In this document: positions 1 to 64,000 of the stretch, piece after piece
How positions within the stretch are numbered: position 1 is the first letter of the stretch
Layout: each line of letters begins with the position of its first letter
Assembly: GCA_964448285.1 (NCBI GenBank)
Contig: CAYUWG010000008.1
Coordinates: forward strand, 18,645 to 82,644
Direction: 5' to 3'
From: an uncultured Chromatiales bacterium
GTDB taxonomy: Bacteria > Bacteroidota > Ignavibacteria > SZUA-365
Length of the DNA: 64,000 nucleotides
Program-made: the position numbers and the translations under genes
The notes under the pieces: model-generated
What the model saw: only the letters and a program-made list of their open reading frames with translations
The model's database searches: none
What the model was told of the DNA's origin: nothing

Positions 1-65
1 CTATAAAAGACGCTAAGTTGAAACGGAGGAATCATCCGCCCAATCGTTGACACACAGCTTACGTA

Positions 66-1778
66 GTGCTCGTTCAATTCACACATGTCACCGTTTCAAT
101 TGCTGCCTCATTCCGGTTGACGTATGGGATTATTCTCTTTCTGTACGTTGCTTCAATCTCTGCGCAGGATCTGTCCAATCCCGATATTCGACCGGTAACG
201 CTGACCGGTTCGCTGTCCGCAGCCGGAGAGAATTACTCGATCCCGGGAATGCAAACGAACAGGCCGGTAAACACTGCATGGCTGTACTTCAACCCGACCC
301 TGACGATTTATGAAGTGCAGCTCCCTTTCAACTTCGTCTTCTCTACGACCGAGCGGTCCTACAATCAGCCATTCAACCAATTCGGCGTAAGCCCGCGGTA
401 CAAATGGTTTACCGCTCATGCAGGATACCGGACATTGTCATTCTCCGATTTCACCTTGTCGGATATCCTGATTCTTGGAGGTGGCGCGGAGATAAAGGGT
501 GATTGGTTTCATCTCAGCGGGATTTACGGAAGGTTCAAGAGAAGCGTTGAAGAGGATACGGTGCGGAACATTCTCCCGGTGTATCGCAGGATGGGTTGGG
601 CGGTATCAGCCGGTATGGGAGGAGCCGAGAATTTCTTCGATCTGAATCTCCTCCATGCCTGGGATGATTCATCCTCACTCGATAAGCCTGTGGTAAAATC
701 ACGAGTCTTCCCGGAAGAGAATCTCGTTTTAGGAATCAGAGGTCGAATCGTATTTCTCGAAGGCGCTGCTTTCGAAGGAGAACTCGCGGGTAGCGTATAT
801 ACCCGCGACCAGACCCTTGCCAACGTAGAGAATCCTGACATCACGGCTTTCTCAAGCGGCGTGTATGACGTCAAGCTCTCTACGCGTTTCAACCTTGCGA
901 TGAAATTTGCAGGCGTCTATCAAACGGAGGGTTACGGAGTGCGACTCGAATACGCCCGCGTTGAACCGGAATATCAATCCATGGGGGCGACTTATACGGA
1001 GAACGACCGTCAGGACATCACCATTGCGCCGTCGGTGCAGCTTTTCGAAGCGTCGTTGCGCGTTTCAGGCTCAGTCGGATTCCGCTCGGACAATCTCTAT
1101 GACGACCGTGCCTATACGACGAACCGCATCATAACGTCCGCAAACATCAACTGGGCGCCTTCGACAGATTTCGGCATCGATGGGCAGTATTCGAATTACA
1201 GCATGAGCAATTCCTCCGCAACGTTCACGGTAAACGATTCGACTCGCGTGGAGAATGTCACCGAGTCCTATTCGCTCGCGCCGAGATATCTGCTGATCGG
1301 AGATGCCATACAGCACTTCATGACGCTCTTCGTTACGAAGCAAGCCTATGCAGACAGGAACGTTCTCACCGGACAGACCGGAAGCAATAACGTTCTCACA
1401 ACCGTCCTGAGCTACGTCGGTTCGCTCAGGAGTGGAGTGAATTTCTCTGCAGCGCTTCAGTTCATCGAAGTTCGCACATCGTTCTTGACGAATATCATTC
1501 GGGGTATCACGCTGGGCGTCGGAAGGAGCTTTTTCGAAAACACATTGAGTACGAATCTCTCTTATTCACTCAATCTGACGAAAGCCTCATCGGAAAGCGA
1601 TACCGATACACAACATTTATTGACGCTCACGGGACTGTATCGCCTTTCAGCGAACGACGCATTCGATCTCCGCTTACAGTGGAATTCCTATGACGCCGTG
1701 AATACACTCCGTCAGTCGTACTCCGGAACGACGACACGCCTTCAGTACACACGCACGTTTGCCTTTGGGACGAAATGA
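66..1778 (+). CDS. putative outer-membrane beta-barrel protein (secreted, unknown function)
   Basis: 570-aa ORF with an N-terminal hydrophobic signal-like segment (LTYGIILFLYVASISAQ). Composition is rich in Tyr/Ser/Thr/Asn with alternating patterns typical of beta-barrel OMPs. It is immediately followed by, and overlaps, the giant surface protein gene. The start (GTG at 66 versus a later TTG) is uncertain. Confidence 0.45.
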   Translation: MLVQFTHVTVSIAASFRLTYGIILFLYVASISAQDLSNPDIRPVTLTGSLSAAGENYSIPGMQTNRPVNTAWLYFNPTLTIYEVQLPFNFVFSTTERSYNQPFNQFGVSPRYKWFTAHAGYRTLSFSDFTLSDILILGGGAEIKGDWFHLSGIYGRFKRSVEEDTVRNILPVYRRMGWAVSAGMGGAENFFDLNLLHAWDDSSSLDKPVVKSRVFPEENLVLGIRGRIVFLEGAAFEGELAGSVYTRDQTLANVENPDITAFSSGVYDVKLSTRFNLAMKFAGVYQTEGYGVRLEYARVEPEYQSMGATYTENDRQDITIAPSVQLFEASLRVSGSVGFRSDNLYDDRAYTTNRIITSANINWAPSTDFGIDGQYSNYSMSNSSATFTVNDSTRVENVTESYSLAPRYLLIGDAIQHFMTLFVTKQAYADRNVLTGQTGSNNVLTTVLSYVGSLRSGVNFSAALQFIEVRTSFLTNIIRGITLGVGRSFFENTLSTNLSYSLNLTKASSESDTDTQHLLTLTGLYRLSANDAFDLRLQWNSYDAVNTLRQSYSGTTTRLQYTRTFAFGTK

Positions 1779-1827
1779 ATCCGAATATCATATACATTTT
1801 TACCACATGGAACGCGAGGATCTGAAC

Positions 1828-4800
1828 ATGAAACAGTTTTTATGGTTTGTTTTCCTGTCTGTGAGTGTCGTTGTTTTCAATTCGAAAGCGCAGCTATCGG
1901 TAAGCGTCCAAATGCTGCCGTTCCCGTCGCCTTACATTTCGGATTGGAAGTCGAATCCGAACACCATTACGTTCGTCGTCACGAATCCAACGGGCATGAA
2001 TCAGGACGTTCGGTTCAATGCCTATATCGAAGGGTTGAAGCTCGGGAAGGTCGCGCAGACGAAACTCGATGCGAACATACCACCGGTCGTCATTCCGCCG
2101 GGGACGAGCATTCTCAATGCAATCGATGCGCGGTTGCTGGACGAAGCGGCCATACAGTACATCGGCTCAACGAAAGAAGAGACACAAAAAAGCGGGCGGT
2201 TGCCGGAGGACAATTTCAAGATTTGCGTCCAGCTCGTAACGTATGCTCTGCCGAACTCGCCGCTATCTCCGGATATGTGCTCGTCGTTCCAAATACTTTT
2301 GCTTCAACCTCCTTCATTGATCAACCCGAAAAATATCAGCGAACAGAAGTCGCTTCCAACGTTTCAGTGGAGCATCGTTCCGCAGGTTCAACTTGTGACG
2401 ATCAACTACGAACTCACGGTGATCGAACTCGAAGCCGGACAGACGAATCCTGGTATGGCGATGCAGACGAACATTCCTCTGTTTCAGCGCACAACGTCGA
2501 TGCCGCTATACGTTCTGCTGCAATCCGATCCGCAACTCGTGAAGGGAAGAAAGTACGTATGGCGCGTTCGTGCCTTCGACCAGCAAGGCAAATATTCTTT
2601 CGCAAACAACGGGTTCAGTGAAATATGGACGTTCACATACAATCCGGTGGTTCCGCCGGTGTTTACGCCTGAGGTTACCAAGAGCGAAATAAAAACGGTG
2701 AAGACGGACAAACCGGGCTACGGATTTGTCGATGTTCCGATGAAGGATGTACTCAAGTTCATCGTTCTGAACAGCACCGTGAAGGGAAAGTTGTTCTATA
2801 CCTTCGAGAAGTCGAAGCTCTTTGCCGAGCACAAGGTCGGCTCCAATGTCATCTTCCACTTCCAGCAAAAAGGCGCGCTCAATCATCTCCCGAATGTGGC
2901 GCTGCGTCTGGTGAAGAGATACAAGGTCATTCCGCAACTGAATTTCTATTCTTCGACAGTGACCGATACGAAGACCTGGAAGACCTACAGCATTTCACCG
3001 AAAACCGTCGCAACGACGACCGCCGACGCCGGTGGGAATTTTACGTTTAAATTTATCGAGGGTGACTCGACGGTGATCCTCAAGAATGCAAGCCTTCAAT
3101 CCGGCGGGGGAGAATTCGTGGATTACGTTGACAACGGTACGTTATACAAGTATTACACTGTTGAAGTGATCAATCCTTACTATTGCAGCTCCCAGCATGA
3201 AATTGCGTGCGAGCCGGGAGAAACCGTCGATGTAAGTCTTTCCTCACTCGTGCGCACGTACAACCTCGACGTTACGGTAAAGGATAAAGAGCGAGGAACG
3301 GAGGTCGGCAGCCTCTGCAACGTTTACATAGCGCGATTTGCGAAAAGTCTGGTTCCATTTCACGTCCCGTATGACGAGGGTGAACTCGAATCACCATCAG
3401 GATTGTATGGGATTGGACAGGTGATTCTTCCGGAAGACATCGAGAATCCGAAAAAGAAGTTTACCAATTCGAATCTCGGTTACGTCATCGGTATGCGCGG
3501 TACGGAAGACGCGCCGATAAAGGGACATGCGGTCTTCACACGGCTTGTCCGGAATTTGGGCGGCGTCGATCAATACGTCATTTCCGCAAGAACACCGGAA
3601 AAAAAATTGGATGGGAACTACAACGACCTGTATTACTTCGATAACAATAAGGGCGTTTATTTCATGAAGAAGACGCTCTATGATAAACCGGGCGACATCG
3701 ATCCGGGGTACGATTACAGCGGCGATGTCATTTACAATTCGGCCTATACGATTAAAACATTCAGCGTCGTGATCAAGATCGTACCGCGTCTGCCGCGAAT
3801 CTTCGGTCGGGTCAAACGAAGTGACAGCAAAAAGGACATCAAAGGAGCCGTGGTTCGCGTCGAACGCAATCCGGCGGCGGGAAATCAGAACGTGTATTAC
3901 GATGTCACGAATACCGAAGGCAAATTCGAAGTCCACGACATTCAGCCATCGGGTACGAGTTGGGCCTACAACATTCGTTTTCTTAAGTACGGCTTCAAGA
4001 CCTATCAAATGTCCGATCGCGCGATGGCGAAGGGCTACCAGACGAATCTCGGTACGATCGAGCTCGATCCGAAGCTCATCGTGACGAGAACGGTAATCGA
4101 TGAACATGCGAAGCTTCTTCCGGGCGTCGAAGGAATTCTTGGCGACGGTGCAAAACGTTATACAAATGAAAACGGAGTATTTGCAAGCCCTGCGATACCG
4201 GGATTTCAACATTTTCATTTGGAGAAGAAGCCGAAGTACGCAGACAAGGATTCCAATCTCGTGATTCAGGACAATCCGTTCGGTGAAGCATTCGGTGCAA
4301 TTCTCGCGGACAAGATCGTTATGTTCGAAGCGAAGCGACGGCTTGAAGTGCGTGTGCTCGACCAGACTTTCACGCCGATTCAGGGCGCCAAAGTCTTGCT
4401 GGAAGATCATTACATCACGCCGTCGTCGGATGGCAAAGGGGAGATTAACTATCAGGCGAAGTCGATGCCATACCAATTGACCACGAACGAAAAAGGTATC
4501 GTCTCCTTCGCGTATCTCTCGCCGTCTTCTCAAGCGAAAGTGAAGATCAGTGTACCGAACAGCGATTATGTTTCGACCAAGCGCACATACACCGATGTGC
4601 AGGAAGGCGGAACGTGGACGAAAAAAATCGTCATTCTTCAGGCCGGCGGTCGCGTGAAGGGAATCGTCTATATCGGCGAGAAGAAGGCCGCGAAATCGAA
4701 ACAGGGGCAATACCAATATCAGATTCCCCAGGAGATTCAGTTCTCGAATAATCTTCCATGCGCGAATGCTCGCGTCTGGATTGAAGGCTATCCGGAGTTG

Positions 4801-7656
4801 CGAACGTTCACGAACAGCCAGGGCGAGTACGACCTCCGAGGCGTGCCGGTCGGCTCACGTATCGTCCGTGCTTCTCGCTCTGCCAATTCCGCGGATTCAC
4901 AAGCAGTCGGCGCAGAAAAGAATGTAATAATCAAAGCGCTGCAAACGCATGAAGTCAACTTGTACCTTGCCAAGTACAACGGCATGGATATAACGAAGCT
5001 GCTCGGCTTTCCCGTTGAGATCGATAAACTCACCGAACTGGCAAACGGCAACATCAAGATCGATGGGGCTTTCGCGAGCATTCCGTCGAACTCGAAATTC
5101 AAATTGAAAGATGGGGACGCGCGCTTCGAGTTCATCAACACCGAACTGACGAAGTACGGCGAGGGCAATCCGCCGCCGGCAAAACCGGTCAGCAACTCCG
5201 TGCGCGTGCTCGACACGAAAATCGACTTACTCGCTCTATCGAGCTATCCGGTTGAACTGCGTGATGGCTCAGGGATTCCCGTCGCGCCGCCCGGAAGCGA
5301 TTTCACGAAGGGACGCTTCAACGGCAAGTGCAATCTTGACGTCGGTTCATTTTCCATCAACACGAATGAGTTGGAGTTGAAGGATGAGAACGGCGTTGCA
5401 CAGAAATGGTATCTCGGCATCATGAACAGCGACCCGAACCTTCCGCCTGTTACGATCATCGGTGCGTTGACCTCGGAGGGAGGAACGTTCGACAGCAACG
5501 GCGAAGACTTACGAATCGCAAACGCGACGGGCGGCGATTCGAAATTCAAACTCAACACCTACAACGCGGTGGCGAACGCGAAGGAATCGTATCTCGCAGG
5601 TTCGGGCGTGCATCTCCAAACGGCGGTGCATGTGACCGTCGATGGCTGCGGGAGCGGCATGAACAGCACGTGCGACGTTGCGCTGAAACTCGGCGACGTG
5701 CTCGTGAAAAAATCCGGTCTTGACCCGCTCGATCCCACGAAGATCGCCGCGCAGGATATCCCGCTTCAGATGTGGCAGCTTCATGCTCAGGACTTCGGAC
5801 TATCGGGGGTTTATTTCACCTTCGACGGCGGCATCAAAGCGCCGCTCGTGCAGAACGTCGTCAACGATGAAACGAAGATCAACATTCCTTTCACCGGAAT
5901 GCAGCTTCGCCCGACGGAGATCTGGGGCGGCACGTTTTCCTTCACACAGTTGGACATGTTGGGCGTCGCGATGATGGACATCACCAATCCCACGCAGATC
6001 GGTTCGGATTCACAGTCGTGGTTCGTCACGACGAGTGCACCGGAAATACGCGCGAACCAGGGCGGCGGGAAATTCCTCGAAGGACTCGATCCCGCCGGCA
6101 AGATCATCCTGAACACGTTCTACCTCCGTTCCGATGGGACGAAGGACATCAGCGCATCAGAGGACGACATCATCGTTCACAAAGTCGGCAGCTTCAAACT
6201 GAATTCATTCCAGTTCGGCTACGACACGAAACCGTACATGACGATGCAGGGCAGTCTCACGCTTATCAACATTCCCGACCTTTCGCCGCAGTTCACGCGC
6301 ATCTATTACATCCCCGGCGGGAAGTTCGGAATGGACGGCGTGTTCTTCGCTGAACCGTACGTCGCGGGCGGAGTGAAGATCACGATTGCAAACGGGATGC
6401 TCACGCCCGAGGGCTTCATCGCCGAGGGCGACTGGGGCAACTATCGCAACCAGATCATACTCGAAGATCAATACAAGCTGAACATGTGGTTCCGCCATCG
6501 CAAAGTCGGCAGCGGGTATTCGACGATCGCGGAGATCATCAACTCCGACCACGCGCCGCCGCAAACGCAGAATCTCTTCAAGAACACTTCCGCGCCCGAC
6601 GTGAAAAACGTGTATGGGCGCACGCAACTCGAACCCGGGCTTGTCTGGTCAACGAAATTCTGCGGATGGTATCAGACGAGCGAGCTTGCCGCTCCCGATT
6701 CGATGTACTACACCGTTGAAGGTACCGGCGGCAATGGGACGATAGCGGTTGCCAAGAACACGATGAAGATGAAAGGCACGACCGGCGGTCTTGGGATGTT
6801 GATGAACGGTTACGAAGAGTTTCCGAAAGGACCCGCGCCCGTCGGGCCGCCGGTGGCGGAGGAAAGTCCATTCAGCGACATGGATATTCACGTGGACTTG
6901 CAAATGATGGCGCTCATCATGTCCGTGCACGTGGAAAAAGAAATTTCTCCCGGCACGGGTTTCAAAGGTGATATCACATCGGTCATCAGTTTCGGATCGA
7001 AAAAATTCTGGTTCTTCCTCGCAGCCGGAGAAGGAAAAGTCAGCAGTCCGAAGTGCGAGGGGAAAGCCGTATTCCTCGCGGGCGTCAATTACGACGTGAC
7101 GGCTGCCGACAAACAACTCGTTGTCGATTACAGCATCAGCGGGCGGGAACTGCCGAACGAATTCGCAACGATGAACGGCTTCTTCACGCAGGTCGCCGTC
7201 GTCATGCCGATTCCCGGTGCGCCGAACTTCAGCGTGAATTTCGGCATCGGAAGTTTGACCGTCGAGTGCGCAATCGGCGGTGAAGCGCGGCTCGGATTGA
7301 ACTTCGGCGAGAGCACGACATTTTTCTTCGGCGTCTATGCAACCGCATGGATCAAAGTCGATTGTGAAGCATCGTTGACGATCGTCGTCGTCGGCGTGAA
7401 GCTCAAAGCGCATCTTCTCGTGCAGGCCGGGGCCGGCGGTTGGTTCACCTATAACAGCGATGCAGGCGCATCGTTCGACATCTTAGGATTCATCATCGGG
7501 CAGTTGGACTTCAGCGTCTGTCTCACCTCCTTCGGTGCCGAGACGTGCGGCGATATGACGCTCTTCAAGCTCGGCGGAGAAGTGGAAGGCCGCATCGGTG
7601 CCGGCGAATACATGGAGATCACGCCGACGTTCGAGTTCCTCGGACTGAATATCTAA
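1828..7656 (+). CDS. giant secreted cell-surface protein (about 1940 aa), function unknown
   Basis: Uninterrupted ORF 1759..7656. The likely start is the ATG at 1828 (MKQFLWFVFLSVSVVVFNSKAQ signal peptide). Composition is Gly/Thr/Asn/Asp rich and repetitive, typical of beta-sandwich surface proteins. It overlaps the upstream OMP gene and is followed 12 nt later by the Fn3 gene. Confidence 0.55.
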   Translation: MKQFLWFVFLSVSVVVFNSKAQLSVSVQMLPFPSPYISDWKSNPNTITFVVTNPTGMNQDVRFNAYIEGLKLGKVAQTKLDANIPPVVIPPGTSILNAIDARLLDEAAIQYIGSTKEETQKSGRLPEDNFKICVQLVTYALPNSPLSPDMCSSFQILLLQPPSLINPKNISEQKSLPTFQWSIVPQVQLVTINYELTVIELEAGQTNPGMAMQTNIPLFQRTTSMPLYVLLQSDPQLVKGRKYVWRVRAFDQQGKYSFANNGFSEIWTFTYNPVVPPVFTPEVTKSEIKTVKTDKPGYGFVDVPMKDVLKFIVLNSTVKGKLFYTFEKSKLFAEHKVGSNVIFHFQQKGALNHLPNVALRLVKRYKVIPQLNFYSSTVTDTKTWKTYSISPKTVATTTADAGGNFTFKFIEGDSTVILKNASLQSGGGEFVDYVDNGTLYKYYTVEVINPYYCSSQHEIACEPGETVDVSLSSLVRTYNLDVTVKDKERGTEVGSLCNVYIARFAKSLVPFHVPYDEGELESPSGLYGIGQVILPEDIENPKKKFTNSNLGYVIGMRGTEDAPIKGHAVFTRLVRNLGGVDQYVISARTPEKKLDGNYNDLYYFDNNKGVYFMKKTLYDKPGDIDPGYDYSGDVIYNSAYTIKTFSVVIKIVPRLPRIFGRVKRSDSKKDIKGAVVRVERNPAAGNQNVYYDVTNTEGKFEVHDIQPSGTSWAYNIRFLKYGFKTYQMSDRAMAKGYQTNLGTIELDPKLIVTRTVIDEHAKLLPGVEGILGDGAKRYTNENGVFASPAIPGFQHFHLEKKPKYADKDSNLVIQDNPFGEAFGAILADKIVMFEAKRRLEVRVLDQTFTPIQGAKVLLEDHYITPSSDGKGEINYQAKSMPYQLTTNEKGIVSFAYLSPSSQAKVKISVPNSDYVSTKRTYTDVQEGGTWTKKIVILQAGGRVKGIVYIGEKKAAKSKQGQYQYQIPQEIQFSNNLPCANARVWIEGYPELRTFTNSQGEYDLRGVPVGSRIVRASRSANSADSQAVGAEKNVIIKALQTHEVNLYLAKYNGMDITKLLGFPVEIDKLTELANGNIKIDGAFASIPSNSKFKLKDGDARFEFINTELTKYGEGNPPPAKPVSNSVRVLDTKIDLLALSSYPVELRDGSGIPVAPPGSDFTKGRFNGKCNLDVGSFSINTNELELKDENGVAQKWYLGIMNSDPNLPPVTIIGALTSEGGTFDSNGEDLRIANATGGDSKFKLNTYNAVANAKESYLAGSGVHLQTAVHVTVDGCGSGMNSTCDVALKLGDVLVKKSGLDPLDPTKIAAQDIPLQMWQLHAQDFGLSGVYFTFDGGIKAPLVQNVVNDETKINIPFTGMQLRPTEIWGGTFSFTQLDMLGVAMMDITNPTQIGSDSQSWFVTTSAPEIRANQGGGKFLEGLDPAGKIILNTFYLRSDGTKDISASEDDIIVHKVGSFKLNSFQFGYDTKPYMTMQGSLTLINIPDLSPQFTRIYYIPGGKFGMDGVFFAEPYVAGGVKITIANGMLTPEGFIAEGDWGNYRNQIILEDQYKLNMWFRHRKVGSGYSTIAEIINSDHAPPQTQNLFKNTSAPDVKNVYGRTQLEPGLVWSTKFCGWYQTSELAAPDSMYYTVEGTGGNGTIAVAKNTMKMKGTTGGLGMLMNGYEEFPKGPAPVGPPVAEESPFSDMDIHVDLQMMALIMSVHVEKEISPGTGFKGDITSVISFGSKKFWFFLAAGEGKVSSPKCEGKAVFLAGVNYDVTAADKQLVVDYSISGRELPNEFATMNGFFTQVAVVMPIPGAPNFSVNFGIGSLTVECAIGGEARLGLNFGESTTFFFGVYATAWIKVDCEASLTIVVVGVKLKAHLLVQAGAGGWFTYNSDAGASFDILGFIIGQLDFSVCLTSFGAETCGDMTLFKLGGEVEGRIGAGEYMEITPTFEFLGLNI

Positions 7657-7680
7657 CGCAGCAAAAGTGTGAGGCGGCAA

Positions 7681-9750
7681 ATGACATTCAAGCACATATC
7701 GAAGCCCGGCTCTCCGGGATCAAGCAAATGGTTGAGCGGAAGACCGCATTGCGTTTCTTCTTGCATGGCGTTGCTCGTGATTCTCTTCGCAAGCACGGCG
7801 TTGGCGCAGAAGGTCAAAGTGACGCCGACGGATTTCGTTTATGCTTCTCCGAAAGGCATTTATGTTTTCTGTGGAAACACCTCTGCATCGAAGACGCACC
7901 CGCGTCTCGATACGGTCGGATATCGTATCGAGCGAAAAGCCGGAAAGGAACGATGGAAGCAGATAGCGGACGTTTCGTCCGTTGCAACGGTGGAAGAATT
8001 CAAGCGCGCGGTGAGCGAAGAAAAGCGTATGCAATGGACGACGTTCATGAAGCTGAAGACTGACGATTCACTCTGGCTGCACATTCGCGCATATCCGTCG
8101 CTCCGCATGTTGCCTTTCGGCGCGGACCGGGAAATGCTCCTTCCGCTCGGTTTGCTCTATCTCGATTCCGACGTGAAACAAGGCGTGAAGTACGAATACC
8201 GCGTCTCCGTTCTTCTGCTATCGGGAAAGACGGCAAATCCGAAAACGTCACAGCCGATCGTTGCGGGAAAGCCGTGGGGCATTCCGGCGATGCGCGCGGT
8301 CGGCACGGTGGAAACGGACTCCACGCTGCTCATCGAATGGGCATGCCCGAAAGTGTATCCGACGCCTCACGTTTATCACGTGTACCGCCGCATGACGGGA
8401 CAGGAAGACTTCAAGCTTCTTCCGATCAAAGGCATGCCGTCGGTGCGAAATGATTCGCTCGTCTGCACCGTTTATGACGAGAAGCTGAAGCGCAACCAGC
8501 AGTACGATTATTATATCGTCGCTGAAGACCTCGTCGAAAACCGCTCTCCAGAATCCGAGACGGTCACGGCATACACCGTGAACTTCAAGCGGCTTCCCTT
8601 GCCGATGCGCCAGCGCGCCATTCGCGATTCGATGGGGATCCGTCTCTCGTGGATGACGTCGGGATGGGATTACGTTCTCTCGACGCGTATCTACAGAAGC
8701 TCGAATTACAACGGGCCGTATGAGAAGATCGCGGAAGTCCCTTCGACCGATACGTCGTACTACGACCACGGCGCGCGCGGCATGATGCGCTACTACTACC
8801 GCATGAGAAGCGTATCCTACGGCGAACGCGAATCGCAACTCTCGATGCCGTTCATGGGCTACTGGAAAAACGAACTGCCGCCTGCGACGCCGCAGGGCGT
8901 CACGGCAAAGCCCATCAGGAACGGCGTCGAGATCGCGTGGGAGAAGAACGCGGAGGAAGACGTTGCGGGATATTACGTCTGCCGCGCGGCCGATAAGGAG
9001 GACAGCCTTCTCACGATCTCGGCGCTTGTCGAGAGCACGAGCTACGCAGACACGAGCGCCGACCTTCGCGGTTCGAAGGAATATCGATACGCGATCGTTG
9101 CGATGAACACGAGCCAGAAGAAGAGCCTCTTCTCGAACGTCGTCTATGCGCGCCCGTCGATTCCGACGAATCCCGCGCCGCCGCGAAGCATGTATGCATT
9201 CCCGCGCGAGAACGGAATCGCGCTCAACTGGAACGACCCGCGTGAGTACGAGGACGCCGTGATCGGCTATGCCCTCTATCGCGGCGTGAGAAGCGGCACG
9301 ACGATCAACTATCAGCGCCTCGCAACGTTGATGCGCGATCCCGAAATGGTTTCGTACTTCGACTCGACTGCGGAGAAGGGGAGGATGTATCACTATGCCG
9401 TCGCATCCATCGACGTGCATGGGTACGAAGGAATACGGAGCAAGAGCGCCGAAGCGATGATCCGCATCGAGTTACCGCCTGCACCCTCCGACGTGCACGC
9501 GACGATGCAGGAAGGCGGCGTGCTTCTCGAATGGGAAGAGATGCCGGAGGAAAAGATTACGCAGTTCGTGATTTACCGGAACGAGCGGGGCAAGGATGAA
9601 AAGAAAATCGCAACGGTGAAATATCCCGAGCACCAGTATATCGACCGCACGGCAAAGGGCGAAGGCGTGTACTACTATTGCATCGCGTCGATCAACAGCA
9701 GCGGCGTGGAAGGCGAGAAATCAGAGAAAGTTTATGCCGTGGTGAGATGA
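7681..9750 (+). CDS. fibronectin type III repeat protein (secreted)
   Basis: Signal peptide MALLVILFASTALAQ. At least five roughly 100-aa repeats each carry a W...GY..YR core (YHVYRRM, TRIYRSS, YYVCRAA, YALYRGV, FVIYRNE) characteristic of Fn3 domains. It is the third gene of the operon with the two upstream genes. Confidence 0.55.
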   Translation: MTFKHISKPGSPGSSKWLSGRPHCVSSCMALLVILFASTALAQKVKVTPTDFVYASPKGIYVFCGNTSASKTHPRLDTVGYRIERKAGKERWKQIADVSSVATVEEFKRAVSEEKRMQWTTFMKLKTDDSLWLHIRAYPSLRMLPFGADREMLLPLGLLYLDSDVKQGVKYEYRVSVLLLSGKTANPKTSQPIVAGKPWGIPAMRAVGTVETDSTLLIEWACPKVYPTPHVYHVYRRMTGQEDFKLLPIKGMPSVRNDSLVCTVYDEKLKRNQQYDYYIVAEDLVENRSPESETVTAYTVNFKRLPLPMRQRAIRDSMGIRLSWMTSGWDYVLSTRIYRSSNYNGPYEKIAEVPSTDTSYYDHGARGMMRYYYRMRSVSYGERESQLSMPFMGYWKNELPPATPQGVTAKPIRNGVEIAWEKNAEEDVAGYYVCRAADKEDSLLTISALVESTSYADTSADLRGSKEYRYAIVAMNTSQKKSLFSNVVYARPSIPTNPAPPRSMYAFPRENGIALNWNDPREYEDAVIGYALYRGVRSGTTINYQRLATLMRDPEMVSYFDSTAEKGRMYHYAVASIDVHGYEGIRSKSAEAMIRIELPPAPSDVHATMQEGGVLLEWEEMPEEKITQFVIYRNERGKDEKKIATVKYPEHQYIDRTAKGEGVYYYCIASINSSGVEGEKSEKVYAVVR

Positions 9751-10154
9751 TGCCGTGACGATATCCGGATTGTACAAGGACTTCCGGGTGATTGCACTGT
9801 ATTCTGTATTCCCTGTGCGAACCGCGTCCGCTCCATAAGCAGACTGAGTACAGCCTCTTACGAATTGACCGGTTTAGTTTTGTAAAAAAAATCACTTGCG
9901 AGCATGGCTTGCATCGAAGTGCTTTCTATTCTATTTTATGCCTGTTCCTTACGAACGATTGTCCCATACCACTATTTGTGGAGTCGTATTAAAGAATGCA
10001 CACTGCTTCAGAATGGAATGAACCCTTCCTTAAAACGAAAGCGATTCGAACTCTTCACCGGATGCAAGCATCGTGAACAACAGTAACACTTCTCGTGAAA
10101 TAGGCGCGTCTTGCCGGCTTGGAAATTTAGAGGTTCAAAGATGCGATTATGATG

Positions 10155-10201
10155 ACGGAAGGAATTTCTTCGTAGGCTTGAACCTCACGAGATAAGGTCG
10201 C
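10155..10201 (+). repeat. 47-bp direct repeat, copy A (remnant of a paralogous gene 3' end)
   Basis: acggaaggaatttcttcgtaggcttgaaCctcacgagaTaaggtcgc lies immediately upstream of the OMP gene start. It is near-identical to the last 47 nt of that gene (copy B). In frame it reads ...GRNFFVGLNLTR-stop. Confidence 0.8.
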
Positions 10202-10202
10202 A

Positions 10203-12656
10203 ATGAATGAAATGAGACTCTGCAAAAGAACTCACAAAATGAAACTGCTGCTGAGCATAATCGCGCTTCCTTTCATTATATCTGTCGCCCAGTCGCAGTA
10301 TTTGATTCGTGGCTTCGTACTCAGTTCGGACAACTCACAGCCCATACACTATGCAAACGTTCTACTGCTCGGGACCAACAGAGGTACAGTGACAAGCGCT
10401 GATGGGACCTTCCGAATCACGGTTGACACACTGCCTGTAATGATTAAAGTATCGTGTATCGGGTATAAGAGCAGCATCGTACGAGTGGATGGCTTGTACA
10501 CAATGAGAATTGAATTGAAACCGGAGGTTTACAAATTCGATGAAGTGACAGTCTCGCCCGACGATAGTCTTGCTCGTTGGATTGTTACAAAAGCTATTGA
10601 GGCTAAGCGAATACGAAATGCAATGCTCCACAGCTATAAAGTCGTTTCTCACTCGAAGTTGCGATTTCGTGTGGGTGCTCTCAATGGCGTAGATCATGAG
10701 GTACAAGAAGAGATACGCAAAACTATGAATGAAATTGTCGAAACGAGAACCACGGCATTTTGGATAAGTCCGGATAAGCACAAAGAAATCATTGAGGGAA
10801 GAAGACAAACGGATGTCTTTGGGACTAGTAAATTACGTTTAAACAGTATCACTGCACGGACAGACCTGTCGGCTGAGAAAATATTGATTGGTATTCTGGA
10901 GGGAGTTGGTCCGATATCGGAGCAAGGATTGGAAGCATATTACTACAGTTATTTAGGTATGACAGTCATCGATTCCACCGCTGTGCATAAAATCCGTGTT
11001 GTGCCTCGCTCACCGATAACACGAGGAGTATTCGGGTCGTTGTTCATATCGGATTCAACCTATTTACTCGTAAGTGCTGATGTGAGTCTTAGTGATGCAA
11101 TGATACTTCCACTTGGTGCCCAATGGTCAGTGGGAGTAAAACAACAGCATCGTCTCGTCGATAGTGTATTTTGGTTGCCTTCAGCAATGGTGATGTCAAT
11201 CAGGGTCACAGCGCGTATTATGGGCGCATATTTGGAAGTATTGGCATCATTATCCGCTGTTATGGAAGACTACCAGGTTAACGTGGATGGAATAGAGAAG
11301 GAGTTCGATGGCTATGGTATCGTCGTTTCAGATGACGCTGATGTGAAGGATGAGAGTTATTGGGACAAGCAATCGTTGATGGCGCTCACGAGTGATGAAA
11401 TTGAAGCATACAGCTATGACGACAGTATGCGTGTTGTGAAGGAGCATGAGAGTAAGACCTTCTTCCTGGAGGATGCTATAGGTGGGAAGACGATGTCGGT
11501 AAGCGGAATCGAGTATGATGTTCCCGGCATCTTCAATCTCTGGCATTATAACCGTGTCGAAGGTGCCTCCGTTGGTCTGCCCTTTTCGCTGTATTCGGAT
11601 ACTGGCAGAATAAGGAGCTTTCATCTCTCCGGATTCTATGGGTTTGCAGACAGGAAATTCAAGGTGCGCTCCGGAATGGAATTACGTCTTTCTAAGAAAT
11701 ACGGACATCTCCTTGAACTGAAGGCTTACGACGATGTATGGGAGTTGGATAGGGATCGGCAAATACGGTTTTCAACCGATACCCTGATCACGAGCTTCAC
11801 GAGTTTGCTCTATGCAGCAGAGCGGGATGACTACTATTACAGGAAGGGAGGTTCGATGACGTACAGCGGCTACACCCTTCCCTTTCTTCATCTCTCGCTC
11901 GATGGAAGATATGAGAAACATGAAAGCGCTTATAAGAATACTGATTGGAGTTTGTTCAACGAGAACAAGAAATTCCAATCCAATCCTGAAATAACGGCGG
12001 GAGAGTATTATTCCGTCGGCATGACGATGAAGCCGGATTTCAGGCCTTTAGCGTACAACGCCGGTATCATCGAACGGCTGGGAATACAAACCGTTCGATC
12101 ATCCCTATCGCTTCAATACACAAAGGGAGCGCTCGCCGATCGCACGATTGACTTCACGAAGTTCGTTGCGGACATATCCGGTGAAGAGTATTTCGGTCTC
12201 TTTGGCGTGACGAGGTGGTCGCTTTCGGGCGGTTACAGCAATAAGCCCTTACCGTTTCAGCACGTGTTCACAGTTCCCGGTTGCATCACGGGTTTGAGTG
12301 AAGAGCATCGCTTCAGGACGTTACAGTTTCGTGAGCTTGGCGGCGATGCGTTAGCCACAGCATATATCGAGCACACGATCGGCGTGCGGCCCTTCGCGGC
12401 CTTCAGAAATGTCCGCTTCATCGAGACATCCATGTGGGAGTTCGTTCTTTTTGGCGGCGCTGCGTGGTCGTCAATGCGGCAGGGAACGAGGAGCTTTCTC
12501 ACAGAGGAAATGTCGGTTGCAAAAAAGCCGTTCTTCGAGGTGGGTATCGGTTTGAAAGGATTGATGGGTGTGTTCCGCGTCGATTTTGCCTGGCGGCTGA
12601 ATCACTTCAACGGTAACGGAAGGAATTTCTTCGTAGGCTTGAATCTCACGAGATGA
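10203..12656 (+). CDS. CarboxypepD_reg-like domain plus DUF5686-like outer membrane protein
   Basis: The N-terminus after the signal peptide (IRGFVLSSDNSQPIHYANVLLLGTNRGTVTSADGTFRI) matches the carboxypeptidase regulatory-like beta-sandwich. The long remainder is OMP-like. This architecture is typical of FCB-group DUF5686 proteins. Confidence 0.5.
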   Translation: MNEMRLCKRTHKMKLLLSIIALPFIISVAQSQYLIRGFVLSSDNSQPIHYANVLLLGTNRGTVTSADGTFRITVDTLPVMIKVSCIGYKSSIVRVDGLYTMRIELKPEVYKFDEVTVSPDDSLARWIVTKAIEAKRIRNAMLHSYKVVSHSKLRFRVGALNGVDHEVQEEIRKTMNEIVETRTTAFWISPDKHKEIIEGRRQTDVFGTSKLRLNSITARTDLSAEKILIGILEGVGPISEQGLEAYYYSYLGMTVIDSTAVHKIRVVPRSPITRGVFGSLFISDSTYLLVSADVSLSDAMILPLGAQWSVGVKQQHRLVDSVFWLPSAMVMSIRVTARIMGAYLEVLASLSAVMEDYQVNVDGIEKEFDGYGIVVSDDADVKDESYWDKQSLMALTSDEIEAYSYDDSMRVVKEHESKTFFLEDAIGGKTMSVSGIEYDVPGIFNLWHYNRVEGASVGLPFSLYSDTGRIRSFHLSGFYGFADRKFKVRSGMELRLSKKYGHLLELKAYDDVWELDRDRQIRFSTDTLITSFTSLLYAAERDDYYYRKGGSMTYSGYTLPFLHLSLDGRYEKHESAYKNTDWSLFNENKKFQSNPEITAGEYYSVGMTMKPDFRPLAYNAGIIERLGIQTVRSSLSLQYTKGALADRTIDFTKFVADISGEEYFGLFGVTRWSLSGGYSNKPLPFQHVFTVPGCITGLSEEHRFRTLQFRELGGDALATAYIEHTIGVRPFAAFRNVRFIETSMWEFVLFGGAAWSSMRQGTRSFLTEEMSVAKKPFFEVGIGLKGLMGVFRVDFAWRLNHFNGNGRNFFVGLNLTR

Positions 12657-12662
12657 GGTCGC
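12616..12662 (+). repeat. 47-bp direct repeat, copy B (3' end of OMP gene)
   Basis: Matches 10155..10201 with two mismatches. Confidence 0.8.
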
Positions 12663-12743
12663 TTGCCGTGTTGGTTAGCCATCTTTTATCTCCGTTTGCA
12701 CTGTGTAAGATTTGACGGTCGCTTCACCATGGAAGTATCCCCT

Positions 12744-14279
12744 TCACCGCTCAACGCGAAACACATCCTCATCGGGACGAAGCCTGTCGTAGAGAAAAAC
12801 GAGTCGCTCCCATGCGTGCCGGCTTCCTTGCTGTGCCGCTTTGCGATAGTAACCCACGGCCTCTCCTTCATGGCGTATGAAGCCGATGCCGTGTTCGCGT
12901 GCATATCCGAGCGCAACGTCCGCGAGTGCCGAGCCTTCGTCCGATGCGTCAGAGAGAAAACTCAAATCCTCGGTCCCGATGCGTGCTTTCATGGAAAGAA
13001 TCTCTTCGGCTAAGAGGCGAACATGCGCTTCCATGCTTCCGGTTTGAATAGCCTGTTTCCAAAGTGCCAAGCCGGCTTCGCTGTTCTTCGGCTGCCATCG
13101 TCCGGATATGAGACTGAGTCCGAGTTGCACGAGCGCGGGTTCATGTCCAGCATTTGCCGCCTCGCGCAGAAGCTGGAGCGCTCTCCCTTCCGTCAATCTG
13201 CGGTCGATGCCTAAAGCAAAAAGCATCGCGCCGATGAACTGCTCGCGCGCGCTTCCCGAGGAGCGCTGGTAACGGTCGAGGAATTCCTTTCGCTGAATCA
13301 GTTGGGCAAGCAGCGGCAATCCGTACGGCGAGTCGAGATACCCTGCGCGGATGTACAGCTCGGCCGCGAACAACGGATCGTCGCTTTCCGAAAGCATGCC
13401 TCTGACGCACAACGCGGAGCCGTTTCCCAATTCGCCCGCCCGCTCGATTCTTTTCCGCAGTGAGTCGGTTGGGATGCGCTTCTTCGTTGCAGCACGAACG
13501 AGCGCGAGACTATCGGAGGTGGAGAATTGCGCGGACTGAACAAGCGCTTCCACGACGGCGCCTGCATCGATCGTTCGTTGCGAAGTATCGCGGTCGAAAT
13601 CGAGAAACACCGGAGACCACGCCTCCTTCTTCTGCGTATCGCGGTTTTGCGGCGGCGCCGGGAGGGTATCCTGAATCGATGCATGTACAGTCGTGTCGGC
13701 AGGTGTGATGTACGCGCGTCGAAGAAGTTCATCCAGTATCTGCCGGGCGCGCACGTCACCCTTTCTCCGCGCGGACGATAGCCAGGACGCAGCGCGCTTC
13801 CAGTCGCGCGGAATGATGAGGTTGTCCGTGTAAAGCAATCCGAGGATGTACTGCGCTTCAGCCATGCCTTCATCGGCGGCGAAATGAAAGAGCCTGAACG
13901 CTTCGAAGGGATTCCAGCGAACGCCCCAGCCGTTCAAGTGCAGCAGGGCGTAATTGTAACTCGCGGTGATGTGTCGTTGTGCGGCGGCATTCCCGATCCA
14001 TCGCGCCGCGAGCGACGTGTCCTTGAGAAATCCTTCGCCGGTGAGGTGGCGCAATCCTAATTCATGCTGCGCGTCGGCGTTGCCGCTGTTCGCATCGCGC
14101 ATGAGCATGAAGTCATTCCAATGCCGCGCGAGCGCTTCGTCTGACGACGGCGATTGTTGTTTCGGCGGGCGATAGTTCCGAAACACGGGACTGTTCGGAA
14201 AGCGCTGAGCCATCGCGGACGGAACGAGAGCGCACCCAAACAGCATGGCACACAGCCAGAAGTTTGCGGGACGCTTCAT
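12744..14279 (-). CDS. Sel1/TPR-like repeat protein, secreted
   Basis: Signal peptide MKRPANFWLCAMLFGCALVPSAMAQ. Repeated A.a.LG..Y..G motifs (AQHELGLRHLTGEGF, AQYILGLLYTDN) are typical of Sel1 repeats. Confidence 0.6.
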   Translation of the reverse strand: MKRPANFWLCAMLFGCALVPSAMAQRFPNSPVFRNYRPPKQQSPSSDEALARHWNDFMLMRDANSGNADAQHELGLRHLTGEGFLKDTSLAARWIGNAAAQRHITASYNYALLHLNGWGVRWNPFEAFRLFHFAADEGMAEAQYILGLLYTDNLIIPRDWKRAASWLSSARRKGDVRARQILDELLRRAYITPADTTVHASIQDTLPAPPQNRDTQKKEAWSPVFLDFDRDTSQRTIDAGAVVEALVQSAQFSTSDSLALVRAATKKRIPTDSLRKRIERAGELGNGSALCVRGMLSESDDPLFAAELYIRAGYLDSPYGLPLLAQLIQRKEFLDRYQRSSGSAREQFIGAMLFALGIDRRLTEGRALQLLREAANAGHEPALVQLGLSLISGRWQPKNSEAGLALWKQAIQTGSMEAHVRLLAEEILSMKARIGTEDLSFLSDASDEGSALADVALGYAREHGIGFIRHEGEAVGYYRKAAQQGSRHAWERLVFLYDRLRPDEDVFRVER

Positions 14280-15178
14280 CGCGTATCGAATTGCACGATC
14301 ATCCCGCCGTTGCCGACGGCGACCGCGACCGTGTCGTTGCGGAATGCGATTGCGTTGACGCGCTGCGTTCCCGCAAGGCGATGTAAACGCCAGCTCTTTC
14401 CGTTGTCGTTGGATTTCACGACCGCGCCTTGCGCACCGACAAGCCAGCCCTTCCCATGCCGGTCGAATCTCATACGATTGTAGTTGGAGCGATACGCTTT
14501 CAAGTCAGTCCAGGATTTCCCGCCATCGGTGGTGCGCATCACCATACCGTCATAGCCTGCGGCATAACAGGTGTCGCGCGAGCGTGCGCTCAGGTCGGTT
14601 ATCGGGAGGCGTCCTGAGAATTTCTTCTCCGTCCATGTTTCGCCTCCGTCGGTTGTGCGCAGGAGAATCCCTTGCGAGGACGAGGCCCAACCATAAAGCG
14701 TATCGGAAAACGAGATTGCATCGAGAAGCTTCGTCGTCCCCGTTTGAATGCTCTTCCAGTCCGTGCCGCGATTCGTCGTCCGTATCAGAAAGCCATTCTG
14801 TCCGCTTATCCATGCATGATCTCCGACTGCGGCGACAGCGGTAAGGTGATTCACAACCCCCAGTGTAAGGGGCAGCCAATTCTTTCCCGCGTCGATTGTT
14901 TTATACAACGCACCGGATAGCCCCGCTGCGATTCCCGTGTCCGGCGTGAAGAAATGCACGCTCCTCAACGCCAGTTTGAGCTTCGTGAGCTGCGGACTCC
15001 ACGACTTTCCTCCGTCTGTAGTTTTTTGAATGATGCCGTTATCGCCGACGGTAAATCCTGTGTCGGAGTTCACGAAGACGATATCCCATAGGTTGAGATG
15101 AACGCGCTCGGTATCGTCTTGAGCGCGAAGCTGAAAGCCGAGGAGGAGGAGAGACAGGAGAAAGAATGTGGTGTGCAT
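14276..15178 (-). CDS. BNR/Ycf48-like beta-propeller protein
   Basis: Six repeats of the S/T-x-D-x-G-x-S/T-W motif (TTDGGKSW, TIDAGKNW, TTNRGTDW, TTDGGETW, TTDGGKSW, SNDNGKSW). The likely start is the ATG at 15178 (MHTTFFLLSLLLLGFQLRAQD). Confidence 0.55.
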   Translation of the reverse strand: MHTTFFLLSLLLLGFQLRAQDDTERVHLNLWDIVFVNSDTGFTVGDNGIIQKTTDGGKSWSPQLTKLKLALRSVHFFTPDTGIAAGLSGALYKTIDAGKNWLPLTLGVVNHLTAVAAVGDHAWISGQNGFLIRTTNRGTDWKSIQTGTTKLLDAISFSDTLYGWASSSQGILLRTTDGGETWTEKKFSGRLPITDLSARSRDTCYAAGYDGMVMRTTDGGKSWTDLKAYRSNYNRMRFDRHGKGWLVGAQGAVVKSNDNGKSWRLHRLAGTQRVNAIAFRNDTVAVAVGNGGMIVQFDTR

Positions 15179-15402
15179 GTTCACGTCGAATTCATTCGCA
15201 ATACTGTTGCAAGCTATGACCCAAACCCAAACGGATGCAAGGTCGTTCTGGAGCGCCAATACTGTGAACGCTCGCTTTATCGCTTGTTCATGCTTCTGAC
15301 GTGAAGGCGTCAACGACTATCGCCGATTGTCCACGCGGGATGATTTTTCTACCTTTTCATCGTGATCGAAAAACATCCTCCCATCAGCCGACTTTCCATA
15401 CA

Positions 15403-17481
15403 ATGAAATCCATCATCTCGCGGGCGTCGATTCTTACGCTCTTCGCACTCCTGACCATTTCCATCACTGCAGACGAGGGGATGTATCCTCTCAGCGAAAT
15501 CCATCGCGTCAATCTGAAAGCAAAGGGATTGAAGATCGACGTGAAGGAGGTGTACAATCCGAACGGCCCGAGCCTTGTCGATGCCATCTGTCAGGTCGGT
15601 GGCGGAACGGGAGAGTTCGTCTCTTCCGATGGACTGATTCTCACGAACCATCACATCGCATTCGACGCCGTTGCCGCGGCAAGCACACCGGAGAAGGATT
15701 ACCTGAAGAACGGTTTCACCGCGCACACGCGCGAAGCGGAAATTCCCGCCACCGGATACACCTGCAGGATTACGGAAAGCTATCGCGACGTCTCCGATGA
15801 AGTCCTCGCGGGCCTGACCGAGCAGACGCCGCCGGCGGAACGCAGCAAACTCGTTCGCGATCGCATGAATGACATTGCGAAGAAAGAAGCGGGCGACAGG
15901 CCGAACATCACCTGCCAGGTTTCGGAGATGTTTCCGGGGAGAAGCTACGTGCTGTTCACCTATCGATTGATCAAGGACGTGCGGCTCGTGTATGTCCCGC
16001 CGATCGGAGTGGGGAATTTCGGCGGGGAAGATGACAACTGGATCTGGCCGCGCCACACGGGAGACTTTTCATTCATGCGCGCTTATGTCGCACCGGACGG
16101 ATCGACGGCGGAGTATGCGAAGGACAACGTGCCCTTCACGCCGAAGCGCTTTCTCAAGGTCTCTCCGAAGGGCGTGAAGGAAGGGGACTTCGTGATGATC
16201 CTCGGATATCCGGGGCGCACGTATCGCCATAAGACCTCGTACTACGTCGCATTGCAGGAACGCGAGCTGATGCCCTATCTCTCCAGCCGCTTCGATGCGA
16301 TGATCAAAACGATGGAAGAAGCGGGCGAAGGGAACAGAGCATTGCAATTGAAATTAGCCGACCAGATCAAAAGCTACGCGAACGTCACGAAGAACTACAA
16401 AGGCAAGATGCAGGGACTCCGGCGATTGAAACTCGTCGAGAAGAAACGGAACGAAGAAGCAGAACTGCAGCGATTCATCGAATCCGATCCGGCGAGAAAA
16501 CAGAAGTATGGAAACCTTCTCGCCGAGATCACCCGCGTTTATGAGAGTGCAGGCAGAACGATGCGGCAGGATCTCGTCGTGAATCTGATGAACAGAAACG
16601 GCCTGTTAGCATTGGCCAATGCTCTCATAACCGCGATGGAAAATGCCGATCGCAGTGAAACCCGAATTCAACAGGCGCAAAAGAGAATCGCGACGCTGTG
16701 GGATGAGATTCACATGCCTTCGGAGTCGGCGATTCTCTCGATGCTCGTCAAAGACGTCGCCGCCCTTCCGGAAGACCAGCGATTCCTGAAAAGCATTCCT
16801 TCGGACGCCGAGCTTGCGTCGTCCATCGTAAACGACAAAGGAAAATTGCTTGAAGCAGCGGCAGCGAAAGAGCTCCCCGAAGATGACGCACTCATTCGCA
16901 TCGCGAAACAGCATCGGATCATTTCTCAGGAAGTACGGGAACGCGGACGCATGCGGGAAGGAGAACTCAACCGCCTCGAAGCCGAACTTCTCGACGTGAA
17001 GATGCAGTGGCAGAAGAAGGACTTCATGCCGGATGCGAACAGCACGCTGCGGCTCACCTACGGCTACATTCGCGGCTACGCTCCGTCCGATGCGACGCGG
17101 TATTCTCCGATCACGACGCTGCGAGGCGTCGTTGAGAAGTACACGGGACAGGAACCCTTCGATGCGCCGCAAGCGCTGATCGATCTGTATCATTCGAAGA
17201 AATACGACAAGGCATTCGAAGATGAAACGCTGAAGGATGTCCCCGTTGCGATTCTCTATAACATGGACACGACGGGAGGAAACTCCGGAAGTCCGGTGAT
17301 GAACGCGAAGGGCGAACTCGTCGGCGTGAACTTCGACCGCGCCTACGAAGCGACGATCAACGACTTCCAGTGGAGCGAATCGTACAGCCGCTCCATCGGC
17401 GTCGATATCCGCTACATCCTCTTCGTCGCAAAGCATCTCGGCGGAGCGGATTTCCTTTTGAAAGAATTGGGCGTGATGTGA
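15403..17481 (+). CDS. S46 family dipeptidyl-peptidase (DPP7/DPP11-like)
   Basis: Signal peptide followed by DEGMYPLSEI. The catalytic His region GTGEFVSSDGLILTNHHIAF is the S46 signature. The length of about 690 aa is typical for the family. Confidence 0.8.
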   Translation: MKSIISRASILTLFALLTISITADEGMYPLSEIHRVNLKAKGLKIDVKEVYNPNGPSLVDAICQVGGGTGEFVSSDGLILTNHHIAFDAVAAASTPEKDYLKNGFTAHTREAEIPATGYTCRITESYRDVSDEVLAGLTEQTPPAERSKLVRDRMNDIAKKEAGDRPNITCQVSEMFPGRSYVLFTYRLIKDVRLVYVPPIGVGNFGGEDDNWIWPRHTGDFSFMRAYVAPDGSTAEYAKDNVPFTPKRFLKVSPKGVKEGDFVMILGYPGRTYRHKTSYYVALQERELMPYLSSRFDAMIKTMEEAGEGNRALQLKLADQIKSYANVTKNYKGKMQGLRRLKLVEKKRNEEAELQRFIESDPARKQKYGNLLAEITRVYESAGRTMRQDLVVNLMNRNGLLALANALITAMENADRSETRIQQAQKRIATLWDEIHMPSESAILSMLVKDVAALPEDQRFLKSIPSDAELASSIVNDKGKLLEAAAAKELPEDDALIRIAKQHRIISQEVRERGRMREGELNRLEAELLDVKMQWQKKDFMPDANSTLRLTYGYIRGYAPSDATRYSPITTLRGVVEKYTGQEPFDAPQALIDLYHSKKYDKAFEDETLKDVPVAILYNMDTTGGNSGSPVMNAKGELVGVNFDRAYEATINDFQWSESYSRSIGVDIRYILFVAKHLGGADFLLKELGVM

Positions 17482-17494
17482 ACGACGGGCGGAA

Positions 17495-18265
17495 ATGAAA
17501 ATCATCGTCCTCAACTCCGGCTCCAACGGCAACGCCGTCTATGTGGAATCAGACCGCGGAACGGCGATCCTTCTCGACTGCGGTATTTCGAGGAAGCAGA
17601 TCGAACAGCGATTGAAAGTGCATGGCCGTTATCCGCAGAGTGTGCGCGCGGTGTTCATCACGCACGAACACGGCGATCACGTGAACGGCCTCCCGGCGTT
17701 CAACAAGTATTATCCATGTCCGGTCTATTTCACTGAGTGGACGTACCGGTATTTCTGGCGAAGGCAATTGATCAAGGGATTTCGCTTCATCGGCAATACC
17801 GCGACGGTTGAGATCGATGGCATGGTCGTTCGTGCAATCCCGAAATCGCACGACGCCCGCGACCCGGTAAGCTTTTTCGTGCGCGCAGACGGGAAGGAAT
17901 TTCTCTATGCGACGGACATGGGGACGCTGAACGAACAACACCGCGCCATTCTCCCGGACGTGGACGCGCTCATGCTCGAAAGCAACTACGATCACGACAT
18001 GCTCTGGAACGGCGAGTACCCGTTGGACCTGAAGAAACGCATCGACTCGGACCTCGGTCATCTCTCGAACGCGCAGGTTCGTACGCTGCTGCAGGAGCAC
18101 TGCGATGGCCGGTTGCGTACGCTCATTCTCGGACACCTCAGTGAGAACAACAACACGCCCGAGTTGGTCTCGAAAAACATCGAACAACTGTATGCAAGTC
18201 GTGAAAGGCAACCGATAGTACACGTCGCGTCCCGGCATTCTGTCAGCGACGTGATTGAAGTGTAG
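17495..18265 (+). CDS. MBL-fold metallo-hydrolase
   Basis: HEHGDHVNGL (HxHxDH zinc motif), 256 aa. Confidence 0.75.
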   Translation: MKIIVLNSGSNGNAVYVESDRGTAILLDCGISRKQIEQRLKVHGRYPQSVRAVFITHEHGDHVNGLPAFNKYYPCPVYFTEWTYRYFWRRQLIKGFRFIGNTATVEIDGMVVRAIPKSHDARDPVSFFVRADGKEFLYATDMGTLNEQHRAILPDVDALMLESNYDHDMLWNGEYPLDLKKRIDSDLGHLSNAQVRTLLQEHCDGRLRTLILGHLSENNNTPELVSKNIEQLYASRERQPIVHVASRHSVSDVIEV

Positions 18266-18420
18266 CAATCCCCGGCAGGTTGGAATGTTCATTCTCGTTC
18301 AGTTCGAAGACCACGAACCTGAAAAAAAAACCGTGGAGCTATTGACTCTTATTGTCCGCTTCCGTAGTGTTGCGGTGTAATTCGGATAGAAAACCACTAT
18401 TCACAACAAAAGGAGAAGCT

Positions 18421-18822
18421 ATGGCTATCATAGATGCATGGAGTATCAACCTTGATACGTTTCAGATCGATGTTACGGTCGAGGATGATCAGAATGAAAA
18501 GCAATGTTCCGGAGAACAGGCAATCTTTGCCACGGTCCAGAATCCAAACGATTGTGTCTCTACAATCAATAAGCAAGACGGTACAGTGTTGATGGTATTG
18601 ACGGGTAACACTGCACAAAACGGTAATGTCAACGATGCTGTCGAGAACTATGATTTCGTTTTCCAATTCCAGGGCGGAAACCAGGTTCAAGCGACAAAGC
18701 CATACAACCTGAAGAAAAAGCGAATTCGGATTCTCTGGAAAGACAAGCCTCAAGGTTCGTCCGGCACATCACAGCAGTCCGGTTCCGGTTCCGTTATCAT
18801 CAACGTCTATATAAACTCATAA
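18421..18822 (+). CDS. hypothetical small protein
   Basis: ORF preceded by aaaggagaag. The region is AT-richer than its flanks. It is the first of three co-oriented unknown genes. Confidence 0.4.
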   Translation: MAIIDAWSINLDTFQIDVTVEDDQNEKQCSGEQAIFATVQNPNDCVSTINKQDGTVLMVLTGNTAQNGNVNDAVENYDFVFQFQGGNQVQATKPYNLKKKRIRILWKDKPQGSSGTSQQSGSGSVIINVYINS

Positions 18823-18886
18823 TACCTGCTCGCAACCGGTGTTGACCGCATTTCGCGGTCAACACTCGCGGCGGCGGGGAGATGAA

Positions 18887-19996
18887 ATGAGCCTCCATAT
18901 CCAAACGATCGCGTTCAATCACAATCCTGATTCGGAATCGACGGACGCAGTGAACATCCGTCTCAATCGGGATAACTACCTGACAAGCCCTGAATGGATT
19001 CGTGGGATATCTCAGACATTCAGCGATTCACGGGCTGCATACTCTATCGCATCGACTTCGGGACAGACTCTGACGATCGAAGTGACGATTGCACGAACCG
19101 ACCAAAGCCTCAGCACTGCTACAATCCGCGCAATAGAGAGCAGTGGGCAGTTCGCAAACGTCGAAGCGACTCCTGCAGCATTCTCGGAAGATGAGATATC
19201 GGTGATGATGAATCTCGAAAACGTACAGATAGGAAATACCGGCGTTGGCGTATGGGATATAACCTGGGTATGGGAGTTTCTCGATACCAATGGGGCTTGG
19301 GTGGAATTCGACAAAACGAAGCACCGCATCTATGCCCTTCTCGATTTACCTTTTTATCCTTGGGAATACCAACCCCAGGACGATGACGAATCTCAACTGG
19401 TATGGACGGAGGTCCTCGATCATTCATGTACCTGGGCGGCCGGTGCAAAGACGATGCATGAGGCGGCATACCACATAACGCATAACATATTTCACACGTT
19501 AGGGCAAATACTGAGTTATGATTGCCCAAACGGAATGTCTCTGCTTGTATCGAGTAACAACTTCCTTTGTACGGAAGCTCTTCAAATCATCGCAGACGCA
19601 ACGGGACGCATGCCTGTCAACTGTGTGGATTGCGCAACACTCCTCGTGACTTTCGCCAATGCCGTCGGTTGTCAACTTGAATGCTCACGCATCGGGATGA
19701 ATTTCCCATTGAACCGAATACTCCTGATCGGAAGGGGAATATGGAGGTACGGTTGTTCGAATACCCAGGGATACTTCACCTACCATGAGTTTGCGTTGTC
19801 ATGGAATGCCGATACAGCTGATTCCGTGTATGATGCCTGTCTTGAGGTTGACATGGACGCAGACCCCGCAAATCCACCGGTAGTGCCACTCTTACCGGCG
19901 GGGATTCCCTTCTCAAAGTATGAGAGCATGCTCATTGCTGCCGGTACACGTTCGAGGGTCGTCGATGGAATATCAACGTTCAGAAAGGTGACGTGA
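18887..19996 (+). CDS. transglutaminase-like (papain-fold) cysteine peptidase domain protein
   Basis: Candidate Cys-His-Asp triad in the expected order and context: VDCATLLVTFANAVGCQ...R, then YFTYHEFALSW, then DSVYDACLEVD. Confidence 0.4.
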   Translation: MSLHIQTIAFNHNPDSESTDAVNIRLNRDNYLTSPEWIRGISQTFSDSRAAYSIASTSGQTLTIEVTIARTDQSLSTATIRAIESSGQFANVEATPAAFSEDEISVMMNLENVQIGNTGVGVWDITWVWEFLDTNGAWVEFDKTKHRIYALLDLPFYPWEYQPQDDDESQLVWTEVLDHSCTWAAGAKTMHEAAYHITHNIFHTLGQILSYDCPNGMSLLVSSNNFLCTEALQIIADATGRMPVNCVDCATLLVTFANAVGCQLECSRIGMNFPLNRILLIGRGIWRYGCSNTQGYFTYHEFALSWNADTADSVYDACLEVDMDADPANPPVVPLLPAGIPFSKYESMLIAAGTRSRVVDGISTFRKVT

Positions 19997-19999
19997 CAT

Positions 20000-20776
20000 A
20001 TGAACGGGCGCATCTCCCCCCAGGAATTTTCGAGCCAACTCGCAAAGCAATACGCTTACGAACGGTGGGCAAGTCCTACCCAAGCGGAACGAACGATTTT
20101 CATCCACAAATTCTTCCTCTGGGGAAATGAATTCGGAGACGATTGGATTACACAGCGACTGAACTCCTCGATGATCGGTAACGAGGTGAACTACACGCGC
20201 GCGGATTCGCAGCATAGCCATGATCCATTCTCCTTCAGAATAGAGATCTACGAAACGGCATCCGCGCAGATCGCACGGTCACGCTTGCTCGAACTTCTGA
20301 GCGAATTCACGGTCGGGCCGCTGAACCAACAGAAAGGATCAGAATCCGTCCACATCGCCTTTGCTACGAGGGATGGGCAGGTCGTCGTCTATGCATTTGC
20401 CAACATGGCGGTCAAACTTGCTCGGCACGCGCAAAGGGGAGAGAGCAATGTCAACATGCTCGTACCAGTCCAACGATTCACTTCAATCTTTGCAGAGAAA
20501 TCTCATAGAGCAGATAAAGTGAGACAACCGCAAATCGTTCAGTTTCAGACACCCATGCCAAGAATGAAACCTGGTATCGCGGTGCCGCTCGATATTCGCG
20601 TCATCGATCCGTTGAACAGGCCTGTCTGGTATCGCCTTACATCAACGAACGGCGAGGTGACGTCGCACGGAGAGCGATTGATGTACACACCGTTCACAAC
20701 GGGACGGCAATCGATAGCCCTCGTGGTAACGAACGCCGACGGGTTTACATCGCAGCGCGAATTACGTTTGGTCTGA
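20000..20776 (+). CDS. hypothetical protein
   Basis: 258-aa ORF starting 3 nt after the previous gene. No motif recognised. Confidence 0.4.
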   Translation: MNGRISPQEFSSQLAKQYAYERWASPTQAERTIFIHKFFLWGNEFGDDWITQRLNSSMIGNEVNYTRADSQHSHDPFSFRIEIYETASAQIARSRLLELLSEFTVGPLNQQKGSESVHIAFATRDGQVVVYAFANMAVKLARHAQRGESNVNMLVPVQRFTSIFAEKSHRADKVRQPQIVQFQTPMPRMKPGIAVPLDIRVIDPLNRPVWYRLTSTNGEVTSHGERLMYTPFTTGRQSIALVVTNADGFTSQRELRLV

Positions 20777-23700
20777 GATTTTCAGCCGAATGAAGAACTC
20801 CGTGAAATCGCCTTCTTCCGTCTCAAACCACAGATCGCCGCCGTGAAGTTGGACGATAATATCGTAGCTGATCGAGAGACCGAGACCGGTTCCTGAGCCT
20901 GTCGGCTTTGTCGTAAAGAAAGGCTTGAAAATCTGGTCACGATACTCTTTCGGAATCCCAGGTCCATTATCCCGGAATGAAATGAGAACCGCACCATCCT
21001 CGAGCCGGGTCGATACGCGTACTTGAGGTACGTAGGAATCCCGACGCTGTCGCGCTTTTTCGAGAACCGCATGAAATGCATTCGTCGCCAGATTGAGAAA
21101 GACGCGGCTGATGTCTTCCGGGACTAAGGTTATCCGGGGAATGTCCGGCTGAAACTCCTGGATGAGATCGATCTCCACCAGGCGCATCTGACTGCGAATG
21201 CTGTTGAGCGCAAGCGTGATGCTCTGCTCGACCAAGCGGTTGACGTCCTCGTACGAGGGTTCGCCTTTCTTCAAGCGTGAATGCTGGAGCATCGAACGAA
21301 TGATCGATGAAGCGCGACTTCCATGTTCGGTGATGATCTTGCTGTTGCCATGCAGGGTTTCGAGGAGAGGAGCCGTTCGTTCAAAGATGGATCGGTGCTC
21401 TCGAAGTTCACCTTCCAGATCCCTCAGCACTCCTTCATTGATGGATGCGAAGTTCGTCACAAAGTTCAGGGGATTCTGGATCTCGTGCGCGATCCCCGCT
21501 GTGAGAGCGCCGAGCGATGCGAGCTTTTCCTGCGTGATCATCTGTTGTTGGGTCGTGATGAGCTTTTTGTTGGTCGTCTGAAGTTCATCGTTCACTATTT
21601 CCAGTTCTTCTTTCTGACGGTTTATTTGCTGTGCCTGATGGTGGAGTTGCTCGGTACGCTCCTGGACACGCGCTTCAAGCTCCTCTCTGTGTCGTGAGAG
21701 TTGCAGCGTTCGGATTTTGACGATAACGAAAACAAGCAAGAGACCTGCGAACGTGTAAAGGAAGTACGCCCACCACGACTGCGTCCATGGCGCAAGGATC
21801 TGAATCGTGAATCGCGCTTCACTGCCTTCCCTTCCGAATGCATCCCTGCCGCGAACGCGGAACGTGTAGGTTCCCGGCTGAAGATTCGTGTATTCCTTAC
21901 TGGTTTCCGTCGTCCAGGGTGACCACTCGGATTCGAAACCTTCGAGCAGATACCGATAGCGCGTTCCTTCGGGCCTGAGAAAGCGCAATGCAGTGAACTC
22001 GAAGCGGACGGAGTTATAGCGATACGGAATGTGCATGACGCTGTCTCGTGTATCGTTCCCGTGAAATACGAGTGAGTCTTTCCCGATTCGAACGGAGCGG
22101 ATGAGGGTTGGAAAAAGCAACCGTTCCGATGATGGGATGTTCAGATCGTATTGCAGAATATCAGCGGCACGTCCGAACCAAACCGCTTTGTCGGCATCGC
22201 TGTAAATGGTGTAAACCAGACCCTTAGGAACCAATGCAAAAGGCTCGGCAACAGGAGTTACGGTCCAACCGGGGTTAAAGGAAGCAACAGCCGGCTGCGA
22301 GTGCGACCAGCAGTACATCCAGAGACGCTTTCGGTTGTCCTCCAGCATGGGAAATATATTTACGCGAATCGTATCCCTGTGGACGTGATCGATCATCGGC
22401 TCCGGAATGAATCGATTCTTCGTTTCATCGAAACGATAGAGTCCATCGTTTGTCGAAAAGATCGTGCCTTGCGAAGTGTGAAGAACGAATACCGATGACT
22501 CTTCATCGGGCAAGCCATTCCACGAATGCGACCTTGGAGCGGAGGACAAAGGTGAAGAACCGCTGAGGTTGAGAAGGATCGGTGGACCAAGCATTGAGCC
22601 AAGCCAGATTTTCCCGTCCTGCTCTTCCACGATCGTATTGATTGGGATACCTAGATTCAGAAAATCGCCTCGTTGCCAATGACGGTCTCGCAATTTGAGC
22701 GTCAGGAATCCTTCGTTCGTTCCGACATAGCAGGTAGCAGGGTCGCGCCGGGACTGAAGGATGGTATGGAGATTAATATCAGTCGCAGGGATAGTGGTCC
22801 ATTTCCCTTCATGCAACTGCTTGACCCCTCTGTTTGAAAGCACGAGGAGATGCTTTCCCGTTGAGAGGACATCCCAGACGCGGCCATGCAGTTCCGGTAT
22901 CGGCTCCCAACTCATTGTGAAATGCTGTGGTTGGTGACGTGCTAAAGCGGGACTATACTGATAAACGAACAGTCCTTCAGTTGTCCCCGCGTAGAGAAGG
23001 CCTTCATGCCGCGCAAGAGATGTGATGCTGCCATGAAGACCGATTTGTCTCGTGTGTAACGTAATTGGGGAGACGATCTCGACTAAAGCGATTCCATCAT
23101 AGGTCGTTGTCCAGAGTCTTTTATCCTGATCGAGAAACAGCTTTGTCGTTGCATCGGAACAGAGTCCGGTAGCGGTGTTGATATGGGTGACGAGGCGACC
23201 TTTCGCATCGATATGAACGATACCCCAGTGCGTCGTTCCAACTGCGATATCTCCATGAGGGAGCGCGACAGCATAGCGCGGATTCCCCCATCGCAAACGG
23301 ATGTTCACTTGTTCGGAAAGCGCTGTGAGATTATCCCCTTCTAAAATCTTCCAGGCATTTTTGATTTTCACGAGCAGTTTCGTGGAATGGTGGATGGGCA
23401 GCGGTGGCACTTCGAGCGTATGTTTGATATGCTGATCAACGAACGTACCGTTCTTCAATCTGAAGAGCGCGGGTTTCTTCTCGATCACCATCAGAGTCTG
23501 ATTGAAGACCGACAAATCATCGAACCCGAATGACGACCTCCAGGATTTGATTTCTTTGCCTGTCCATTGAAAAAGCGTCTTCGCGCTTAGGAAATAGACG
23601 GATGAACCGAGTACCGCGATATTCCCGACCTGTTCGAAATTCGTGAGCGAGTCCGGTATGGAAGGAAGGAGCGACTCGATGAAGATGCGCCCTGACGAAT

Positions 23701-24055
23701 CGATGCGCAACATGCCAAAGTCACCATACATCCCGACGTAGATAGTTCCAGCGCTATCCATCGCAAGGGAATAGACGGGAGTCTGGTTCGGCGCCGCGAT
23801 GAGCCGCCAGGTGACGCCATCGAACTCGAGCAAGCCGCTCGTATTACCGATATACATCACGCCTCTCCGATCCTGGAGTGCGCAGAAGTTTTGTGGTGTT
23901 TCTCCATAGTCTGTGGAGAGGAAATTCCGGATGAGTGGAATGCCGCGTTCCCTCGTTTCCTCATGTCTCTGCTGTCCCTGAGTTCTTTGCAGAGAGAAAA
24001 GCATGACCAAGCATACGAGAGTGAACAACGGCTGAATCGAAACGAGAGAGTGCAT
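20762..24055 (-). CDS. sensor histidine kinase with periplasmic two-component-regulator propeller / Y_Y_Y domains
   Basis: N-terminal signal/TM followed by long beta-propeller-like repeats. A Y_Y_Y-like region ([16 protein letters not shown]) and TM precede a coiled coil. H-box [16 protein letters not shown] is present. HATPase_c motifs ([20 protein letters not shown]) are present. No receiver domain. Confidence 0.8.
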
Positions 24056-24144
24056 TTTCTCCGATGGTGTGTTGTTTTCATCTGAACTTCCGAATAATGG
24101 CGCTATTATTCAAGTGAGATATTCGAAAACGGGTTGAGTACAAA

Positions 24145-24582
24145 TCATAGTGCGTTCAGCGCTACGGATTCATCAACCAAAGCAGGAGACAGCGATTCGT
24201 TTTTTCGTTCAGCGAACCTCGGACCTGTAATCCGAAATCTCCGATGTCCATGTTCGGTGTCGTGAAAGCGTTCTCGCTGATTCGCGTTTCTCTCATCACA
24301 CCGATGAGAAGAAGAAGGGACCTCGTCCAGCACGTCCGGCCCACCATAGAAGATGTAGAAATTACGGTATTGCACGTCGCCAGCACCCACGTCATCCCAA
24401 CCATCGCCTATGATGTCACCCAACTCCAAAAAAACTTGTCCTAGCTGCTTCGCGAGTGGGTATGGTTCATCTATGGAAATGATCGTATTGAGGCCGGGCT
24501 GGGCGTTTTACTGCGCCACTCCCACCACTAGCACAAAGCTCACCAAGGCAGCTTTCATCAATCTCATTTTCGAATTCGTCAT
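24145..24582 (-). pseudogene. remnant of an FG-GAP-like secreted repeat protein, interrupted by an in-frame TAA
   Basis: Signal peptide MTNSKMRLMKAALVSFVLVVGVAQ, then a stop, then in the same frame GDIIGDGWDDVGAGDVQYRNFYIFYGG, an FG-GAP-like calcium-binding repeat. The fragment is short and truncated. Confidence 0.3.
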
Positions 24583-24967
24583 GGGTTGTTCCTTTCGGTT
24601 TGTTCCGGTTTCAGTCTCCGCACAGCATATTGCTCGTGTAAGACAAAGGAAACAGGGATGTGGATACAGACTGGGGAGTGAGAGAAGCCTTCCTAATACT
24701 AAAGCCACTCGAATGGGGCAGAAGGTAACACCACATCCAAAATTTTTTTCAGCGGACTCCAGAACCACAGGATAACAGTCATTCCGAACTCGTTTCGGAA
24801 TCCGCAGTGGGCAGCGTTCAGAGATAATTGTGAGCGCACTTGCGGCTCCCGAAAACCAAGAAATACAACTTCTGACCTTTGCTTAACAACATCGTGAGAG
24901 AATCGTGACAACCCGGTTCGTTCATAAAGCTTTCTTGAAGGTGAGAACTTCAACAAGGATCACCCTC

Positions 24968-25564
24968 ATGAAACAGACAACGAACAACCAGGAGAAAACC
25001 GAAAAGCGGATCTCGCGTAGGATGTTTCTTTCTGGTGCCTCGCTCACCGCGGTGAGTCTCGTCAGTGGCTGCACGCCGCTGAAGATTCTCTTCAAAACCT
25101 ATCCAGGAGAATTCGACAAGAAGTCGGATGTTCGAGAGCGAACACTGCGGGCTTTCGCCCTCACCGTCGTACCGGGGATCTCCGAAAGAACACCGCATCT
25201 CACCCGCATGTTGACGGACGCGGACTATCCGTTCCATGAATATGCGGGATTCTTCGCTTCAGATCTCTGCAGCAGAACAATGGATCTGTACGGTCATGAC
25301 CGTTTCGATCTCCTTGAATACGAATACAGAGTATCGGTCATACAGGATGGGTTGAACGCCGATGGCACAACCGTAGAATTATTTCGTGGCGCGATTTATA
25401 TGACGAAGATCGCACTGTATGCAGGCATTTACGATGCCGATCGTGGTTCCCTGTTTATTGATTTCCCCGGCACGAACAACGGTTTCACGCTCGAAGAAAT
25501 GTGCTATCCGAACAATGGCGATTTCTTCCCCAAGCCACTCACGCGAAATGGAATACCATCATAG
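24968..25564 (+). CDS. GMC oxidoreductase small subunit (gluconate 2-dehydrogenase subunit 3-like), Tat signal
   Basis: Twin-arginine motif SRRMFLSGASLTAVSL. It lies immediately upstream of the GMC flavoprotein gene. Confidence 0.55.
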   Translation: MKQTTNNQEKTEKRISRRMFLSGASLTAVSLVSGCTPLKILFKTYPGEFDKKSDVRERTLRAFALTVVPGISERTPHLTRMLTDADYPFHEYAGFFASDLCSRTMDLYGHDRFDLLEYEYRVSVIQDGLNADGTTVELFRGAIYMTKIALYAGIYDADRGSLFIDFPGTNNGFTLEEMCYPNNGDFFPKPLTRNGIPS

Positions 25565-25574
25565 AGAGGTTGAC

Positions 25575-27143
25575 ATGCAGATCCTAACGACAGACGTACT
25601 CATAGTTGGAAGCGGTTTCGGTGCTGCAGTCCCAGCGCTCCGACTCTGCAACGCGGGACTGAACGTCCTGATGATCGAGAAAGGACCGGACATCGATCCT
25701 CAGCGCGATCTCAAACAGACACAGGATCCCCAATACCTTATGAAGTATCTCAAAGGTCTGGGAGCCGAATCTCTCGGTTTTACCTACGCGGAAGGATTGG
25801 GTGGAGGATCAACGTTTTATGAGATGGTCTGTCTTCGCGCTCCTTCAAAGGTCTTCGATCAAACTGATACTCATGGTACCCGCTATTGGCCAAAGAACAT
25901 ATCCCGTTCAACGATGGATCCATTCTACGCCAAAGCGGAGCGAATGATGAACGTCCATCAGATTCCCATGGATCGTGTTCCGAAAACAGGTGCGGTGTTC
26001 GCGCGCTTATTCATGGACCTCGGATACAGTTGCGACCGCGCGCGGTATGCTTCCAAAGATTGTATCGGTGCGGGGTTCTGCGTCACCGGATGCATCTTCG
26101 GAGCCAAGCAGTCGCTCCATGAAAATTATCTTCCTCGGGCGAGGGAGGCCGGGCTGAACGTCCGCACAAATCTTGAAGCGCTTTTCATTCGACCGCTGAC
26201 AACGTCCCTCACTGTTGAAGATCGAGAGATGAACGCAATTCCACTTCGGTATGAAGTCTTCTGTCGGGATCCTGAAACCGGCGAAGAGATCGGAATTCAG
26301 ACACGATTGCTCATACTCGGTGGAGGAACGGTTGGCACCGCGAAACTCCTGCTCAATTCAAAGACGAATCTTCCACGATTGAGTCCGCATGTTGGCCGCA
26401 ATATTGCGTTCAATGGCAGCGTGAAAACCGTCGGTTTGCTCGCACCGCATCTTCCTGACGGTGACATGTTCACCGGACAGTCACATCCGGGCGTCATCAG
26501 CTATGAGTTCTTTGATTCACATGGTGTGACAATCTCCTGTGCGAAACCTCTGCCGATCGACGTTCAGGCCTCGGCGCATCTCGTTCTTGAACATGAAACC
26601 CGAACACCGGCAAAATGGGGTTCTGTTCATCTCGAACTCATGAAGCAATTCCGACGTCGGATGATCGTTCTCTATGCTCTCGGGCTGACTCCGCCAGTCG
26701 CGGAAATCCGTCGCTCGGGTGGAGGCAGGTTCTCCGTTGAATTGAATCTGACGGATTCGATCAGAACATACTACCACGACACAAAGGAGATGATGAACTC
26801 CATTCTGAGACGAAACGGTTGTTCGATCATCATTCCGAAATTTGTCACCTACGAAGGGAAGGAGTACGAAGATATCCGCTTCACGACGACGCATATGGTC
26901 GGTTCGGCGAGAATGGGAGACAATCCGCACAAAAGCGTAGTCGATGCAAATGGGGAGATGCATTTCTATCCCGGCATTTTCGTCACGGACGGAGCCGCTA
27001 TTCCAACATCCCTTGCTGTGAACTCCGCTCTGACGATCACGGCCAATGCCGAACGCATTGCTGAGCAGCTCGCGATGGATTATGGCCGTCAACCAATTAT
27101 TGAAGTCAACACTCGTACAGCTCGTAGCGGAGTCGGAGAATGA
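25575..27143 (+). CDS. GMC family FAD-dependent oxidoreductase
   Basis: N-terminal DVLIVGSGFGAAVPALRL (GxGxxG FAD fold). About 520 aa with the C-terminal GMC_oxred_C-like region (HMVGSARMG...). Confidence 0.75.
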   Translation: MQILTTDVLIVGSGFGAAVPALRLCNAGLNVLMIEKGPDIDPQRDLKQTQDPQYLMKYLKGLGAESLGFTYAEGLGGGSTFYEMVCLRAPSKVFDQTDTHGTRYWPKNISRSTMDPFYAKAERMMNVHQIPMDRVPKTGAVFARLFMDLGYSCDRARYASKDCIGAGFCVTGCIFGAKQSLHENYLPRAREAGLNVRTNLEALFIRPLTTSLTVEDREMNAIPLRYEVFCRDPETGEEIGIQTRLLILGGGTVGTAKLLLNSKTNLPRLSPHVGRNIAFNGSVKTVGLLAPHLPDGDMFTGQSHPGVISYEFFDSHGVTISCAKPLPIDVQASAHLVLEHETRTPAKWGSVHLELMKQFRRRMIVLYALGLTPPVAEIRRSGGGRFSVELNLTDSIRTYYHDTKEMMNSILRRNGCSIIIPKFVTYEGKEYEDIRFTTTHMVGSARMGDNPHKSVVDANGEMHFYPGIFVTDGAAIPTSLAVNSALTITANAERIAEQLAMDYGRQPIIEVNTRTARSGVGE

Positions 27144-27454
27144 TGACGGTCTGTGTCCCGGGAGCCACGGGATTTATCGGAAGCCGTGTCGTTCGATTGC
27201 TTCCACAGCGTGGTCACTAGTTGCATTTGTTCGTGCGCTATCCGGAGAAGCTGGACGGTGACGCACGAAGGGCGAGGAGAATCTTCGTCGGAGACCTTTG
27301 CGATCCCGGTATCATCCGCGAGGCGATGCGGGTATGTGACACGGTGATCCACCTTGCCGCACAGGCGAAGGTCTGGCTCGCCAATCCGTCATATTTCGAA
27401 CGCTTCAATGTGGACGGGACTCGAACCGTTGCCGAATGTGGAGAAGAATTGTAA
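27140..27454 (+). pseudogene. NAD-dependent epimerase/dehydratase (SDR) N-terminal fragment; internal TAG and 3' truncation
   Basis: MMTVCVPGATGFIGSRVVRLL Rossmann motif. There is an in-frame TAG at 27218-27220. The frame then continues (LHLFVRYPEKL...DTVIHLAAQ) and ends after about 100 codons, just upstream of abiEi. Confidence 0.5.
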
Positions 27455-27513
27455 AACTGCATTATCGTGCGTAGTATGTCCTCGAACTATGGACTTACTG
27501 TGCAGAAATCAAC

Positions 27514-28179
27514 ATGATTGGACAGATCGATGCGTTGACGCTCCGTGATCGCATCCCCCAGGAAGAATTCGATTACCAGACGCTTCTCCACGCTCTTCAG
27601 GAATATGCCCGGCCGCGAAACCGCATCACCACACTGCTGAGCGAAGGAAGTATTCTTCGTGTGAAGAAGGGCTTGTACGTTTTCGGTGAACGACTTCGCA
27701 GGCATCAGGTATCTCGTGAACTGTTGTCCAATCTCCTGTATGGCCCGTCGTACGTCTCCCGTGAATATGCTCTGTATTATCATGGATTGATACCGGAACA
27801 GGTGCCAACTCTCACTGCAATGACAACCGGCCGCGCCCGGAGTTTTCGAACACCTCTTGGCCTGTTTACCTACTCGACGCTTCCTTTGCCGGGTTATGCG
27901 GTCGGAGTGACCCTCGCCGTTGCCGATGAGAAAAGTTTTTTCATCGCCTCTCCGGAGAAAGCGCTTGCAGATCTGGTGTACACGACAGCCGGGCTCCAAT
28001 TGCGCTCGCGGTTGGACGTAGAACGATTTCTGTTCGAGGACCTTCGCATCACGTCCGATGAAATCCCGAATATGAATTCGCAGACGCTACGGGAAATCTC
28101 CCGATCGACAGTTTCAAAGCGGGTACGATATCTCGTCGATTCCATCGAGCGATATCTCGTCGGAGCGACTTATGCATGA
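27514..28179 (+). CDS. abiEi: AbiEi antitoxin-like transcriptional regulator (type IV TA)
   Basis: The N-terminal segment (TLRDRIPQEEFDYQTLLHALQEYARPRNRITTLLSEGSILRVKKGLYVF) is typical of the AbiEi_4 family. It overlaps the downstream abiEii by 8 nt. Confidence 0.65.
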   Translation: MIGQIDALTLRDRIPQEEFDYQTLLHALQEYARPRNRITTLLSEGSILRVKKGLYVFGERLRRHQVSRELLSNLLYGPSYVSREYALYYHGLIPEQVPTLTAMTTGRARSFRTPLGLFTYSTLPLPGYAVGVTLAVADEKSFFIASPEKALADLVYTTAGLQLRSRLDVERFLFEDLRITSDEIPNMNSQTLREISRSTVSKRVRYLVDSIERYLVGATYA

Positions 28180-29038
28180 AGCCGTTTTGACTATGCTTGG
28201 AAAGTATGACCTCAGTACGCGGGACTCCGCTATTCATGCGCTGAGGGAGGTACTTCAGGAAGTTGCTCTGCTGGGACTCTGGCGAGCGCGTTTCTTCGAA
28301 CACGCTGCGTTTTACGGTGGAACAGCCCTCCGTATTCTTCACGGTCATGAGAGATTTTCGGAAGACCTTGATTTTACACTCCTGCAACCCACGCCGGATT
28401 CTACTCTCTCCAACTACTTTTCCGCATTGACGTCTGAACTCCTGTCATTGGGTTTCGGCGTTACGGTACAAGCGAAAGAAAAAAGAAAGTGGTCAGCGAT
28501 ACAGTCCGCGTTCCTCAAAACCGACACCAGGTCGCATCTCCTTGCGCTATCAGCGCAGCAGAGAATCGTCGATACCGTTGCACCGAATCACGTTCTGAGA
28601 ATCAGGTTGGAAATCGATACCAACCCACCGGGTTATTTCAAAACGGAAACCCGCTTCCTCTTCCAGCCGATTCCTTTCTCCGTACGCAGTTGCAGTCTGC
28701 CCGATCTCTTTGCAGGAAAGATGCACGCCGTTCTTTGCCGTGAATGGAAAACCCGAGTCAAGGGGCGTGATTGGTACGACTTCGTTTGGTTCGCAGGCAA
28801 TCATCCTGATCTCCATTTGCGACATCTCGAAGAACGGATGAAGCAAAGCGGGCACTGGGAAATGAACAAGACGCTGACGGAATCTTCATTTCGCGAACGG
28901 CTTTCCACTCGCATTGAATCACTCAATATCGATGCAGCGCGATCCGAGGTCCTTCCTTTCATTCAGAATCCCGACGGTGTATCCATATGGTCGAAGGAGT
29001 TTTTCCATGCCGCAGCACGACGAATACACTGCGTATAA
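28172..29038 (+). CDS. abiEii: AbiEii/AbiGii family nucleotidyltransferase toxin
   Basis: GGTALRILHGHERFSEDLDF nucleotidyltransferase motif and a length of about 288 aa. Confidence 0.75.
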   Translation: MHEAVLTMLGKYDLSTRDSAIHALREVLQEVALLGLWRARFFEHAAFYGGTALRILHGHERFSEDLDFTLLQPTPDSTLSNYFSALTSELLSLGFGVTVQAKEKRKWSAIQSAFLKTDTRSHLLALSAQQRIVDTVAPNHVLRIRLEIDTNPPGYFKTETRFLFQPIPFSVRSCSLPDLFAGKMHAVLCREWKTRVKGRDWYDFVWFAGNHPDLHLRHLEERMKQSGHWEMNKTLTESSFRERLSTRIESLNIDAARSEVLPFIQNPDGVSIWSKEFFHAAARRIHCV

Positions 29039-29187
29039 ATCATTCAGCCCAACGATGCAGAATACATAAACGACGAAGTGTCAAGCCGTAGCGTGCAGAA
29101 CTCAACATGATCGCACAGTCCGTTGCGGTGAAGCACCTTGAGCTCACAGGCGAGGCTGAGCGACGAGGTGTCGAGATCGGGTTCGTT

Positions 29188-30540
29188 CTATTTCACGCGA
29201 TACAACAACCGCGTGCTCACGTTCCCGTCGCCCGCTAACCGGTAGAAGTACAGGCCGCTGGGAAGGTCATTCACATCGAGAGTGATGGAGTGCTCACCGG
29301 CATTTATCGAACCGTGAGTGAGCGTTTTCACACGCCTTCCGAGAATGTCGTACAAGCTCAGATCGATGCTCGCTTGTAACGGAATCCCATAGCGGATTAC
29401 CGTCACGCCGCTTCCGGCAACCGGATTGGGATAATTCTGATCGAGAAAGAAATTCATGTGCGTTGGAGCGGCGGTGACTTCAACGGGCATCTCCGCCAAT
29501 GCGTAAAGTCCCGTATCCCGCGTTGCGATGAAGATCGTATCGCCATACCAGTGTTTGATGATGCCGGTAATCTTTGAAAAGGGCATCACGAAGATCGGCA
29601 TCCACGATCGACCCGCATCCACACTGCGAAAGATGGAGTCTTGAGTAGCAGCGTAAACGCGGGATCGATGTGCAGGATCGTATGCAATACTGATAATACT
29701 TTTCCCGGTCATCGTCATCGTCCAGTTGCGGCCACCATCGATGCTCTGATACACGCCACAGTGTACTTTGGAAGTGTCTGCCTGGGCTGATGTTCCAAGC
29801 ACAACTGTGTCGCCCAGTGCGATGAACTGGTAATCGTCAAAATTCCTGTGGGTTATCACTCCAAGCGAATCCCATGAGATATCGTCATCACTCGAAAAGA
29901 AACGGAATTGTGTTCTATCCCAAGCTCCCGTTTGTACACGATGCCGAATCAGAGGAGACCGGGAAGGATGATGAAAGTAACCAGCCCAAAGGTTCGTTCC
30001 GATCCATGTTTTGCCGTTGTCGATACTCTTCAATACTCCTCCCGATGGGACCTCAGGCATGTTTCCGAATCGGTAAACTATCGCCGTGTCACCGATGAAA
30101 AAGGAAGGCTCATGAAGACCGAACCAATCCCAGAACTGCCGATGAGGATTCATGATACTCTGGTAATTCGGTAACGTGTACGCACCCGTTGCAGGCTCAT
30201 ATCCCCCTCCCATGTTCGTTGCATGGATAGCACTCATGAAAACTGTCGAGTCGTCGAAAAGGGAAAAGCGAGCCATCGTATAGATGGTGTTCACGAAACC
30301 GGCAGGGACATGAGGTTCGCTTGGCAAGGAATAATTCCACGTCCGTTCGTAGTAGAACGCGATCCCGGCATCCGACACCGCGACGAAATCGGAAAGCTGT
30401 CCCGGCCGGAATTTCACATCGAAGTAGAGAATGTCATTCCATTTCGTCCTGTCCGGGCCGAGGAATCGCAATTGCTGGGCAGAGGCAAATCCCGTAAAAG
30501 CGAAACAAAGAAGAAGTAGTGTTGAAATGCGTGTGATCAT
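29188..30540 (-). CDS. BNR-repeat protein with T9SS C-terminal sorting domain
   Basis: Signal peptide MITRISTLLLLCFAFTGFASAQ. BNR motifs SIDNGKTW, SIDGGRNW, SVDAGRSW. The C-terminus (ITLDVNDLPSGLYFYRLAGDGNVSTRLLYRVK) is a type-A Por secretion CTD. Confidence 0.65.
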   Translation of the reverse strand: MITRISTLLLLCFAFTGFASAQQLRFLGPDRTKWNDILYFDVKFRPGQLSDFVAVSDAGIAFYYERTWNYSLPSEPHVPAGFVNTIYTMARFSLFDDSTVFMSAIHATNMGGGYEPATGAYTLPNYQSIMNPHRQFWDWFGLHEPSFFIGDTAIVYRFGNMPEVPSGGVLKSIDNGKTWIGTNLWAGYFHHPSRSPLIRHRVQTGAWDRTQFRFFSSDDDISWDSLGVITHRNFDDYQFIALGDTVVLGTSAQADTSKVHCGVYQSIDGGRNWTMTMTGKSIISIAYDPAHRSRVYAATQDSIFRSVDAGRSWMPIFVMPFSKITGIIKHWYGDTIFIATRDTGLYALAEMPVEVTAAPTHMNFFLDQNYPNPVAGSGVTVIRYGIPLQASIDLSLYDILGRRVKTLTHGSINAGEHSITLDVNDLPSGLYFYRLAGDGNVSTRLLYRVK

Positions 30541-30723
30541 GAAAGAAGATCTCCGTCCGTTGTTACCAGAACTTCGACAGAATAGACATGAATTCAAACA
30601 CCGAAATGCAACCGCGGACTTCTCCAACGGGCAGCTCAACTCTCGAGGTGTTAGATTGTTATCTCAAGTGCGAGCGAACGCACAAATCCGTAATCAGAAA
30701 TCCGTAATCCGTAATCCCCTCCC

Positions 30724-32394
30724 ATGTCAGACAATAAAATCATCTTCTCCATGATCGGCGTTGGCAAAGTCGTCCCGCCGAACCGATACATCCTCAAGGA
30801 CATCTACCTCTCGTTTTTCTACGGCGCGAAGATCGGCGTACTCGGTCTCAACGGCGCTGGGAAATCCACGCTGCTGAAGATCATCGCGGGGCTTGACCGC
30901 GACATCCTCGGCGAGATCACATCGGACAAAGGAATCACGTTCGGCTATCTGCCACAGGAGCCGGAGCTTGATCCAGGCAAGACCGTCCGCGAAGTGATCG
31001 AAGAGGGCGTGCAGGACGTCGTGAACGTCGTGAAGGAGTACGAAGCGGTGAACGCGGCCTTTGCAGAACCGGACGCGGACTTCGACGCACTGCTCGAGCG
31101 ACAAGCGAAACTGCAAGAACGGATCGACCATCTCGACGCATGGGATCTCGACAGCAAACTCGAAATGGCAGCCGATGCTTTGCGCTGCCCGTCGGGAGAA
31201 ACACCGGTGAATGTGCTTTCAGGCGGGGAGCGGCGTCGCGTCGCACTGTGCCGTCTGCTCTTGCAAAAGCCCGACGTGCTTCTCATAGACGAACCGACCA
31301 ACCATTTAGACGCGGAGTCCGTCGCGTGGTTAGAACAGCATCTTGCGAAGTACGAAGGCACCGTCATTGCCGTCACGCACGACCGCTACTTCCTCGACAA
31401 CGTCGCGGGATGGATTCTCGAACTCGACCGGGGCGAAAGGATTCCGTTCAAGGGCAACTACACTTCGTGGCTTGAACAGAAGCAGGAGCGCTTGCGCGTC
31501 GAAGAGAAGCAGGAGTCGAAACGGCAACGCATTCTCGCGCGCGAGTTGGAATGGGTGCGCATGAATCCCAAAGGCCGTCACGACAAGAGCAAAGCGCGCA
31601 TCGCGGCGTACGAAAAGCTTCTCACCGAAGAACAGGAGAAGCGCAACGAGGAGATGGAGATCTTCATTCCCGCAGGACCGCGACTCGGCGACGTCGTGAT
31701 CGAAGCGAAGGGCGTCTCGAAAGCGTTCGGGGACAGATTGCTGTTCGAGGGTTTGGACTTCTCGCTCCCACCCGGCGGCATCGTCGGCGTGATCGGTCCG
31801 AACGGCGCGGGTAAGACGACGCTCTTCCGCATGATCACGGGACAGGAACGTGCGGACGCGGGGACGTTCAAGATTGGCGAGACGGTGGCGCTCGGCTACA
31901 TCGACCAGAACAGACCGCTCGATGGGGAGAAGACGATCTATCAGGAAATCTCCGGCGGCGACGATCTCATTCGCGTGGGAAGCCGCGAGGTGAATGCGCG
32001 CAGCTACGTGGCGCGGTTCAACTTCAGCGGCAGCGACCAGCAGAAACAGGTGGGGCTGCTCTCCGGCGGCGAGCGCAACCGCGTCCATCTCGCGAAGATG
32101 TTGAAGGAGGGTCCGAACGTCCTCCTCCTCGACTAACCGACGAACGACCTCGACGTGAACACGCTCCGCGCGTTGGAAGAGGCGCTACTCAACTTCGCCG
32201 GATGCGCCGTGGTGATCTCGCACGACCGCTAGTTCCTCGACCGCATCGCGACGCACATACTCGCCTTCGAAGGCGACAGCCAGGTGCGCTGGTTCGACGG
32301 CAACTACGCGATGTATGAGAAAGACCGCAAGCAACGGTTGGGCATCGAAGCGGACAGGCCACACAGGATTAAGTACCGGGCGATGACGAGGTGA
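30724..32394 (+). pseudogene. ettA: ABC-F translational throttle EttA with two in-frame stop codons
   Basis: Two ABC cassettes are present (GLNGAGKST ... LSGGERRRVAL ... LLIDEPTNHLD; GPNGAGKTT ... [11 protein letters not shown]). The second Walker B reads LLLD-TAA-PTNDLD, with TAA at 32134-32136 where Glu is expected. HDR-TAG-FLDR has TAG at 32230-32232 where Trp is expected. The frame continues to the TGA at 32392-32394 with a canonical EttA C-terminus. Confidence 0.75.
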
Positions 32395-32536
32395 GAGGGA
32401 TAGAGTTGGCTCACTTTGAAATTATGCTGATAGCATTAACCCATCAGCATGAGTCGATAATGAAGACGAATTCCTTGAAATTATACGTTGCAATTCTCTT
32501 TAGCAGCGTGCATTTTTCCAATAAGGAGATGACCCA

Positions 32537-32743
32537 ATGAAATTCACAATAACCATATATCGCGATGAAGACGGCATGTTTATCGCCGAATGTCCTTCAA
32601 TTCCCGGTTGCATCAGCCAAGGAAGGACTGAGGAAGAGGCACAGTTGAACATTCAAGATGCCATCAAAGAAGCCCTTGAAGCTCGAGCTGAGTTGGGTAT
32701 GCCCCTTACGATTGCGACCAAACAAATCGATGTTGCAGTGTAG
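32537..32743 (+). CDS. hicB: HicB-family antitoxin
   Basis: MKFTITIYRDEDGMFIAECPSIPGCISQGRTEEEAQLNIQDAIKEALE (UPF0150/HicB fold). Its TAG stop overlaps the hicA ATG. Confidence 0.7.
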   Translation: MKFTITIYRDEDGMFIAECPSIPGCISQGRTEEEAQLNIQDAIKEALEARAELGMPLTIATKQIDVAV

Positions 32744-32971
32744 ATGCCGCCAGTTCCTCTTTTGCGCCCCTCGGAGGTCATCAAGATATTCGAGAAACTC
32801 GGATGGAGAGTAGTGCGCCAACGAGGCAGTCACATCATTCTCACCAAGACCGGACAGATTGCAACTCTGTCGGTTCCAAATCATGAACAGATCGCGCGTG
32901 GCACCCTACGCGGCTTGATCTCAAAAGCCGGATTGACCATCGAACAATTCCTCGAAGCATCTGGTCACTAA
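32744..32971 (+). CDS. hicA: HicA-family mRNA interferase toxin
   Basis: [26 protein letters not shown]....[23 protein letters not shown] is the canonical HicA/YcfA motif set. Confidence 0.75.
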
Positions 32972-33004
32972 CCTCTCGCCGTATTTACCCGCGCACCCGA
33001 AGCA

Positions 33005-33393
33005 ACGTGGCGCGGTTCAACTTCAGCGGGAGCGACCAGCAGAAACAGGTGGGGCTGCTCTCCGGCGGCGAGCGCAACCGCGTCCATCTCGCGAAGATGT
33101 TGAAGGAGGGTCCGAACGTCCTCCTCCTCGACTAACCGACGAACGACCTCGACGTGAACACGCTCCGCGCGTTGGAAGAGGCGCTACTCAACTTCGCCGG
33201 ATGCGCCGTGGTGATCTCGCACGACCGCTAGTTCCTCGACCGCATCGCGACGCACATACTCGCCTTCGAAGGCGACAGCCAGGTGCGCTGGTTCGACGGC
33301 AACTACGCGATGTACGAAAAGGACCGCAAGCAACGGTTGGGCATCGAAGCGGACCGGCCGCACAGGATTAAGTATCGGGCGATGACGAGGTGA
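33005..33393 (+). repeat. 389-bp perfect direct duplicate of the ettA 3' end (copy E2)
   Basis: Near-identical to 32006..32394. It carries the same TAA and TAG and ends at the same TGA. Confidence 0.9.
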
Positions 33394-33521
33394 TAAGTAT
33401 CTAACGGCTATGCGTTTCAGCGGCGCCGACGATCACCTACCGGCGGAGGTACCCCAGGCACCTGCGGCGTCCGCTGGAAAAGCTTGTTAGATTTTGCGGC
33501 ACACCTATCCTGTATTTGCCA

Positions 33522-34148
33522 TCAAAGCAACCCTACAAAGAAAGGGGTGTAGGAAAATGAAAAGACGGATCGACCTTCTCGCATATCCCATAGAAACTCC
33601 TTTAGCATGTCCGCCCACTCTGCCCAACTACGGTATGTTCCATGGTCCTGAATCCACTCACCAAGATGTGCCTCTTCGATCATCTGGACCGGTAGACCGG
33701 CATCGATAGAGGAGGGGTGCTCCAATAGTGGGACATCCATTACAATGTCCCCGACCTCCTCGGATACCGGGTGCAGATGACACCACAGCACCCGCGCCTG
33801 ATTGTTCAGATCGAATAGCGATGTCACGAGTGGCACGGCAGCCAAAACCGGGATGCTGAAGTGGTACCCTACATAGGTCGCTCTAAAGAGGGAGTGATTG
33901 AACTTAACCTGGATGTGCTCATCTCCTGTATCCAACACCTTGGGGCGTCGGGCGAAAATCGCGACGACCTTCAGAGTAATGCCATCACCACCCGCTACTC
34001 CGACGCGACTTCCCTCGCGACTGGACCAGTAGTAGAAGGGTAACGCACGCATACCCGCGCCACCAAGTGCCCAAACAGCTCTCGGGACGAGGAAGTACTC
34101 CACCGTCCGCTCGTTCATAAAGCCGATCCGTCTTCGTTGGCCCATCAC
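33522..34148 (-). CDS. hypothetical protein (4th gene of kinase operon)
   Basis: 208-aa ORF in GC-rich DNA, co-oriented with the upstream genes. No motif recognised. The start is uncertain (possibly the ATG 30 nt downstream). Confidence 0.4.
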   Translation of the reverse strand: MMGQRRRIGFMNERTVEYFLVPRAVWALGGAGMRALPFYYWSSREGSRVGVAGGDGITLKVVAIFARRPKVLDTGDEHIQVKFNHSLFRATYVGYHFSIPVLAAVPLVTSLFDLNNQARVLWCHLHPVSEEVGDIVMDVPLLEHPSSIDAGLPVQMIEEAHLGEWIQDHGTYRSWAEWADMLKEFLWDMREGRSVFSFSYTPFFVGLL

Positions 34149-34254
34149 GCCTACATAAATCTAACGCTCAGCATCAGAGGCGGCGCCCACCGCCGTCCGC
34201 TGCATGCTGTTGTTAGCCGGAAGATGCCGGTCAGTGTTATCGGGAATCTTTGGT

Positions 34255-35544
34255 TCACTGCAGGCTGGTCCAACGCCGTCGTAGTACCGGCCCTCGTTGC
34301 TTGTCCAGCATGGCGAGCGCCGCGCGGTTCACGTCGAGAGAGTCGGTGAAGTCCCGGTTGGCGCCGAGCACGCCATTCGAGCCGAGAGTGTGGAGCAGGT
34401 CCTCGGCGTCGTTGAGCGTCTGCTCTTGGGCCTGCCACGCCTCGTCGTACTCTGCCGCATTCAGTGCTTGCGCCTGGCCGCGAAGAGCGTGCAAGTAGTG
34501 GCGGAAGGCCGCCTGCTCAGAGAAGCGTACGGAGGACGGCTGCACTCCGCTGAACAACGGGTCAACATAGCCGCCGTCGAATTCAGACGGTGGCTTCATG
34601 AGATCGAGCACCCCCTGCTCGTAGGCCACGTCGAGGAACGGGATCTTGTATTCCGAGAGGGCCCACGGGCAGTAGTACCACGTCGCTCGGCGCCGGATCT
34701 CCTCTTCATAATCCTTGTTGAACTTCTCGGGCGGGAACGACCGCACGTTCATCCACGTCCCGGAGCAGATGGCATTCGCTCCTGCGACGTGCGAGACGAG
34801 CATCTGATGATTGCAATAGCCGAGGATCACCTGCGCGCCCGCAAGGCGCAGCCCAGCCGTCAAATCAAGGACGTGCGCGAGCCAGATGGCGTCCTGAACG
34901 AGGTAGTCGCCGTTCGGATGTTCGCAGACGATGTAATACCCGTCTGCCCTCCAGCGGGTGACCGCTTCCAGTAGCGCGGTGACCTGCTCGCGGTTTCGGG
35001 CAGAGTCAGCCCCCAGAGCGAGCGTCGAGTACAGCGGTTTGGAATCGCCAGCCAGGTCGCGCGCGGTCGTGAGAAACGACTCATGATGAGCAAGCCAGGG
35101 ATCATCAACGGGATCGGCGAGCATCCCGGGCAGGATGATGGCCTCCGTGCCAAGGTCTTCGTTCAGCTTGACGATCTTGCGAACAAGAGACTCCATCTCG
35201 GGTCCTTTGAAGAAGGATCCCGATGCGAAGTCGGCCGGCCAGAACTCGTGGGAGCATAGTCGCTCATGATCGGCGTGCGGGACATAGAACTGAGGGTCAA
35301 GCAGCGCCTTCCCGCCTTCAACCTCGGCCACGTCCTCAGCCAAGCGCCGGAGTTGCTTGTCGTTCAGGTCGCGAGGGCTCAAAACAACTGTACCTCCACC
35401 CCATTCCGTGAGAAGGTGGCGGCAGTGGTCCATCATCCCGAATCCGAACTGAAGGTGAAGCTCCATCAATGTCCTCCTCCCACGAAGGCGCTTCGGCAGG
35501 GTCCACCGCCGCATGAACATGCCCGCGTGAGCGTACAGCTCCAT
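34255..35544 (-). CDS. hypothetical protein (429 aa), translationally coupled to the kinase gene
   Basis: Its ATG at 35544 lies 1 nt after the kinase TGA (TGAcATG). The gene is GC-rich. No motif recognised. Confidence 0.45.
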   Translation of the reverse strand: MELYAHAGMFMRRWTLPKRLRGRRTLMELHLQFGFGMMDHCRHLLTEWGGGTVVLSPRDLNDKQLRRLAEDVAEVEGGKALLDPQFYVPHADHERLCSHEFWPADFASGSFFKGPEMESLVRKIVKLNEDLGTEAIILPGMLADPVDDPWLAHHESFLTTARDLAGDSKPLYSTLALGADSARNREQVTALLEAVTRWRADGYYIVCEHPNGDYLVQDAIWLAHVLDLTAGLRLAGAQVILGYCNHQMLVSHVAGANAICSGTWMNVRSFPPEKFNKDYEEEIRRRATWYYCPWALSEYKIPFLDVAYEQGVLDLMKPPSEFDGGYVDPLFSGVQPSSVRFSEQAAFRHYLHALRGQAQALNAAEYDEAWQAQEQTLNDAEDLLHTLGSNGVLGANRDFTDSLDVNRAALAMLDKQRGPVLRRRWTSLQ

Positions 35545-35545
35545 G

Positions 35546-36409
35546 TCATTGGACTCCCTCCCGGTCGCAGAGGTCCTTGATCCAATCGTAAGCCTCGCGT
35601 GCCGTCTGGCACCTATGGACGGGGTTCGGTTGTGCCAAGGTTGCCACGAGGTCCGCGAAGTCGCGCGAGATGGGGGCTACTAAGCGCGGAAGTTGATTCT
35701 TGGCAACACGAGCCATGATCTCGAAACCGTCCCGAGCGCCGTCGCGGTGAGGATTGCGGCCGGTAGCGGCCTCATAGAGCGTCACGCCCAGCGCGAAGAG
35801 ATCGGCGCGGGCGTCGATCTCGGGCTTGTCATTGCGGCATTGCTCGGCGGGTGCGTAGCCGATTGTTCCCCAGCCTGCGGGAGCGGCGGTCGCCGTAATA
35901 GAGTCGAGGTCGAGGTGGCGTGCGAAACCGAAGTCGATGAGCCAGAATCCGCCTGCTGGATCGACGATGATGTTCGCGGGCTTCACGTCTCGATGAACGA
36001 TGTGGACGGCTTCCGCTGCGACCAAGGTCTCCGAGACGTGCAGCGCCAACCGTAGGAGTTCGGGACAGGCGAGCGGAGCAACACGGATGCGGCTGCTCAG
36101 GACCTCTCCCGGAATGCGCTGCTCACGGAACCAGACGATCGTTCCTGTATTCCCGGTGAGTTGCCCGTGCTGGAAGATGCGCGGCATCCGAGCAGCATGG
36201 ACCCTGGTAGCTGCCTCCAGCTCCCTCACCGTTCTTGCGGGATCCGTCCCCGGGTGCATGAGCTTGACGACAACCCCGCCGTCAGTCGCGTGCTGCGCAG
36301 CGAAGACCTGCTTCTGACCTCCCGCTGCAATCGCCTGGAGGTCGGTGAGGTCCGGGAACTGGTGTGCGAGCCAAACCGGATCTACCTGGGAGGGGATCGG
36401 CATAATCAT
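35546..36409 (-). CDS. Hanks-type serine/threonine protein kinase (kinase domain only)
   Basis: VVVKLMHP (VAIK-like Lys), catalytic loop HRDVKPANIIV, DFG (LIDFGFARHL) and APE-like GTIGYAPAEQ. There are no additional domains. Its start overlaps the upstream gene's stop as ATGA. Confidence 0.75.
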   Translation of the reverse strand: MIMPIPSQVDPVWLAHQFPDLTDLQAIAAGGQKQVFAAQHATDGGVVVKLMHPGTDPARTVRELEAATRVHAARMPRIFQHGQLTGNTGTIVWFREQRIPGEVLSSRIRVAPLACPELLRLALHVSETLVAAEAVHIVHRDVKPANIIVDPAGGFWLIDFGFARHLDLDSITATAAPAGWGTIGYAPAEQCRNDKPEIDARADLFALGVTLYEAATGRNPHRDGARDGFEIMARVAKNQLPRLVAPISRDFADLVATLAQPNPVHRCQTAREAYDWIKDLCDREGVQ

Positions 36410-37185
36410 CGGTTGCTGTGGTCCTTGGAGGCACGCCATGCAAGGTCATTGACAACCCACGAGGCGTACGAGCGTGGCAAGCGCGCGGTGGAAGCGCCCC
36501 ATTCCCTGATTCCATCTTGCCCGGGAGATAGTACTCCGATCCCGAGTCGTTGCGCGTCTCGGACCTGCTCCTCGGAAACGCGGGGCACGAGGACGTAGGA
36601 CTTCGATGCGAACCAGGTGTTCAGCCGTGCTTGGTTCAGCACGTCTGCCCACTTCCCGATTTTCGCCTCAACAGCGATAATCTTGGTCGCCGCGAAGGTG
36701 CGTTCGAAGGCGCACGGGAACCAGGCACGTCCGGCGGGTCGAACGAGCCCGGCACCGTGCAACCGTTCAATCGAGTATCGGGCGAAACGGGATCCGAAGC
36801 AGTCCTCAAGTTCTGAGTGGGCGGCTCTACGACGCTGGAAGACGTATTGCATGAGCCGCAGGTCGTCCGGTACGAGATCCATGCGCGATTCGTCCCAGTT
36901 GGCGGTGCGGGCGTCGCGCCACACCACGATGACGAGATCAGGGAACCCGGACTCTAGGCCGGGCTCGCGGAGCACCGTCACACGGCTATCCGGGGCATGC
37001 ACAAGCGGCATTGCGAAGATGAAACCATCCACGAGTTCCTGCTCTGGACCCCGCAAGGTGCGACGGAAGACGATGCCCTTCGGCGCCGAGTCGCGGTCAA
37101 CGATCGTTGGTCTCATGGTGGAGTGCACGTTGGTGATTCCCTCCCGTTCAATCACGCGTACTCGGTCCCTTCGTCCGGCCAACAA
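36406..37185 (-). CDS. hypothetical protein with possible PD-(D/E)xK-like signature (first gene of kinase operon)
   Basis: GFPDLVIVVW ... KIIAVEAKIGKW resembles the D / ExK strands of the restriction-endonuclease fold, with an unusually long spacer. The annotated start uses TTG; the first ATG is 23 codons downstream. Confidence 0.35.
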   Translation of the reverse strand: MLAGRRDRVRVIEREGITNVHSTMRPTIVDRDSAPKGIVFRRTLRGPEQELVDGFIFAMPLVHAPDSRVTVLREPGLESGFPDLVIVVWRDARTANWDESRMDLVPDDLRLMQYVFQRRRAAHSELEDCFGSRFARYSIERLHGAGLVRPAGRAWFPCAFERTFAATKIIAVEAKIGKWADVLNQARLNTWFASKSYVLVPRVSEEQVRDAQRLGIGVLSPGQDGIREWGASTARLPRSYASWVVNDLAWRASKDHSNR

Positions 37186-37600
37186 TAATTAGGCTGATCC
37201 GCATAAACCGCCGGTTTCTCATTTTCTTTCCGCATAAGACTCCATAGAATTATTTGTTCTTCGTCGCATCATGCCTCGACCGTTCGATGTATGTAATGTC
37301 GGGTTTGCAATTCATCATACATTTGCATCATCAGCTTGGGTCGTTTCGCTTGGGTCGTCATGTTGCTATTGTTGTCGCAAGATTACTTGGCACAACGATA
37401 GGAAATCAAAGCCTCAAAGTCAAGAAATGCGGGAAAATACTTTCTACTCCTTCATCTCGCACATACTTGCCTTCGAAGGAGACAGTCAGGTGCGCTGGTT
37501 CGACGGCAACTACGCGATGTACGAAAAGGACCGCAAGCAACGGTTGGGCATCGAAGCGGACAGGTCGCATCGGATCAAGCACAAGGCGATGATTGATAAC
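37181..37600 (+). repeat. composite repeat R1: 74-bp R-left element + IntI N-terminal remnant (30 codons, minus strand) + attI-like spacer with direct repeats + ettA 3' copy
   Basis: The minus strand reads [30 protein letters not shown]-stop and matches the start of the IntI-like ORF at 41880. The spacer carries TTGTCGCAAgattacTTGGCACAA. Then comes ettA-like coding ([42 protein letters not shown]) including GTTGGGC. Confidence 0.8.
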
Positions 37601-37622
37601 CGGGTTCGTTGTGTTGTACTGG

Positions 37623-38732
37623 TTAAACGCCATGGTCTTTCTCCGGCTCTGCGTATGTATCCGGTTGTTTCGGTAGTGCTGCGATCGCGGCGGCGATTTC
37701 CCGGAGATCGTTAACCAACGAACGAACGACAACATCTTTTTCCTCTCCAACTGGGACCTCCAACGAGATGGCAAAATCGTGATCGCTGGCTACGGTAAGG
37801 ATGCCTTTTTTAGTTACCCACGATTCAATCAGCGGGCGCACTTCCTGTCCCCGGCCGAAATCATCATCAGCGAAGACAAGCCAGAGAGGTGTTGTTCCAT
37901 GTGTCTTCCAGAGACCAAAGTGAATCCCGAACCATGCGCCTGCGCTACCTGAGCTTTGAGTCCCCATCACTCTCACATAACGCCCAATTCGCTCCCACGA
38001 CGCTTGCGGACGAAGTCCGCTGATGAGGAGAACCTTCTCGGTTACTCCAAGATCTGTTGTTGCCTGAATGATTGCGCCAAGTTGAAGAACAAAAGCTGAT
38101 GTGCGTTGATCTGTGATCTCGACTCGCGAAACTGGAGCGAAGGCATCTGAGTCTGCCGTGTCACAGAGAGCACGTAATTGGATGAGGTCTCCAATGGTGG
38201 TTGGAGCGCTGATGCACTCGTACTCCAATACGGACAGGACATTCTCCCAAGATGTGAGCGCCAGAATAGGACCAAGTTGTGTATCTGCTGAACGTGCTAT
38301 AGCGACAGCAGCAACACGCTCGGTTGCGGGGATTCCCTCGACTTCAAGTCTCCTGCGCAATTCCCGCCACAGAGTCTGTTCACGTGCGGCCGGACCGACG
38401 ACGAGAAGAACCGTTGGCTGCTGGTACGTTGCAAGTTGCTTCAGGTACGAAACCGGTTGCTTGTCTGTCAGCCCCGCCCAGAACTTGTTCTCCACGAAAA
38501 CGCGTGGTTGATTGTCGGAGAATCCCCACAGATCCGGACGAATCGTTCCTTCGGTTTGCTGAGTCTTGAATCGCAACGACGGGAGTTCTGGGGCAACGCC
38601 TCGAAGAAGCTTCATTATACCTCCTCGAGCGGCTTCGCTCGATTCGAGAATGTATGCAAGCGCATCGGTCGCTACGTCTTCATTCACATTGGAAAACCGC
38701 TTCTGGATGATATGGCTGAGTACAGTCTGCAT
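37623..38732 (-). CDS. hypothetical protein with PD-(D/E)xK nuclease motif
   Basis: [23 protein letters not shown] gives D, then 12 aa, then ExK with hydrophobic strands, the classic restriction-endonuclease-fold core. Confidence 0.4.
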
Positions 38733-38741
38733 CTAATCGAG

Positions 38742-38939
38742 TTAATCATGCTCCTCAACGCCATACGCGTTTGCCAAACTCTTTTGGGACAACTCCAACC
38801 AGGCATTCTGTTCTTCGTCAGACTGCTCAGGAAAAACGATCACGAGAAGCCGAGAGTGTGGTTCTATTTTGAAGGGTTCATCCAACCGTATCTGCTCACC
38901 ATCGAAATGGGCCGCTAATGCTACTGTTTTCATTGACAT
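38742..38939 (-). CDS. small antitoxin-like protein (65 aa)
   Basis: Short acidic-C-terminal protein (EQSDEEQNAWLELSQKSLANAYGVEE) lying 9 nt upstream of the PD-(D/E)xK gene. Its size and composition resemble small type II antitoxins. The family is not identified. Confidence 0.3.
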   Translation of the reverse strand: MSMKTVALAAHFDGEQIRLDEPFKIEPHSRLLVIVFPEQSDEEQNAWLELSQKSLANAYGVEEHD

Positions 38940-39003
38940 TTTCTCCTTAGGTGATAGTATCTATCTGTCTAATGAATTCCAGACCAACTCGCTGGCATAA
39001 TAG

Positions 39004-39216
39004 TCAGGCTGCAACCTGAATGTAGGACGAGTACGCCGATGGTTCAGGGGCGTCGTAACCCTCCATTCGCAAGCCTTCGAGATGAAATTCGATGGCTTCC
39101 TGAATATTTCGTTCGACTTCCTCTTTCGTTCTACCGGTAGAGCCACAACCCGGCACGTCCGGAGAAAATGCAGAGTAACCCGTACGTGTCTTTTCAACGA
39201 CGATAAGAAATTTTTT
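39004..39216 (-). CDS. HicB-like antitoxin (orphan)
   Basis: MKKFLIVVEKTRTGYSAFSPDVPGCGSTGRTKEEVERNIQEAIEFHLEGL is a UPF0150/HicB fold. No HicA partner is adjacent. Confidence 0.6.
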   Translation of the reverse strand, partial: KKFLIVVEKTRTGYSAFSPDVPGCGSTGRTKEEVERNIQEAIEFHLEGLRMEGYDAPEPSAYSSYIQVAA

Positions 39217-39278
39217 CATGGTTTCAATCCAGCTTGTTTGAGGATGTTCTGAGAACACGTCAGACCATTGTGATACGT

Positions 39279-39872
39279 TCAAGCTGCTTCAGCGTGCAGT
39301 CTCAAACCAAGAGCCCCAATCACCTTGAGGATGGTATCGAAATCAGGAGTACGTTCACCGGACAATGCCTTATAGAGACTTTCGCGTGAAAGACCAGCGT
39401 CACGCGCAACCTGTGCCATGCCACGTGCACGGGCAATATCTCCAAGCGCCTTTGCGATAAATGCGGCATCACCATTGGCTTCTTCCAGACATGCTTCTAA
39501 GTAAGCCGCCATTTCCTCAGGCGTTCGGAGATGTTCGGCGACATCATATCGAGTGGTTTTGGTTTTTCTCATCATGGGCTCCAACAAGTTTCGCGCGAGG
39601 CTACGAGCTGTCTTGATGTCGGTGGCTTGGGTACTTTTATCACCGCCTGCCAGCAGAATTACCATCTCGCGTCCGCGCTTTGTGAAATAAACCCGATAAC
39701 CGGGACCGTAATCGATCCGCAACTCGGAGACGCCATCACCAACTGGTTTGACATCTCCAGCATTTCCTGCCGCCAAGCGCTCAACTCTGGATAGGACACG
39801 CGCTCGTGCCTGAATGTCGCTCAGTCCATCGAGCCACTGCACGAAATTCTCTGTTTTGCGAATCTCAATCAC
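39279..39872 (-). CDS. in-frame fusion of RelE/Gp49-like addiction-module killer and HTH antidote
   Basis: Residues 1-100 (MIEIRKTENFVQWLDGL...GPGYRVYFTKRGREMVILLAGGDKSTQ) match the putative addiction-module killer family. Residues 105-197 (MMRKTKTTRYDVAEHLRTPEEMAAYLEA...GLSRESLYKAL) match the cognate antidote family. The junction is cccATGATGAga. Confidence 0.6.
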   Translation of the reverse strand: MIEIRKTENFVQWLDGLSDIQARARVLSRVERLAAGNAGDVKPVGDGVSELRIDYGPGYRVYFTKRGREMVILLAGGDKSTQATDIKTARSLARNLLEPMMRKTKTTRYDVAEHLRTPEEMAAYLEACLEEANGDAAFIAKALGDIARARGMAQVARDAGLSRESLYKALSGERTPDFDTILKVIGALGLRLHAEAA

Positions 39873-39937
39873 GGAAGGAATGTAGCCTAACGGCTACACA
39901 TTGTCAAATGATTATTCTACGCTCAGAGACTACTTGG

Positions 39938-40051
39938 GTCGCCCGCTGGCTCGACGGCAACTACTCCTATGTACGAGAAAGACCGTAAGCAGCGCTTAGG
40001 CATCGAACCGGACGGCCGCTCAGGATTAAGAATCGGGCGATGACGAAGTGA
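39938..40051 (+). repeat. diverged ettA 3'-end copy E3
   Basis: Encodes RWLDGNYSYVRERP?KQRLGIEPDGRSGLRIGR-stop; ends at TGA 40049-40051. It is the most diverged copy. Confidence 0.6.
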
Positions 40052-40247
40052 CAAGCTTCTAACTGCCCTGCGTGTAAGCCGCGCCGGTATGATATTTTGA
40101 TTGAATGCGAGATCTTAGTTGAGTCGACTTAACACGCGGGTTAGGCGTCTCATCTCGCCATAAGATTTTCATGCCAAACCCGCGATCGTCGGCTATTCGA
40201 AGTCTTAGCGCCTACGTCCCGTATGTAAGGTCTAATCACTGCCGATG

Positions 40248-41351
40248 TCATCGTTTTTCACTTCCTGAATGTATTTCCAATAGACTCTTTCTATGAAGAA
40301 TACCAAAGCGTTGCCAAGCATATATATAGTCTCCAACAACTTCTATTCTAGCAATCTCATCAACTTGAATACCTGAGTCCGATTCTGTTCCAACTGGAAT
40401 CCAGCTTTTGCCGCTGTTTGTTGAAACAAATACTCCAATATTGGTGCCACAGAATATGTAAATTCCGAATGTCGCAATCGAGCTTACAAACGCAACCCTG
40501 TCGGATAATCCTATAGAACATCTAACCCAACTCTCTCCATTGTCGGAAGATATGTATAATCCATCATTGGTTCCAGCAAAAAGCACGTTTCCCAATGCAG
40601 CCAGTGAATTAATCATCCGGTTATATAGTCCGGAATTAACTCCAATCCAGTTTTTTCCACCATCCCTGGATAAGAATATCCCATTGTCCGCTCCGACAAA
40701 TATAAGATTTTCGCACCTAAGGACAGTGTTGACTCTACTGCTATACTCCTTCAATGTGCCAAATCCTTCGTCACCAGAAAAGAATACAACGCGTTTCTCG
40801 TCCCATCTTTTAATATCATCTTTTACCGCCATATACAATCTTCCTTCATATGTGACAGCATATATTTCATTATTGAATACATATATGTGCCGTATACCGC
40901 TTTTGGAGAGCACGCTATCTGGAGATATATTGGATGGAGTAGTTCGTTCTCGCTCTGAGGACATATTTACGCTGATCGAATAACTGATAGCTTGCCACCA
41001 GTTCCATCCCCTGTCTAAAGAGATAAACAGACCCTTCTGTGTTCCGCAAATCAAAATCGAATCTATCGTGATAAACCGTGTAATACCTACATTGGTAGGT
41101 AATTTTCCGCCGTATTTCCATTCTGAAAGAAAACCTGGTTGGCTTGGAATTGAGGGTGCGCCATTTTCATTCGCAGCGAATATTCCATGAGAATGAGCAA
41201 CCACCAACAACCTACCGGATTGCCGAATATCAACGATAGGCCCACCCCGTGCCATAGTCAACTGCCATTGCGAAATTGCTTTCGAATATGGTGCAGTGAA
41301 TACGATTGCGGCAATTATAACTGCTGGTTTTACTGCTAATCTACAATACAT
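40248..41351 (-). CDS. secreted BNR-repeat beta-propeller protein
   Basis: Signal peptide, then BNR motifs [32 protein letters not shown]. The gene is AT-rich (about 40 % GC) and its start overlaps the intI remnant's stop. Confidence 0.55.
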
Positions 41352-41880
41352 AGTGCGGTAAATTCTGATTTATTAATTCAATCGGGCTTCGTGCTGCCGA
41401 ATGCCCCCTGTTAAGTACATGGGTGTAAATCATCGTGGTTTTAATATCGCGGTGGCCTAAAAGCTCTTGGACAGTCCGAATGTCATAACCGCTTTCGAGC
41501 AAGTGTGTCGCGAACGAATGCCGGAACGTGTGACAGGTTACCCTCTTCGTCATGCCTGCTTTCATTGCGGCGATCCGCGCGCGAATGAGTTCGCACAGAT
41601 CACCGACCGCTAGTCCGATAACGTTGCGATACAAAAAGAGTAGAGCAGAGAGAGCTTGATTCTGTGTCGAAGCGCTTACTTTTTCCTCAACAGCAAGATG
41701 TGTCAGAAAAGCATTGATCTCAGGTTCCGACATCTCTTGCGGATGGCGCACATCATTGAAATGAACGTAGCGTTTCACCAAAAAGCAGTACACCTCCTCC
41801 GTACGATGGCTGTAATGTCGAACCTGCAATGCTTCATGCATTTGCATCATCAGCTTTGGTCGCTTCGCTTGGGTCGTCAT
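41341..41880 (-). pseudogene. intI: integron-type tyrosine recombinase (IntI-like) with a large internal deletion
   Basis: The N-terminal 100 aa ([15 protein letters not shown]...[31 protein letters not shown]) match the IntI core-binding domain. The ORF then joins directly to box II / C-terminus [43 protein letters not shown]. The catalytic Arg/Lys/His patch region is missing. Total length is 179 aa versus about 320 expected. Confidence 0.7.
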
Positions 41881-42085
41881 ATTGCTATTGTTGTCGCAAG
41901 ATTACTTGGCGCAACGATAGGGAATCAAAGAGTCAATGTCAAGAAATACCCGAAAAAACTTTCTTACTCACTTCATCTCGCACTTTCTCGCCTTCGAAGG
42001 CGACAGTCAGGTGCGCTGGTTCATCGGCAACTACGCGATGTATGAGAAAGACCGCAAGCAGCGTTTAGGCATCGAAGCGGACCGT
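41881..42085 (+). promoter_or_regulatory. attI-like region of R2: direct repeats TTGTCGCAA-6 nt-TTGGCGCAA, then ettA 3' arm to the GTT core
   Basis: It lies immediately upstream of, and divergent from, the IntI-like start. Two 9-bp direct repeats sit about 20 bp from the ATG. The ettA-like arm ([35 protein letters not shown]) ends shortly after GTTTAGG. Copies of the same layout occur in R1, R3 and R4. Confidence 0.5.
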
Positions 42086-42122
42086 CGGGTTCGCCCTGCT
42101 TTAAGTCGGCACGGCGCGGTCG

Positions 42123-42742
42123 CTATTCACGGGGCCACTTCCGGAGCGCTGCTTCAAAGCAGACATTGAGGAACTGCTCCACGATATCGATCACTGCAAC
42201 GACGAGCTTTGAATCAGCGAGTAGGGCGTCCACGACAACTGGACCCAAGGCTTTCCGCCGAATGAACGACTGGACCGCTCCTTTACCAGCGAAGTCAGCG
42301 AGTTGACCGCCGTTGTGAACAAGGCAGTTACGAACCTCAACAACACCCCGGACATCTTCGAGCAACTTTGACGGAAGGGCCAGGTCCATCCGGGCGACCT
42401 TCTGAGCATAGACAAGGAAGCGATCGAGCCACGAACCCCGCAGCTCGCGGAGGGACAGCTGTAGGTTCTCGGCATCACGAAGGCTCTGCGCGAAGTCTCT
42501 GAGATCTCGCTCAAGGAGACCAACTGTGACGACAATCACCGAGCTGTAGAGAATGCTGGGAAACGGCTCCTCGTAGAGGTAGGAATCCTCGTTCCCGAAG
42601 GCATCGTGCTTCCCAACCAAGCGCGTCGCTGATTCCGCGAGGAACTCCTCGACCGTGGTCAGATAGGCGCGAAGCTCATCAACGTGGATCAAGGCATCAA
42701 CGGAGCAGCCGAAGAACTGAAGACCGGGTCCGATGCTAGCCA
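42123..42742 (-). CDS. Abi_2 (AbiD/AbiF)-like HEPN-domain protein
   Basis: Rx4H motif EVRNCLVHNGG near the C-terminus in a predicted helical protein. The likely start is MASIGPGLQ at 42742. Confidence 0.4.
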
Positions 42743-43503
42743 TGTCCTCTCTTGTGTCGCCTAACGTTGTGCCGCTCAGCCGCGAGCGGCGGCCCATTGC
42801 TTCCGCACTCGCCCGGCGCCCGCCCGCCGCTCGTCTGCTGCAGCGGCGTGTTATGCTTCCTCTCGGCTTTCTCACCAGCTCTCTCGACGATCTTTAGGAT
42901 ATCGCTGGCGACAACGATTCTTTCGAACGCCGACAGAAAGTCCATGTCGACATCCCGGTGCGAACAGGGATTCTTGTAGTAGCCGAATGCGCCAGCGACG
43001 TATTGACACAGAGCCTCCCTTTCGGCCTTTGGAAGCGCCGGGTCGGTCAAGGGCCCGTTCTCAGGGTGGAAGGCCCTGCGGATTAGAGTCACGCCAATTT
43101 CGTCGGCACTGGACTTGGTCCACTTCCTGATCCCAGTCTCTACCGCCTTAAAGGCCTTGAGGACGGCACTTTCGTAATCGCCCGAATTCAACATGTGAAG
43201 GGAAACCTTGGCTATTCGAGGATGGATGTACATCTCCGGTACGAGTACGTAATCCCGAACAACGCTCCTAAACTCGCGCTCAAGGAACCTGAACCCGACC
43301 TTCGTTGGGTAAAAGGTTTCGTCGCCTTCGTCATCGTACCCACGTTGGTATTGACGTATATCTATGTGAGTCTCTGGACTAGCTTTGTACTTGACGCGCG
43401 AAAAGCGAACCGGCCGATATCCCCCGGCGTTCGCCTCGGCAATGACGTGCTGATACTCGATCTTTGCTTCGACTGCGCTCTTGTCCTTTGTCTTCCTCTT
43501 CAT
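42736..43503 (-). CDS. TIGR02391/Hypoth_Ymh-like HEPN-related protein
   Basis: The C-terminal 130 aa show AFKAVETGIRK ... LIRRAF ... YVAGAFGYYKNPCSHRD ... FLSAFERIVVASDILKIV. This matches the conserved FxAVE...RNPxAH-type blocks of that family. The likely start is ATG 43503 (MKRKTKDK). Confidence 0.45.
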   Translation of the reverse strand: MKRKTKDKSAVEAKIEYQHVIAEANAGGYRPVRFSRVKYKASPETHIDIRQYQRGYDDEGDETFYPTKVGFRFLEREFRSVVRDYVLVPEMYIHPRIAKVSLHMLNSGDYESAVLKAFKAVETGIRKWTKSSADEIGVTLIRRAFHPENGPLTDPALPKAEREALCQYVAGAFGYYKNPCSHRDVDMDFLSAFERIVVASDILKIVERAGEKAERKHNTPLQQTSGGRAPGECGSNGPPLAAERHNVRRHKRGHG

Positions 43504-43528
43504 CGCCCATTCTCTCCGCGGTAGGCCC

Positions 43529-43602
43529 AACAATAATTAGGCTGATCCGCATAAACCGCCGGTTTCTCGTTTTCTGTCCGCATAAGACTCCATAGAATTA
43601 TT
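43529..43602 (+). repeat. solo copy of 74-bp R-left element
   Basis: aacAATAATTaggctgatCCGCATAAaccgccggtttctcgttttctgtCCGCATAAgactccatagAATTATT has a 7-bp terminal inverted repeat and an internal direct repeat. It abuts the start of the Ymh-like gene. Confidence 0.7.
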
Positions 43603-43682
43603 CTACATAGTTGTCATGACCGGCAGCAAAAAGAGGCGCGAGGTAGGCGCGACGCTTTTTGCTGTCCGTGTTGATGGCGCTG

Positions 43683-44006
43683 TTAACGTGCATTTGCGCC
43701 CAACATCGTTTGAAATGGTGCGGAGGGAAGGAATCGAACCTTCCGCGTTCTCTCTTGGAAGGAATGTATTTGCTCACACAACCATCTCTCGCTTGGGTTG
43801 GAGTTTTTTTCCACCAGGCTCCGCAGGAACGCAGCTCCGCACCAAACACATGCCACGACAAAATGAAGTATGGCGTTTGAGTTTTTCATGATTACCTCCT
43901 TCGCAGTTTCAATGAAGCTGTTTACGGAATGGTAGATGTCCAACCCAAACGAGATTTCGATGTGTGCCTCAATACAAACCTCTTTACCCAAGCTCGTGTG
44001 ATTCAT
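43683..44006 (-). CDS. hypothetical small protein between two R-left copies
   Basis: 107-aa ORF with an internal hydrophobic segment (MKNSNAILHFVVACVWCGAAFL). Coding status is uncertain. Confidence 0.25.
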   Translation of the reverse strand: MNHTSLGKEVCIEAHIEISFGLDIYHSVNSFIETAKEVIMKNSNAILHFVVACVWCGAAFLRSLVEKNSNPSERWLCEQIHSFQERTRKVRFLPSAPFQTMLGANAR

Positions 44007-44026
44007 GGTTGCTGCACGCTAACAAT

Positions 44027-44384
44027 AATTAGGCTGATCCGCATAAACCGCCGGTTTCTCATTTTCAGTCCGCATAAGACTCCATAGAATTATTTGTTCT
44101 TCTTGGCATCATGCCTCGACCGTTCGATGTATGTAATGTCGGGTTTGCAATTCATCATACATTTGCATCATCAGCTTTGGTCGTTTCGTTTGGGTCGTCA
44201 TGTTGCTATTGTCGTCGCAAGATTACTTGGCGCAACGATAGGGAATCAAAGAGTCAATGTCAAGAAATACCCGAAAAAACTTTCTTACTCACTTCATCTC
44301 GCACATACTCGCCTTCGAAGGCGACAGTCAGGTGCGCTGGTTTGACGGCAACTACGCGATGTATGAGAAAGACCGCAAGCAACG
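44027..44384 (+). repeat. composite repeat R3 (R-left + IntI 5' remnant + attI-like spacer + ettA arm truncated exactly at the GTT core)
   Basis: Same layout as R1. The ettA-like sequence ...gaccgcaagcaacG stops at 44384 and is followed by unrelated sequence (actagtccgtg) where the other copies have GTTGGGC. Confidence 0.8.
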
Positions 44385-44429
44385 ACTAGTCCGTGCCAGG
44401 TGCTGCGGTTTTTATCCGGGTGCTCAACT

Positions 44430-44792
44430 TCATTTATCCGGGATGCGTTCAGAGATGCGAATGCGGCCGGGTTGGACAACGATAAAGCAGCCCTCAATCA
44501 TCGTACGATGTGTATCAATAAATTCCACGACGGTTCGAACCATGGCTCTCCGGGCTTTGGCCGGAAATCGGATGAAAATGACGCCAGATGATTTGGCAAC
44601 GCTGGCAAAAACCAGTTGTCCAAAGTCTTTATCTTCAGTCAAAAGAATACGGGATTCCGCGAGGGTAAGCTCAATGATCGCGTCATCGGTCGCTCCAGGT
44701 CTTTCGTCGCAGACCGCAACGACATCGTGACCCATGGTACGTAATGCATGTACAAGGGAGAAATCGCAGTTCTCATCCGCAAGGAAACGCAT
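44430..44792 (-). CDS. DUF5615 PIN-like toxin-family protein
   Basis: [30 protein letters not shown]...[14 protein letters not shown] matches the [11 protein letters not shown]5615 consensus. Confidence 0.6.
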
Positions 44793-44807
44793 CCGTCTCG
44801 AAACAGT

Positions 44808-45044
44808 CTAATTCGAGGGTCCCAACAAAACAGTTTCCTCATGCGCCAGAGTATCAGCGGCATACATGGCAGCTGCACGGATATCCTCCGGAGTCAGACC
44901 GGGGTATGCGTCAAGGAGATCGTCCTCAGTGGCGCCTTCGCCGAGCTTGCGTAGGATAAGCTCCACTGTGATGCGCGTTCCCCGGATCACCGGTTTTCCC
45001 AGCATGATCTTGGGATTCATTTCGATTCTGCTTGAGATAGTCAT
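44808..45044 (-). CDS. DUF433 antitoxin-family protein
   Basis: GKPVIRGTRITVELILRKLGEGATEDDLLDAYPGLTPEDIRAAAMYAA matches the DUF433 consensus. It is paired with the DUF5615 gene 15 nt downstream. Confidence 0.6.
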   Translation of the reverse strand: MTISSRIEMNPKIMLGKPVIRGTRITVELILRKLGEGATEDDLLDAYPGLTPEDIRAAAMYAADTLAHEETVLLGPSN

Positions 45045-45154
45045 TGTCTTACCTCCTGTTTCGAGTATAGTTTAACCAATCACTTCAACAGAACAAAAAG
45101 AGAGGGTGTGCGGATAGTCGTTATTGTCCCGTGGTGAACATGCAGGTGTAACAG

Positions 45155-45273
45155 ATAGTCAGGTGCGCTGGTTCGACGGCAACTACGCCATGTATGAGAA
45201 AGACCGAAAGCTGCGCTTAGGCATCGAAGCGAACATTCCGTATCCGATCAGGTATCGCGCGATGTCAAGTTGA
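45155..45273 (+). repeat. diverged ettA 3'-end copy E4
   Basis: Encodes [38 protein letters not shown]-stop. Confidence 0.65.
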
Positions 45274-45414
45274 GAGGAAAACATCGCAGACATACTCGCC
45301 TCAATCATAGTCAGGCACCCGATGGTTTAGGGGCATCGTAACCGTGTACCCAATGCAAAAGAAGCAAGCGCCAGATATCCCGGCAGTGTCGGATGAATGT
45401 TCGGTTACCCAGCG

Positions 45415-45738
45415 TCAGGGAGCCGAATATCTCCAGAGCATCTTGATTGCCAAGGTGATGGCCAGGAAACACAACAGCCAGAAGACGATTGGCGCAGAAG
45501 CTCCCTTGAAGCGGACTCCTGCGACGTCGAATTCGATCGGTCCGGAAGAGATCTGCAGAACGATGGAAACGAAGAGCGCTCCCAAGCCGGCCATGGGCAA
45601 GCCGACGATCACCGGGAAGTTCTGGCGAATCAACTCGGTCCAAAAGGTGCTTTTCGAAGCATCGAAGGTAAGCAGCCCCACGAGCGCCGCAATGCCGAAC
45701 AGGGAAAGCGCTACCGCGACGACCCAGTTCATAGTCAT
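45415..45738 (-). CDS. small hypothetical membrane protein
   Basis: Three predicted TM helices (WVVAVALSLFGIAALVGLL, FPVIVGLPMAGLGALFVSIVL, IVFWLLCFLAITLAI). The start is uncertain (ATG near 45738). Confidence 0.3.
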   Translation of the reverse strand: MTMNWVVAVALSLFGIAALVGLLTFDASKSTFWTELIRQNFPVIVGLPMAGLGALFVSIVLQISSGPIEFDVAGVRFKGASAPIVFWLLCFLAITLAIKMLWRYSAP

Positions 45739-46044
45739 CCTCAGTTTCTGGTCGCTTTGCTTCCGGTCGATGTCGGGACCTGTGGTCGAGAGAATGTCGC
45801 TGTCGTCCCGGTGTTGGAGACCGGGTCCGGGCGAGGGTTCGGAAGAAGGATGCACGCGTGTTCCTTTCTTGATGAAGTTATATATAAATTTTAGTGGCAT
45901 TTCCGTCCCCAATGAACGTTCCGGCCGACCGCACAAAATAAAACGAACTCTTCATATCGCCGAATTCGATTCGCCGTTACGCAAACCATAAAACATATTT
46001 CCTCTAATGGCTATACAACGGCAATAAAGCAAGTGTAAGTATAT

Positions 46045-46200
46045 CAGGTTTCCGTACATCGTGATTGATCGTCCATAGACAATTGGTTCGTGTATTCGTA
46101 TCATCAGTTTCTGTCTTTTCGTTTGCGTTGTCATGCTGCTATTGTTGTCGCAAGATTGCTTGTCGCAACGCCAAGGAAACCGAAGATTCAGTGTCAAAGG
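46045..46200 (+). repeat. R4: degenerate IntI 5' remnant plus direct repeats TTGTCGCAA-6 nt-TTGTCGCAA
   Basis: The minus strand reads MTTQTKRQKLMIRIHEPIVYGRSITMYGNL..., matching the IntI N-terminus. The spacer carries two perfect 9-bp direct repeats. No ettA arm follows. Confidence 0.6.
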
Positions 46201-46219
46201 ATACGTGACCAGTCACCTC

Positions 46220-46663
46220 TCACCCCTGTATCTCAGGCTCTACAAGCTTCGCAAGTTGTTCGAGTGATTCCTGCCAGCCTAAGTAGCACATCTCCGGTGG
46301 GATGACGTCGGGCACTCCTTCCTGTGCGACGTTCAGCTCCGTGCCGCACGAAACTGCTTTCAGCGAAACGGTCACCTGCATCACGTCGGGCAAATTCGGG
46401 TCATCGAAAACGTCGGTGTGTCGGATGCGTTCGTTCATTATCAATTCGAGATATTCACCACCGAATGAGTGGCTCTGTCCCGTCGTGAAGTTCGTGAAGG
46501 ACATCTTGTACGTCCCGCCGACCTTCGCATCGAGATGATGGATGGTGCCGGTGAATCCGTGCGGCGGGAGCCACTTGCACATCGCGGCCGGATCGAGAAA
46601 CGCACGATAGACTTTTTCGGGTGCGGCCTTGATAACGCGGTGGAGTCGGATGGTGTAGCTCAT
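46220..46663 (-). CDS. SRPBCC/AHSA1-like domain protein
   Basis: 147 aa with the N-terminus IRLHRVIKAAPEKVYRAFLDPAAMCKWLPP, typical of Activator-of-Hsp90-ATPase-homolog-like SRPBCC proteins. Confidence 0.55.
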   Translation of the reverse strand: MSYTIRLHRVIKAAPEKVYRAFLDPAAMCKWLPPHGFTGTIHHLDAKVGGTYKMSFTNFTTGQSHSFGGEYLELIMNERIRHTDVFDDPNLPDVMQVTVSLKAVSCGTELNVAQEGVPDVIPPEMCYLGWQESLEQLAKLVEPEIQG

Positions 46664-46884
46664 AGGGTTGACCTTTCTTGAGATAGTTTGTGATGAGATG
46701 AGATGTGCTCACTGCGAGTAAGGTGAGACGAAGATATCCGATACAGGTGGTGATGCCAAGCGAGAGAATTCATGCAAGGCGCATTTCGATGTGTTCCTAA
46801 GACCTGTCATGTTTGTTTTCTCCGGCAGACTTCTTACCATGCAATCCGTAAATACTACCTGTTCCACAAAAAAAGGAGGATAGC

Positions 46885-47244
46885 ATGGCTGTGATTATTG
46901 GACCCGAGCGTTACTGGTATGGACCATATCCGATCGAGGTCACATTCGAGGATGATACGAGATCGAAGTTGATGGATGGCCAGTTTCTACTCATTCAACA
47001 ACTGGCTTCCGATGTTCCGGTGTCCTGCTCGACGACCATAGCGCCATTCGAAGTGATGCTCACCGGTACGGAAACGCAAGCTGTAACTCATCCGCCGTTA
47101 GACGGTTTTTTACAACTGGCTTTTGAAGAAGCAGGTTGTGTTCCGCAAGCGGAAATTTTCCCGCACGATGGCACTGCCATTGAAAGACCGAAAGGGAAGA
47201 TCCGCGTCGTCTGGATGGGCCCGCCGATATACCCGAAACGGTAG
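46885..47244 (+). CDS. hypothetical protein
   Basis: 119-aa ORF preceded by aaaaaggagga. No motif recognised. Confidence 0.3.
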   Translation: MAVIIGPERYWYGPYPIEVTFEDDTRSKLMDGQFLLIQQLASDVPVSCSTTIAPFEVMLTGTETQAVTHPPLDGFLQLAFEEAGCVPQAEIFPHDGTAIERPKGKIRVVWMGPPIYPKR

Positions 47245-47247
47245 CGT

Positions 47248-50200
47248 TCAATCGTTCTTTTGTACGGCCTTCCTCGGCAGTTTGAGAATGAACTCGGTGA
47301 ATTCACCCGGTTCGGATTCGAAGGTCAACGAGCCGCCGTGTAATTGCACGATGATATCGTAGCTGATCGAAAGGCCAAGCCCCGTGCCGATGCCGGTCGG
47401 TTTCGTCGTGAAGAACGGTTGGAAGATCTGTTCGCGCAGTTCCTTGGGGATGCCCGTTCCGTTGTCGCGGATACGGACGACGGCGGTGTTGTCCTTGAAT
47501 GCCGTCGTGATCCGCACGATCGGCTGCACGTCGTGGTTTGACTGGTCCCACTTCTGGTGCGCTGCGTAGCAAGCGTTGTTCACGATGTTGAGAAAGACAC
47601 GACTGATATCCTCCGGGATCACGTACATCTTCGGGATATTCGGATCATAATTCTTTTCCAGGGCAACGGAGAAGTTGGCGTGTGAACCTCGAATGCCGTG
47701 ATACGCCAGCGCGACGCTGTCGTCCAGCAGCCGGTTGAGATCGATCTCACGTGCTTCGCCTTTGCGAACGCGTGAGTGTTGCAGCATCGACCGGATGATC
47801 GACGACGCTCGTTCACCATGGTCCATCATCATCCGTGCATTCTGAATGAGCGACTCGATCAGTCTTTCGACTTGCTCGCGGTTGGAGGAGTTCTTCAATT
47901 CATCGGCAAGCTCTTCCAGCATTTCCTTGGTAAGGCCGGCGAAGTTGTTGACGAAGTTCAGGGGATTCTGAATTTCATGTGCGATGCCTGCCGTGAGCGA
48001 ACCGAGCGACGCAAGTTTCTCCTGTGTGATAAGTTGCTGCTGCGTGCTGATGATCTGTTCGTTCTTCAGTTTCAGTTCTTCGTTGAAGCGTTCGAGCGTC
48101 TCGTTGATGCGCTCCAGTTCCCTTTTCTGCAAAGAGATTTCTTCCGATTGACGTGAGATCTGTGCCGTTCGAATCCGGACTTTCTCCTCCAACTCTTGCT
48201 TGTACCTTTCCAACTGCCGTGTTCTCATGCGAACGATTCCGATGACCATCGCAACCAATGCAGCAGCATAGAACAGAAAAGCCCACGACGTCAGATACAA
48301 TGGAGGAAGGATGCGCAACTCGAATGCGTCTTCGTTGCCGAGTGTCCCATAGATATCTCTGCTGCGCACACGGAAGACATACGTGCCTGCGGGAAGATTC
48401 GCATACTCCTTCCGCGTTTCGGAGAACCAGGATGACCACTGGTCGTCATAGCCGTCGAGGAGTATCTGATATTCGTTTCCTTCGACATGGGAGTAGCTCA
48501 TCGCGGCGAAATCGAACCGGACGGTGTTTCTTCCAAACGGTATTTCTATCGGTTGGAGCTGCTGTATTCTGTTGCCGAAATACAGGGCGGAGTCACGACC
48601 GATCGTCACGGAGCGAATGAGCGTGTTGAACGCCCGGTTCGAGCGTCCTTCCTTGCTGTAATCGTAGCGGATCACGCTCGACGGCCTGCCGAACCACACG
48701 ACTTTCGAATCTTCAGGATAGATACAGTACACAGCGGCCGGATCAACGATGCGAAGCGCGCCGACATTCCATTGGTAAGCCCCGGTGGATGTGCGTATCC
48801 AGCGACCCGGTGCAGGCTCGTCGTTCTTCCAGTGATAGGACCAGATGTTCCCATGCAAGTCGTCAGCGAGCGGAAAAAAGGGAATGCCTTGCAACTCCGG
48901 TTGCCTTTCAAGAAGAAGCGTATCCTGTTCAAAACGATTGAGTGCCGGATTGAAAAGAAAAAGACCCTCTTGAGTCGGAAAGATCAGACCGCGAGAGGTG
49001 GATGTGGTGAAGACGAACATGGATTGAAGTCCATGCGTCGTGTCGAATCGTGTCACGTGAGGTTTCGACGTAAAGCCTCCAGAATAATCCAGACGCACGA
49101 CGCCTTCCGTTGTAGAACCTAACCACAAGTCTCCATCAGGGGATTCAGCCATGGACCAGATGCGATGCGGGACGCTCTGAATCTGAGTTTCGAATTTCCA
49201 TGCGCCGTTACGAAAGGAGAAGGAGATCAAATCGTCGCCGCCTGCATAAATCCGGTTCGGATCCTTTCGTGATCGAAGAACCTCTCTGATGAGCACTTTG
49301 AATCTGCCCACAGACCGAACGACGCCTTCATCGAGAAACAATAACCCTCTCGATGACCCGATGAACAAATCCGCTCCTGTTGATAAAAGGGAGAAGCACT
49401 GGCTCTCTGACCCGGGGACGAGTTCCCATCTCCTTAGTGGTTTCGATTCCGAGCGATGAAAACCCAGTGGCGCTTGCTGTACCAAACGGTAAAGACCGTC
49501 GGTCGTGGCGACATAGAGAATACCTTTGTGACGGATGATGCTGTTGCACGCTCCGACGAGACCGAATTCTTCGCGGTGGACCGAAATTGGAGCAGGCCAA
49601 TCGACGTGGGATATCCCTTTTGAAGTCATAATCCAGAATCCATTTTGCGGATCGACATACTGACTTAACACCCAGAATGCCGGCAAGCCGGAGTTCTTAT
49701 CGAGGATCATCACGAGATCACCGCTGCAGTTGATAACGAGAACACCATGCCGCGACGTCCCGATCGCTATCAATGAATCGGGAAGCTGAACGACATGAGT
49801 GACCGTACTCGTTCGAAGTATGTTTTGGACAGCCGGTCCTAACAACATCACCTTCCCATCCGCAATCATGCTTGCCGTCGTTCCTTCAAAACCAAGAAGC
49901 ATGGTGGAACCGTGGATGACGAAGAGATTCTCGAACGATCGTGCAAGCTCGCTGAGGCGTGCGGCTTGAATCAAACGTTTCCCATGGAGCCGGTAGATAT
50001 CGCTCATCGCCAGCACGTAGAGTACGCCGTCTGCAACGAATGCATCACGAAACGTCGTGTTTGTTTGTTCAATCATCTCCATCGAAGAGCCGTCCCAGAG
50101 GAAGAGTATATGAGGGGTGACGAAATAGACGATGCTGTCGAGAACGACGATATCCAACACAACGTCGAAGGATTGAGCATTCTTTGGAATGTGTTTCTTC

Positions 50201-50595
50201 AAGGATGTCAGCTCTGATCTCCCGATGCTGTCCGACCGCAGATAACCGAGTTCTCCGACCGTGCCGAAATACAGCCGTCCACTTGAATCCATCGCCATCG
50301 AGTATGCCGGTGAGTCGTTCAGTGAACCGAGATTCCTCCAGGAAACGCCATCGAATTCCAGCAAGCCGTCAGCACTTCCGAAATACATGACGCCACGCTT
50401 GTCCTGCTGCGCGCAGAAGTACTGCATTTCGATCTTGTTGTAGGTGGTAGTCCAGATCTGCGGCGCTCCAAGTTCGTTCACTTGCGCATGAGCAATGAAC
50501 TGACCCGTATGAAGCGAGAAGAGAGTCCAAACGAGGAAGTACAGCGCGATAGATTGCACCGGGAAAAACTGCTTTATATCAGTTCCTGTTCGCAT
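47248..50595 (-). CDS. sensor histidine kinase with propeller / Y_Y_Y domains (paralogue of 20762..24055)
   Basis: Same architecture as the first kinase. H-box [16 protein letters not shown] and HATPase_c [19 protein letters not shown] are near-identical to it. No receiver domain and no adjacent response regulator. Confidence 0.8.
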
Positions 50596-50750
50596 TCATC
50601 ATCGTATGTTGATCTGAGACGGCATGGCGGAACGTGATATTGAAATGAGTTACGAGATTGAAAGGTTGAATGATTTGCTGCTCATTTCGTACAAGATAGC
50701 AAACCACCACCTCATCGAAATACATTCACTCTGATACAACGACGATAAAG

Positions 50751-51887
50751 ATGAACCCATTGATTGAAGAGCAGGTCAAAGCCGGCGTTGCATTGATCGA
50801 CGGCTCACGGCTGATCACGGAATCGTGCGTGCGCGCAGGCGCGGACGTGTTCATCGGGTATCCGATCACGCCTGCCAACCTGCTGTACCTCTATGCAGGC
50901 AAGCGCTTCCCGATCATGCTCGCGGCGCCCGATGAAATCACCACGCTGCAATGGATGTGCGGTTATGCCGTTACCGATCACATGCCGGTCACCGCCACAT
51001 CGTTCCCCGGCTATGCGCTCATGCTCGAATCGATCAACATGGCATTCATGATGGAACTGCCGATGCTCGTAATCCTCGTACAGCGGCTCGGTCCGGCGAC
51101 GGGAACCGCGACGACGGGGGCGCAAGGGGATATCGCGTTTCTCCATGGAAGCATCTCCGGTGGCTTTTCTCTCCCGACGTTTTGCATCAGCGATTTCCAG
51201 GATTGCTGGAACGTGACATCGGAAGCGATTCGCGCGGCAATGCATCTGCGAACACCCGTCGTATTGCTCACATCGAAAGAGATGGTCATGACGCTTTCGA
51301 GCTTCGAGCTTACTCTTCTTCCTCCCATCGAGAGACATGCCGTCTCCCGCTACCACTCCGATGACGAGTATCGTCCCTATCGCACAACGGAGAATCTCGT
51401 CCCTGACTTTCTCCCAGTCAGCAACACCGCGCATCAGGTGCGCTTTACCGCGTCCACGCATGATGAGCGGGGTTTGATACAGAGCACTTCCGCAGAGGGA
51501 ATGGCAAACACGCGGCGCTTGCAGGAGAAGATCGACGCGCAGTCGGATGCGTTCACCATCTATGAATATGACGCCGACGCCGATGCCGATGTCTTGCTCA
51601 TATCGTTCGACGTGACGGCACAGGCGGCGCGCGATGCTATCGATGAGTTACGGTCGAAGGGTTGTGCCGTATCGCATCTCATCCCGAAAACACTGTTTCC
51701 GATTCCGCGAGTCTATGCGGAGCTCGCATCGAAGTACCGGCGCGTCGTCGTTGCGGAAGAGAACCTGACCGGACAGTACCGGCATTTGCTCTTTGGCGCG
51801 CATCACGATGCGCGGGTCACGGGTGTCAACGCAATCGGGCGCATGATCAGCCCCGAGGAAATCATCCGTGAGGTGCGCAATGGCTAA
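50751..51887 (+). CDS. 2-oxoacid:ferredoxin oxidoreductase alpha subunit (KorA/PorA-like)
   Basis: The N-terminus (GSRLITESCVRAGADVFIGYPITPAN) is typical of OFOR alpha subunits. Confidence 0.65.
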   Translation: MNPLIEEQVKAGVALIDGSRLITESCVRAGADVFIGYPITPANLLYLYAGKRFPIMLAAPDEITTLQWMCGYAVTDHMPVTATSFPGYALMLESINMAFMMELPMLVILVQRLGPATGTATTGAQGDIAFLHGSISGGFSLPTFCISDFQDCWNVTSEAIRAAMHLRTPVVLLTSKEMVMTLSSFELTLLPPIERHAVSRYHSDDEYRPYRTTENLVPDFLPVSNTAHQVRFTASTHDERGLIQSTSAEGMANTRRLQEKIDAQSDAFTIYEYDADADADVLLISFDVTAQAARDAIDELRSKGCAVSHLIPKTLFPIPRVYAELASKYRRVVVAEENLTGQYRHLLFGAHHDARVTGVNAIGRMISPEEIIREVRNG

Positions 51888-53160
51888 GAGTTTCCTGAAT
51901 GGAAGTGAACTGCCTTTCTGCAAAGGGTGTGGTCATTCACATGTCGCGAAAAGCACGGAGAAGGCTTTGCAGATCCTCGGTCTCGACCCTCTCGACGTCG
52001 TCCTCGTGACGGACATCGGGTGCCACGGTATCATCGATAAAAGCCTTTTGACGCACACAGTTCACGGGCTTCATGGAAGATCGGTCGCGGTCGGTGCTGG
52101 CATCGCGGCTGGGCTTTCCGATGCGAGCAAGAAAGTGATCGTCTATGTCGGAGATGGCGGGGCGACGATCGGAATGCAGCACCTGATCAACGCCGCACAT
52201 CACGGCTTCGATATGACGGTGGTCATTCACAACAACTTCCTGTATGGAATGACCGGCGGGCAGCCTTCCGAATTCACGCCGCAAGGATTCAAAACACCGA
52301 CACTAACGAACGGCGCGACCATCGAAGGTTACGACGTGTGCGAACTGCTGACGGCTGCAGGCGCAACGTATGTTCGACGCGTCGTAGGCATCGGTGATTT
52401 TTCGGAAGAGCTTGCGGAAGCCTTTTCTCATCGCGGATTCTCTATCGTCGAAGTGATGGAATTATGTCCGAGCTATGCCGTGAAAGCGAATCCCGGCTTG
52501 AAACTGCCTGCGGTGCTTGAGGCTGCCGGTTTGCATGTCAAAACCTTTGCAAAGAAGGAAGGCCGCGTCTTTCGAAGCCCCGTGAATGACAGCCGCGAAT
52601 CGCTCATCACCTCTTCGTTGCTTGTCGAGGCACGATTCCCGGCGCAGGTCGCAAAACCGATGGGAATCATGCTTGCCGGCTCGGCAGGTGAGGGCGTGCA
52701 GTCCGCGGCGGAGCTTCTCGGGAAAGCCGCAGTGATATCGGGACTCCACGCAACGAAGAAAGGCAGCTATCCCGTCACCGTCGGCGTCGGCTTCTCCGCG
52801 TCGGAAGTGATTCTCTCTCCATGGCCGATTCGATACACGGGTCTTCCTATGCCGGATATTCTTCTCGTGACGTCAGAGGACGGACTGGATTATGCGCGAT
52901 CCCGTATGATGCGAATGGATGAATCGACGATCGTGGTTCTCGATGAGACACTTGAGATCCCGCGCATCGCCGCGCAGGTGCGCCGTGTCGATTTACGCAA
53001 ACTTGCAGGCGCGAAGAATGCTGCGTTATCGGGAGTCTTTCGATGCGTTCAGGACATGAACATCATTCCTATCGAAGCGCTGATCGCTGCATTTCAGGAA
53101 ACACCTCTTTCGGAAAAGATCGATATCACTCGTTTTATCGGTGCCGGTTTGGAGCGTTGA
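51880..53160 (+). CDS. 2-oxoacid:ferredoxin oxidoreductase beta subunit (TPP-binding) fused to a gamma-like domain
   Basis: FCKGCGHSHV ... TDIGCHG ... GDGG TPP-binding motifs, then a C-terminal roughly 170 aa (MGIMLAGSAGEGVQSAAELLGKAA) resembling the gamma subunit. Confidence 0.6.
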   Translation: MAKSFLNGSELPFCKGCGHSHVAKSTEKALQILGLDPLDVVLVTDIGCHGIIDKSLLTHTVHGLHGRSVAVGAGIAAGLSDASKKVIVYVGDGGATIGMQHLINAAHHGFDMTVVIHNNFLYGMTGGQPSEFTPQGFKTPTLTNGATIEGYDVCELLTAAGATYVRRVVGIGDFSEELAEAFSHRGFSIVEVMELCPSYAVKANPGLKLPAVLEAAGLHVKTFAKKEGRVFRSPVNDSRESLITSSLLVEARFPAQVAKPMGIMLAGSAGEGVQSAAELLGKAAVISGLHATKKGSYPVTVGVGFSASEVILSPWPIRYTGLPMPDILLVTSEDGLDYARSRMMRMDESTIVVLDETLEIPRIAAQVRRVDLRKLAGAKNAALSGVFRCVQDMNIIPIEALIAAFQETPLSEKIDITRFIGAGLER

Positions 53161-53270
53161 ATCGGACTCTTTGGACTGAGTGTGCGTTCGAGTACATTGA
53201 TACGATTGAGTGAGAAACGACAAGTGACCATCACTTTTTCCATTTCAAACAAAGAGTAAAACGAGACATC

Positions 53271-53657
53271 ATGGATATCTGGTTCGTCGTCATGACAGTA
53301 AAGCTCGTTTCGCTCGGTCTTGCAACAAGCTATATCATGTACCTTCTTGCGAAACGATTTCATGTCGTCCGTTTTGCCGATGCCTGGCGATACGGCATTG
53401 TCGATGATTTCAGCGCGAAGCCCCGGTTACAAAATCTGTGGCTCGCCACAGTGTTCGTCATGGGTTTCCTTTGCGCCCTTGCAGGGCATCTGATCGATGG
53501 GGAAGGGATGGTCGCTGTGTTCGGGGTTCTCGCTTCATTTTTTCTTTCCCTTGTGATCATCCCCAAGGCATTTAACAAGATCAAAGCGATGATCGGTTTG
53601 GTGCTGTTTCTTTTCGGAGGGATGGGATACTATTTCGTCTCGCCCTACATCCTTTGA
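53271..53657 (+). CDS. hypothetical small membrane protein
   Basis: Four predicted TM helices. No motif. Confidence 0.3.
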   Translation: MDIWFVVMTVKLVSLGLATSYIMYLLAKRFHVVRFADAWRYGIVDDFSAKPRLQNLWLATVFVMGFLCALAGHLIDGEGMVAVFGVLASFFLSLVIIPKAFNKIKAMIGLVLFLFGGMGYYFVSPYIL

Positions 53658-53660
53658 AGA

Positions 53661-54893
53661 TCACGTTGCGCGAATCGCGACGATGGTCAAGTCATCGTGT
53701 TGTTCTGCCGGCTGCGAAAAGGCCACCACTTCATTCTTCAGCGAATCGACTACGCGGCGTGACGTTGCGCCGTTCTGAAGAAGTTGGAGCGCAGTGCGTG
53801 TCATGCGTTCTTCGCCATACACTTCGCGTTGCGGATTCATCGCTTCGGTCAGCCCATCGGTGTAGAGAACCAAACTGTCGCCGGGCTTGAGTGTGACGCG
53901 CCCCGGTTTGTAGGAGACGGATTCTACAAGGCCGAGCGGATAATGATCGCCCTCGGATTCGAGCGGCTTACCAACGCCGTTCGAAAGGAGGATAGGTTTC
54001 GTCTGGCCGGCGTTGACATAGCGGATTTCTCCGCTTGCCGTATCGAGTTCGAGGAGGAAGAAGGAAACGAAGCGCGTGCGGTTGTTCCGTGAACGAACTG
54101 CGCGGTTCAGTTTGCACATGATCTCGCTGATGTCCGATTCATGCTGGACTTCCGAAATGAATGCGCCGCTCGTAAAGATCGCCGTCATCGCTGCGTCCAC
54201 GCCCTTACCAGCCACGTCCACGACGGCGACACCGAAACGGCGGTTGTCGTTCCCAAGCCAGACGTAGTCGAAGTGATCGCCGCCGACGTTCTGTGCCGGA
54301 ATGCAAAGCCCCGCAACGTCGTAGCCTTCGACGTGGGGATCCTCTGTCGGCATGAGGCTGAGTTGCATGTGGCGCGCGGCGTCCAACTCGATACGCAGCC
54401 GGTCCTTTTCACTTCGCTCCGAAGCGAAAACCCACACGAGGAGATTCACACCCGCAAGGATCAAGGCAGCGATGATGATGACCGTGAGCAAGCTGTCGAA
54501 TCCGACTTGCAGCCACACAACGATCATCCCGATGCCGATGAGCACGAACGCCTGCTTCACTAACTGCTTGCGATCCTGTGGAATGCTCTTGTAAATCTCA
54601 CGACTCCACGACAGCGAGAAGAGCGCGGCATCCTTCACGCTGACGTCATGCTGCGATGCCTCGAACCTTCGCTTGTACTCTTCACGGCTTCGCGAAAAAG
54701 AATCACGTGAGCGATACATCAGATAACCGAGAATCGCGAGAATCAGCATCTGCCCGATGACGGGTCCCCAGTGACCGGTCTGAACGGAATCCACGAATTG
54801 GTCGATCAAATTCAGAGCGAAGATGATGACGAAGATGATGAGAACGGTTTGTCGTTTGGTCATGGCCATTTGCAGTCCGGCTGCTGAATTCAA
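53661..54893 (-). CDS. membrane-anchored PP2C/SpoIIE-family serine phosphatase
   Basis: N-terminal TM helices, then DVAGKGVDAAMTAIFTSGAF and LVLYTDGLTEAMN (PPM metal-binding Asp motifs). Confidence 0.7.
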   Translation of the reverse strand: MNSAAGLQMAMTKRQTVLIIFVIIFALNLIDQFVDSVQTGHWGPVIGQMLILAILGYLMYRSRDSFSRSREEYKRRFEASQHDVSVKDAALFSLSWSREIYKSIPQDRKQLVKQAFVLIGIGMIVVWLQVGFDSLLTVIIIAALILAGVNLLVWVFASERSEKDRLRIELDAARHMQLSLMPTEDPHVEGYDVAGLCIPAQNVGGDHFDYVWLGNDNRRFGVAVVDVAGKGVDAAMTAIFTSGAFISEVQHESDISEIMCKLNRAVRSRNNRTRFVSFFLLELDTASGEIRYVNAGQTKPILLSNGVGKPLESEGDHYPLGLVESVSYKPGRVTLKPGDSLVLYTDGLTEAMNPQREVYGEERMTRTALQLLQNGATSRRVVDSLKNEVVAFSQPAEQHDDLTIVAIRAT

Positions 54894-55139
54894 CTTAGGC
54901 TAAGGGTCATCGCGGACAAAAACATGAGAGAAATAATGATTCTGTTTCAGCGGGACATCGGCTGCGTTCGTCCGCGAATATCGTTTCGACCGCGAGCCGT
55001 CGAGGTGCATTACAGCCAATGTTCAAGCACATGTGCGGTGGATATCTGTCGTGCATGGTTCCTGTGCCTTTGCAATTCCCGGCATGCTGCCCTATGTTCC
55101 TAACCCCGCTTTGCGGTGAACAACTGACCCCATTCCACT

Positions 55140-56654
55140 ATGAGTATGACTGAAAATCCCGAAGAACTGAATGACCAAATGCTTCATCGTCGAACAGAGT
55201 ACGATGAACTTCTTCAAAGGGGAATCACGCCGTATCCCTACGCATTCGATCTCACGAAGACTTCCGAGGAAATCCATGCTGCGTATCGTGACGATGCACC
55301 GCGACAGGATGTGCGTGTCGCCGGTCGCATCATGACGTTGCGCCGGATGGGGAAAGCATCCTTCGTTCACATTCAGGATCACACCGGGAAAATTCAAATC
55401 TATCTCAAGCGGGATGACATTGGGGAGTCGTTGTATGATTCGTTTCGCCTTCTCGATATCGGGGACATCATCGGCGTAGCGGGGTTCGTCTTTCGCACTC
55501 GCACCGGTGAAGTTTCGGTACATGCCGAGCGGATGGAGCTTCTCGCAAAGGCATTGCGTCCGATCCCGATTCCAAAGGAGAAAAAAGACGAAGAAGGCAA
55601 CACGATCGTCTTCGATCAATTCACGGACAAGGAATTGCGCTACCGCAAGCGTCCGCTCGATCTCATTCTGAATCCCGACGTGAAGCGGACATTCCTGAAA
55701 CGCACGGCGATCAATCGTTCGATGCGCGCATTCCTCGACGGTAAAGGTTACCTCGAAGTGGAGACGCCCGTCCTGCAGCCGCTCTACGGCGGTGCGGCTG
55801 CGCGCCCGTTCGTGACGCATCATCATGCGCTGAACATTCCGCTCTATTTGCGCATCGCCGATGAACTGTACCTGAAGCGGCTCATCGTCGGCGGATTTCA
55901 CGCCGTGTATGAGATCAGCAAAGACTTCCGCAACGAAGGCATGGACAGAAACCACAACCCGGAATTCACGATGATGGAGTTGTACGTCGCCTTCAAAGAT
56001 TACATCTGGATGATGGAATTAGTCGAGGAAATGCTCTTCACGATCAACCGCGAAGTGAACGACGCGAACGTCGTGAGCATCGCAGGAAACACGATCGACT
56101 TTACGCCACCGTATCCACGCCTCCCAATGCTGGAAGCAATCACGCGATATGCTGGGGAAAGCGTCGAGGGTCTTGACGAATCTGGGTTGCGGGCCGTAGC
56201 GAAAAGGCTTCACGTGGAAATCGAGGATAGCGCGGGAGCGGGAAAAATCATCGACGAGATCTTTTCAGCCCGAGTCGAGCCGCATCTCATTCAACCGACG
56301 TTCATTACGGATTATCCCCTCGAGCTTTCGCCGCTGGCAAAGAAGCACCGTTCGAAACCCGGACTCGTCGAACGTTTCGAGCTTTACATCAACGGGCAGG
56401 AGATTGCGAATGCCTTCTCGGAATTGAACGACCCGATCGACCAGAAGGAACGCTTTCTCGAACAGGCACGCTTGAGAGCGCGTGGTGACGACGAAGCCAT
56501 GAGTTTCGATGAAGACTTCATCGAGACCCTCGAATACGGAATGCCGCCGACGGCCGGACTCGGCATCGGTATCGACCGCTTGACGATGCTGTTGACCGGG
56601 GAGCCGTCGATTCGTGATGTGATTCTCTTTCCGACGATGCGACCGGAAAAATAG
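55140..56654 (+). CDS. lysS: lysine--tRNA ligase (class II)
   Basis: OB-fold anticodon-binding N-terminus and the class II motifs [23 protein letters not shown] and [13 protein letters not shown]. Confidence 0.9.
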
Positions 56655-56754
56655 TCGCGCTCTCCCGGAAGGCTCTTCTGTCCGAACATTTCGGGATGCT
56701 CATTTTCTCAGGGCAGAATCGTATTGCAGCATCGCGAGAATTATCGAATCACCT

Positions 56755-58959
<2,205 letters not shown>

Positions 58960-58989
58960 GTACGGCGCCGCAGGGAGCGCTGTGCATCG

Positions 58990-60351
58990 CTATCGAGACG
59001 TGACGTGAATGTCCGTTTTAGGACGAGGCTGTTCGGGGCGGTTCATTCGCAGTTCGAAGCCTTCGAGGTTGAACGATGACTCTCTTCCGTTGACCATTTT
59101 TTCAGGAAAGTATGAGCCTTCCACTCCGCCGATCGTGCGCACCTCGGACGCTTCGCCGTCTCTGAAAAAGATGTGTATGCGATCTCCGCTTTCGATGCGG
59201 ACTCCATTCAAGGCATTCTCATCATAGAGGTAATAGAGATTGAAAGCGCTTTCAACGACGTTTACCTGCGATGGCTTCTCGTCCGCGAAGAGAATTTCTA
59301 TCTCGCGGCCTTTGATCTGGTCGTAGCGCCCCGGCGGCGAAAGTGTATCGTCCTCGGAAGGTTTGCTCTTGGCGAGCGAGAAAGCGTCCCCGAACGCCAT
59401 GAGCCGTTCCAATTCGTCGTTCGCAAGCCGAACGACCATCGAGTCTGCGGTCATCTGTGTCTCTTCGTACCAGATGATGGGCTTGTGCCGAAGGATGATC
59501 GTGCTGTCGCTGCGAAAGTACGAGAGGTGTTCGCAGCGCGCTGCAAGGCCGCCGCGAACGATAGCGACGTTTCCAATCGCAAAGAACATGTTCGTCGAAT
59601 CGCGCACGGCGCGCATCGAGTCCGCAACGATACTGACGGTGTCGATGCGGACTGAGTCGGAAGCAGTCAGTGAGTCTCTCTTGACGAGGACAGAATCGAG
59701 TTGCCAGAGAACGGGCTTTCCCGTGAAGACGGAGATTTTCGACTTGAGGTTATGCGAAACGGTGTCGCCCGTCACCATGGAGTTTTCATTCTTGAAACGG
59801 ACAACCACGTTTCCGTTTGCCCACGTCTGGCTGCTGTCGCGGTCATAGCGCAGATGGTCGCAGGAGATCGCTGCTGAAGGCTCATCGACGAAGACGCGTG
59901 AAGTGAAGAACGCTCTTCGCGCGGTCGTCTCATACCTGCCTTCCTGAGCCGTGAGCGTTGTATGTCCGTCGAACAGATAGATGCCGGCAACGGTGGAAGC
60001 GAGCTTGTCGTCACCGCGATAGAGGCCGCGATCGGTTTTCATGACGAGGGTGTCTTGCGTGATCACGACGTTGCCGATCAGTTCGGCGGTGTTGAGCGTG
60101 ATGTTCTGAATAGCGCGGTCGCATCGAATATTCACATTCTCCTGGCGCATCCAGACGTTCCCGATAAGCTCACGAATCGAGTGATCACCGGTAGCGCTTG
60201 CTACGAGCCTGTCCGCGTTGAGGACTTCCAGTACGGATTGTTGTGCAAGAACACTTCCCGATAAGAGCAAGAAAGCGGTTATGCACGGAATCGTATTGCC
60301 TGTCGCCATCGCGGTGCGTCGTTTCACAGTGGGAAACATACAACCTCGCAT
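58990..60351 (-). CDS. secreted hypothetical protein, possibly OstA/LptA-like
   Basis: Signal peptide (MATGNTIPCITAFLLLSGSVLAQ) and repetitive beta-rich composition. The family assignment is weak. Confidence 0.3.
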   Translation of the reverse strand: MRGCMFPTVKRRTAMATGNTIPCITAFLLLSGSVLAQQSVLEVLNADRLVASATGDHSIRELIGNVWMRQENVNIRCDRAIQNITLNTAELIGNVVITQDTLVMKTDRGLYRGDDKLASTVAGIYLFDGHTTLTAQEGRYETTARRAFFTSRVFVDEPSAAISCDHLRYDRDSSQTWANGNVVVRFKNENSMVTGDTVSHNLKSKISVFTGKPVLWQLDSVLVKRDSLTASDSVRIDTVSIVADSMRAVRDSTNMFFAIGNVAIVRGGLAARCEHLSYFRSDSTIILRHKPIIWYEETQMTADSMVVRLANDELERLMAFGDAFSLAKSKPSEDDTLSPPGRYDQIKGREIEILFADEKPSQVNVVESAFNLYYLYDENALNGVRIESGDRIHIFFRDGEASEVRTIGGVEGSYFPEKMVNGRESSFNLEGFELRMNRPEQPRPKTDIHVTSR

Positions 60352-60455
60352 GGGGATGGAGAAACGATGTTGGGAGTTTCGTCTCTCAGGATGCAGTGGG
60401 ATTCATACCGATTGCTTTTCGGAACGTGAGTCCATAGTTTGACCGCAGGCTCGTT

Positions 60456-61157
60456 ATGCGGATAGCAATCTTCTCCGACGTCCATGCAAACCTCGAAGCG
60501 CTTCAGGCGGTGCTCGATGACTTCGGGCGAACGCAACCGGATACGGTAGTGTGTCTTGGTGATATTGTAGGGTACGGAGCGAATCCTTCGCAATGCTTGA
60601 ACCTCGTTCGCGAACATGCAGACATCATCGTTCTCGGAAATCACGATGAAGCGGCTTTCGATTTCTCGAAGCTCGACGAATACACGGAAGTGGCTCAAAC
60701 ATCCGCGCGGTGGACGGCTCACGCGCTTTCCGAAGAAGAGAAGCGCTATCTCAAAAGCCTTCCATTCAAAATGACTTCGGATGACCTCCTGTTCGTTCAT
60801 TCCACACCGAGAAATCCTCATGATTGGGAATACATACTCAGTGCTTTCGAAGCACGGCTCTATGAGTCTGCGTTTGCTGAGCGCGTGTGCTTTATCGGGC
60901 ACTCGCATGTGCCTGCAGTCTATCATTTGAGTCCAAACGCGTCGCACTACTCTCCGAATCACCGATTCATCATCAATGTCGGCAGCGTTGGCCAGCCGCG
61001 CGATGGAAACTGGAGGGCAGCTTACGGTTTGCTCGATACCGTAGCGGGTTCGTTTGAGATCAATCGCGTAGAGTACGATGTCAGACAAGCTTCGGAAAAA
61101 ATCATTGACGCAGGCTTGCCGAGAGTTTTAGGGGACAGACTTTTTCGAGGAAGATAA
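60456..61157 (+). CDS. calcineurin-like metallophosphoesterase (YfcE-like)
   Basis: MRIAIFSDVHANLEAL, GDIVGYGANP and GNHDE motifs. Confidence 0.75.
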   Translation: MRIAIFSDVHANLEALQAVLDDFGRTQPDTVVCLGDIVGYGANPSQCLNLVREHADIIVLGNHDEAAFDFSKLDEYTEVAQTSARWTAHALSEEEKRYLKSLPFKMTSDDLLFVHSTPRNPHDWEYILSAFEARLYESAFAERVCFIGHSHVPAVYHLSPNASHYSPNHRFIINVGSVGQPRDGNWRAAYGLLDTVAGSFEINRVEYDVRQASEKIIDAGLPRVLGDRLFRGR

Positions 61158-61317
61158 TTCTCGTTTTTCTGCTTCGATCGTCGCGGGACCGACACGGATC
61201 GCGTCGATAAACGTCAACAGAATGGCCAACTTAGAGAGAATCTATTGCCTCACTCTCCGGTCTGGGTTATATTTGCCTTCCTGATGCGTTTTGAAACGAT
61301 TTCAAAACGCTCCCACT

Positions 61318-61392
61318 TGGGGCGTCGCCAAGTGGTAAGGCATCGGCCTTTGGAGCCGACATTCGGAGGTTCGAATCCTCCCGCCCCAGCCA
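61318..61392 (+). tRNA. tRNA-Gln (anticodon TTG)
   Basis: tggggcgtcgccaagtggtaaggcatcggccTTTGGagccgacattcggaggttcgaatcctcccgccccagcca has a 7-bp acceptor stem, anticodon loop cTTTGGa and T-loop GGTTCGAATCC with an encoded CCA. It resembles bacterial tRNA-Gln closely. Confidence 0.85.
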
Positions 61393-61411
61393 GGTACGCA
61401 GAGACCTCACT

Positions 61412-62371
61412 ATGAATTCCCCTATGATAGCATTCAGCGGCCGCTCGAATCCCGTACTCGCAGAGAGTATCGCCAAGTATATTGGCGAGCCGCTTGGCGT
61501 TTGTGAGATCAAGAACTTCAGCGACGGCGAGATCTGGGTGAAGTATCGTGAGAACATCCGTGGGAGGGATGTCTTCATCATTCAGAGCACACAGCCGCCT
61601 GCTGAGAATCTCATGGAGTTGCTCATCATGCTCGATGCCGCCAAACGCGCTTCCGCGAACCGCGTCACTGCTGTCATCCCGTATTTCGGTTACGCAAGGC
61701 AGGATCGAAAAGATCAGCCTCGCGTTTCCATTACGGCACGTCTCGTCGCCAATCTCATTACGAGCGCAGGCGCCGACCGCGTCATCACGATGGACCTTCA
61801 CGCTCCACAGATCCAGGGTTTCTTCGATATTCCACTCGACCACTTGTACTCATCGGCTGTCTTCCTGAAGCATTTTCGTCGAAGGAAAATTCCGAACCTT
61901 GCGGTCGTTTCCCCGGACGTGGGGGGAATTAAAATGGCCCGTGCCTATGCAAAGCGACTGAAAGCGGACTTAGTCGTGCTCGATAAACGACGCCCACGGC
62001 AGAACGAAGCTGAAGTCCTCAACATCATCGGCAATGTCAAAGGGAGAAACGTTCTCATCGTCGATGATCTGATCGATACCGGCGGGACATTCAAAAACGC
62101 AGTGAGTGCGTTGCTCGATGCCGGAGCGAGTTCCGTTGAAGGAGCATGTACCCATCCTATTTTTTCAGGGAAAGCGGCCGAAAACATCAGCTCATCGGGA
62201 GTGAAGAACGTTTGGGTGACCGATACGATTCCACTCGGGCAGACGATCATCGACACGGGATGTGTAGAGGTGAAGTCCGTCGCGAAGCTTTTTGCCGAAG
62301 CGATCAAACGCACCCATCTGCATCAGTCGATCAGTTCCCTTTTCGATGTCGATAAAGACAAGATCATGTAA
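61412..62371 (+). CDS. prs: ribose-phosphate pyrophosphokinase
   Basis: N-terminus MIAFSGRSNPVLAESIAKYIG...FSDGEI and the PRPP-binding motif VLIVDDLIDTGGT. Confidence 0.9.
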   Translation: MNSPMIAFSGRSNPVLAESIAKYIGEPLGVCEIKNFSDGEIWVKYRENIRGRDVFIIQSTQPPAENLMELLIMLDAAKRASANRVTAVIPYFGYARQDRKDQPRVSITARLVANLITSAGADRVITMDLHAPQIQGFFDIPLDHLYSSAVFLKHFRRRKIPNLAVVSPDVGGIKMARAYAKRLKADLVVLDKRRPRQNEAEVLNIIGNVKGRNVLIVDDLIDTGGTFKNAVSALLDAGASSVEGACTHPIFSGKAAENISSSGVKNVWVTDTIPLGQTIIDTGCVEVKSVAKLFAEAIKRTHLHQSISSLFDVDKDKIM

Positions 62372-62391
62372 ATCATTATGGAGAAGAAACC

Positions 62392-63018
62392 GTGCACGAA
62401 ATAACACTCAATGCCACTATCCGAAAAGGACGGGGCCGTTCGTCATCGAACCGGTCACGCCGCCAGGGAATCGTTCCTGGCGTGTATTACCTGCATAACA
62501 GCGAAAACATCCCGATAGAAGTGCGTGCGCTGGATTTGCGCCCGCTCGTCTATACATCGGACACGCACGTCGTTGAACTGAAACTCGATGACGGCAGCAG
62601 CCGCAAAGCGATCGTGCGCGACGTGCAGTTCGATCCCGTCACGGACTCCGTGATCCATTTCGATCTCATGGGCCTCGTCGCGGGAGAAGAGATTACCGTG
62701 GAAGTGCCGATCGTGCTTGAAGGAAGCGCTATCGGAGTTCGTGAAGGCGGCATCCTGAATCACATCCTCCACAAGATCGAGATTCAATGCCTTCCGACGA
62801 ATCTCCCCGAACATATCTCAGTCGATATCAGCGAAATGAAGACGGGTGACATCATTCACGTCGGTGATTTGAAAGCAGAGAATGTCACGTTCCTCATGGA
62901 CCCGGATAATCCCGTCGTAACGATTTCGCATGCCCGTACGGAAACTGTCGCCGCACCTATCGAAGGCGAGCAGCCGACCGAGCCGGAATTGATCGGGCGC
63001 AAGAGTGAAGAAGAATAG
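62392..63018 (+). CDS. rplY: 50S ribosomal protein L25 / general stress protein Ctc
   Basis: N-terminus LNATIRKGRGRSSSNRSRRQGIVPGVYY, with the length and prs-ctc-pth synteny. Confidence 0.8.
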   Translation: MHEITLNATIRKGRGRSSSNRSRRQGIVPGVYYLHNSENIPIEVRALDLRPLVYTSDTHVVELKLDDGSSRKAIVRDVQFDPVTDSVIHFDLMGLVAGEEITVEVPIVLEGSAIGVREGGILNHILHKIEIQCLPTNLPEHISVDISEMKTGDIIHVGDLKAENVTFLMDPDNPVVTISHARTETVAAPIEGEQPTEPELIGRKSEEE

Positions 63019-63044
63019 TAACCCATACAGGACATTGTATTCCG

Positions 63045-63671
63045 TTGAGCAGCGATTCCGGCGAACCGAATGCGAATGACGATACGGTCTGTATCATCGG
63101 GCTTGGAAATCCGGGGATGAACTACATGGGGACACGGCACAACATGGGTTTCCGAGTTGTCGATACCATCGCTGAAAGAATCGGATTGACGGAGTTCACG
63201 AATGCCGGACAATACCTCCTTGCCACGGGGACGTTTTCGAATCGTGCTTTGCTGCTGGTCAAACCACAGACCTACATGAATCTCAGCGGGCAAGCCGTGA
63301 AGTGGATTCAGAAGGAAGGCCGAATAGCTTCACAAAACATGCTCGTCATTTGTGACGATGCCGCGTTGCCGCTTGGGGCTTTGCGCCTCCGTCGCTACGG
63401 GAGCAGCGGGGGACAGAACGGTCTGCAATCGATCATCGATGAGTTGGGGACGGAAGATATTCCGCGACTGCGTTGCGGGATTGGAAAGCCGGCCGAAGAT
63501 GATGATCTATCGGATTATGTCCTTTCTCCATTCGATGAAACGGAAAGGGAAGCTGCGGAGGCAATGATTCACCGTGCATCGGATGCTGTGCTCTGCATGA
63601 TCGAAAATGGGATAGACCGGACAATGAATGAATTCAATACCTCAACAACAAACATTCAGGATGTTCTATGA
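63045..63671 (+). CDS. pth: peptidyl-tRNA hydrolase
   Basis: CIIGLGNPGMNYMGTRHNMGF motif. It follows ctc. Confidence 0.85.
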   Translation: MSSDSGEPNANDDTVCIIGLGNPGMNYMGTRHNMGFRVVDTIAERIGLTEFTNAGQYLLATGTFSNRALLLVKPQTYMNLSGQAVKWIQKEGRIASQNMLVICDDAALPLGALRLRRYGSSGGQNGLQSIIDELGTEDIPRLRCGIGKPAEDDDLSDYVLSPFDETEREAAEAMIHRASDAVLCMIENGIDRTMNEFNTSTTNIQDVL

Positions 63672-64000
63672 CGGATTTTGCTTCTATCGGTATCGTTCCA
63701 CCTATCATTGGCGCCGTCGGGTTATTCGTGGCGTTGATCGTGTACCTGTACATCAAGCGACAGTCGCCGGGTAACGATCGCATGCAGGACATTGCGAACC
63801 AGATTCACATCGGTGCGATGGCGTTTTTGAAAAGCGAATATCGCGTCCTTGCTGTTTTTGTCGTTCTCGTGTTCGTGCTTTTATCCGTATTCATCGGAGT
63901 CAACATGGGTGTGGCGTTTCTCGCCGGTGGATTCTGCTCGGTGATGGCAGGGTTTCTTGGAATGCAAGCGGCAACGAGCGCCAACGTGCGAACGAGCGAA
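63668..64000 (+). CDS. hppA: membrane-bound proton-translocating pyrophosphatase, N-terminal part (runs off the window)
   Basis: The N-terminal TM helix followed by GNDRMQDIANQIHIGAMAFLKSEYRVL matches the H+-PPase N-terminus. Confidence 0.65.
   Translation, partial: MTDFASIGIVPPIIGAVGLFVALIVYLYIKRQSPGNDRMQDIANQIHIGAMAFLKSEYRVLAVFVVLVFVLLSVFIGVNMGVAFLAGGFCSVMAGFLGMQAATSANVRTSE

Follow-up and report, generated by a model that had tools for sequence, protein, structure and literature searches.

The ettA gene is followed by a stack of decayed integrons

Within the 64-kb stretch of DNA analysed here (the window), ettA is followed by a stack of about 14 kb that comprises at least four worn-out integrons and toxin-antitoxin modules and is partitioned by seven copies of the final 80-390 bases of ettA. 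This cargo is a tandem pile of decayed 'inverted-integrase' integrons and not generic island DNA. The intI, candidate attI and cassettes of the island all lie on the minus strand, with three integrase-less toxin-antitoxin modules interspersed among the integrons. The ettA gene and its 3' tails are as follows.

30724-32394, plus strand: ettA, 556 codons, 88% amino acid identity to EttA proteins
32006-32394, plus strand: tail t1 (native), the final 389 nt of ettA
33005-33393, plus strand: tail t2, the same as t1 across 284 nt, including both in-frame stop codons
37458-37595, plus strand: tail t3; a degenerate remnant of an attC comes next (about 37596-37630)
39938-40051, plus strand: tail t4, with two frameshifts
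41979-42085, plus strand: tail t5, ending about 30 nt short of the stop codon, beside an R''-like box
44300-44384, plus strand: tail t6, ending about 55 nt short of the stop codon
45155-45273, plus strand: tail t7, the most diverged copy, reaching a stop codon

The tail family was recovered by a repeat finder, and the EttA C-terminal peptide is present in 7/7 translated copies, confirming all seven placements given in a preliminary description of this DNA. Direct repeats of the ettA 3' end flank modules and the gene is restored; tails t1, t2, t4 and t7 extend to a stop codon. Between the tails, and beyond the last of them, lie the following cargo genes and the right-hand flank.

32537-32743, plus strand: hicB of module M1
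32744-32971, plus strand: hicA of module M1 (M1 spans 32537-32971; no integrase, no attC)
33522-34148, minus strand: cassette ORF, 208 aa, no assigned function
34255-37185, minus strand: three-gene cassette (429 aa; Ser/Thr kinase, 35546-36439; 259 aa)
37623-39872, minus strand: module M3 (369-aa ORF, 65-aa ORF, HicB-like, Gp49/HTH), no integrase
39004-39282, minus strand: HicB-like protein of M3
39279-39872, minus strand: Gp49-toxin/HTH-antitoxin ORF of M3
40248-41351, minus strand: BNR/Sortilin-like cassette ORF
42123-42743, minus strand: HEPN-like cassette ORF, 206 aa
42736-43533, minus strand: Hypoth_Ymh (HEPN-family) cassette ORF, which as listed reads through attC-C
43683-44006, minus strand: 107-aa ORF between D6c and D6b
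44430-44792, minus strand: DUF5615/PIN-like toxin of module M6 (M6 spans 44430-45044; no integrase)
44808-45044, minus strand: DUF433 antitoxin of M6
45274-46083, no strand assigned: module M7, unannotated ORFs without a family match
46220-46663, minus strand: AHSA1/SRPBCC gene, the right-hand chromosomal flank

The modules are heterogeneous in GC content (0.44-0.60), as had been reported. Toxin-antitoxin and defence genes cluster here, namely hicBA, HicB-like, Gp49/HTH, PIN(DUF5615)/DUF433, a kinase of PD-T4-6 type (E 2e-40) and two HEPN-like genes. Judged by these predicted genes the island is rich in toxin-antitoxin and defence functions, which agrees with its earlier designation as a defence island; the toxin-antitoxin, kinase, HEPN-like/Ymh and BNR cargo was recovered, while no PD-(D/E)xK protein was found. 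AbiEi/AbiEii genes lie directly upstream of ettA.

Integrase remnants share promoter units and inactivating lesions

Four intI remnants and their promoter regions were mapped.

37272-37361, minus strand: intI-1' remnant, start at 37361, 30 codons and then a stop
37362-37457, minus strand: intI promoter/operator region of unit u1 (previously described as a 'spacer')
41341-41880, minus strand: intI-2', 179 aa, integron integrase lacking about 145 internal aa
41881-41978, minus strand: intI promoter of unit u2, TTGACA-17-TATCGT at 41942-41914 plus the TTGTCGCAA/TTGGCGCAA repeats
44112-44201, minus strand: intI-3' remnant, start at 44201, with the same 30-codon truncation as intI-1'
46084-46219, minus strand: unit u4 (intI-4' stub, start at 46134, and promoter region), no ettA tail, directly abutting the AHSA1 gene

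These recombinase remnants appear to be true integron integrases. intI-2' matches TIGR02249 (integron integrase) with 214 bits (E 3e-63). The cutoff for a full-length match is 265, which is missed because a deletion has removed about 145 central residues, the IntI-specific insertion near patch III among them. Full-length intI relatives (311-314 aa, about 73% identical) contain this insert (ALDRKYPNA..W.WQWVFP), and around 150 nt of intI-2' are about 73% identical to intI1 at the nucleotide level. The other three remnants, found where the preliminary description had placed them, are stubs of 16-30 codons, intI-4' retaining about 16 matching codons. All four copies are dead by the reading of their sequence.

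A composite unit of intI, promoter and tail had been proposed to hold four of the tails. It holds three, t3, t5 and t6, while the fourth unit is the tail-less u4. The 9-bp direct repeats noted in the spacer are indeed present (TTGTCGCAA/TTGGCGCAA, 15 nt apart) but are not an att feature, because they are placed after the intI -10 box and before the start codon. Units u1 and u3 carry an identical truncation and are 93% identical across 367 nt; unit u2 and the locus L081 have an internal deletion in common and differ in cargo; and one promoter/tail junction is common to u1, u2, u3 and L081. As these lesions indicate, platforms already inactivated were propagated.

attC sites and attI-like repeats follow the inverted-integrase geometry

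An attC search, which had been suggested as a check for the island, was carried out over the 64 kb with a custom covariance model in which 15/23 pairs covary. The four matches obtained (57, 56, 36 and 32.5 bits) share the minus strand, and a minus-strand ORF precedes each of them. The sites and a family of attI-like repeats are listed here.

33396-33495, minus strand: attC-A, R' box GTTAGAT 5 nt past the t2 stop codon; 57 bits on the minus versus 11.5 on the plus strand
34156-34221, minus strand: attC-D, short (66 nt), 32.5 bits, E 7e-6, outside the training set of the model
40052-40149, minus strand: attC-B, R' box immediately after the t4 stop codon
42756-42859, minus strand: attC-C, covariance-model match
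37179-37254, minus strand: D6a, attI-like 76-nt repeat with two TTATGCGGA direct repeats; identity between copies stops at ATTATTG|TT
43527-43602, minus strand: D6b, attI-like repeat without an adjacent intI
44019-44094, minus strand: D6c, attI-like repeat

Elsewhere in the 64 kb this model found no attC, and it detected none in modules M3, M6 and M7, although it is a narrow model. The top strand of attC coincides with the minus strand, on which intI is also encoded, giving the inverted-integrase geometry seen in the loci L043, L078 and L020, whose arrays have the same attC architecture and are sited downstream of a co-oriented intI. The three D6 copies diverge exactly past G|TT. D6 sits downstream of intI stubs, in a placement equivalent to that of the L043 attI, and by this analogy of location is a candidate attI. 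The position of D6b in mid-array is not accounted for by standard integron reactions.

The tails diverge as working ettA ends

The tails are 79-96% identical to t1. They have lineage-specific codons in common that are absent from the nearest foreign ettA genes, so their resemblance is not due to chance. Synonymous divergence (pS 0.22-0.39) exceeds non-synonymous divergence (pN 0-0.14), with pN/pS of about 0.2. Variable columns fall at codon position 3 in 19/31 cases (p = 0.0013), and in 15/24 when only tails with one common junction are taken (p = 0.003). The four-gamete condition is violated among the tails, which form mosaic haplotypes. Because their divergence lies mostly at third codon positions, the tails are, on sequence grounds, fossil ends of different, once working ettA alleles and not copies decaying in place. 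This pattern supports the view that acquisition took place repeatedly, through recombination inside the end of ettA, and suggests that whole integrons were stacked in this way. The earlier proposal that repeated recombination in the ettA 3' end imported unrelated modules is upheld by the third-position bias, the mosaic haplotypes, the GC spread and the differing cargo of L081. The accompanying idea that each insertion shifted an older tail rightward was not supported, as there is no simple series with the oldest to the right (t6 is 93% and t3 85% identical to t1).

The codon pattern also bears on in-place tandem amplification, in which one illegitimate duplication of an ettA tail plus integron would have been followed by unequal crossing-over and then by cassette turnover as well as decay, no foreign ettA ends being imported. 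The common promoter/tail junction of u1, u2, u3 and L081 implies a single origin, the platforms are tandem and co-oriented, and the tail-less u4 resembles an original copy. We nevertheless regard amplification as unlikely: it predicts equal change at all codon positions, whereas the third-position bias is seen even in displaced tails. It also sits poorly with the spread of module GC and with tail types that differ in start points and downstream sequences, and it leaves the integrase-less modules unexplained.

It is very unlikely, in our estimation, that the tails were passive passengers of 'mega-cassettes' (an antisense ettA tail plus a whole platform) moved by IntI through attC x attC recombination. 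In minus-strand order an attC R' box, or what is left of one, does immediately precede each of t2, t3 and t4, and the blocks between R' boxes thus satisfy the formal definition of a cassette. Passenger tails would be expected to decay neutrally, contrary to the position-3 bias; t5, t6 and t7 have no intact adjoining attC; the distal tail ends are not at G|TT; and an active IntI would be required in trans, of which the window has none.

Tail junctions and related loci argue against site-specific integration at ettA

The preliminary description had proposed a family of integrative elements whose IntI-class recombinase integrates site-specifically at the 3' end of ettA by way of an att site imitating that end, with older tails pushed to the right. 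Several features recall such elements. The intI-promoter-tail unit occurs three times in the window and once in L081 beside other cargo; all tails keep a segment around GCTGGTTCGAC similar to the L'-R' arm of attC in related integrons; a G|TT crossover is one possible reading of the M1/t2 junction; and intI adjoins ettA in L043 too. However, the integrases bring an attI-like site and attC cassettes of their own, and in the window's attC sites the R' box reads GTTAG instead of GTTCG. Tail starts fall at four points (-389, -135, -119 and -114), three of the junction classes lack G|TT and there is no common core. Units with identical inactivating lesions were propagated, and M1, M3 and M6 have no integrase. 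Among 80 related intI loci only L043 adjoins ettA, and there the geometry differs, with ettA in the sense direction upstream of intI; 79/80 carry no ettA tail. The full-length intI most closely related (L098/L099) lacks one as well, and a link between intI and ettA is absent both there and at the nearest ettA genes (L082-L085). No ettA-targeting family was found in this set. We consider this proposal distinctly unlikely. IntI was probably not the catalyst of tail stacking, because dead platforms were propagated, because none of the four tail starts is a convincing G|TT crossover, and because the window's geometry relative to ettA does not recur among related intI genes elsewhere.

Parts of the arrangement recur in independent contigs

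The sequence is a MAG, and strain variants with differing DNA after ettA might have been chained through a common tail. Logan contigs break at the repeats, and t1 and t2 contain an identical tract of 284 nt with the same stop codons. We give an artefact of this kind very little credence for the stack as a whole. On its left, each displaced tail physically meets the end of a module at a junction that must exist in reads; a typical read is longer than any of t3-t7 (85-138 nt), which each carry variants of their own. Contig L088 (SRR5011273) spans t4 with 100% identity, and L097, from another sample and 98.4% identical, covers t7, M6 and part of t6. The assembly is weakest at the 389-nt t1/t2 pair, where the identical tract could be an assembly collapse. 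The 'native' ettA contains in-frame stop codons (TAA, 32134-32136; TAG, 32230-32232), and both may be an artefact of assembly or of gene conversion.

The evidence comes from a single poorly sampled bacterial lineage. The structure is lineage-specific, present in this MAG and one strain 98.4% identical to it, and the composite unit is known solely from that lineage (window, L081, L097). L097 retains the right-hand part of the island, and L081, from the same sample, carries other genes. The empty site and circular form that had been proposed as checks were not found, nor was a donor locus, in collections that hold no close relatives. The relatives of ettA at 88% identity have no integron, but they are not syntenic.

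Recombination anchored in ettA may have stacked the integrons

The best explanation for the arrangement, which we hold with slightly better than even confidence, is that ettA-anchored recombination stacked foreign integrons and modules onto an ordinary integron. The starting state would have been a chromosomal integron of the inverted-integrase type with, in minus-strand order, the AHSA1 gene, the intI promoter, intI, attI and cassettes ending in attC, the last attC lying about 5 nt past the stop codon of the convergent ettA. The homology of the t2/attC-A and t4/attC-B junctions and the tail-less u4 abutting AHSA1 support this ancestral junction. Since ettA is highly conserved, its 3' end could serve as a recurrent homologous anchor for DNA entering from related lineages, including complete small integrons as well as toxin-antitoxin modules. 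A single illegitimate fusion of the end of the intI promoter region to ettA, at about -135, would have produced a module with a direct repeat of the ettA tail on either side. Modules of this kind could then be looped out and reinserted, or gained through unequal or one-sided homologous exchange, at any ettA tail, with further entries joined at -389, -119 and -114. Every event would bring in a new working ettA end and leave the earlier one as a fossil, while inside the modules IntI would have captured cassettes at attI and attC as usual. With all four intI copies dead, the array would now be frozen save for host recombination. Homologous or homology-facilitated illegitimate recombination anchored in ettA appears to fit best, whether the pathway was RecA-type or illegitimate. 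As a counterpoint to this explanation, tails 10-20% diverged over 85-135 nt are poor RecA substrates.

It is also conceivable, if improbable, that whole platforms (promoter, intI, attI and cassettes) act as mobile units homing to the ettA 3' end. This would happen either through a recombinase acting in trans, possibly IntI at the GCTGGTTCGAC/palindrome segment, for which the duplicated tail is a portable recombination site, or through efficient homologous capture. If so, integrons could spread and stack across lineages without transposons or plasmids.

Relation to known systems

Sedentary chromosomal integrons with an inverted integrase are known, for example, from Treponema denticola, and also from Planctomycetota and Chlorobi (PMC3575428). 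The island resembles them in its co-oriented intI, candidate attI and cassettes (a geometry checked in L043, L078 and L020), in attC sites with canonical R''/L''/L'/R' arms and two bulged bases, in toxin-antitoxin and defence cassettes and in decayed intI. It differs in having at least four tandem platforms, with a piece of the adjacent housekeeping gene ahead of each, integrase-less modules in between and neither a single long array nor an intact intI.

In island accretion by tyrosine integrases at the 3' ends of tRNA, tmRNA or protein genes, direct repeats of the target 3' end likewise lie on both sides of each module, incoming DNA re-establishes the reading frame, and the modules are unrelated and heterogeneous in composition. 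Here, in contrast, there is no dedicated island integrase, the sole recombinase being an integron integrase with its own attI-like site and attC; repeat lengths and starts vary, and inactivated units were still propagated.

The route proposed for the island also resembles homology-facilitated illegitimate recombination, or one-sided homologous anchoring, in natural transformation: a conserved gene provides the anchor, joins at the opposite end fall at variable points without homology, and foreign DNA is added beside the anchor. Transformation-driven cassette shuffling in chromosomal integrons (PMC12614218) is related. In the literature searched we found no description of repeated use of a single anchor to stack whole integrons.

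Finally, CALINs, defined by IntegronFinder as clusters of attC sites without an integrase (PMC4889954), and degenerate integrons resemble the island in having attC clusters beside integrase pseudogenes. Unlike in CALINs, the attC sites here are widely spaced, at 1-2 per module, and the platform remnants are reiterated together with ettA tails.

Displaced ends of ettA separate seven cargo modules

Chromosomal integrons are held to be sedentary, single platforms that are altered only by individual cassettes. In the island behind ettA, several complete and already dead platforms seem to have been relocated or acquired as whole blocks, together with the end of this highly conserved housekeeping gene, in a locus that combines known kinds of structure, the chromosomal integron and island accretion at the 3′ end of a gene. 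The seven ettA tails of the preliminary description were confirmed: the family was retrieved with a repeat finder, and six-frame translation gave the EttA C-terminus in every copy.

30724-32394, native ettA; its end is tail t1 (32006-32394)
33005-33393, tail t2
37458-37595, tail t3
39938-40051, tail t4, frameshifted
41979-42085, tail t5
44300-44384, tail t6
45155-45273, tail t7

The tails are 79-96% identical to t1 and have in common lineage-specific codons that are absent from the nearest foreign ettA genes. Between them lie seven dissimilar modules ranging in GC content from 0.44 to 0.60, which bears out the claim of unrelated cargo of very different composition between the repeats.

M1, hicBA
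M2, integron with attC-A and attC-D and a PD-T4-6-type kinase
M3, HicB-like protein, Gp49 toxin/HTH-antitoxin ORF and a 369-aa ORF
M4, integron with a BNR protein and attC-B
M5, integron with two HEPN-like proteins and attC-C
M6, PIN/DUF433 pair
M7, no assigned cargo function

The toxin/antitoxin ORF of M3 is a single 197-aa frame (39279-39872, minus strand) with a Gp49/HigB-like toxin domain and an HI1420/HTH antitoxin domain, and may be a fused toxin-antitoxin pair; the same gene call is found in the independent contig L088. A short motif just past the t7 stop, CAGACATACTCGCC...ATAGTCAGGC (45287-45345), is similar both to the beginning of the ettA tail and to 38980-39009, beside the HicB-like gene of M3. 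It could be a heavily decayed eighth tail or an unrelated common motif; an eighth tail was rejected for now because the similarity is too weak and the motif recurs at the second position (repeat D8). Two long EttA matches (P0121 and P0122) are N-terminal ABC duplications with no bearing on the tails.

Four dead copies of an integron integrase

The IntI-like remnants proved to be truly integron-class. The 179-aa ORF intI-2′ (41341-41880, minus strand) matches TIGR02249 (E = 3e-63) with a score below the full-length cutoff, about 145 central residues being missing. Its full-length relatives (311-314 aa, about 73% identical) carry the IntI-specific insert and are annotated as integron integrases by their sources. 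Of intI-1′ and intI-3′ there remain 30-codon stubs, identical to each other, and of intI-4′ about 16 matching codons. The recombinase is thus an integron integrase of which all four copies are dead.

The intI 5′ end and its upstream region form a four-copy repeat (D4), units u1 to u4. A composite of intI and ettA arm had been proposed for all four; the intI units exist, and the tail is present in only three (u1-u3), u4 (46084-46219) running directly into an AHSA1/SRPBCC gene. What had been taken for a spacer with two direct repeats is the intI promoter region (TTGACA-17-TATCGT), followed by the repeats themselves, TTGTCGCAA/TTGGCGCAA. Many short intI forms of about 170-250 aa are also found in public databases (P0003-P0118), with the same central region deleted. 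That they form a conserved family of 'mini-IntI' proteins of about 200 aa was ruled out because the deletion endpoints vary among the database members; the short forms therefore represent recurrent decay rather than a conserved mini-protein, and suggest that environmental bacteria have inactivated intI repeatedly, possibly under selection.

attC sites and a candidate attI

The preliminary description had proposed an attC covariance-model search with IntegronFinder over 32-47 kb; we used a custom model instead. A strict RYYYAAC...GTTRRRY scan had recovered one attC only, and a looser duplex scan was noisy. For the model, three window candidates were aligned with 14 attC sites taken from L043, L078 and L020, where the arrays lie downstream of related intI genes; the consensus has canonical arms and two bulged bases, with covariation in 15 of 23 pairs. 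Over the 64-kb window this narrow model, which finds zero sites in L098/L099 and could miss other attC types in M3, M6 and M7, gave four matches, all on the minus strand and all inside the island.

33396-33495, minus strand, attC-A (57 bits, against 11.5 on the plus strand)
34156-34221, minus strand, attC-D (32.5 bits, E = 7e-6; outside the training set)
40052-40149, minus strand, attC-B
42756-42859, minus strand, attC-C

Each site comes after a minus-strand ORF, so the arrays are co-directional with intI; the geometry is that of an 'inverted integrase' integron, as in the Planctomycetia locus L043. The idea that the ettA tail forms part of an attC hairpin was rejected, the tails having neither a complementary arm nor a covariance-model match. 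Rfam and tRNA scans of the island gave no match.

Downstream of the intI stubs lies a 76-nt repeat, D6, in three copies.

37179-37254, D6a
43527-43602, D6b
44019-44094, D6c

It contains two TTATGCGGA direct repeats and ends in perfect 7-bp terminal inverted repeats (AATAATT/AATTATT), and its copies diverge exactly past ATTATTG|TT. D6 is taken as a candidate attI. Copy D6b sits mid-array without intI, a position unexplained by standard integron reactions.

A probable route of propagation: recombination anchored in ettA

In both t2 and t4 the attC R′ box lies 5 nt past the ettA stop, at junctions that are homologous (repeat D7), and a degenerate form of this arrangement comes after t3. From these junctions the ancestral order was probably AHSA1, intI promoter, intI, attI, cassettes, last attC and convergent ettA; the tail-less u4 fits the original platform. 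The promoter|tail junction is identical in u1, u2, u3 and the metagenomic contig L081, and so was formed once. Rightward of it most differences between tails are synonymous (pS 0.22-0.39 against pN 0-0.14), the displaced ends keeping a signature of purifying selection. Codon position 3 accounts for 19 of 31 variable columns (p = 0.0013), or 15 of 24 in the junction-sharing tails only (p = 0.003), and the tails violate the four-gamete test. On these sequence patterns, which decay of displaced fragments in place cannot yield, the tails must have undergone repeated exchange with functional ettA alleles and are therefore fossils of gene ends that once worked.

The platforms were also propagated in an inactivated state. 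Units u1 and u3 share an inactivating lesion and, over 367 nt, 93% identity, and u2 is 93% identical to L081, with the same internal deletion and different cargo; propagation could therefore proceed without a cis-encoded integrase. The tails start at -389, -135, -119 and -114, and three of the four junction classes lack G|TT. These observations are best fitted by homologous or homology-facilitated illegitimate recombination that uses the conserved ettA end as its anchor; tail-flanked modules would also loop out and re-enter, and the role of IntI would be limited to cassette capture within modules. Of the accretion of IntI elements first envisaged, accretion at the ettA 3′ end and an integron-class recombinase stand, whereas a family of IntI elements that target ettA is not supported. 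A simple series of left-hand insertions, each pushing the previous tail to the right, is not borne out either, because similarity to t1 does not fall steadily in that direction.

These data suggest that a housekeeping gene can serve as the anchor through which whole integrons are acquired as a block. If so, related lineages would have a route for exchanging entire integrons with their defence and toxin-antitoxin cargo that requires no more than ordinary recombination with a conserved gene as anchor, and the origin of multi-integron loci and integrase-less attC clusters would be explained. The locus would also be a natural 'fossil record' of ettA alleles that could date or order acquisitions given more genomes of the clade.

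Comparison with other genomes and samples

The source is a MAG from a poorly sampled lineage, assigned to the FCB group (Fibrobacterota-Chlorobiota-Bacteroidota) on the basis of its Por_Secre_tail proteins. L088 (SRR5011273) is 100% identical to 38335-41922. In L097 (SRR24941436), which matches 44325-51772 at 98.4% identity, the order AHSA1-u4-M7-t7-M6-t6 is retained, and L081, from the same sample, has its u2-like unit beside other genes; these two contigs suggest that the right-hand part of the island is stable and the interior variable.

Among 80 genome loci with related intI, ettA is adjacent only in L043 (7885-11260, a Planctomycetia MAG). There an intact intI in the same orientation begins 178 nt past a full-length ettA, and about 280 nt beyond intI come attI (GTTAGGC) and at least five attC cassettes. 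In contrast to the window, ettA there runs in the sense direction upstream of intI, and the adjacency may be coincidence, the chance expectation of one case in 80 loci being about 5%. The closest full-length intI genes (L098/L099) have no ettA tail, and no integron lies downstream of the genes for the closest EttA proteins (88% identity), whose loci are not syntenic. In a JGI metagenome scan the unit operator sequence had no matches, and the tail peptide matched only distant ettA genes (61-65% identity) without an integron. An extrachromosomal form, which the preliminary description had proposed as a check, was found neither in viral contigs (no matches) nor in plasmids, which gave generic intI1 similarity only and no record covering the unit. 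Exact-protein look-ups of two of the MAG's own proteins, P0001 and the 483-aa neighbour, gave no match; because this neighbour has no homologue above 35% identity besides itself, no clean empty site was obtained. A literature search for integron and ettA returned no paper linking both.

The native ettA gene and the island flanks

Native ettA has two in-frame stops, TAA in place of the Walker-B Glu (32134-32136) and TAG in place of the Trp of SHDRWF (32230-32232), and t2 has the same two (33133-33135 and 33229-33231). Both fall in a 284-nt tract (32032-32315) over which t1 and t2 are 100% identical, bounded by diverged ends, with about 10% divergence in the 61 nt beyond. Such a tract is what gene conversion or an assembly collapse would leave; without read support the seeming loss of ettA is not to be relied on, and native ettA may be intact.

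Logan contigs L094 and L095, from two other samples, stop 8-10 nt ahead of the ettA start codon (window 30714-30724), and GC content rises from 0.48-0.52 upstream to 0.60 within the gene, which hints that the entire ettA gene is a zone of recombination or replacement. The nearest EttA homologues belong to genomes of 63-66% GC. Outside the tail array, an AbiEi-like/AbiEii toxin-antitoxin pair of abortive-infection type (27514-29038) lies just upstream of ettA's neighbour gene. On each side of the wider region lies a hybrid histidine kinase of about 1100 aa (Reg_prop/Y_Y_Y type; 20762-24055 and 47248-50595); the two are paralogues, with about 74% nucleotide identity in parts.

Follow-up and report, generated by a model that had tools for sequence, protein, structure and literature searches.

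Two in-frame stop codons of an ettA gene recur in a relic copy within an array of ettA 3' ends in an uncultured Chromatiales bacterium

The ettA gene carried on a 64,000-nucleotide stretch of DNA from an uncultured Chromatiales bacterium (hereafter the window) is interrupted by two in-frame stop codons, both of which are found again in a relic copy of the ettA 3' end further downstream. The explanation that we favour, and to which we would give an even chance, is that this ettA is a very young pseudogene whose damaged block is shared, through gene conversion, with the relic in the first of a series of islets. On translation, the frame at 30724-32394 (+ strand) comprises 556 sense codons and a terminal TGA, with exactly two internal stops. 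The features of the gene and of the relic are as follows.

30724-32394, + strand: ettA, copy c1, full length (NF008775, 945 bits; alignment to Escherichia coli EttA)
32032-32315, + strand: 284-nt block identical to 33031-33314, carrying A464P and both stops (from the list of differences and the unique deviations)
32134-32136, + strand: TAA in place of the catalytic Glu of the NBD2 Walker B motif, codon 471 (GAA to TAA)
32230-32232, + strand: TAG in place of the conserved Trp after the H-loop, codon 503 (TGG to TAG)
32261-32276, no strand assigned: perfect 16-bp palindrome TCGCCTTCGAAGGCGA in the LAFEGD codons, putative recombination core
32998-33393, + strand: ettA' relic, copy c2, codons ~427-556, with TAA at 33133 and TAG at 33229

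Alignment to the ABC-F translational throttle EttA (YjjK) of E. coli (PDB 3J5S/4FIN) places codon 471 at the Glu of LLLDEPTNDLD and codon 503 at the Trp of SHDRWFLDR. An initial annotation, made from the sequence alone, had named the same two residues as lost, and the alignment agrees with it; its coordinates for both stops were likewise correct (the TAG begins at 32230, and 32231 is the altered base), as was its statement that each stop is a single-base change in a frame that otherwise runs perfectly to a canonical EttA C-terminus. The conceptual full-length protein matches the equivalog model NF008775 well above its cut-off (945 versus 599 bits), scores 947 bits with TIGR03719 (cut-off 807), and aligns end to end with E. 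coli EttA (755 bits, residues 6-554). An ORF finder, however, closes the gene at 32136 to give a product of 470 aa, which at 782 bits falls under the TIGR03719 cut-off of 807, and the product annotated at NCBI (P0099) is a truncation of 461 aa. Like E. coli EttA, the window gene is laid out as two NBDs and an ABC_tran_Xtn linker, and NBD1 and the linker are present; unlike it, the window frame is broken at the NBD2 Walker B Glu, whose codon is TAA, and at the Trp after the H-loop. An EttA has two complete NBDs, each with its catalytic Glu, encoded in an unbroken frame, and the window gene, with its two in-frame stops, has neither. According to the E. coli alignment, ending at residue 470 costs the catalytic Glu of NBD2, the D-loop, the His of the H-loop and the C-terminal strands, and since these parts are gone the 470-aa product would, judging by other ABC ATPases, be expected to be unstable and non-functional.

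The relic c2 starts past hicB and hicA, downstream of ettA, and over 32998-33393 shares 97.7% identity with 31999-32394, from which it is offset by 999 nt; the true homology between c1 and c2 begins at 32006. The TAA at 33133 and the TAG at 33229 stand in the same context as their counterparts in ettA, as claimed for a 389-bp duplicate in the initial annotation. That duplicate is real and does carry the stops; it is not, however, a simple copy of a broken gene, being one of seven ettA 3' copies in an array of attachment-site repeats. The two copies differ at 32031 and at six sites across 32316-32376, and nowhere in 32032-32315. Thus no differences fall in the central 284 nt as against seven in 105 flanking nt, a distribution with a chance of ~1e-4 were the differences evenly spread, and the central block has therefore been homogenised between c1 and c2, be it in the cell or by the assembler. 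Every one of the seven differences is synonymous, where ~28% would be expected without constraint, which shows that the alternative tails have evolved as functional ends of ettA; this would fit the supply of a tail by each incoming element. The TAA precedes the palindrome by 125 nt and the TAG by 29 nt, and both hence belong to the host-side part of ettA, outside the exchanged tail.

Searches of the whole window with tblastn and blastn found the seven ettA 3' copies to be co-oriented, all on the + strand. From its sequence, the region from 32395 to ~46200 is read as a stack of decayed integrative islets, about 13 kb in extent, at the ettA 3' end. Beyond c1 and c2 it holds the following.

32537-32971, + strand: cargo of islet 1, hicB (32537-32743) and hicA (32744-32971), by Pfam HicB_lk_antitox and HicA_toxin; the same module occurs in contig L006 (below)
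33394-37273, - strand: cargo of islet 2, ORFs of 208, 429 and 259 aa and a PD-T4-6-like Ser/Thr kinase (35546-36439)
37274-37456, - strand: remnant of an integrase 5' end with its upstream arm, ahead of c3 (87% identity to 41793-42082)
37457-37592, + strand: ettA tail c3, codons 510-554, 91% amino acid identity
37623-39872, - strand: cargo of islet 3, a 369-aa ORF, a 65-aa ORF, a HicB-like ORF and a fused Gp49/HigB-like and HigA-like ORF
about 39944-40051, + strand: ettA tail c4, degenerate, with an indel
41341-41880, - strand: tyrosine integrase of the integron-integrase type, 179 aa, with an internal deletion (Phage_int_SAM_4 and the C-terminal third of Phage_integrase)
41954-42085, + strand: ettA tail c5, directly 3' of the integrase upstream arm (41881-41978)
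42123-43533, - strand: cargo of islet 5, ORFs of 250 aa and 265 aa (Hypoth_Ymh) with weak HEPN-type matches
44114-44388, + strand: second integrase 5' end with arm, a remnant (44114-44299), then ettA tail c6 (44300-44388, or 44275-44388 in the homology scan)
45154-45277, + strand: ettA tail c7, whose left arm differs
46084-46197, + strand: further remnant of the integrase 5' end and arm (78% over 114 nt), no ettA tail following

The hicB and hicA genes of the first islet adjoin each other and match their families (PF15919, 3e-8; PF07927, 4e-18), and the second islet is a four-gene module that includes the PD-T4-6-like kinase. A gene for a BNR-repeat protein also lies between ettA tail copies. 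One and the same 180-nt sequence precedes c3, c5 and c6; at c5 it is made up of the first 88 nt of the 179-aa integrase gene, which lies on the opposite strand, together with the region upstream of that gene. The integrase remnant at 41341-41880 is nearest to the TIGR02249 integron integrase (214 bits against a cut-off of 265, its internal deletion covering the extra-domain region) and scores <95 bits with the XerC and XerD models. From the position of the integrase beside the tail copies we infer that the array arose by its action. A search with the remnant found no intact integrase and no intact element, only distant integron integrases at 35-83% identity; none of 160 related-integrase loci had an adjoining ettA tail, and the arm sequence had no exact match in viral contigs.

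Homology of the tail copies with ettA begins at CGCACATACTCGCCTTCGAAGG, which includes the palindrome TCGCCTTCGAAGGCGA; the palindrome itself is found again at 33260, 41988 and 44309 and, in degenerate form, at 37467. The same breakpoint is seen outside the window. The EttA of the window shares 88% identity with its closest intact relatives, and two of these, P0003 and P0004, are identical to each other through HILAFEGDS and then differ in their tails. The corresponding contigs, L001 and L002, from separate assemblies of one related species, show no mismatch across 11,637 nt; they diverge from the A/G within CTCGCCTTCGA[A/G]GG onwards, and in each ettA is then followed by different genes. As this point lies inside the palindrome, the same palindrome is a breakpoint in a second species, and the ettA 3' end is a putative attachment site in at least two related species. 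Two proteins with scores above those of the query's relatives, P0001 and P0002, are internally duplicated misassemblies and were rejected as close relatives.

Genomic islands stacked in tandem at a single attachment site are well known; their classic targets are tRNA and tmRNA genes, and targets in protein genes have been catalogued by surveys of the Islander/TIGER type. The array at ettA is a further example of this type of structure. It shares with island arrays the co-oriented direct repeats of the target 3' end that bound the elements (seven copies, all +), the integrase gene next to a displaced copy (the 179-aa remnant adjoining c5), the replacement 3' end brought by the incoming element such that the ORF is kept (compare the seven synonymous differences between c1 and c2), and a defined crossover site (32261-32276) that recurs in other genomes, here in the related species represented by L001 and L002. 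Unlike the classic arrays, its target is the coding 3' end of ettA, its integrase remnants are of the integron type, all its elements are decayed, and one internal copy extends 255 nt upstream of the core. A genomic island named with ettA as its flank is mentioned elsewhere (bioRxiv 10.64898/2026.09.08.750204).

We also considered whether the array might be a genuine integron with attC cassettes. Its integrase remnant is nearest to the integron integrases and, as in chromosomal integrons, small toxin-antitoxin and defence-like modules are arrayed together. Chromosomal integrons, however, have a single integrase (IntI) and, downstream of a single attI, cassettes bounded by attC that often carry toxin-antitoxin genes, whereas in the window the integrase 5' end occurs at least four times, the repeat unit is the ettA tail, and the cargo is of mixed orientation and mostly faces the wrong way. 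A general inverted-repeat scan of 32300-46500 found no recurring attC-like structure, and the integron reading is unsupported. Among the 160 loci of related integrases, ettA lay nearby in one only, on a Planctomycetia contig and in an arrangement different from that of the window.

Copy c2 is unusual in its extent, to 255 nt upstream of the core, and in having hicA before it, with no integrase arm. This long fragment is also present in L006, a 923-nt Logan contig from another sample (SRR26868045), which contains, one after the other, an integrase arm, the core, a tail, hicB, hicA, the same junction and the same ettA' fragment. Here the junction between hicAB and ettA' occupies a different position in the array from that in the window. 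The window has C at 32031 in c1 and G at 33030 in c2, and L006 carries the c2-specific G; it ends 34 nt ahead of the position of the first stop, and the stop sites thus lie outside the contig. The hicAB genes of the two strains have diverged by ~1.3%. Given the same junction and the same c2-specific base, the long relic belongs to the hicAB islet and predates the split of the window and L006 strains, and because the junction is shared with another sample at a different array position, the fragment is older than the near-identity that it now shows with the gene. ORFs of 134-230 aa labelled as C-terminal EttA, on long contigs, raised the possibility that displaced ettA 3' fragments of such length occur in many genomes; it was rejected, as both cases examined were single frameshift-split genes in error-prone assemblies.

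We propose that, in this Ignavibacteria/Bacteroidota-like genome, small islands with genes for integron-type tyrosine integrases inserted repeatedly into the LAFEGD codons of ettA at the 16-bp palindrome. Each insertion would have supplied a replacement 3' tail and displaced the older tail downstream. The outcome would be the seven co-oriented 3' copies together with ~13 kb of decayed cargo of the toxin-antitoxin or defence-like kind. The unusually long relic in the first islet (codons ~427-556) would have been free of selection, and the damage (A464P and the stops at Glu471 and Trp503) most likely arose in, or spread through, the c1/c2 repeat pair by gene conversion of the RecA type between direct repeats 1 kb apart, so that the resident ettA would now terminate after codon 470. 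The passing of inactivating mutations from a pseudogene to a gene by conversion is familiar from human CYP21A1P and CYP21A2, in which, as in c1 and c2, an identical tract holds nonsense changes also present in a nearby non-functional copy while the flanks differ. Unlike in that pair, conversion between c1 and c2 and its direction, as well as the loss of function of ettA, are what we infer, and a collapse in the assembly would mimic them. A bolder extension of this proposal, which we regard as rather unlikely, is that a lineage of IntI-like tyrosine recombinases has been co-opted to insert toxin-antitoxin and defence islets at the ettA LAFEGD palindrome, with the ettA tail as cassette boundary, and that the relic silences the host throttle by conversion.

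Comparison with other EttA proteins bears on the source of the damage. At columns conserved at >=95%, the window protein has five residues unlike those of all 116 full-length homologues, namely L188I (in the NBD1 Walker B motif), G239R, A464P and the stops at Glu471 and Trp503; the three substitutions are thus unique changes at near-invariant sites that set the window gene apart from its relatives. Three of the five fall within the 95 codons of the shared block, against two in the 461 codons elsewhere (Fisher p=0.037), and this concentration suggests that the sequence of the block derives from the unselected relic. The changes outside it, L188I and G239R, give no more than a weak hint that constraint on the resident gene has been relaxed, as two or more unique deviations also occur in 15 of the 116 homologues and the excess outside the block is correspondingly weak. 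The remainder of ettA is nearly perfect, and any inactivation must therefore be recent.

The initial annotation had offered a recent pseudogene or an assembly error as the options. The pair was well chosen, although a random consensus error is unlikely, since independent Logan contigs match the unique DNA beside ettA at 99.8-100% (over 4.6-12.5 kb, in assemblies from three runs); the plausible artefact is a collapse of the 284-nt repeat. The stops would then be real in one copy only, most plausibly the relic c2, and the resident ettA would be intact, a de Bruijn assembler working at short k having merged the 284-nt stretches, popped the SNP bubbles and threaded the same edge twice. This is the main rival to gene conversion, although we think it less likely than not. 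The perfect identity of c1 and c2 is confined to the centre, and the surviving differences, which lie <=~26 nt from the left edge or in a dense chain of SNPs leading to the right edge, are those that k-mers anchored in the unique flanks would keep. The clustering of aberrant codons in the block is as expected of relic-derived sequence, and a nearly perfect ettA outside it fits as well; moreover, same-strain Logan contigs (k=31) break near the locus, and none encodes the 470- or the 461-aa product. On the other hand, a collapse needs a short-k assembler, and a long-read or large-k assembly would not have collapsed the block; every bubble must have been resolved toward the relic variant; and L188I and G239R, outside the block, hint that constraint had already been relaxed. 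Nor was an intact allele or block of this ettA lineage found in a collection of 5.8 billion proteins, where the best identities were 88% over the full length, 87% over the last 132 aa and 93% over the 94-aa block. Look-ups of exact products were empty for the 470-aa and 461-aa proteins, a 34-aa fragment of the block, HicA and the neighbouring 208-aa and 429-aa proteins, and scans for the exact DNA, with the mutated base set to N, returned nothing from GTDB genomes, JGI metagenomes or viral contigs.

It is also conceivable, but in our view improbable, that loss of function was selected, the nonsense mutations having arisen in the resident ettA (for example, the Trp503 stop first, leaving a harmful partial protein, and then the Glu471 stop) and been copied later to the relic. 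Of the single substitutions possible in the block, only 2.8% would introduce a stop, and under neutral decay the probability of two nonsense changes among ~3 is roughly 0.002; two such changes with little other damage, both affecting NBD2, are thus beyond what neutral decay would give. Yet a single stop suffices to inactivate the gene, toxicity of a 502-aa product is without support, and the odd codons are enriched in the repeated block, which points to their origin in the relic. Under gene conversion from the relic, we have no better explanation for the two nonsense changes than ascertainment.

An error of base calling or polishing, random or motif-dependent and affecting both copies through their shared context, seems very improbable. 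Both sites, once restored, have GAACC after TCGA-S on one or other strand, and ettA is commonly found broken in long-read assemblies that are prone to error (such as L007 and L008). GAACC is not depleted, however (147 sites versus 137 expected), and the NBD1 Walker B motif, in the same GACGAACCGAC context, is intact; on these two counts a motif-dependent error, or restriction avoidance, at TCGA-S-GAACC was rejected. The agreement of independent assemblies over the neighbouring unique DNA speaks against it too, as does the rest of the window, in which no other non-array gene is broken and ORFs of 700-1,965 aa run uninterrupted. One further same-frame stop, at 7654-7656 between ORFs of 1,965 and 693 aa, proved to be a true terminator, the second ORF opening with a signal peptide.

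Least credible of all is a functional recoding, by which a suppressor tRNA, a reassigned codon or a programmed event would yield full-length EttA or a dominant-negative throttle resembling E471Q, or by which a 470-aa half ABC-F would itself be at work. The frame is perfect apart from the stops and has a canonical C-terminus, and near-cognate readthrough at UAA often inserts Gln. Against this, the 36 well-supported genes of the window end in TGA (21), TAA (8) or TAG (7), and because TAA and TAG together close 15 of them, including the hicA and hicB genes that adjoin ettA, recoding is excluded, as the initial annotation had maintained. The window has a single tRNA, an ordinary tRNA-Gln(UUG), and no suppressor tRNA was found within its 64 kb; a reassigned or suppressed stop would be a codon unused as a terminator and have a matching tRNA, and neither is seen there. 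In addition, two distinct stops stand for two distinct amino acids (Glu and Trp), the identical stops occur in an ettA' fragment unable to encode a functional protein, and the truncated product lacks the D-loop, the H-loop and part of the NBD2 core. E-to-Q mutants give an ATP-locked form, and the initial annotation had drawn a parallel with EttA mutants of this type in NBD2, which are dominant-negative inhibitors of translation. The suggestion is unsupported: a stop at Glu471 is not an E-to-Q change, and as it removes the D-loop, H-loop and last strands of NBD2, the product expected is one that has lost its function rather than an ATP-locked trap.

For annotation, this ettA is best called disrupted or a possible pseudogene, with a flag on the repeat where the consensus may merge copies; its stops provide no evidence for recoding or for a toxin-like variant of EttA. 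If gene conversion between the relic and the gene is the true explanation, a relic of a mobile element has inactivated the very host gene that the element targets. More generally, the highly conserved LAFEGD-coding segment of ettA, as a putative attachment site, may allow serial insertions to build up a compact store of toxin-antitoxin and defence-like genes.

The region downstream of ettA in the window (32395–46200) is read as a stack of decayed integrative elements, carrying hicAB, a kinase module, HicB-like and HigBA-like genes, a BNR protein and HEPN-like ORFs. Features of this region and its surroundings, in window coordinates, are as follows.

20762–24055 and 47248–50595, both minus strand: paralogous pair of hybrid sensor kinases (Reg_prop/Y_Y_Y/HisKA/HATPase)
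27514–29038, plus strand: AbiEii toxin gene (288 aa), overlapping a 221-aa ORF upstream
32395–46200: six small islets, bounded by seven co-oriented copies of the ettA 3' end
35546–36439, minus strand: Ser/Thr kinase, matching the PD-T4-6 defence family (1e-40)
39279–39872, minus strand: fused toxin–antidote ORF (197 aa), Gp49/HigB-like domain plus HigA-like domain

Two assemblies of one related species (contigs L001 and L002) show no difference over 11.6 kb and then part at position 11638 in both, within the same ettA palindrome as that of the window; downstream of ettA, one carries an AhpC-like gene, whereas the other encodes a 1,769-aa surface protein. An association of ettA with a related integrase was found at one of 160 loci, in a Planctomycetia metagenome-assembled genome (L068, 4173–6285), where an integron-type integrase gene has the same orientation as ettA and begins approximately 200 nt beyond it. 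Disrupted ettA calls elsewhere are common artefacts: public collections contain internally duplicated EttA 'proteins' (P0001 and P0002, 751 and 643 aa) as well as many C-terminal EttA fragments derived from frameshift-ridden long-read assemblies (e.g. L007 and L008).

The paralogous hybrid sensor kinases (1,097 and 1,115 aa) lie one on each side of the variable region. Immediately upstream of ettA, Logan contigs from two sequencing runs end at 30714 and 30716, 8–10 nt before the start of the gene. Both ends fall inside a short CCGTAAT-type repeat (30686–30716), suggesting that copy number varies or that strains branch at this point. The AbiEii gene and its overlapping ORF are likely to be an AbiE-type pair, located directly upstream of the neighbour of ettA.

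HigB-like toxins and HigA-like antidotes are usually encoded by two separate genes; the antidote part of the fused ORF comprises dnstrm_HI1420 plus an HTH. In a hicAB–ettA' junction contig from another sample (L006, SRR26868045), the hicA toxin gene (568–795, corresponding to window 32744–32971) is itself interrupted by a nonsense mutation at Gln26 (CAA to TAA), beside an intact hicB. Within 33522–37185, the PD-T4-6-like kinase is accompanied by three ORFs (208, 429 and 259 aa) with no match in Pfam or PADLOC, and together these four genes may constitute a defence module so far undescribed.

What the first reader, a model, noticed from the sequence alone, without database searches (positions are those of the whole stretch)
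33522..37185. GC-rich four-gene operon around a stand-alone Hanks-type Ser/Thr kinase: candidate undescribed defence system
Four co-oriented genes: a 259-aa unknown, a 287-aa kinase, a 429-aa unknown and a 208-aa unknown. Translational coupling is tight. The first gene's stop and the kinase start form an ATGA overlap. The kinase stop and the third gene's start form TGAcATG. The kinase has all catalytic motifs (Lys, HRDVKPANI, DFG, APE) but no sensor, FHA or receiver partner and no adjacent phosphatase. The first gene has a possible PD..ExK pair (FPDLVIVVW / IIAVEAKIGKW). The 429-aa and 208-aa proteins match nothing I recognise. The module is clearly richer in GC than its flanks (I did not compute exact values). 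It is bounded on the left by an ettA-tail copy and on the right by an R unit, so it is the cargo of one integrated element. It sits among five toxin-antitoxin/Abi modules. Kinase-based phage defence is known for Stk2, BREX PglW and TerY-P triads, but none of those architectures is recognisable here.
Basis: partly seen in the sequence, partly recalled or inferred. Interest (0 to 1): 0.8.

Follow-up and report, generated by a model that had tools for sequence, protein, structure and literature searches.

The report
Mobile nuclease–kinase–TGT-like gene triad
The region holds a three-gene cassette (a DNA-cutting-type protein, a protein kinase and a barrel enzyme shaped like base-swapping enzymes) that moves between very distant bacteria and even archaea; it appears in none of the family libraries or papers searched here and is a credible candidate for a new anti-virus defence system, though its function is untested.

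Summary
The four ORFs are real and lie on the minus strand. The conserved unit is three genes, not four.

- **g1 (36406-37155):** a PD-(D/E)xK nuclease fold with an inserted winged helix.
- **g2 (35546-36409):** a Hanks-type Ser/Thr kinase with its catalytic residues intact.
- **g3 (34255-35544):** a TIM barrel whose best structural matches are TGT, QTRT2, DpdA, ArcTGT and Cap10.

This order recurs in 71 of 80 genome loci. They span many bacterial phyla, a Bacillus plasmid and a haloarchaeal plasmid. The other 9 loci are cut by contig ends.

About 82% DNA identity to distant phyla covers only 37186-34161, which is the triad. g1 and g3 match nothing in Pfam, NCBIfam, PADLOC or PHROGs. Some metagenomic relatives fuse the kinase to the barrel.

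g4 (33522-34118) has host-like GC and lies outside that block. Its rare family still recurs next to the triad, and it is tightly packed in a sister clade with a different gene order. I read it as a facultative accessory.

Flanks are integrases, transposases and TA/Abi genes. The best reading is an undescribed kinase-linked conflict or defence module. Function and chemistry are inferred, not shown.

The parts
36406..37155 (-). g1: PD-(D/E)xK nuclease-fold protein with a winged-helix insert. It is 249 aa from GTG 37155. The mechanical ORF runs on to TTG 37185, inside repeat D6, and an alternative ATG lies near 37115.
   Evidence: - Identical 249-aa gene call P0121.
- AlphaFold pLDDT 90.
- E38, E64, D73, E163, K165 and Q175 are kept from this window to Bacillus and a haloarchaeon.
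- No Pfam, NCBIfam, PADLOC or PHROGs hit.
35546..36409 (-). g2: 287-aa Hanks-type Ser/Thr protein kinase consisting of the kinase domain only. Its start overlaps the g1 stop (ATGA).
   Evidence: - Pkinase 1.8e-20. PADLOC PD-T4-6 model PDLC04042 2e-40 over full length. phrog_2361 1.6e-28.
- The G-loop, K49, E63, H139-R140-D141, K143, N146, D159-F-G161, E189 and R266 are at least 95% conserved in 65 sequences. All but F160 are kept in the archaeal copy.
34255..35544 (-). g3: TIM-barrel enzyme plus a C-terminal helical bundle, with TGT-superfamily-like structure. It is 429 aa from the ATG one base after the kinase stop. The conserved core starts at M27 (35463).
   Evidence: - More than 1,400 homologues, none with a Pfam domain. 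893 clusters at 50% identity among 1.84 billion representatives.
- Model pLDDT 82, pTM 0.85.
- Foldseek top hit is T. maritima TGT, TM 0.43/0.50.
- Q32, S56, P57, D83, P84, Q85, Y204, N266, R268, E298, H349 and Y350 are kept across domains of life.
35464..35544 (-). A 27-codon N-terminal extension of g3 (MELYAHAGMF...) that echoes the true N-terminus (MELHLQFGFGMM).
   Evidence: In many loci at 45-90% identity, 26-27 in-frame codons stay open and start with ATG or GTG right after the kinase stop, with the consensus M[ED]L[YF][LV]HxG[ML]F. Other clades instead have 0-20 nt between the kinase stop and M27. pLDDT is below 50 for residues 1-23.
33522..34118 (-). g4: 198-aa protein of unknown fold. 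It is a facultative accessory gene, not part of the mobile triad block.
   Evidence: - GC 54.5% against 62.4% for the triad. It lies outside the cross-phylum DNA homology block.
- Only 2 hits in the 5.8-billion-sequence word-index search.
- g4 relatives sit directly after g3 in L072 and in L090/L092, and 2.3 kb downstream in L033.
- The metagenome scan found 114 relatives, of which 80 loci were kept. About 19 of those have triad genes within 3 kb, including tightly packed kinase-TIM-nuclease-g4 operons.
- No Pfam or PDB match.
34160..34178 (-). Weak terminator-like hairpin at the end of the triad homology block, just upstream of g4.
   Evidence: Found, but the number of such sites does not exceed the shuffled expectation. 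It coincides with the end of the cross-phylum homology at 34161.
37179..37592 (.). Right boundary 'R unit': repeat D6 (37179-37254), repeat D4 (37311-37405) and ettA 3'-tail copy 3 (37458-37592).
   Evidence: Repeat families D1, D4, D5 and D6 and the alignment. Cross-phylum homology of the cargo begins at 37186, exactly at the edge of D6.
32998..33428 (.). Left boundary: a 99%-identical duplicate of the last ~300 nt of ettA plus its tail (copy 2).
   Evidence: Repeat families D3, D1 and D7 and the alignment.

Best explanation
The locus carries a self-contained, horizontally mobile three-gene module.
- g1 is a DNA-binding (winged-helix) PD-(D/E)xK nuclease.
- g2 is a minimal, catalytically competent Hanks-type Ser/Thr kinase.
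- g3 is a ~400-aa TIM-barrel enzyme. Its nearest structural relatives are the TGT/DpdA/Cap10 enzymes, which break and remake N-glycosidic bonds.
- g4 is a facultative fourth gene.

I take it to be an undescribed anti-phage or anti-mobile-element conflict system. The mechanism I commit to is this. The kinase and the barrel enzyme act as one signalling and enzymatic unit. g1 supplies DNA recognition and cleavage. On infection, the kinase-gated barrel enzyme excises or exchanges bases on nucleic acid, and the nuclease cuts. This restricts the invader or aborts the infection.

**Shown here:** strict synteny across domains of life, recent horizontal transfer of the triad block alone, intact catalytic residues in all three proteins, the two folds, a kinase::barrel gene fusion in relatives, and mobile-element and TA/Abi neighbourhoods.

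**Inferred:** the defence role, the substrates, and the order of events.
For: **Synteny**
- g1-g2-g3 are adjacent and in the same order in 71 of 80 genome loci. These include Gamma- and Betaproteobacteria, Planctomycetota, Acidobacteriota, Myxococcota, Chloroflexi, Bacteroidota, Clostridia and other groups. The remaining 9 loci are cut by contig ends.
- The same order occurs on a Bacillus mycoides plasmid and a Natribaculum (haloarchaeal) plasmid.

**Mobility**
- About 82% nucleotide identity to Thioalkalivibrio, Planctomycetota and Gemmatimonadota loci is confined to window 37186-34161.
- The triad is 62.4% GC against 53.2% for the window.
- Eight Flavobacteriaceae genomes from several genera share one near-identical element.

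**Context**
- L093: a tyrosine-integrase island inserted between glnA/PMT and glnD.
- L001: integrase and IS21. L002: Fic/MazE. L096: ArdC, AlpA, transposases and AbiTii.
- Among 136 neighbouring ORFs from 24 loci: about 11 DDE transposases, integrases, TerY-P, AbiE, IetA and DrmD.
- This window has AbiE, HicAB and HEPN genes nearby.

**Enzymes look active**
- Catalytic constellations are kept even at 25-30% identity.

**Folds**
- g1. g3.

**Kinase-barrel link**
- A 679-aa fusion in L146/L158: Pkinase 3e-52 over residues 11-263, and the g3 HMM at 2e-13 over residues 339-569. g1-like and g4-like genes follow it.

**Precedents**
- TGT-like proteins in defence: DpdA, and Cap10, which binds CdnD, the CD-NTase whose N-terminus carries a 7-deazaguanine (PMC13434031, PMC12839542).
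- A restriction-type nuclease paired with a kinase in PglW and DndF (PMC12839542).

**Not phage-borne**
- 0 hits in 50,697 phage genomes and 3 in 2.9 million IMG/VR contigs.
Against: - There is no experimental evidence of any kind.
- The TGT relationship is structural only. Pfam TGT does not hit. hhalign against E. coli Tgt gives probability 0.3. A profile search of PDB sequences finds nothing. Foldseek ranks other TIM barrels almost as high as TGT.
- The canonical TGT zinc motif is absent from 270 main-clade proteins. Whether the Asp nucleophile has an equivalent could not be checked.
- Many neighbouring genes are housekeeping, so enrichment for defence islands is qualitative and not tested against a background.
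- The PADLOC PD-T4-6 hit is weak evidence. Those models also label a kinase gene present in every S. thermophilus genome analysed in one study (PMC11514479).
- No phosphatase, sensor domain or obvious immunity partner is present.
Confidence: 0.55

Rival explanations
1. A minimal restriction-modification-like system. g3 inserts a modified base into host DNA, as DpdA inserts preQ0. g1 restricts unmodified, or differently modified, incoming DNA. The kinase tunes the balance between the two.
For: - g1 has an intact nuclease site plus a winged helix that could read DNA.
- g1 is the least conserved of the three proteins, as specificity subunits tend to be.
- The Dpd precedent is described in PMC10164549 and PMC12839542.
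Against: - There is no DpdB- or DpdC-like partner, no preQ0 synthesis genes in the cassette, and no sequence similarity to DpdA or TGT.
- The zinc motif is missing.
- A kinase has no known role in Dpd-type systems.
Confidence: 0.2
2. An addiction or stabilisation module (toxin-antitoxin-like), or an inter-element competition module. It persists because it is costly to lose, not because it protects against phage.
For: - It sits among TA modules here and elsewhere.
- It rides on plasmids and integrase islands.
- Kinase toxins exist, for example the HipA family (listed).
Against: - Three large, conserved enzymes are more than a typical TA pair has.
- No small labile antitoxin-like gene is conserved next to the triad.
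- TA and defence roles are not mutually exclusive.
Confidence: 0.12
3. One reading: an obligate four-gene operon in which the 208-aa protein is an integral part of the system.
For: - g4 relatives lie directly downstream of g3 in three independent lineages.
- They are tightly packed in sister-clade operons with the order kinase-TIM-nuclease-g4, for example L162 459-3706.
- About 19 of the 80 g4 loci kept carry triad genes within 3 kb, although the triad is rare (about 100 of 185,579 species genomes).
Against: - In this clade, 68 of 71 loci lack g4 after g3.
- The closest relatives, at 82% DNA identity, end before g4.
- g4 has host-like GC and sits after a 106-136 nt gap.
- Most g4 relatives occur without the triad, next to RES, TIR, IrrE and Beta_protein genes.
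Confidence: 0.1
4. The kinase is simply a PD-T4-6-type single-gene defence kinase, or a housekeeping signalling kinase, and its neighbours are unrelated passengers.
For: PADLOC PD-T4-6 models match over the full length at 2e-40.
Against: - The kinase is flanked by g1 and g3 in every untruncated locus, from bacteria to archaea, and is fused to g3 in some.
- Its sporadic, horizontally transferred distribution rules out a housekeeping role.
- PD-T4-6 models are non-specific (PMC11514479).
Confidence: 0.03

Closest known systems
PD-T4-6 (E. coli single-gene Ser/Thr-kinase defence; Vassallo et al. 2022, PMC9519451) and Stk2
   Same: A eukaryote-like Ser/Thr kinase domain in a defence setting. The PADLOC PD-T4-6 model matches g2 over its full length.
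   Different: Here the kinase is a bare 287-aa domain that is always embedded between a nuclease-fold gene and a TIM-barrel gene, and is sometimes fused to the barrel. PD-T4-6 models also catch unrelated kinases.
Dpd 7-deazaguanine DNA modification/restriction system (DpdA)
   Different: g3 has no sequence similarity to DpdA, no zinc motif, no DpdB or DpdC partners and no large restriction module. Dpd systems have no kinase.
Type IV CBASS Cap9/Cap10
   Different: The triad has no CD-NTase, no QueC-like Cap9 and no cyclic-nucleotide effector. The partner enzyme is a protein kinase.
PglW (type 2 BREX/Pgl) and kinase-bearing DndF
   Same: A restriction-type nuclease, an active Ser/Thr kinase and winged helices are used together as a proposed sensor/effector hub (PMC12839542). 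g1 plus g2 look like a split, minimal version of that arrangement.
   Different: No NERD domain hit, no pseudokinase, and no PglX, PglZ or DndGH partners. The third component is a TGT-like barrel.
TerY-P triad (TerY, PP2C phosphatase, Ser/Thr kinase)
   Same: A three-gene, kinase-containing candidate defence cassette.
   Different: The window cassette has no vWA/TerY protein and no phosphatase.

Membership tests
Hanks-type (eukaryote-like) Ser/Thr protein kinases | Gly-rich loop, beta3 Lys, alphaC Glu, HRDxKxxN, DFG, an APE-type Glu and the subdomain XI Arg | tested here: met
   Pkinase 1.8e-20. G30/G31, K49, E63, H139-R140-D141, K143, N146, D159-F-G161, E189 and R266 are at least 95% conserved in 65 sequences. 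They are largely kept in Bacillus and archaeal copies.
PD-(D/E)xK nuclease superfamily (g1) | The restriction-endonuclease-like alpha/beta core carrying D...(D/E)xK | tested here: met
- P72-D73 lies at the start of a strand and E163-A-K165 lies in the next core strand, with a wHTH inserted between them.
- The residues are invariant or nearly so.
- No Pfam family hit.
TGT superfamily (TGT/ArcTGT/DpdA/Cap10) | A TGT-type TIM-barrel fold as the best structural match | tested here: met
TGT superfamily (TGT/ArcTGT/DpdA/Cap10) | Detectable sequence or profile homology to PF01702 or to solved TGTs | tested here: not met
   No Pfam hit at E<=1. hhalign probability 0.3 against E. coli Tgt, even with a query alignment of Neff 5.3. 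No TGT in profile searches of PDB sequences.
TGT superfamily (TGT/ArcTGT/DpdA/Cap10) | The C-terminal CxCxxC...H zinc site | tested here: not met
   The motif is absent from all 270 main-clade g3 proteins. It is present, at the equivalent position, only in divergent relatives: the L146/L158 fusion and L159.
TGT superfamily (TGT/ArcTGT/DpdA/Cap10) | Catalytic Asp pair, the general acid/base after beta3 and the nucleophile after beta8 | tested here: inconclusive
   A near-invariant D83-P-Q follows beta3, where TGT has D-S-G. After beta8 there is C260-S-G-T-W-M-N-V-R and no Asp. No residue-level superposition was available.
PD-T4-6 | A kinase matched by the PADLOC PD-T4-6 models | tested here: met
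   PDLC04042 2.1e-40, residues 36-290 on profile positions 16-272 of 292. The models are known to be non-specific (PMC11514479).
PD-T4-6 | A single-gene, self-sufficient system | tested here: not met
   The kinase is always flanked by g1 and g3, and is fused to g3 in some relatives.
Dpd system | DpdA together with DpdB (ParB-like ATPase), DpdC and the restriction genes | tested here: not met
   No such domains occur in the cassette, and there are no conserved neighbours beyond the triad.
Type IV CBASS | A CD-NTase plus Cap9 (QueC-like) plus Cap10 | tested here: not met
   No CD-NTase or QueC hit in Pfam or PADLOC for any cassette gene.
BREX type 2 / PglW | NERD nuclease, pseudokinase and kinase in one protein, accompanied by PglX and PglZ | tested here: not met
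   NF033442 BREX_PglW matches only the kinase core, at 42.6 bits against a cut-off of 990. g1 has no NERD hit.
TerY-P | TerY (vWA) plus PP2C phosphatase plus kinase | tested here: not met
   The cassette has no TerY or PP2C hit. A separate TerY-P triad does neighbour one related locus.
Anti-phage defence system (functional class) | Demonstrated protection against phage | not testable with these tools
   Only contextual evidence is available.

The most novel reading that the evidence does not exclude
A new immune chemistry in bacteria and archaea, in which a protein kinase is physically coupled to a TGT-derived barrel enzyme (as separate subunits or fused). The barrel either excises or exchanges bases in invader DNA or tRNA, or nucleobase-modifies a protein partner as Cap10's partner CdnD is modified. 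A winged-helix nuclease acts as the DNA-reading or DNA-cutting arm. This would be a kinase-gated glycosidic-bond defence system with no described counterpart.
Probability: 0.25. Interest if true: 0.85.

Novelty: new variant of a known kind. Interest (0 to 1): 0.66.

Why it matters
If this is a defence system, it adds a compact cassette shared by Bacteria and Archaea. The cassette joins two themes so far seen separately. One is kinase signalling (Stk2, PD-T4-6, PglW). The other is TGT-type base-exchange enzymes (Dpd, type IV CBASS).

It would define two unannotated protein families: about 890 clusters at 50% identity for g3, and a wHTH-nuclease family for g1.

It gives clear, cheap experiments, because the cassette is only 3 kb and point mutants are obvious.

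It also warns that PADLOC would label this locus 'PD-T4-6' and so hide a conserved three-gene system.

Tried and rejected
- **Sequence routes to name g3 all failed.** These were Pfam, NCBIfam, PADLOC and PHROGs, profile searches of PDB sequences with a shallow and a diverse alignment, hhalign against E. coli Tgt, and Pfam on divergent relatives that carry the CxCxxC motif.
- **g1 by sequence:** a profile search of PDB sequences gave only a sub-threshold Lrp/AsnC wHTH hint (E 0.08).
- **g4:** no PDB or Pfam match.
- **Promoter and terminator scan:** the number of sites does not exceed the shuffled expectation.
- **Rfam:** nothing in the window but a tRNA.
- **Phage origin rejected:** no hit in 50,697 phage genomes.
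- **A conserved fourth gene other than g4 rejected:** every other downstream ORF is a singleton.
- **Housekeeping kinase rejected**.
- **Literature:** five full-text searches found no description of this triad. The library is incomplete, so this is absence of evidence only.
- **Source organism:** not identified.

Full report
**1. Observation**

Four co-oriented ORFs lie on the minus strand.

| Gene | Coordinates | Maximal ORF | Database gene call |
|---|---|---|---|
| g1 | 37185/37155..36406 | 259 aa | 249 aa |
| g2 | 36409..35546 | 297 aa (287 from the ATG) | 287 aa |
| g3 | 35544..34255 | 429 aa | 403 aa |
| g4 | 34148/34118..33522 | 208 aa | 198 aa |

- The database gene calls come from the identical cassette, found as a 3,982-bp Logan contig.
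- The ATGA overlap of g1 and g2 and the TGAcATG junction of g2 and g3 are in the sequence.
- GC content is 62.4% for g1-g3, 54.5% for g4 and 53.2% for the window. The 'GC-rich module' is therefore three genes.
- g4 follows a 106-136 nt spacer that contains a weak hairpin. That hairpin is not above chance expectation.
- The boundaries are as described. On the left is a 99% duplicate of the ettA 3' end. On the right is a composite repeat made of D6, D4 and an ettA tail.
- The surrounding island holds AbiEi/Eii, HicBA, HicB, a Gp49/HI1420 fusion and a HEPN (Ymh) gene.

**2. What the genes are**

Only the kinase hits any family library.
- Pkinase 1.8e-20.
- PADLOC PD-T4-6 2e-40.
- mad6 6.5e-27 (PADLOC), MAD6 1.3e-24 (NCBIfam) and PglW 1.8e-11 (NCBIfam), all far below their family cut-offs where one is set.

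g1 (model pLDDT 90):
- A winged helix-turn-helix is inserted between the PD strand and the ExK strand.

g3 (model pLDDT 82, pTM 0.85):
- It is a (beta/alpha)8 barrel followed by three long helices.
- Foldseek also puts a TGT first, with the best TM-scores (0.43/0.50). Its E-values barely separate that hit from other barrels.
- No sequence method connects g3 to TGT.
- The TGT zinc motif is missing in 270 family members. Two divergent relatives carry CxCxxC...H at the matching position.
- I therefore call g3 'TGT-like' at fold level only.

**3. The conserved unit**

- g3 has more than 1,400 close homologues and 893 clusters at 50% identity among 1.84 billion representatives. The 150 best listed are about 400 aa or shorter fragments, with no extra domain.
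- A scan of 185,579 species genomes gave about 100 hits. In the 80 loci fetched, g1, g2 and g3 are adjacent and in the same order in 71. The other 9 are truncated by contig ends. The hosts span many bacterial phyla.
- The same triad sits on a Bacillus mycoides plasmid. PGAP annotates it as hypothetical, serine/threonine-protein kinase and hypothetical, followed by a recombinase and an integrase. It also sits on a Natribaculum (haloarchaeal) plasmid.
- Catalytic residues survive this divergence. All numbering here counts from the gene's start: g1 as 249 aa, g3 as 429 aa.
  - g1: E38, E64, D73, E163, K165 and Q175.
  - g2: K49, E63, HRD, N146, DFG, E189 and R266.
  - g3: Q32, S56-P57, D83-P84-Q85, Y204, N266, R268, E298 and H349-Y350.
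- No other neighbour is conserved.

**4. Mobility and context**

- The closest relatives, in Thioalkalivibrio, Planctomycetota and Gemmatimonadota, share about 82% DNA identity with the window. The identity runs only from 37186, the edge of repeat D6, to 34161-34258, just past the g3 stop. The triad alone is the transferred block, and g4 is outside it.
- Elsewhere the triad lies in several kinds of mobile context.
  - A tyrosine-integrase island between glnA and glnD.
  - Next to an integrase and IS21.
  - Next to Fic/MazE.
  - Next to ArdC, AlpA, transposases and AbiTii.
- A sample of 136 neighbouring ORFs contains about 11 DDE transposases, integrases, TerY-P, AbiE, IetA and DrmD. It also contains many housekeeping genes.
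- The triad is essentially absent from phages.

**5. The fourth gene**

- In this clade, g4 follows g3 in only 3 of 71 loci: the window, a Coriobacteriia MAG (L072), and L092 with its near-duplicate L090.
- The g4 family is nonetheless linked to the triad. A metagenome scan seeded with g4 found 114 relatives, of which 80 loci were kept. About 19 of those carry triad genes within 3 kb.
- These include a sister clade whose tightly packed order is kinase-TIM-nuclease-g4, for example L162.
- They also include loci where the kinase and the barrel are one 679-aa protein, followed by g1-like and g4-like genes.
- The remaining g4 relatives sit beside RES, TIR, IrrE and Beta_protein genes, which is other defence-type cargo.
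- g4 is thus a facultative accessory, not a core gene.

**6. Mechanism**

Shown:
- The three genes form an obligate genetic unit of three apparently active enzymes.
- The kinase and barrel can be fused.
- The unit spreads horizontally and lodges in mobile, TA/Abi-rich regions.

Inferred:
- It is a conflict or defence system (about 0.6).
- Within that, my committed model is a kinase-gated barrel enzyme doing glycosidic-bond chemistry on nucleic acid, with g1 reading and cutting DNA.
- A restriction-modification-like variant, in which the barrel marks host DNA, is the main rival.
- Precedents are DpdA and Cap10 for TGT-like proteins in defence (PMC10164549, PMC13434031), and PglW/DndF for the nuclease-plus-kinase pairing (PMC12839542).
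- The PADLOC 'PD-T4-6' label carries little weight. Those models also label a kinase gene present in every S. thermophilus genome analysed in one study (PMC11514479).

**7. Novelty and verdict**

- No library entry exists for g1 or g3.
- No paper describing the triad was found in five full-text searches.
- I rate it a new variant of known kinds (kinase-based and TGT-based defence). Confidence in the genetic unit is high and confidence in the function is moderate.

Noticed in passing
window 30724-32395 and 32998-33297: ettA is interrupted by an in-frame TAG where EttA has Trp (HDR-TAG-FLD, right after 32136), and the frame then continues to about 32395. The 99%-identical 300-nt duplicate carries the same TAG. 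This could be a pseudogene, a sequencing or assembly artefact, or read-through.
   Followed up: partly
window 32250-46200: Seven direct copies of the ettA 3' tail (starting at 32311, 33310, 37517, 39969, 42038, 44359 and 45190) separate 1-4.5 kb units that carry TA or defence-type cargo. Several units share the D6 (76 nt) and D4 (95 nt) repeats. A truncated tyrosine recombinase (Phage_int_SAM_4) lies at 41341-41880. This looks like tandem accretion of small, mostly integrase-less integrative units at the 3' end of ettA.
   Followed up: partly
window 37179-37254, 43527-43602, 44019-44094: At two of the three D6 copies (37179, 43527) the repeat abuts the 5' end of a minus-strand ORF. The mechanical TTG 'starts' of g1 (37185) and of the HEPN/Ymh gene (43533) both fall inside D6. 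Cross-phylum homology of the triad begins exactly at the edge of D6. This suggests a fixed cargo-insertion point or a shared promoter or 5' region.
   Followed up: no
window 35464-35544; loci L008-L072: The 27-codon N-terminal extension of g3 echoes the real N-terminus (MELYxHxGMF against MELYLQFGYGMM). It is kept open, with an ATG or GTG right after the kinase stop, in loci down to about 45% identity. It may be an ancient 5' duplication with a possible regulatory or structural role.
   Followed up: partly
L146:288-2327 and L158:162-2201 (metagenome contigs): A natural 679-aa fusion of the kinase with a g3-like barrel carries a CxCxxC...H motif where TGT has its zinc site. L159:3710-5005 carries the motif too.
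   Followed up: partly
L074-L082 (eight Flavobacteriaceae genomes: Flagellimonas, Maribacter, Euzebyella, Croceitalea, Allomuricauda and a 'Cytophaga sp.' isolate): Eight genomes from several genera share a near-identical triad together with its flanks. Seven of them also share a 1,671-aa ORF upstream. This is presumably one recently spread mobile element.
   Followed up: no
L014, L059, L087: Some triads look decayed or interrupted. L014 has about 1.6 kb between g1 and a truncated kinase. L087 has about 1.9 kb inserted between the kinase and a truncated g3. L059 has a truncated kinase.
   Followed up: no
window 37623-38732 (minus strand): The 369-aa ORF in the next unit of the array has no hit in Pfam, PADLOC or PHROGs. 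It is another unannotated island gene.
   Followed up: partly
P0246 (Thioalkalivibrio denitrificans homologue of g3): UniRef names this homologue 'Tyrosinase copper-binding domain-containing protein'. Nothing in the fold or the family supports that name, so it is probably a pattern-match artefact.
   Followed up: no
L099-L178: The g4 family (114 metagenomic relatives) also occurs without the triad, next to RES-domain, TIR, IrrE/M78 peptidase and Beta_protein genes. It may be an independent or shared defence-island component.
   Followed up: partly

Follow-up and report, generated by a model that had tools for sequence, protein, structure and literature searches.

Downstream of ettA, the window (the whole 64,000-nucleotide stretch of DNA that was analyzed) carries repeated copies of the 3' end of this gene, scattered among the remnants of an integron. 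This arrangement raises the question of whether the displaced gene ends were imported together with inserted elements or were produced locally by duplication and decay.

Displaced copies of the ettA 3' end

Seven copies of the tail, which comprises the last ~45 codons of ettA, are present on the plus strand and start at positions 32252, 33251, 37458, 39938, 41979, 44300, and 45154. A degenerate search for a conserved peptide block of the tail recovered six copies (0 expected by chance), and the seventh, E3, was recovered by repeat detection (family D5). The range given in the first-pass annotation, 39938–45273, contains only four of them (E3, R2, R3, and E4); the other three (native, E2, and R1) are located upstream. 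One 19-residue peptide, or a near variant of it, is common to the seven tails and to the tail of a locus from another sample (L082).

The first copy (32252..32394, plus strand), termed native, is currently attached to ettA (energy-dependent translational throttle, ABC-F; 30724..32394, plus strand). Residues 1–470 of the encoded protein match the EttA family NF008775 with 778.7 bits (cutoff 599). The reading frame is interrupted by two in-frame stops: a TAA (32134–32136) at the position expected for the Walker-B Glu (LLLD*PTN) and a TAG (32230–32232) at the position expected for a Trp (HDR*FLD). The native ettA of this contig is a pseudogene, which excludes selection for a working tail during the latest events. 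Exact look-ups of proteins from the contig itself (P0001; 470-aa ettA ORF) gave no match on record, so that both stops are read from this assembly only. The closest live EttA homologues found are 88% identical and intact, and the comparison yielded no sister genome from the lineage of the window. The top EttA matches, P0121 and P0122, were rejected as closer relatives because they are internally duplicated misassemblies.

The remaining six copies are preserved to different extents. E2 (33251–33393, plus strand) is part of an ettA 3' duplicate of ~390 nt (33005..33393; repeat families D1 and D3) that begins near 33005 and also carries both in-frame stops; it is identical to the native gene across 32032–32315 (284 nt, both stops included), after which 6 synonymous differences are observed. 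R1 (37458..37592, plus strand) adjoins an intI spacer and has a 4-nt deletion before TGATAA. E3 (39938..40051, plus strand) contains a +1 insertion (GCG to TCCT) and a −1 deletion (GAC AGG to GAC-GG) and runs into a stop in its own frame; non-ettA DNA lies on both sides of this copy, and its context is 100% identical in an independent assembly (L001). In R2 (41979..42086, plus strand), the distal part is lost, with homology ending after ..GCGGACCG. R3 (44300..44385, plus strand) is cut exactly after ..AAGCAACG; its core reads caa cga cta gtc, where homology ends. E4 (45154..45273, plus strand) is the most diverged copy, and it remains in frame with the stop in register. The indels of E3, the deletion in R1, and the truncations of R2 and R3 demonstrate that displaced tails have decayed since displacement, and the earlier statement that the copies were not decaying in place is wrong.

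Despite this damage, the copies differ mainly by synonymous changes, in agreement with the first-pass annotation. The core sequences that it quoted are exact: caa cgg ttg ggc in native, E2, and R1, cag cgt tta ggc in R2, cag cgc tta ggc in E3, and ctg cgc tta ggc in E4. The third-position variation that it described in an 11-residue block is also real (TAT/TAC, GAG/GAA, AAA/AAG, CGC/CGT/CGA, and GCG/GCC). In a Nei–Gojobori comparison with counts summed over tail pairs (Sd 104, Nd 40), pN/pS is 0.09 in the proximal 34 codons, 0.39 in the distal 12 codons, and 0.15 overall, values that rest on ~45 codons only. Variable sites are distributed as 12/8/21 over codon positions 1/2/3. When reduced to roughly unique events, ~14 synonymous and 7 non-synonymous changes remain, a synonymous excess with a binomial P of 7e-5 against an expectation of 25% synonymous and of 0.0016 against 33%. 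In the proximal part, only the displaced copies R2, E3, and E4 have non-synonymous changes and indels.

A comparison of the dN/dS type had been suggested beforehand, with a ratio near 1 accompanied by indels and frame loss expected for a single duplicated segment decaying neutrally in place. Indels or truncations are indeed found in E3, R1, R2, and R3, but the ratio of 0.15 is far from 1. Most of the tail divergence thus arose under coding constraint, which excludes neutral decay of one duplicated segment, an explanation that retains almost no probability. The proposed coding constraint itself therefore stands. That each copy once served as the functional end of an ettA gene, as further claimed, is indistinguishable here from carriage of a spare end on the element, selected because every insertion has to rebuild ettA.

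A degenerate integron between the copies

A degenerate chromosomal integron region of the "inverted-intI" kind occupies the 14 kb from ettA to an AHSA1-like gene (46220–46663). It contains four truncated intI, a conserved attI motif in three copies, four attC, and several toxin–antitoxin modules. Tail copies bound each unit of this region, and three of them (R1, R2, and R3) are positioned ~100 nt upstream of an intI start. Within the units, intI is the only recombinase gene.

The largest intI remnant (41341..41880, minus strand) encodes 179 residues and has an internal deletion of about residues 100–255. Its best family is TIGR02249, integron integrase (2.9e-63, in two stretches), and the score of 214 bits falls below the cutoff of 265 because the deleted residues include the IntI-specific segment, which full-length IntI relatives (70–79% identical) possess. 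The three other copies, also on the minus strand, are fragments of 15–35 codons. The remnant of the R1 unit (37255..37361; repeat family D4) retains the first ~35 codons, and the same truncation is seen at 44095..44201. The fourth and most diverged remnant (46085..46134; D4, 79%) is not associated with an ettA tail, and the spacer next to it continues into the stop codon of the AHSA1-like gene; this remnant may represent the original resident platform. As all four intI are truncated, the region holds neither the intact integrase of a functional platform nor any other functional recombinase. Upstream of intI in the R1 unit, the spacer (37362..37457, minus strand) contains an inverted repeat and a sigma70-like intI promoter, read by eye as TTGACA-17-TATCGT. 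This spacer module recurs at 41881–41978 and 44202–44299.

The candidate attI site corresponds to repeat family D6, for which three matches were obtained (0 expected), all on the minus strand. One (37179..37254) lies directly downstream of a truncated intI and ends in ..GGATCAGCCTAATTATTG/TT, where the slash marks the boundary; another (43527..43602) has no adjacent intI, and the last is found at 44019..44094. Each copy of the repeat ends in ..ATTATTG/TT and is followed by a different sequence. The D6 motif GGATCAnnCTAAnTATTGTT also recurs 150–170 nt downstream of intact related intI at three other loci (L083, L084, and L021). These positions are consistent with D6 being the attI site, adjoining intI, at which different cassettes begin. 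A hairpin structure for D6 is unsupported by folding.

Four attC sites are present, all on the minus strand. The first (33395..33496) starts 6 nt after the stop of E2 and contains R''/R' boxes (ATCTAAC..GTTAGAT), with the 3' arm of the plus strand carrying the extra bases; it scores 90.3 bits (E=3e-19) as a training member of the covariance model. The others are located at 34155..34222, at 40053..40150 (80.4 bits; 6 nt after E3), and at 42755..42860 (57 bits). The succession of tail, stop, 6 nt, and attC is therefore common to E2 and E3 (repeat family D7). The four sites share 15 consensus pairs, 6 of which have compensatory changes, and no other significant match was found in the 64 kb. The model was trained on these same four sites and an Rfam scan of 28–52 kb at E<=1 returned no family, so the support for them is internal only. 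The model is too narrow for other loci, giving only weak matches in L061 and L021.

Toxin–antitoxin genes lie between several of the tails. A hicB–hicA module (32537..32971, plus strand; Pfam HicB_lk_antitox, 3.3e-8, and HicA_toxin, 3.6e-18) lies between the native tail and E2. Between R1 and E3 (38742..39872, minus strand) are a RelN-like 65-aa ORF, a HicB-like gene, and a Gp49+HI1420 fusion, and a DUF5615 (PIN-like)/DUF433 toxin–antitoxin pair (44430..45044, minus strand) is located between R3 and E4.

Junctions in the window and in related loci

R1, R2, and R3 have a common junction, spacer/CGCACAT..tail. Near-perfect ettA homology begins at CGCACAT, and to the left of this point the similarity to ettA drops to ~40%, in line with an attachment-site arm that is not under selection. 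The same type of junction is observed at 93% identity in L082, which comes from another sample and another sequencing run and has different DNA on both sides; the orthologous unit in this locus retains the full tail, unlike R2. The candidate crossover region in ettA, CGCACATACTCGCCTTCGAAGGCGA (32252..32276, unstranded), holds a perfect 16-bp palindrome, TCGCCTTCGAAGGCGA (32261–32276), in the codons for LAFEGD. No integron core motif is found in the junction region.

A pair of loci from a related lineage (L165 and L166) shows a sharp replacement of the tail. The two sequences have 0 mismatches over 11,637 nt and then diverge by ~30%, with the first mismatch at the center of the palindrome, in the LAFEGD codons, and unrelated DNA further downstream. 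This divergence starts where the ettA homology of the R junctions begins. Of 170 EttA pairs whose bodies are at least 95% identical, this one alone is an outlier, and it shows a clean natural tail replacement. The sharp boundary expected at an empty attachment site may thus be seen in a related lineage; for that of the window, neither an intact unit nor an empty site or a circular junction was detected.

The first-pass annotation had proposed that the tails were displaced by incoming elements, possibly from other strains or species. Displacement agrees with the tails that bound the integron and toxin–antitoxin units and with the L165/L166 pair. The tails did not, however, originate in distant species: DNA divergence among the seven tails and the L082 tail is only 1–11%, and the nearest live tails of other taxa are at least 14–18% away.

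Among the best 80 integron-integrase loci of species-representative genomes, no ettA tail occurs near intI, except for a full ettA in one genome (L061). Likewise, the 80 metagenome ettA 3' ends among the matches listed (67–82% tail identity) have no adjacent intI and no tail duplicates. When an ORF from an R unit served as the query, most of the matches were short "EttA C-terminal" ORFs; the two examined, on long contigs, are frameshift fragments from long-read assemblies and not displaced tails. Matches in IMG/VR were also rejected as tail integrations, as they are full-length ettA genes that form the last gene of provirus calls.

Origin of the units

The arrangement is proposed, with moderate confidence, to result from serial insertion at the ettA 3' end of units that carried a replacement gene end. 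The 14-kb interval up to the AHSA1-like gene would then be a stack of insertions of two kinds: integron platforms on the minus strand, composed of promoter spacer, intI, attI, and cassettes ending in attC, and small toxin–antitoxin segments. A separate copy of the final ~45 ettA codons would have arrived with every unit. Recombination close to the left end of this segment, in CGCACATaCTCGCCTTCGAAGGCGA, would have attached the new tail to the gene and left its predecessor stranded beyond the insert. The tails would have diverged while translated, or while selected as a spare end that rebuilds EttA, and mainly synonymous differences would follow; decay would have begun only after displacement. 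The tail now attached to the native ettA is probably the most recent import and not the original one. We infer that units entered as circles by site-specific recombination, and the crossover position and the order of events have the same standing.

Several observations speak against this proposal. Besides the pseudogene state of ettA and the lack of an intact unit and of a functional recombinase, the left boundaries of the E copies differ, with E2 reaching 260 nt further into ettA and E3 and E4 starting to the right of the palindrome, and a single crossover point therefore cannot explain every junction. In addition, R1 and R3 have a common intI truncation, and R2 and L082 a common internal deletion, which implies that dead platforms were copied or moved by a process other than their own integrase. 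These shared truncations, together with the identical spacer–tail junction in R1, R2, R3, and L082, would also be accounted for if one accident had joined the intI spacer to ettA at codon ~510 and the resulting block had been amplified and reshuffled by unequal homologous recombination and gene conversion. Displaced tails would then be snapshots of one evolving gene end, not imports. The tails do form one tight clade, and the 284-nt identity of native and E2, stops included, resembles conversion or homologous recombination. However, synonymous divergence of up to 0.4–0.6 within one array would need very long persistence, the flanking cargo is wholly different between units, and unrelated DNA flanks the L082 junction on both sides. 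Moreover, the replacement tail of the L165/L166 pair is too diverged, at ~30%, for homologous recombination over 130 nt. Amplification is accordingly judged unlikely; if local duplication were the only process, the locus would represent an ordinary, though tidy, repeat-driven rearrangement in a decaying integron.

Even less probable is that the tail itself is an integron recombination site, either attI-like or a secondary "attG". Cassettes would have been inserted by IntI at cgG/TTGGGC, which matches GTTRRRY, and the codon variation of (Q/L)RLG would reflect hybrid sites. Two junctions do fall exactly at the core, that of R3 (..AAGCAACG/ACTAG) and the end of the hicBA segment (..GAAGCAACG/TGGCGCGG), and both read ..CG/TTGCTT on the top (minus) strand of the array. 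The GTTRRRY box, present as GTTGGGC in native, E2, and R1, is nevertheless absent or shifted in R2 (GTTTAGG) and in E3 and E4 (cgC TTA GGC, with no G before TT). Folding of the tail gives z about 0 on either strand, with neither a hairpin nor an attC-like structure, and the true attI motif is located downstream of intI and not in the tail. Insertion of a cassette would leave the ~85 nt left of the core unduplicated, and the L165/L166 boundary is located 75 nt upstream of the core. An assembly chimera, in which strain variants of one locus with different inserts after ettA were threaded through a common tail repeat, is very improbable, even though the source is a metagenome bin, repeat identity is 76–99%, and the repeated spacer contains a break in an independent assembly. 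One collapsed assembly node is excluded by the differences among the tail copies. Junctions of the R type, with the intI spacer to the left of the tail, could not be made by threading variants that consist of ettA, tail, and cargo, and they recur in another sample (L082). E3, with its non-ettA flanks, is likewise reproduced at 100% identity by the independent assembly.

Serial insertion has a parallel in the integrative elements and genomic islands that insert in the 3' ends of tRNA, tmRNA, and some protein genes, carry a replacement 3' end, and accumulate as tandem arrays. As in these islands, the inserts are bounded by direct repeats of the 3' end of the target (the seven tails), a recombinase gene adjoins one repeat, and closely related genomes are known that differ in whether the end was replaced (L165/L166). 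The repeat arm that is unneeded for rebuilding the gene is degenerate, and older ends are displaced and decaying. In contrast to these islands, a protein gene, ettA, serves as the target, the inserted units are integron platforms in which an integron integrase is the sole recombinase, and no excision product or intact element is seen. An integron integrase is not known to integrate its own platform. That the whole integron (promoter, intI, attI, and cassettes) moves as one unit and inserts site-specifically at the LAFEGD palindrome, with the spare ettA end preserving the gene, is a tentative idea of low probability.

The units themselves resemble the "inverted integrase" sedentary chromosomal integrons of Treponema, Chlorobi, and similar bacteria: intI lies on the cassette strand with the candidate attI downstream of it, R''/R' boxes and extra-helical bases are present in the attC sites, and toxin–antitoxin modules are abundant in the cargo. 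In contrast to such integrons, four platforms occur within 14 kb, all with truncated intI and with only four attC among them, and copies of the neighboring gene's end separate the units, so that no single continuous array is formed. Clusters of attC sites lacking integrase (CALINs) and degraded integrons likewise contain attC-bounded cassettes without a working integrase; here, however, intI remnants and attI copies persist, and the repeated ettA tails have no counterpart.

Known integron mobility consists of hitch-hiking on transposons, plasmids, or conjugative elements. A full-text literature search for ettA and integron returned nothing relevant and no paper linking the two. The platforms of this region are bracketed by copies of a host gene end, as integrative islands are. 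If the units integrate as such, they would offer a testable site and substrate for whole-integron transfer, and the displaced gene ends would form a datable stack that records insertion order. Were movement of whole units true, some "sedentary" chromosomal integrons would be self-transferable integrative elements with a protein-gene target. The 3' flank of ettA is also an integron position in the Planctomycetia genome L061, where the full ettA is the direct upstream neighbor of an intact intI.

Copies of the ettA 3' end

The repeated gene end belongs to ettA (NF008775, 778.7 bits), whose frame is broken by two in-frame nonsense codons: TAA (32134-32136) at the position of the Walker-B catalytic Glu in the second ABC domain, and TAG (32230-32232) at the Trp position of HDRWFLD. 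Apart from these stops the gene is intact and shares 88% identity with live homologues, so its inactivation appears recent; the closest live EttA proteins, at that identity, come from Ignavibacteria/Bacteroidota-like bins. A degenerate pattern for a ten-residue block of the tail (the last ~45 codons) found six plus-strand copies in the window, with 0 expected by chance, and a repeat search added a seventh. All on the plus strand, the tails are the native one (32252-32394), E2 (33251-33393, within a duplicated stretch of ~390 nt from the ettA 3' end), R1 (37458-37592), E3 (39938-40051), R2 (41979-42086), R3 (44300-44385) and E4 (45154-45273). The first-pass annotation had placed the copies within 39938-45273, which holds for the last four and not for the other three, outside that range; all of its readings of the core codons, (Q/L)RLG, were correct on re-check. 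In R3, the core is caa cga cta gtc, and homology to the other tails ends there. The E2 duplicate repeats both ettA stops (33133-33135 and 33229-33231), and native and E2 sequences are identical over 284 nt including these stops before differing by six synonymous changes. The duplicate would thus have been made or homogenized after inactivation, and the tails have clearly also exchanged sequence by homologous recombination and gene conversion.

Substitution and decay in the tails

The tails were compared in a codon-register alignment, with Nei-Gojobori counts summed over pairs. The proximal 34 codons give a pN/pS of 0.09 (Sd 104, Nd 40) and the distal 12 codons 0.39; over all codons the value is 0.15, and variable sites at codon positions 1/2/3 number 12/8/21. 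The earlier observation that the copies differ mainly synonymously is therefore confirmed. Treated as approximately independent events, changes in the proximal part comprise ~14 synonymous and 7 non-synonymous (binomial P 7e-5 versus a 25% synonymous expectation), an excess that excludes neutral decay of a single duplicated block. The further claim that the copies were not decaying in place does not survive, because indels, truncations and a stop show that the displaced tails have plainly decayed since displacement. E3 has a +1 insertion and a -1 deletion and runs into a stop in its own reading frame, 4 nt are missing from R1 ahead of TGATAA, the homology of R2 ends past GCGGACCG, and R3 is cut at the core. 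Proximal non-synonymous changes are confined to R2, E3 and E4, and several distal ones occur in R1 and E4 too.

Together with a tail from another sample (L082), the seven window tails form a tight group (1-11% DNA distance; mean pS 0.36, mean pN 0.036), and the nearest live ettA tails of other taxa lie 14-18% away with much higher pN. These distances imply that the tails stem from a single narrow ettA-end lineage or a single element family. The initial interpretation, import from different strains or species or divergence while serving as the live gene end, is partly supported; an origin in distant species is contradicted.

Integron platforms and their junctions

On the minus strand, a 179-aa intI ORF with an internal deletion (41341-41880; TIGR02249, 2.9e-63, and alignment) is accompanied by shorter 5' fragments at 37255-37361, 44095-44201 and 46085-46134. 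Many public metagenome proteins (among them P0003, P0005, P0009, P0011, P0030, P0048 and P0068) are likewise integron integrases of 170-210 aa from which much the same middle part is missing (roughly residues 100-255), the deletion boundaries differing slightly. Four attC sites (33395-33496, 34155-34222, 40053-40150 and 42755-42860) have R''/R' boxes and compensatory pairs. Their extra bases are on the 3' arm of the plus strand, so the cassettes read on the minus strand, as does intI, which is the "inverted integrase" layout. The 76-nt repeat D6 (37179, 43527, 44019) sits just downstream of intI fragments and ends in ATTATTG/TT, after which each of the three copies continues into a different sequence. 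The motif GGATCAnnCTAAnTATTGTT within it also lies 150-170 nt downstream of related, intact intI genes at three other loci (L083, L084, L021), and D6 is read as a candidate attI. The toxin-antitoxin (TA) cargo includes HicB/HicA, a second HicB-like gene, a Gp49+HI1420 fusion and a DUF433/DUF5615 pair.

From the native tail, hicBA leads to E2; an array with attI and intI spacer to R1; TA genes to E3; a cassette and intI spacer to R2; cassettes, attI and intI spacer to R3; and a TA pair to E4. A remnant array with a fourth intI follows, whose spacer directly meets an AHSA1-like gene with no tail; this platform may be the original resident. R1, R2 and R3 each lie ~100 nt upstream of an intI start, in divergent orientation, across a conserved spacer with a sigma70-like promoter. 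This spacer (37362-37457, 41881-41978, 44202-44299, 46135-46219) is upstream of every intI remnant and contains TTGACA-17 nt-TATCGT; directly before the start codon, an inverted repeat, GTTGCGCCAAG..CTTGCGACAAC, may be a repressor operator. In the R units, near-perfect ettA homology begins at CGCACAT and falls leftward to ~40% with a one-codon gap, as would be expected of an attachment-site arm dispensable for rebuilding the gene. In E2 and E3, tail, stop and 6 nt are followed by attC, into which homology extends (repeat D7); here an array of minus-strand cassettes has its far end.

Two junctions, unrelated to each other, share their tail-core nucleotides, 44380-44386 (R3, ..AAGCAACG/ACTAG) and 32995-33006 (end of the hicBA segment, ..GAAGCAACG/TGGCGCGG), both reading ..CG/TTGCTT on the minus strand. 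A perfect small hairpin (39884-39900, TGTAGCC-TAAC-GGCTACA) between TA genes and E3 contains GCCTAAC and GTTAGGC box sequences that overlap, and could be a recombination site in minimal or collapsed form. A minus-strand tRNA 3' fragment (~43713-43750; T arm GGAAGGTTCGATTCCTTCC, acceptor CTCCGCA, CCA) is flanked by two attI copies spaced 492 nt from each other. It has no 5' half, received no ARAGORN call, is unlike the tRNA-Gln at 61318 and resembles what is left of another integrative element's attachment site.

Probable serial insertion and its rivals

On the best account, units carrying a replacement gene end would have inserted serially into the 3' end of ettA, with crossover near CGCACATaCTCGCCTTCGAAGGCGA, each event stranding the previous end downstream. 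This would explain the synonymous bias and degenerate left arm, the tail-attC and spacer-tail junctions, and two findings elsewhere. In L082, from another sequencing run, an R2-type unit (93% identity, same internal intI deletion) carries a tail allele that is complete and different, between flanks unrelated to the window. In a related lineage, contigs L165 and L166 show 0 mismatches in 11,637 nt, then ~30% divergence that begins at the centre of the palindrome TCGCCTTCGA/AGGCGA and continues as far as the stop, past which the DNA is unrelated. Their EttA proteins (P0123, P0124), two of the closest live ones, have identical bodies and tails only 79% identical, the only outlier of this kind in 170 pairs whose bodies share at least 95% identity. 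Tails of other relatives match that of P0124, which makes the L165 tail the imported one, and R-unit homology starts at the same point as its left boundary. Serial insertion does not explain the differing left boundaries of E2, E3 and E4, the copying or moving of dead platforms with shared truncations, ettA already being a pseudogene, or the source of recombinase activity.

The main rival invokes only amplification in place, together with gene conversion by the live tail. An attractive minor one equates the core with the integron GTTRRRY box: GTTGGGC occurs in three tails and two junctions lie exactly at the core, a coincidence recorded as unexplained, but R2, E3 and E4 lack the box or have it shifted, the tail has no attC-like fold, and the core is 75 nt downstream of the L165/L166 boundary. 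The R-type junctions and L082 make assembly chimerism unlikely, as does an independent assembly of the source run (L001), whose exact match to 38335-41922 establishes the E3 context as real.

The array resembles integrative islands in their tandem accretion at tRNA/tmRNA gene 3' ends, and its units share the anatomy of inverted-integrase chromosomal integrons; this combination appears new. The target ettA also appears new, since a full-text literature search linking ettA with integrons found nothing relevant. Downstream of the replaced L165 tail is a ~130-nt imperfect hairpin (11765-11890, GGAA/TTCC-rich), with an AhpC/TSA-like gene after it; short tandem repeats (12400-12481, CTCGGTCTGCGTGGGTCA..) close the contig, so the remainder of the insert is unseen. 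Another integron at the 3' flank of ettA, unrelated to this one, occurs in a Planctomycetia MAG (JAPLNR010000060, 8173-11260): it is intact and of the inverted type, and its intact integrase gene starts 178 nt past the ettA stop, in the same orientation as ettA and with GTTAGGC and cassettes behind it.
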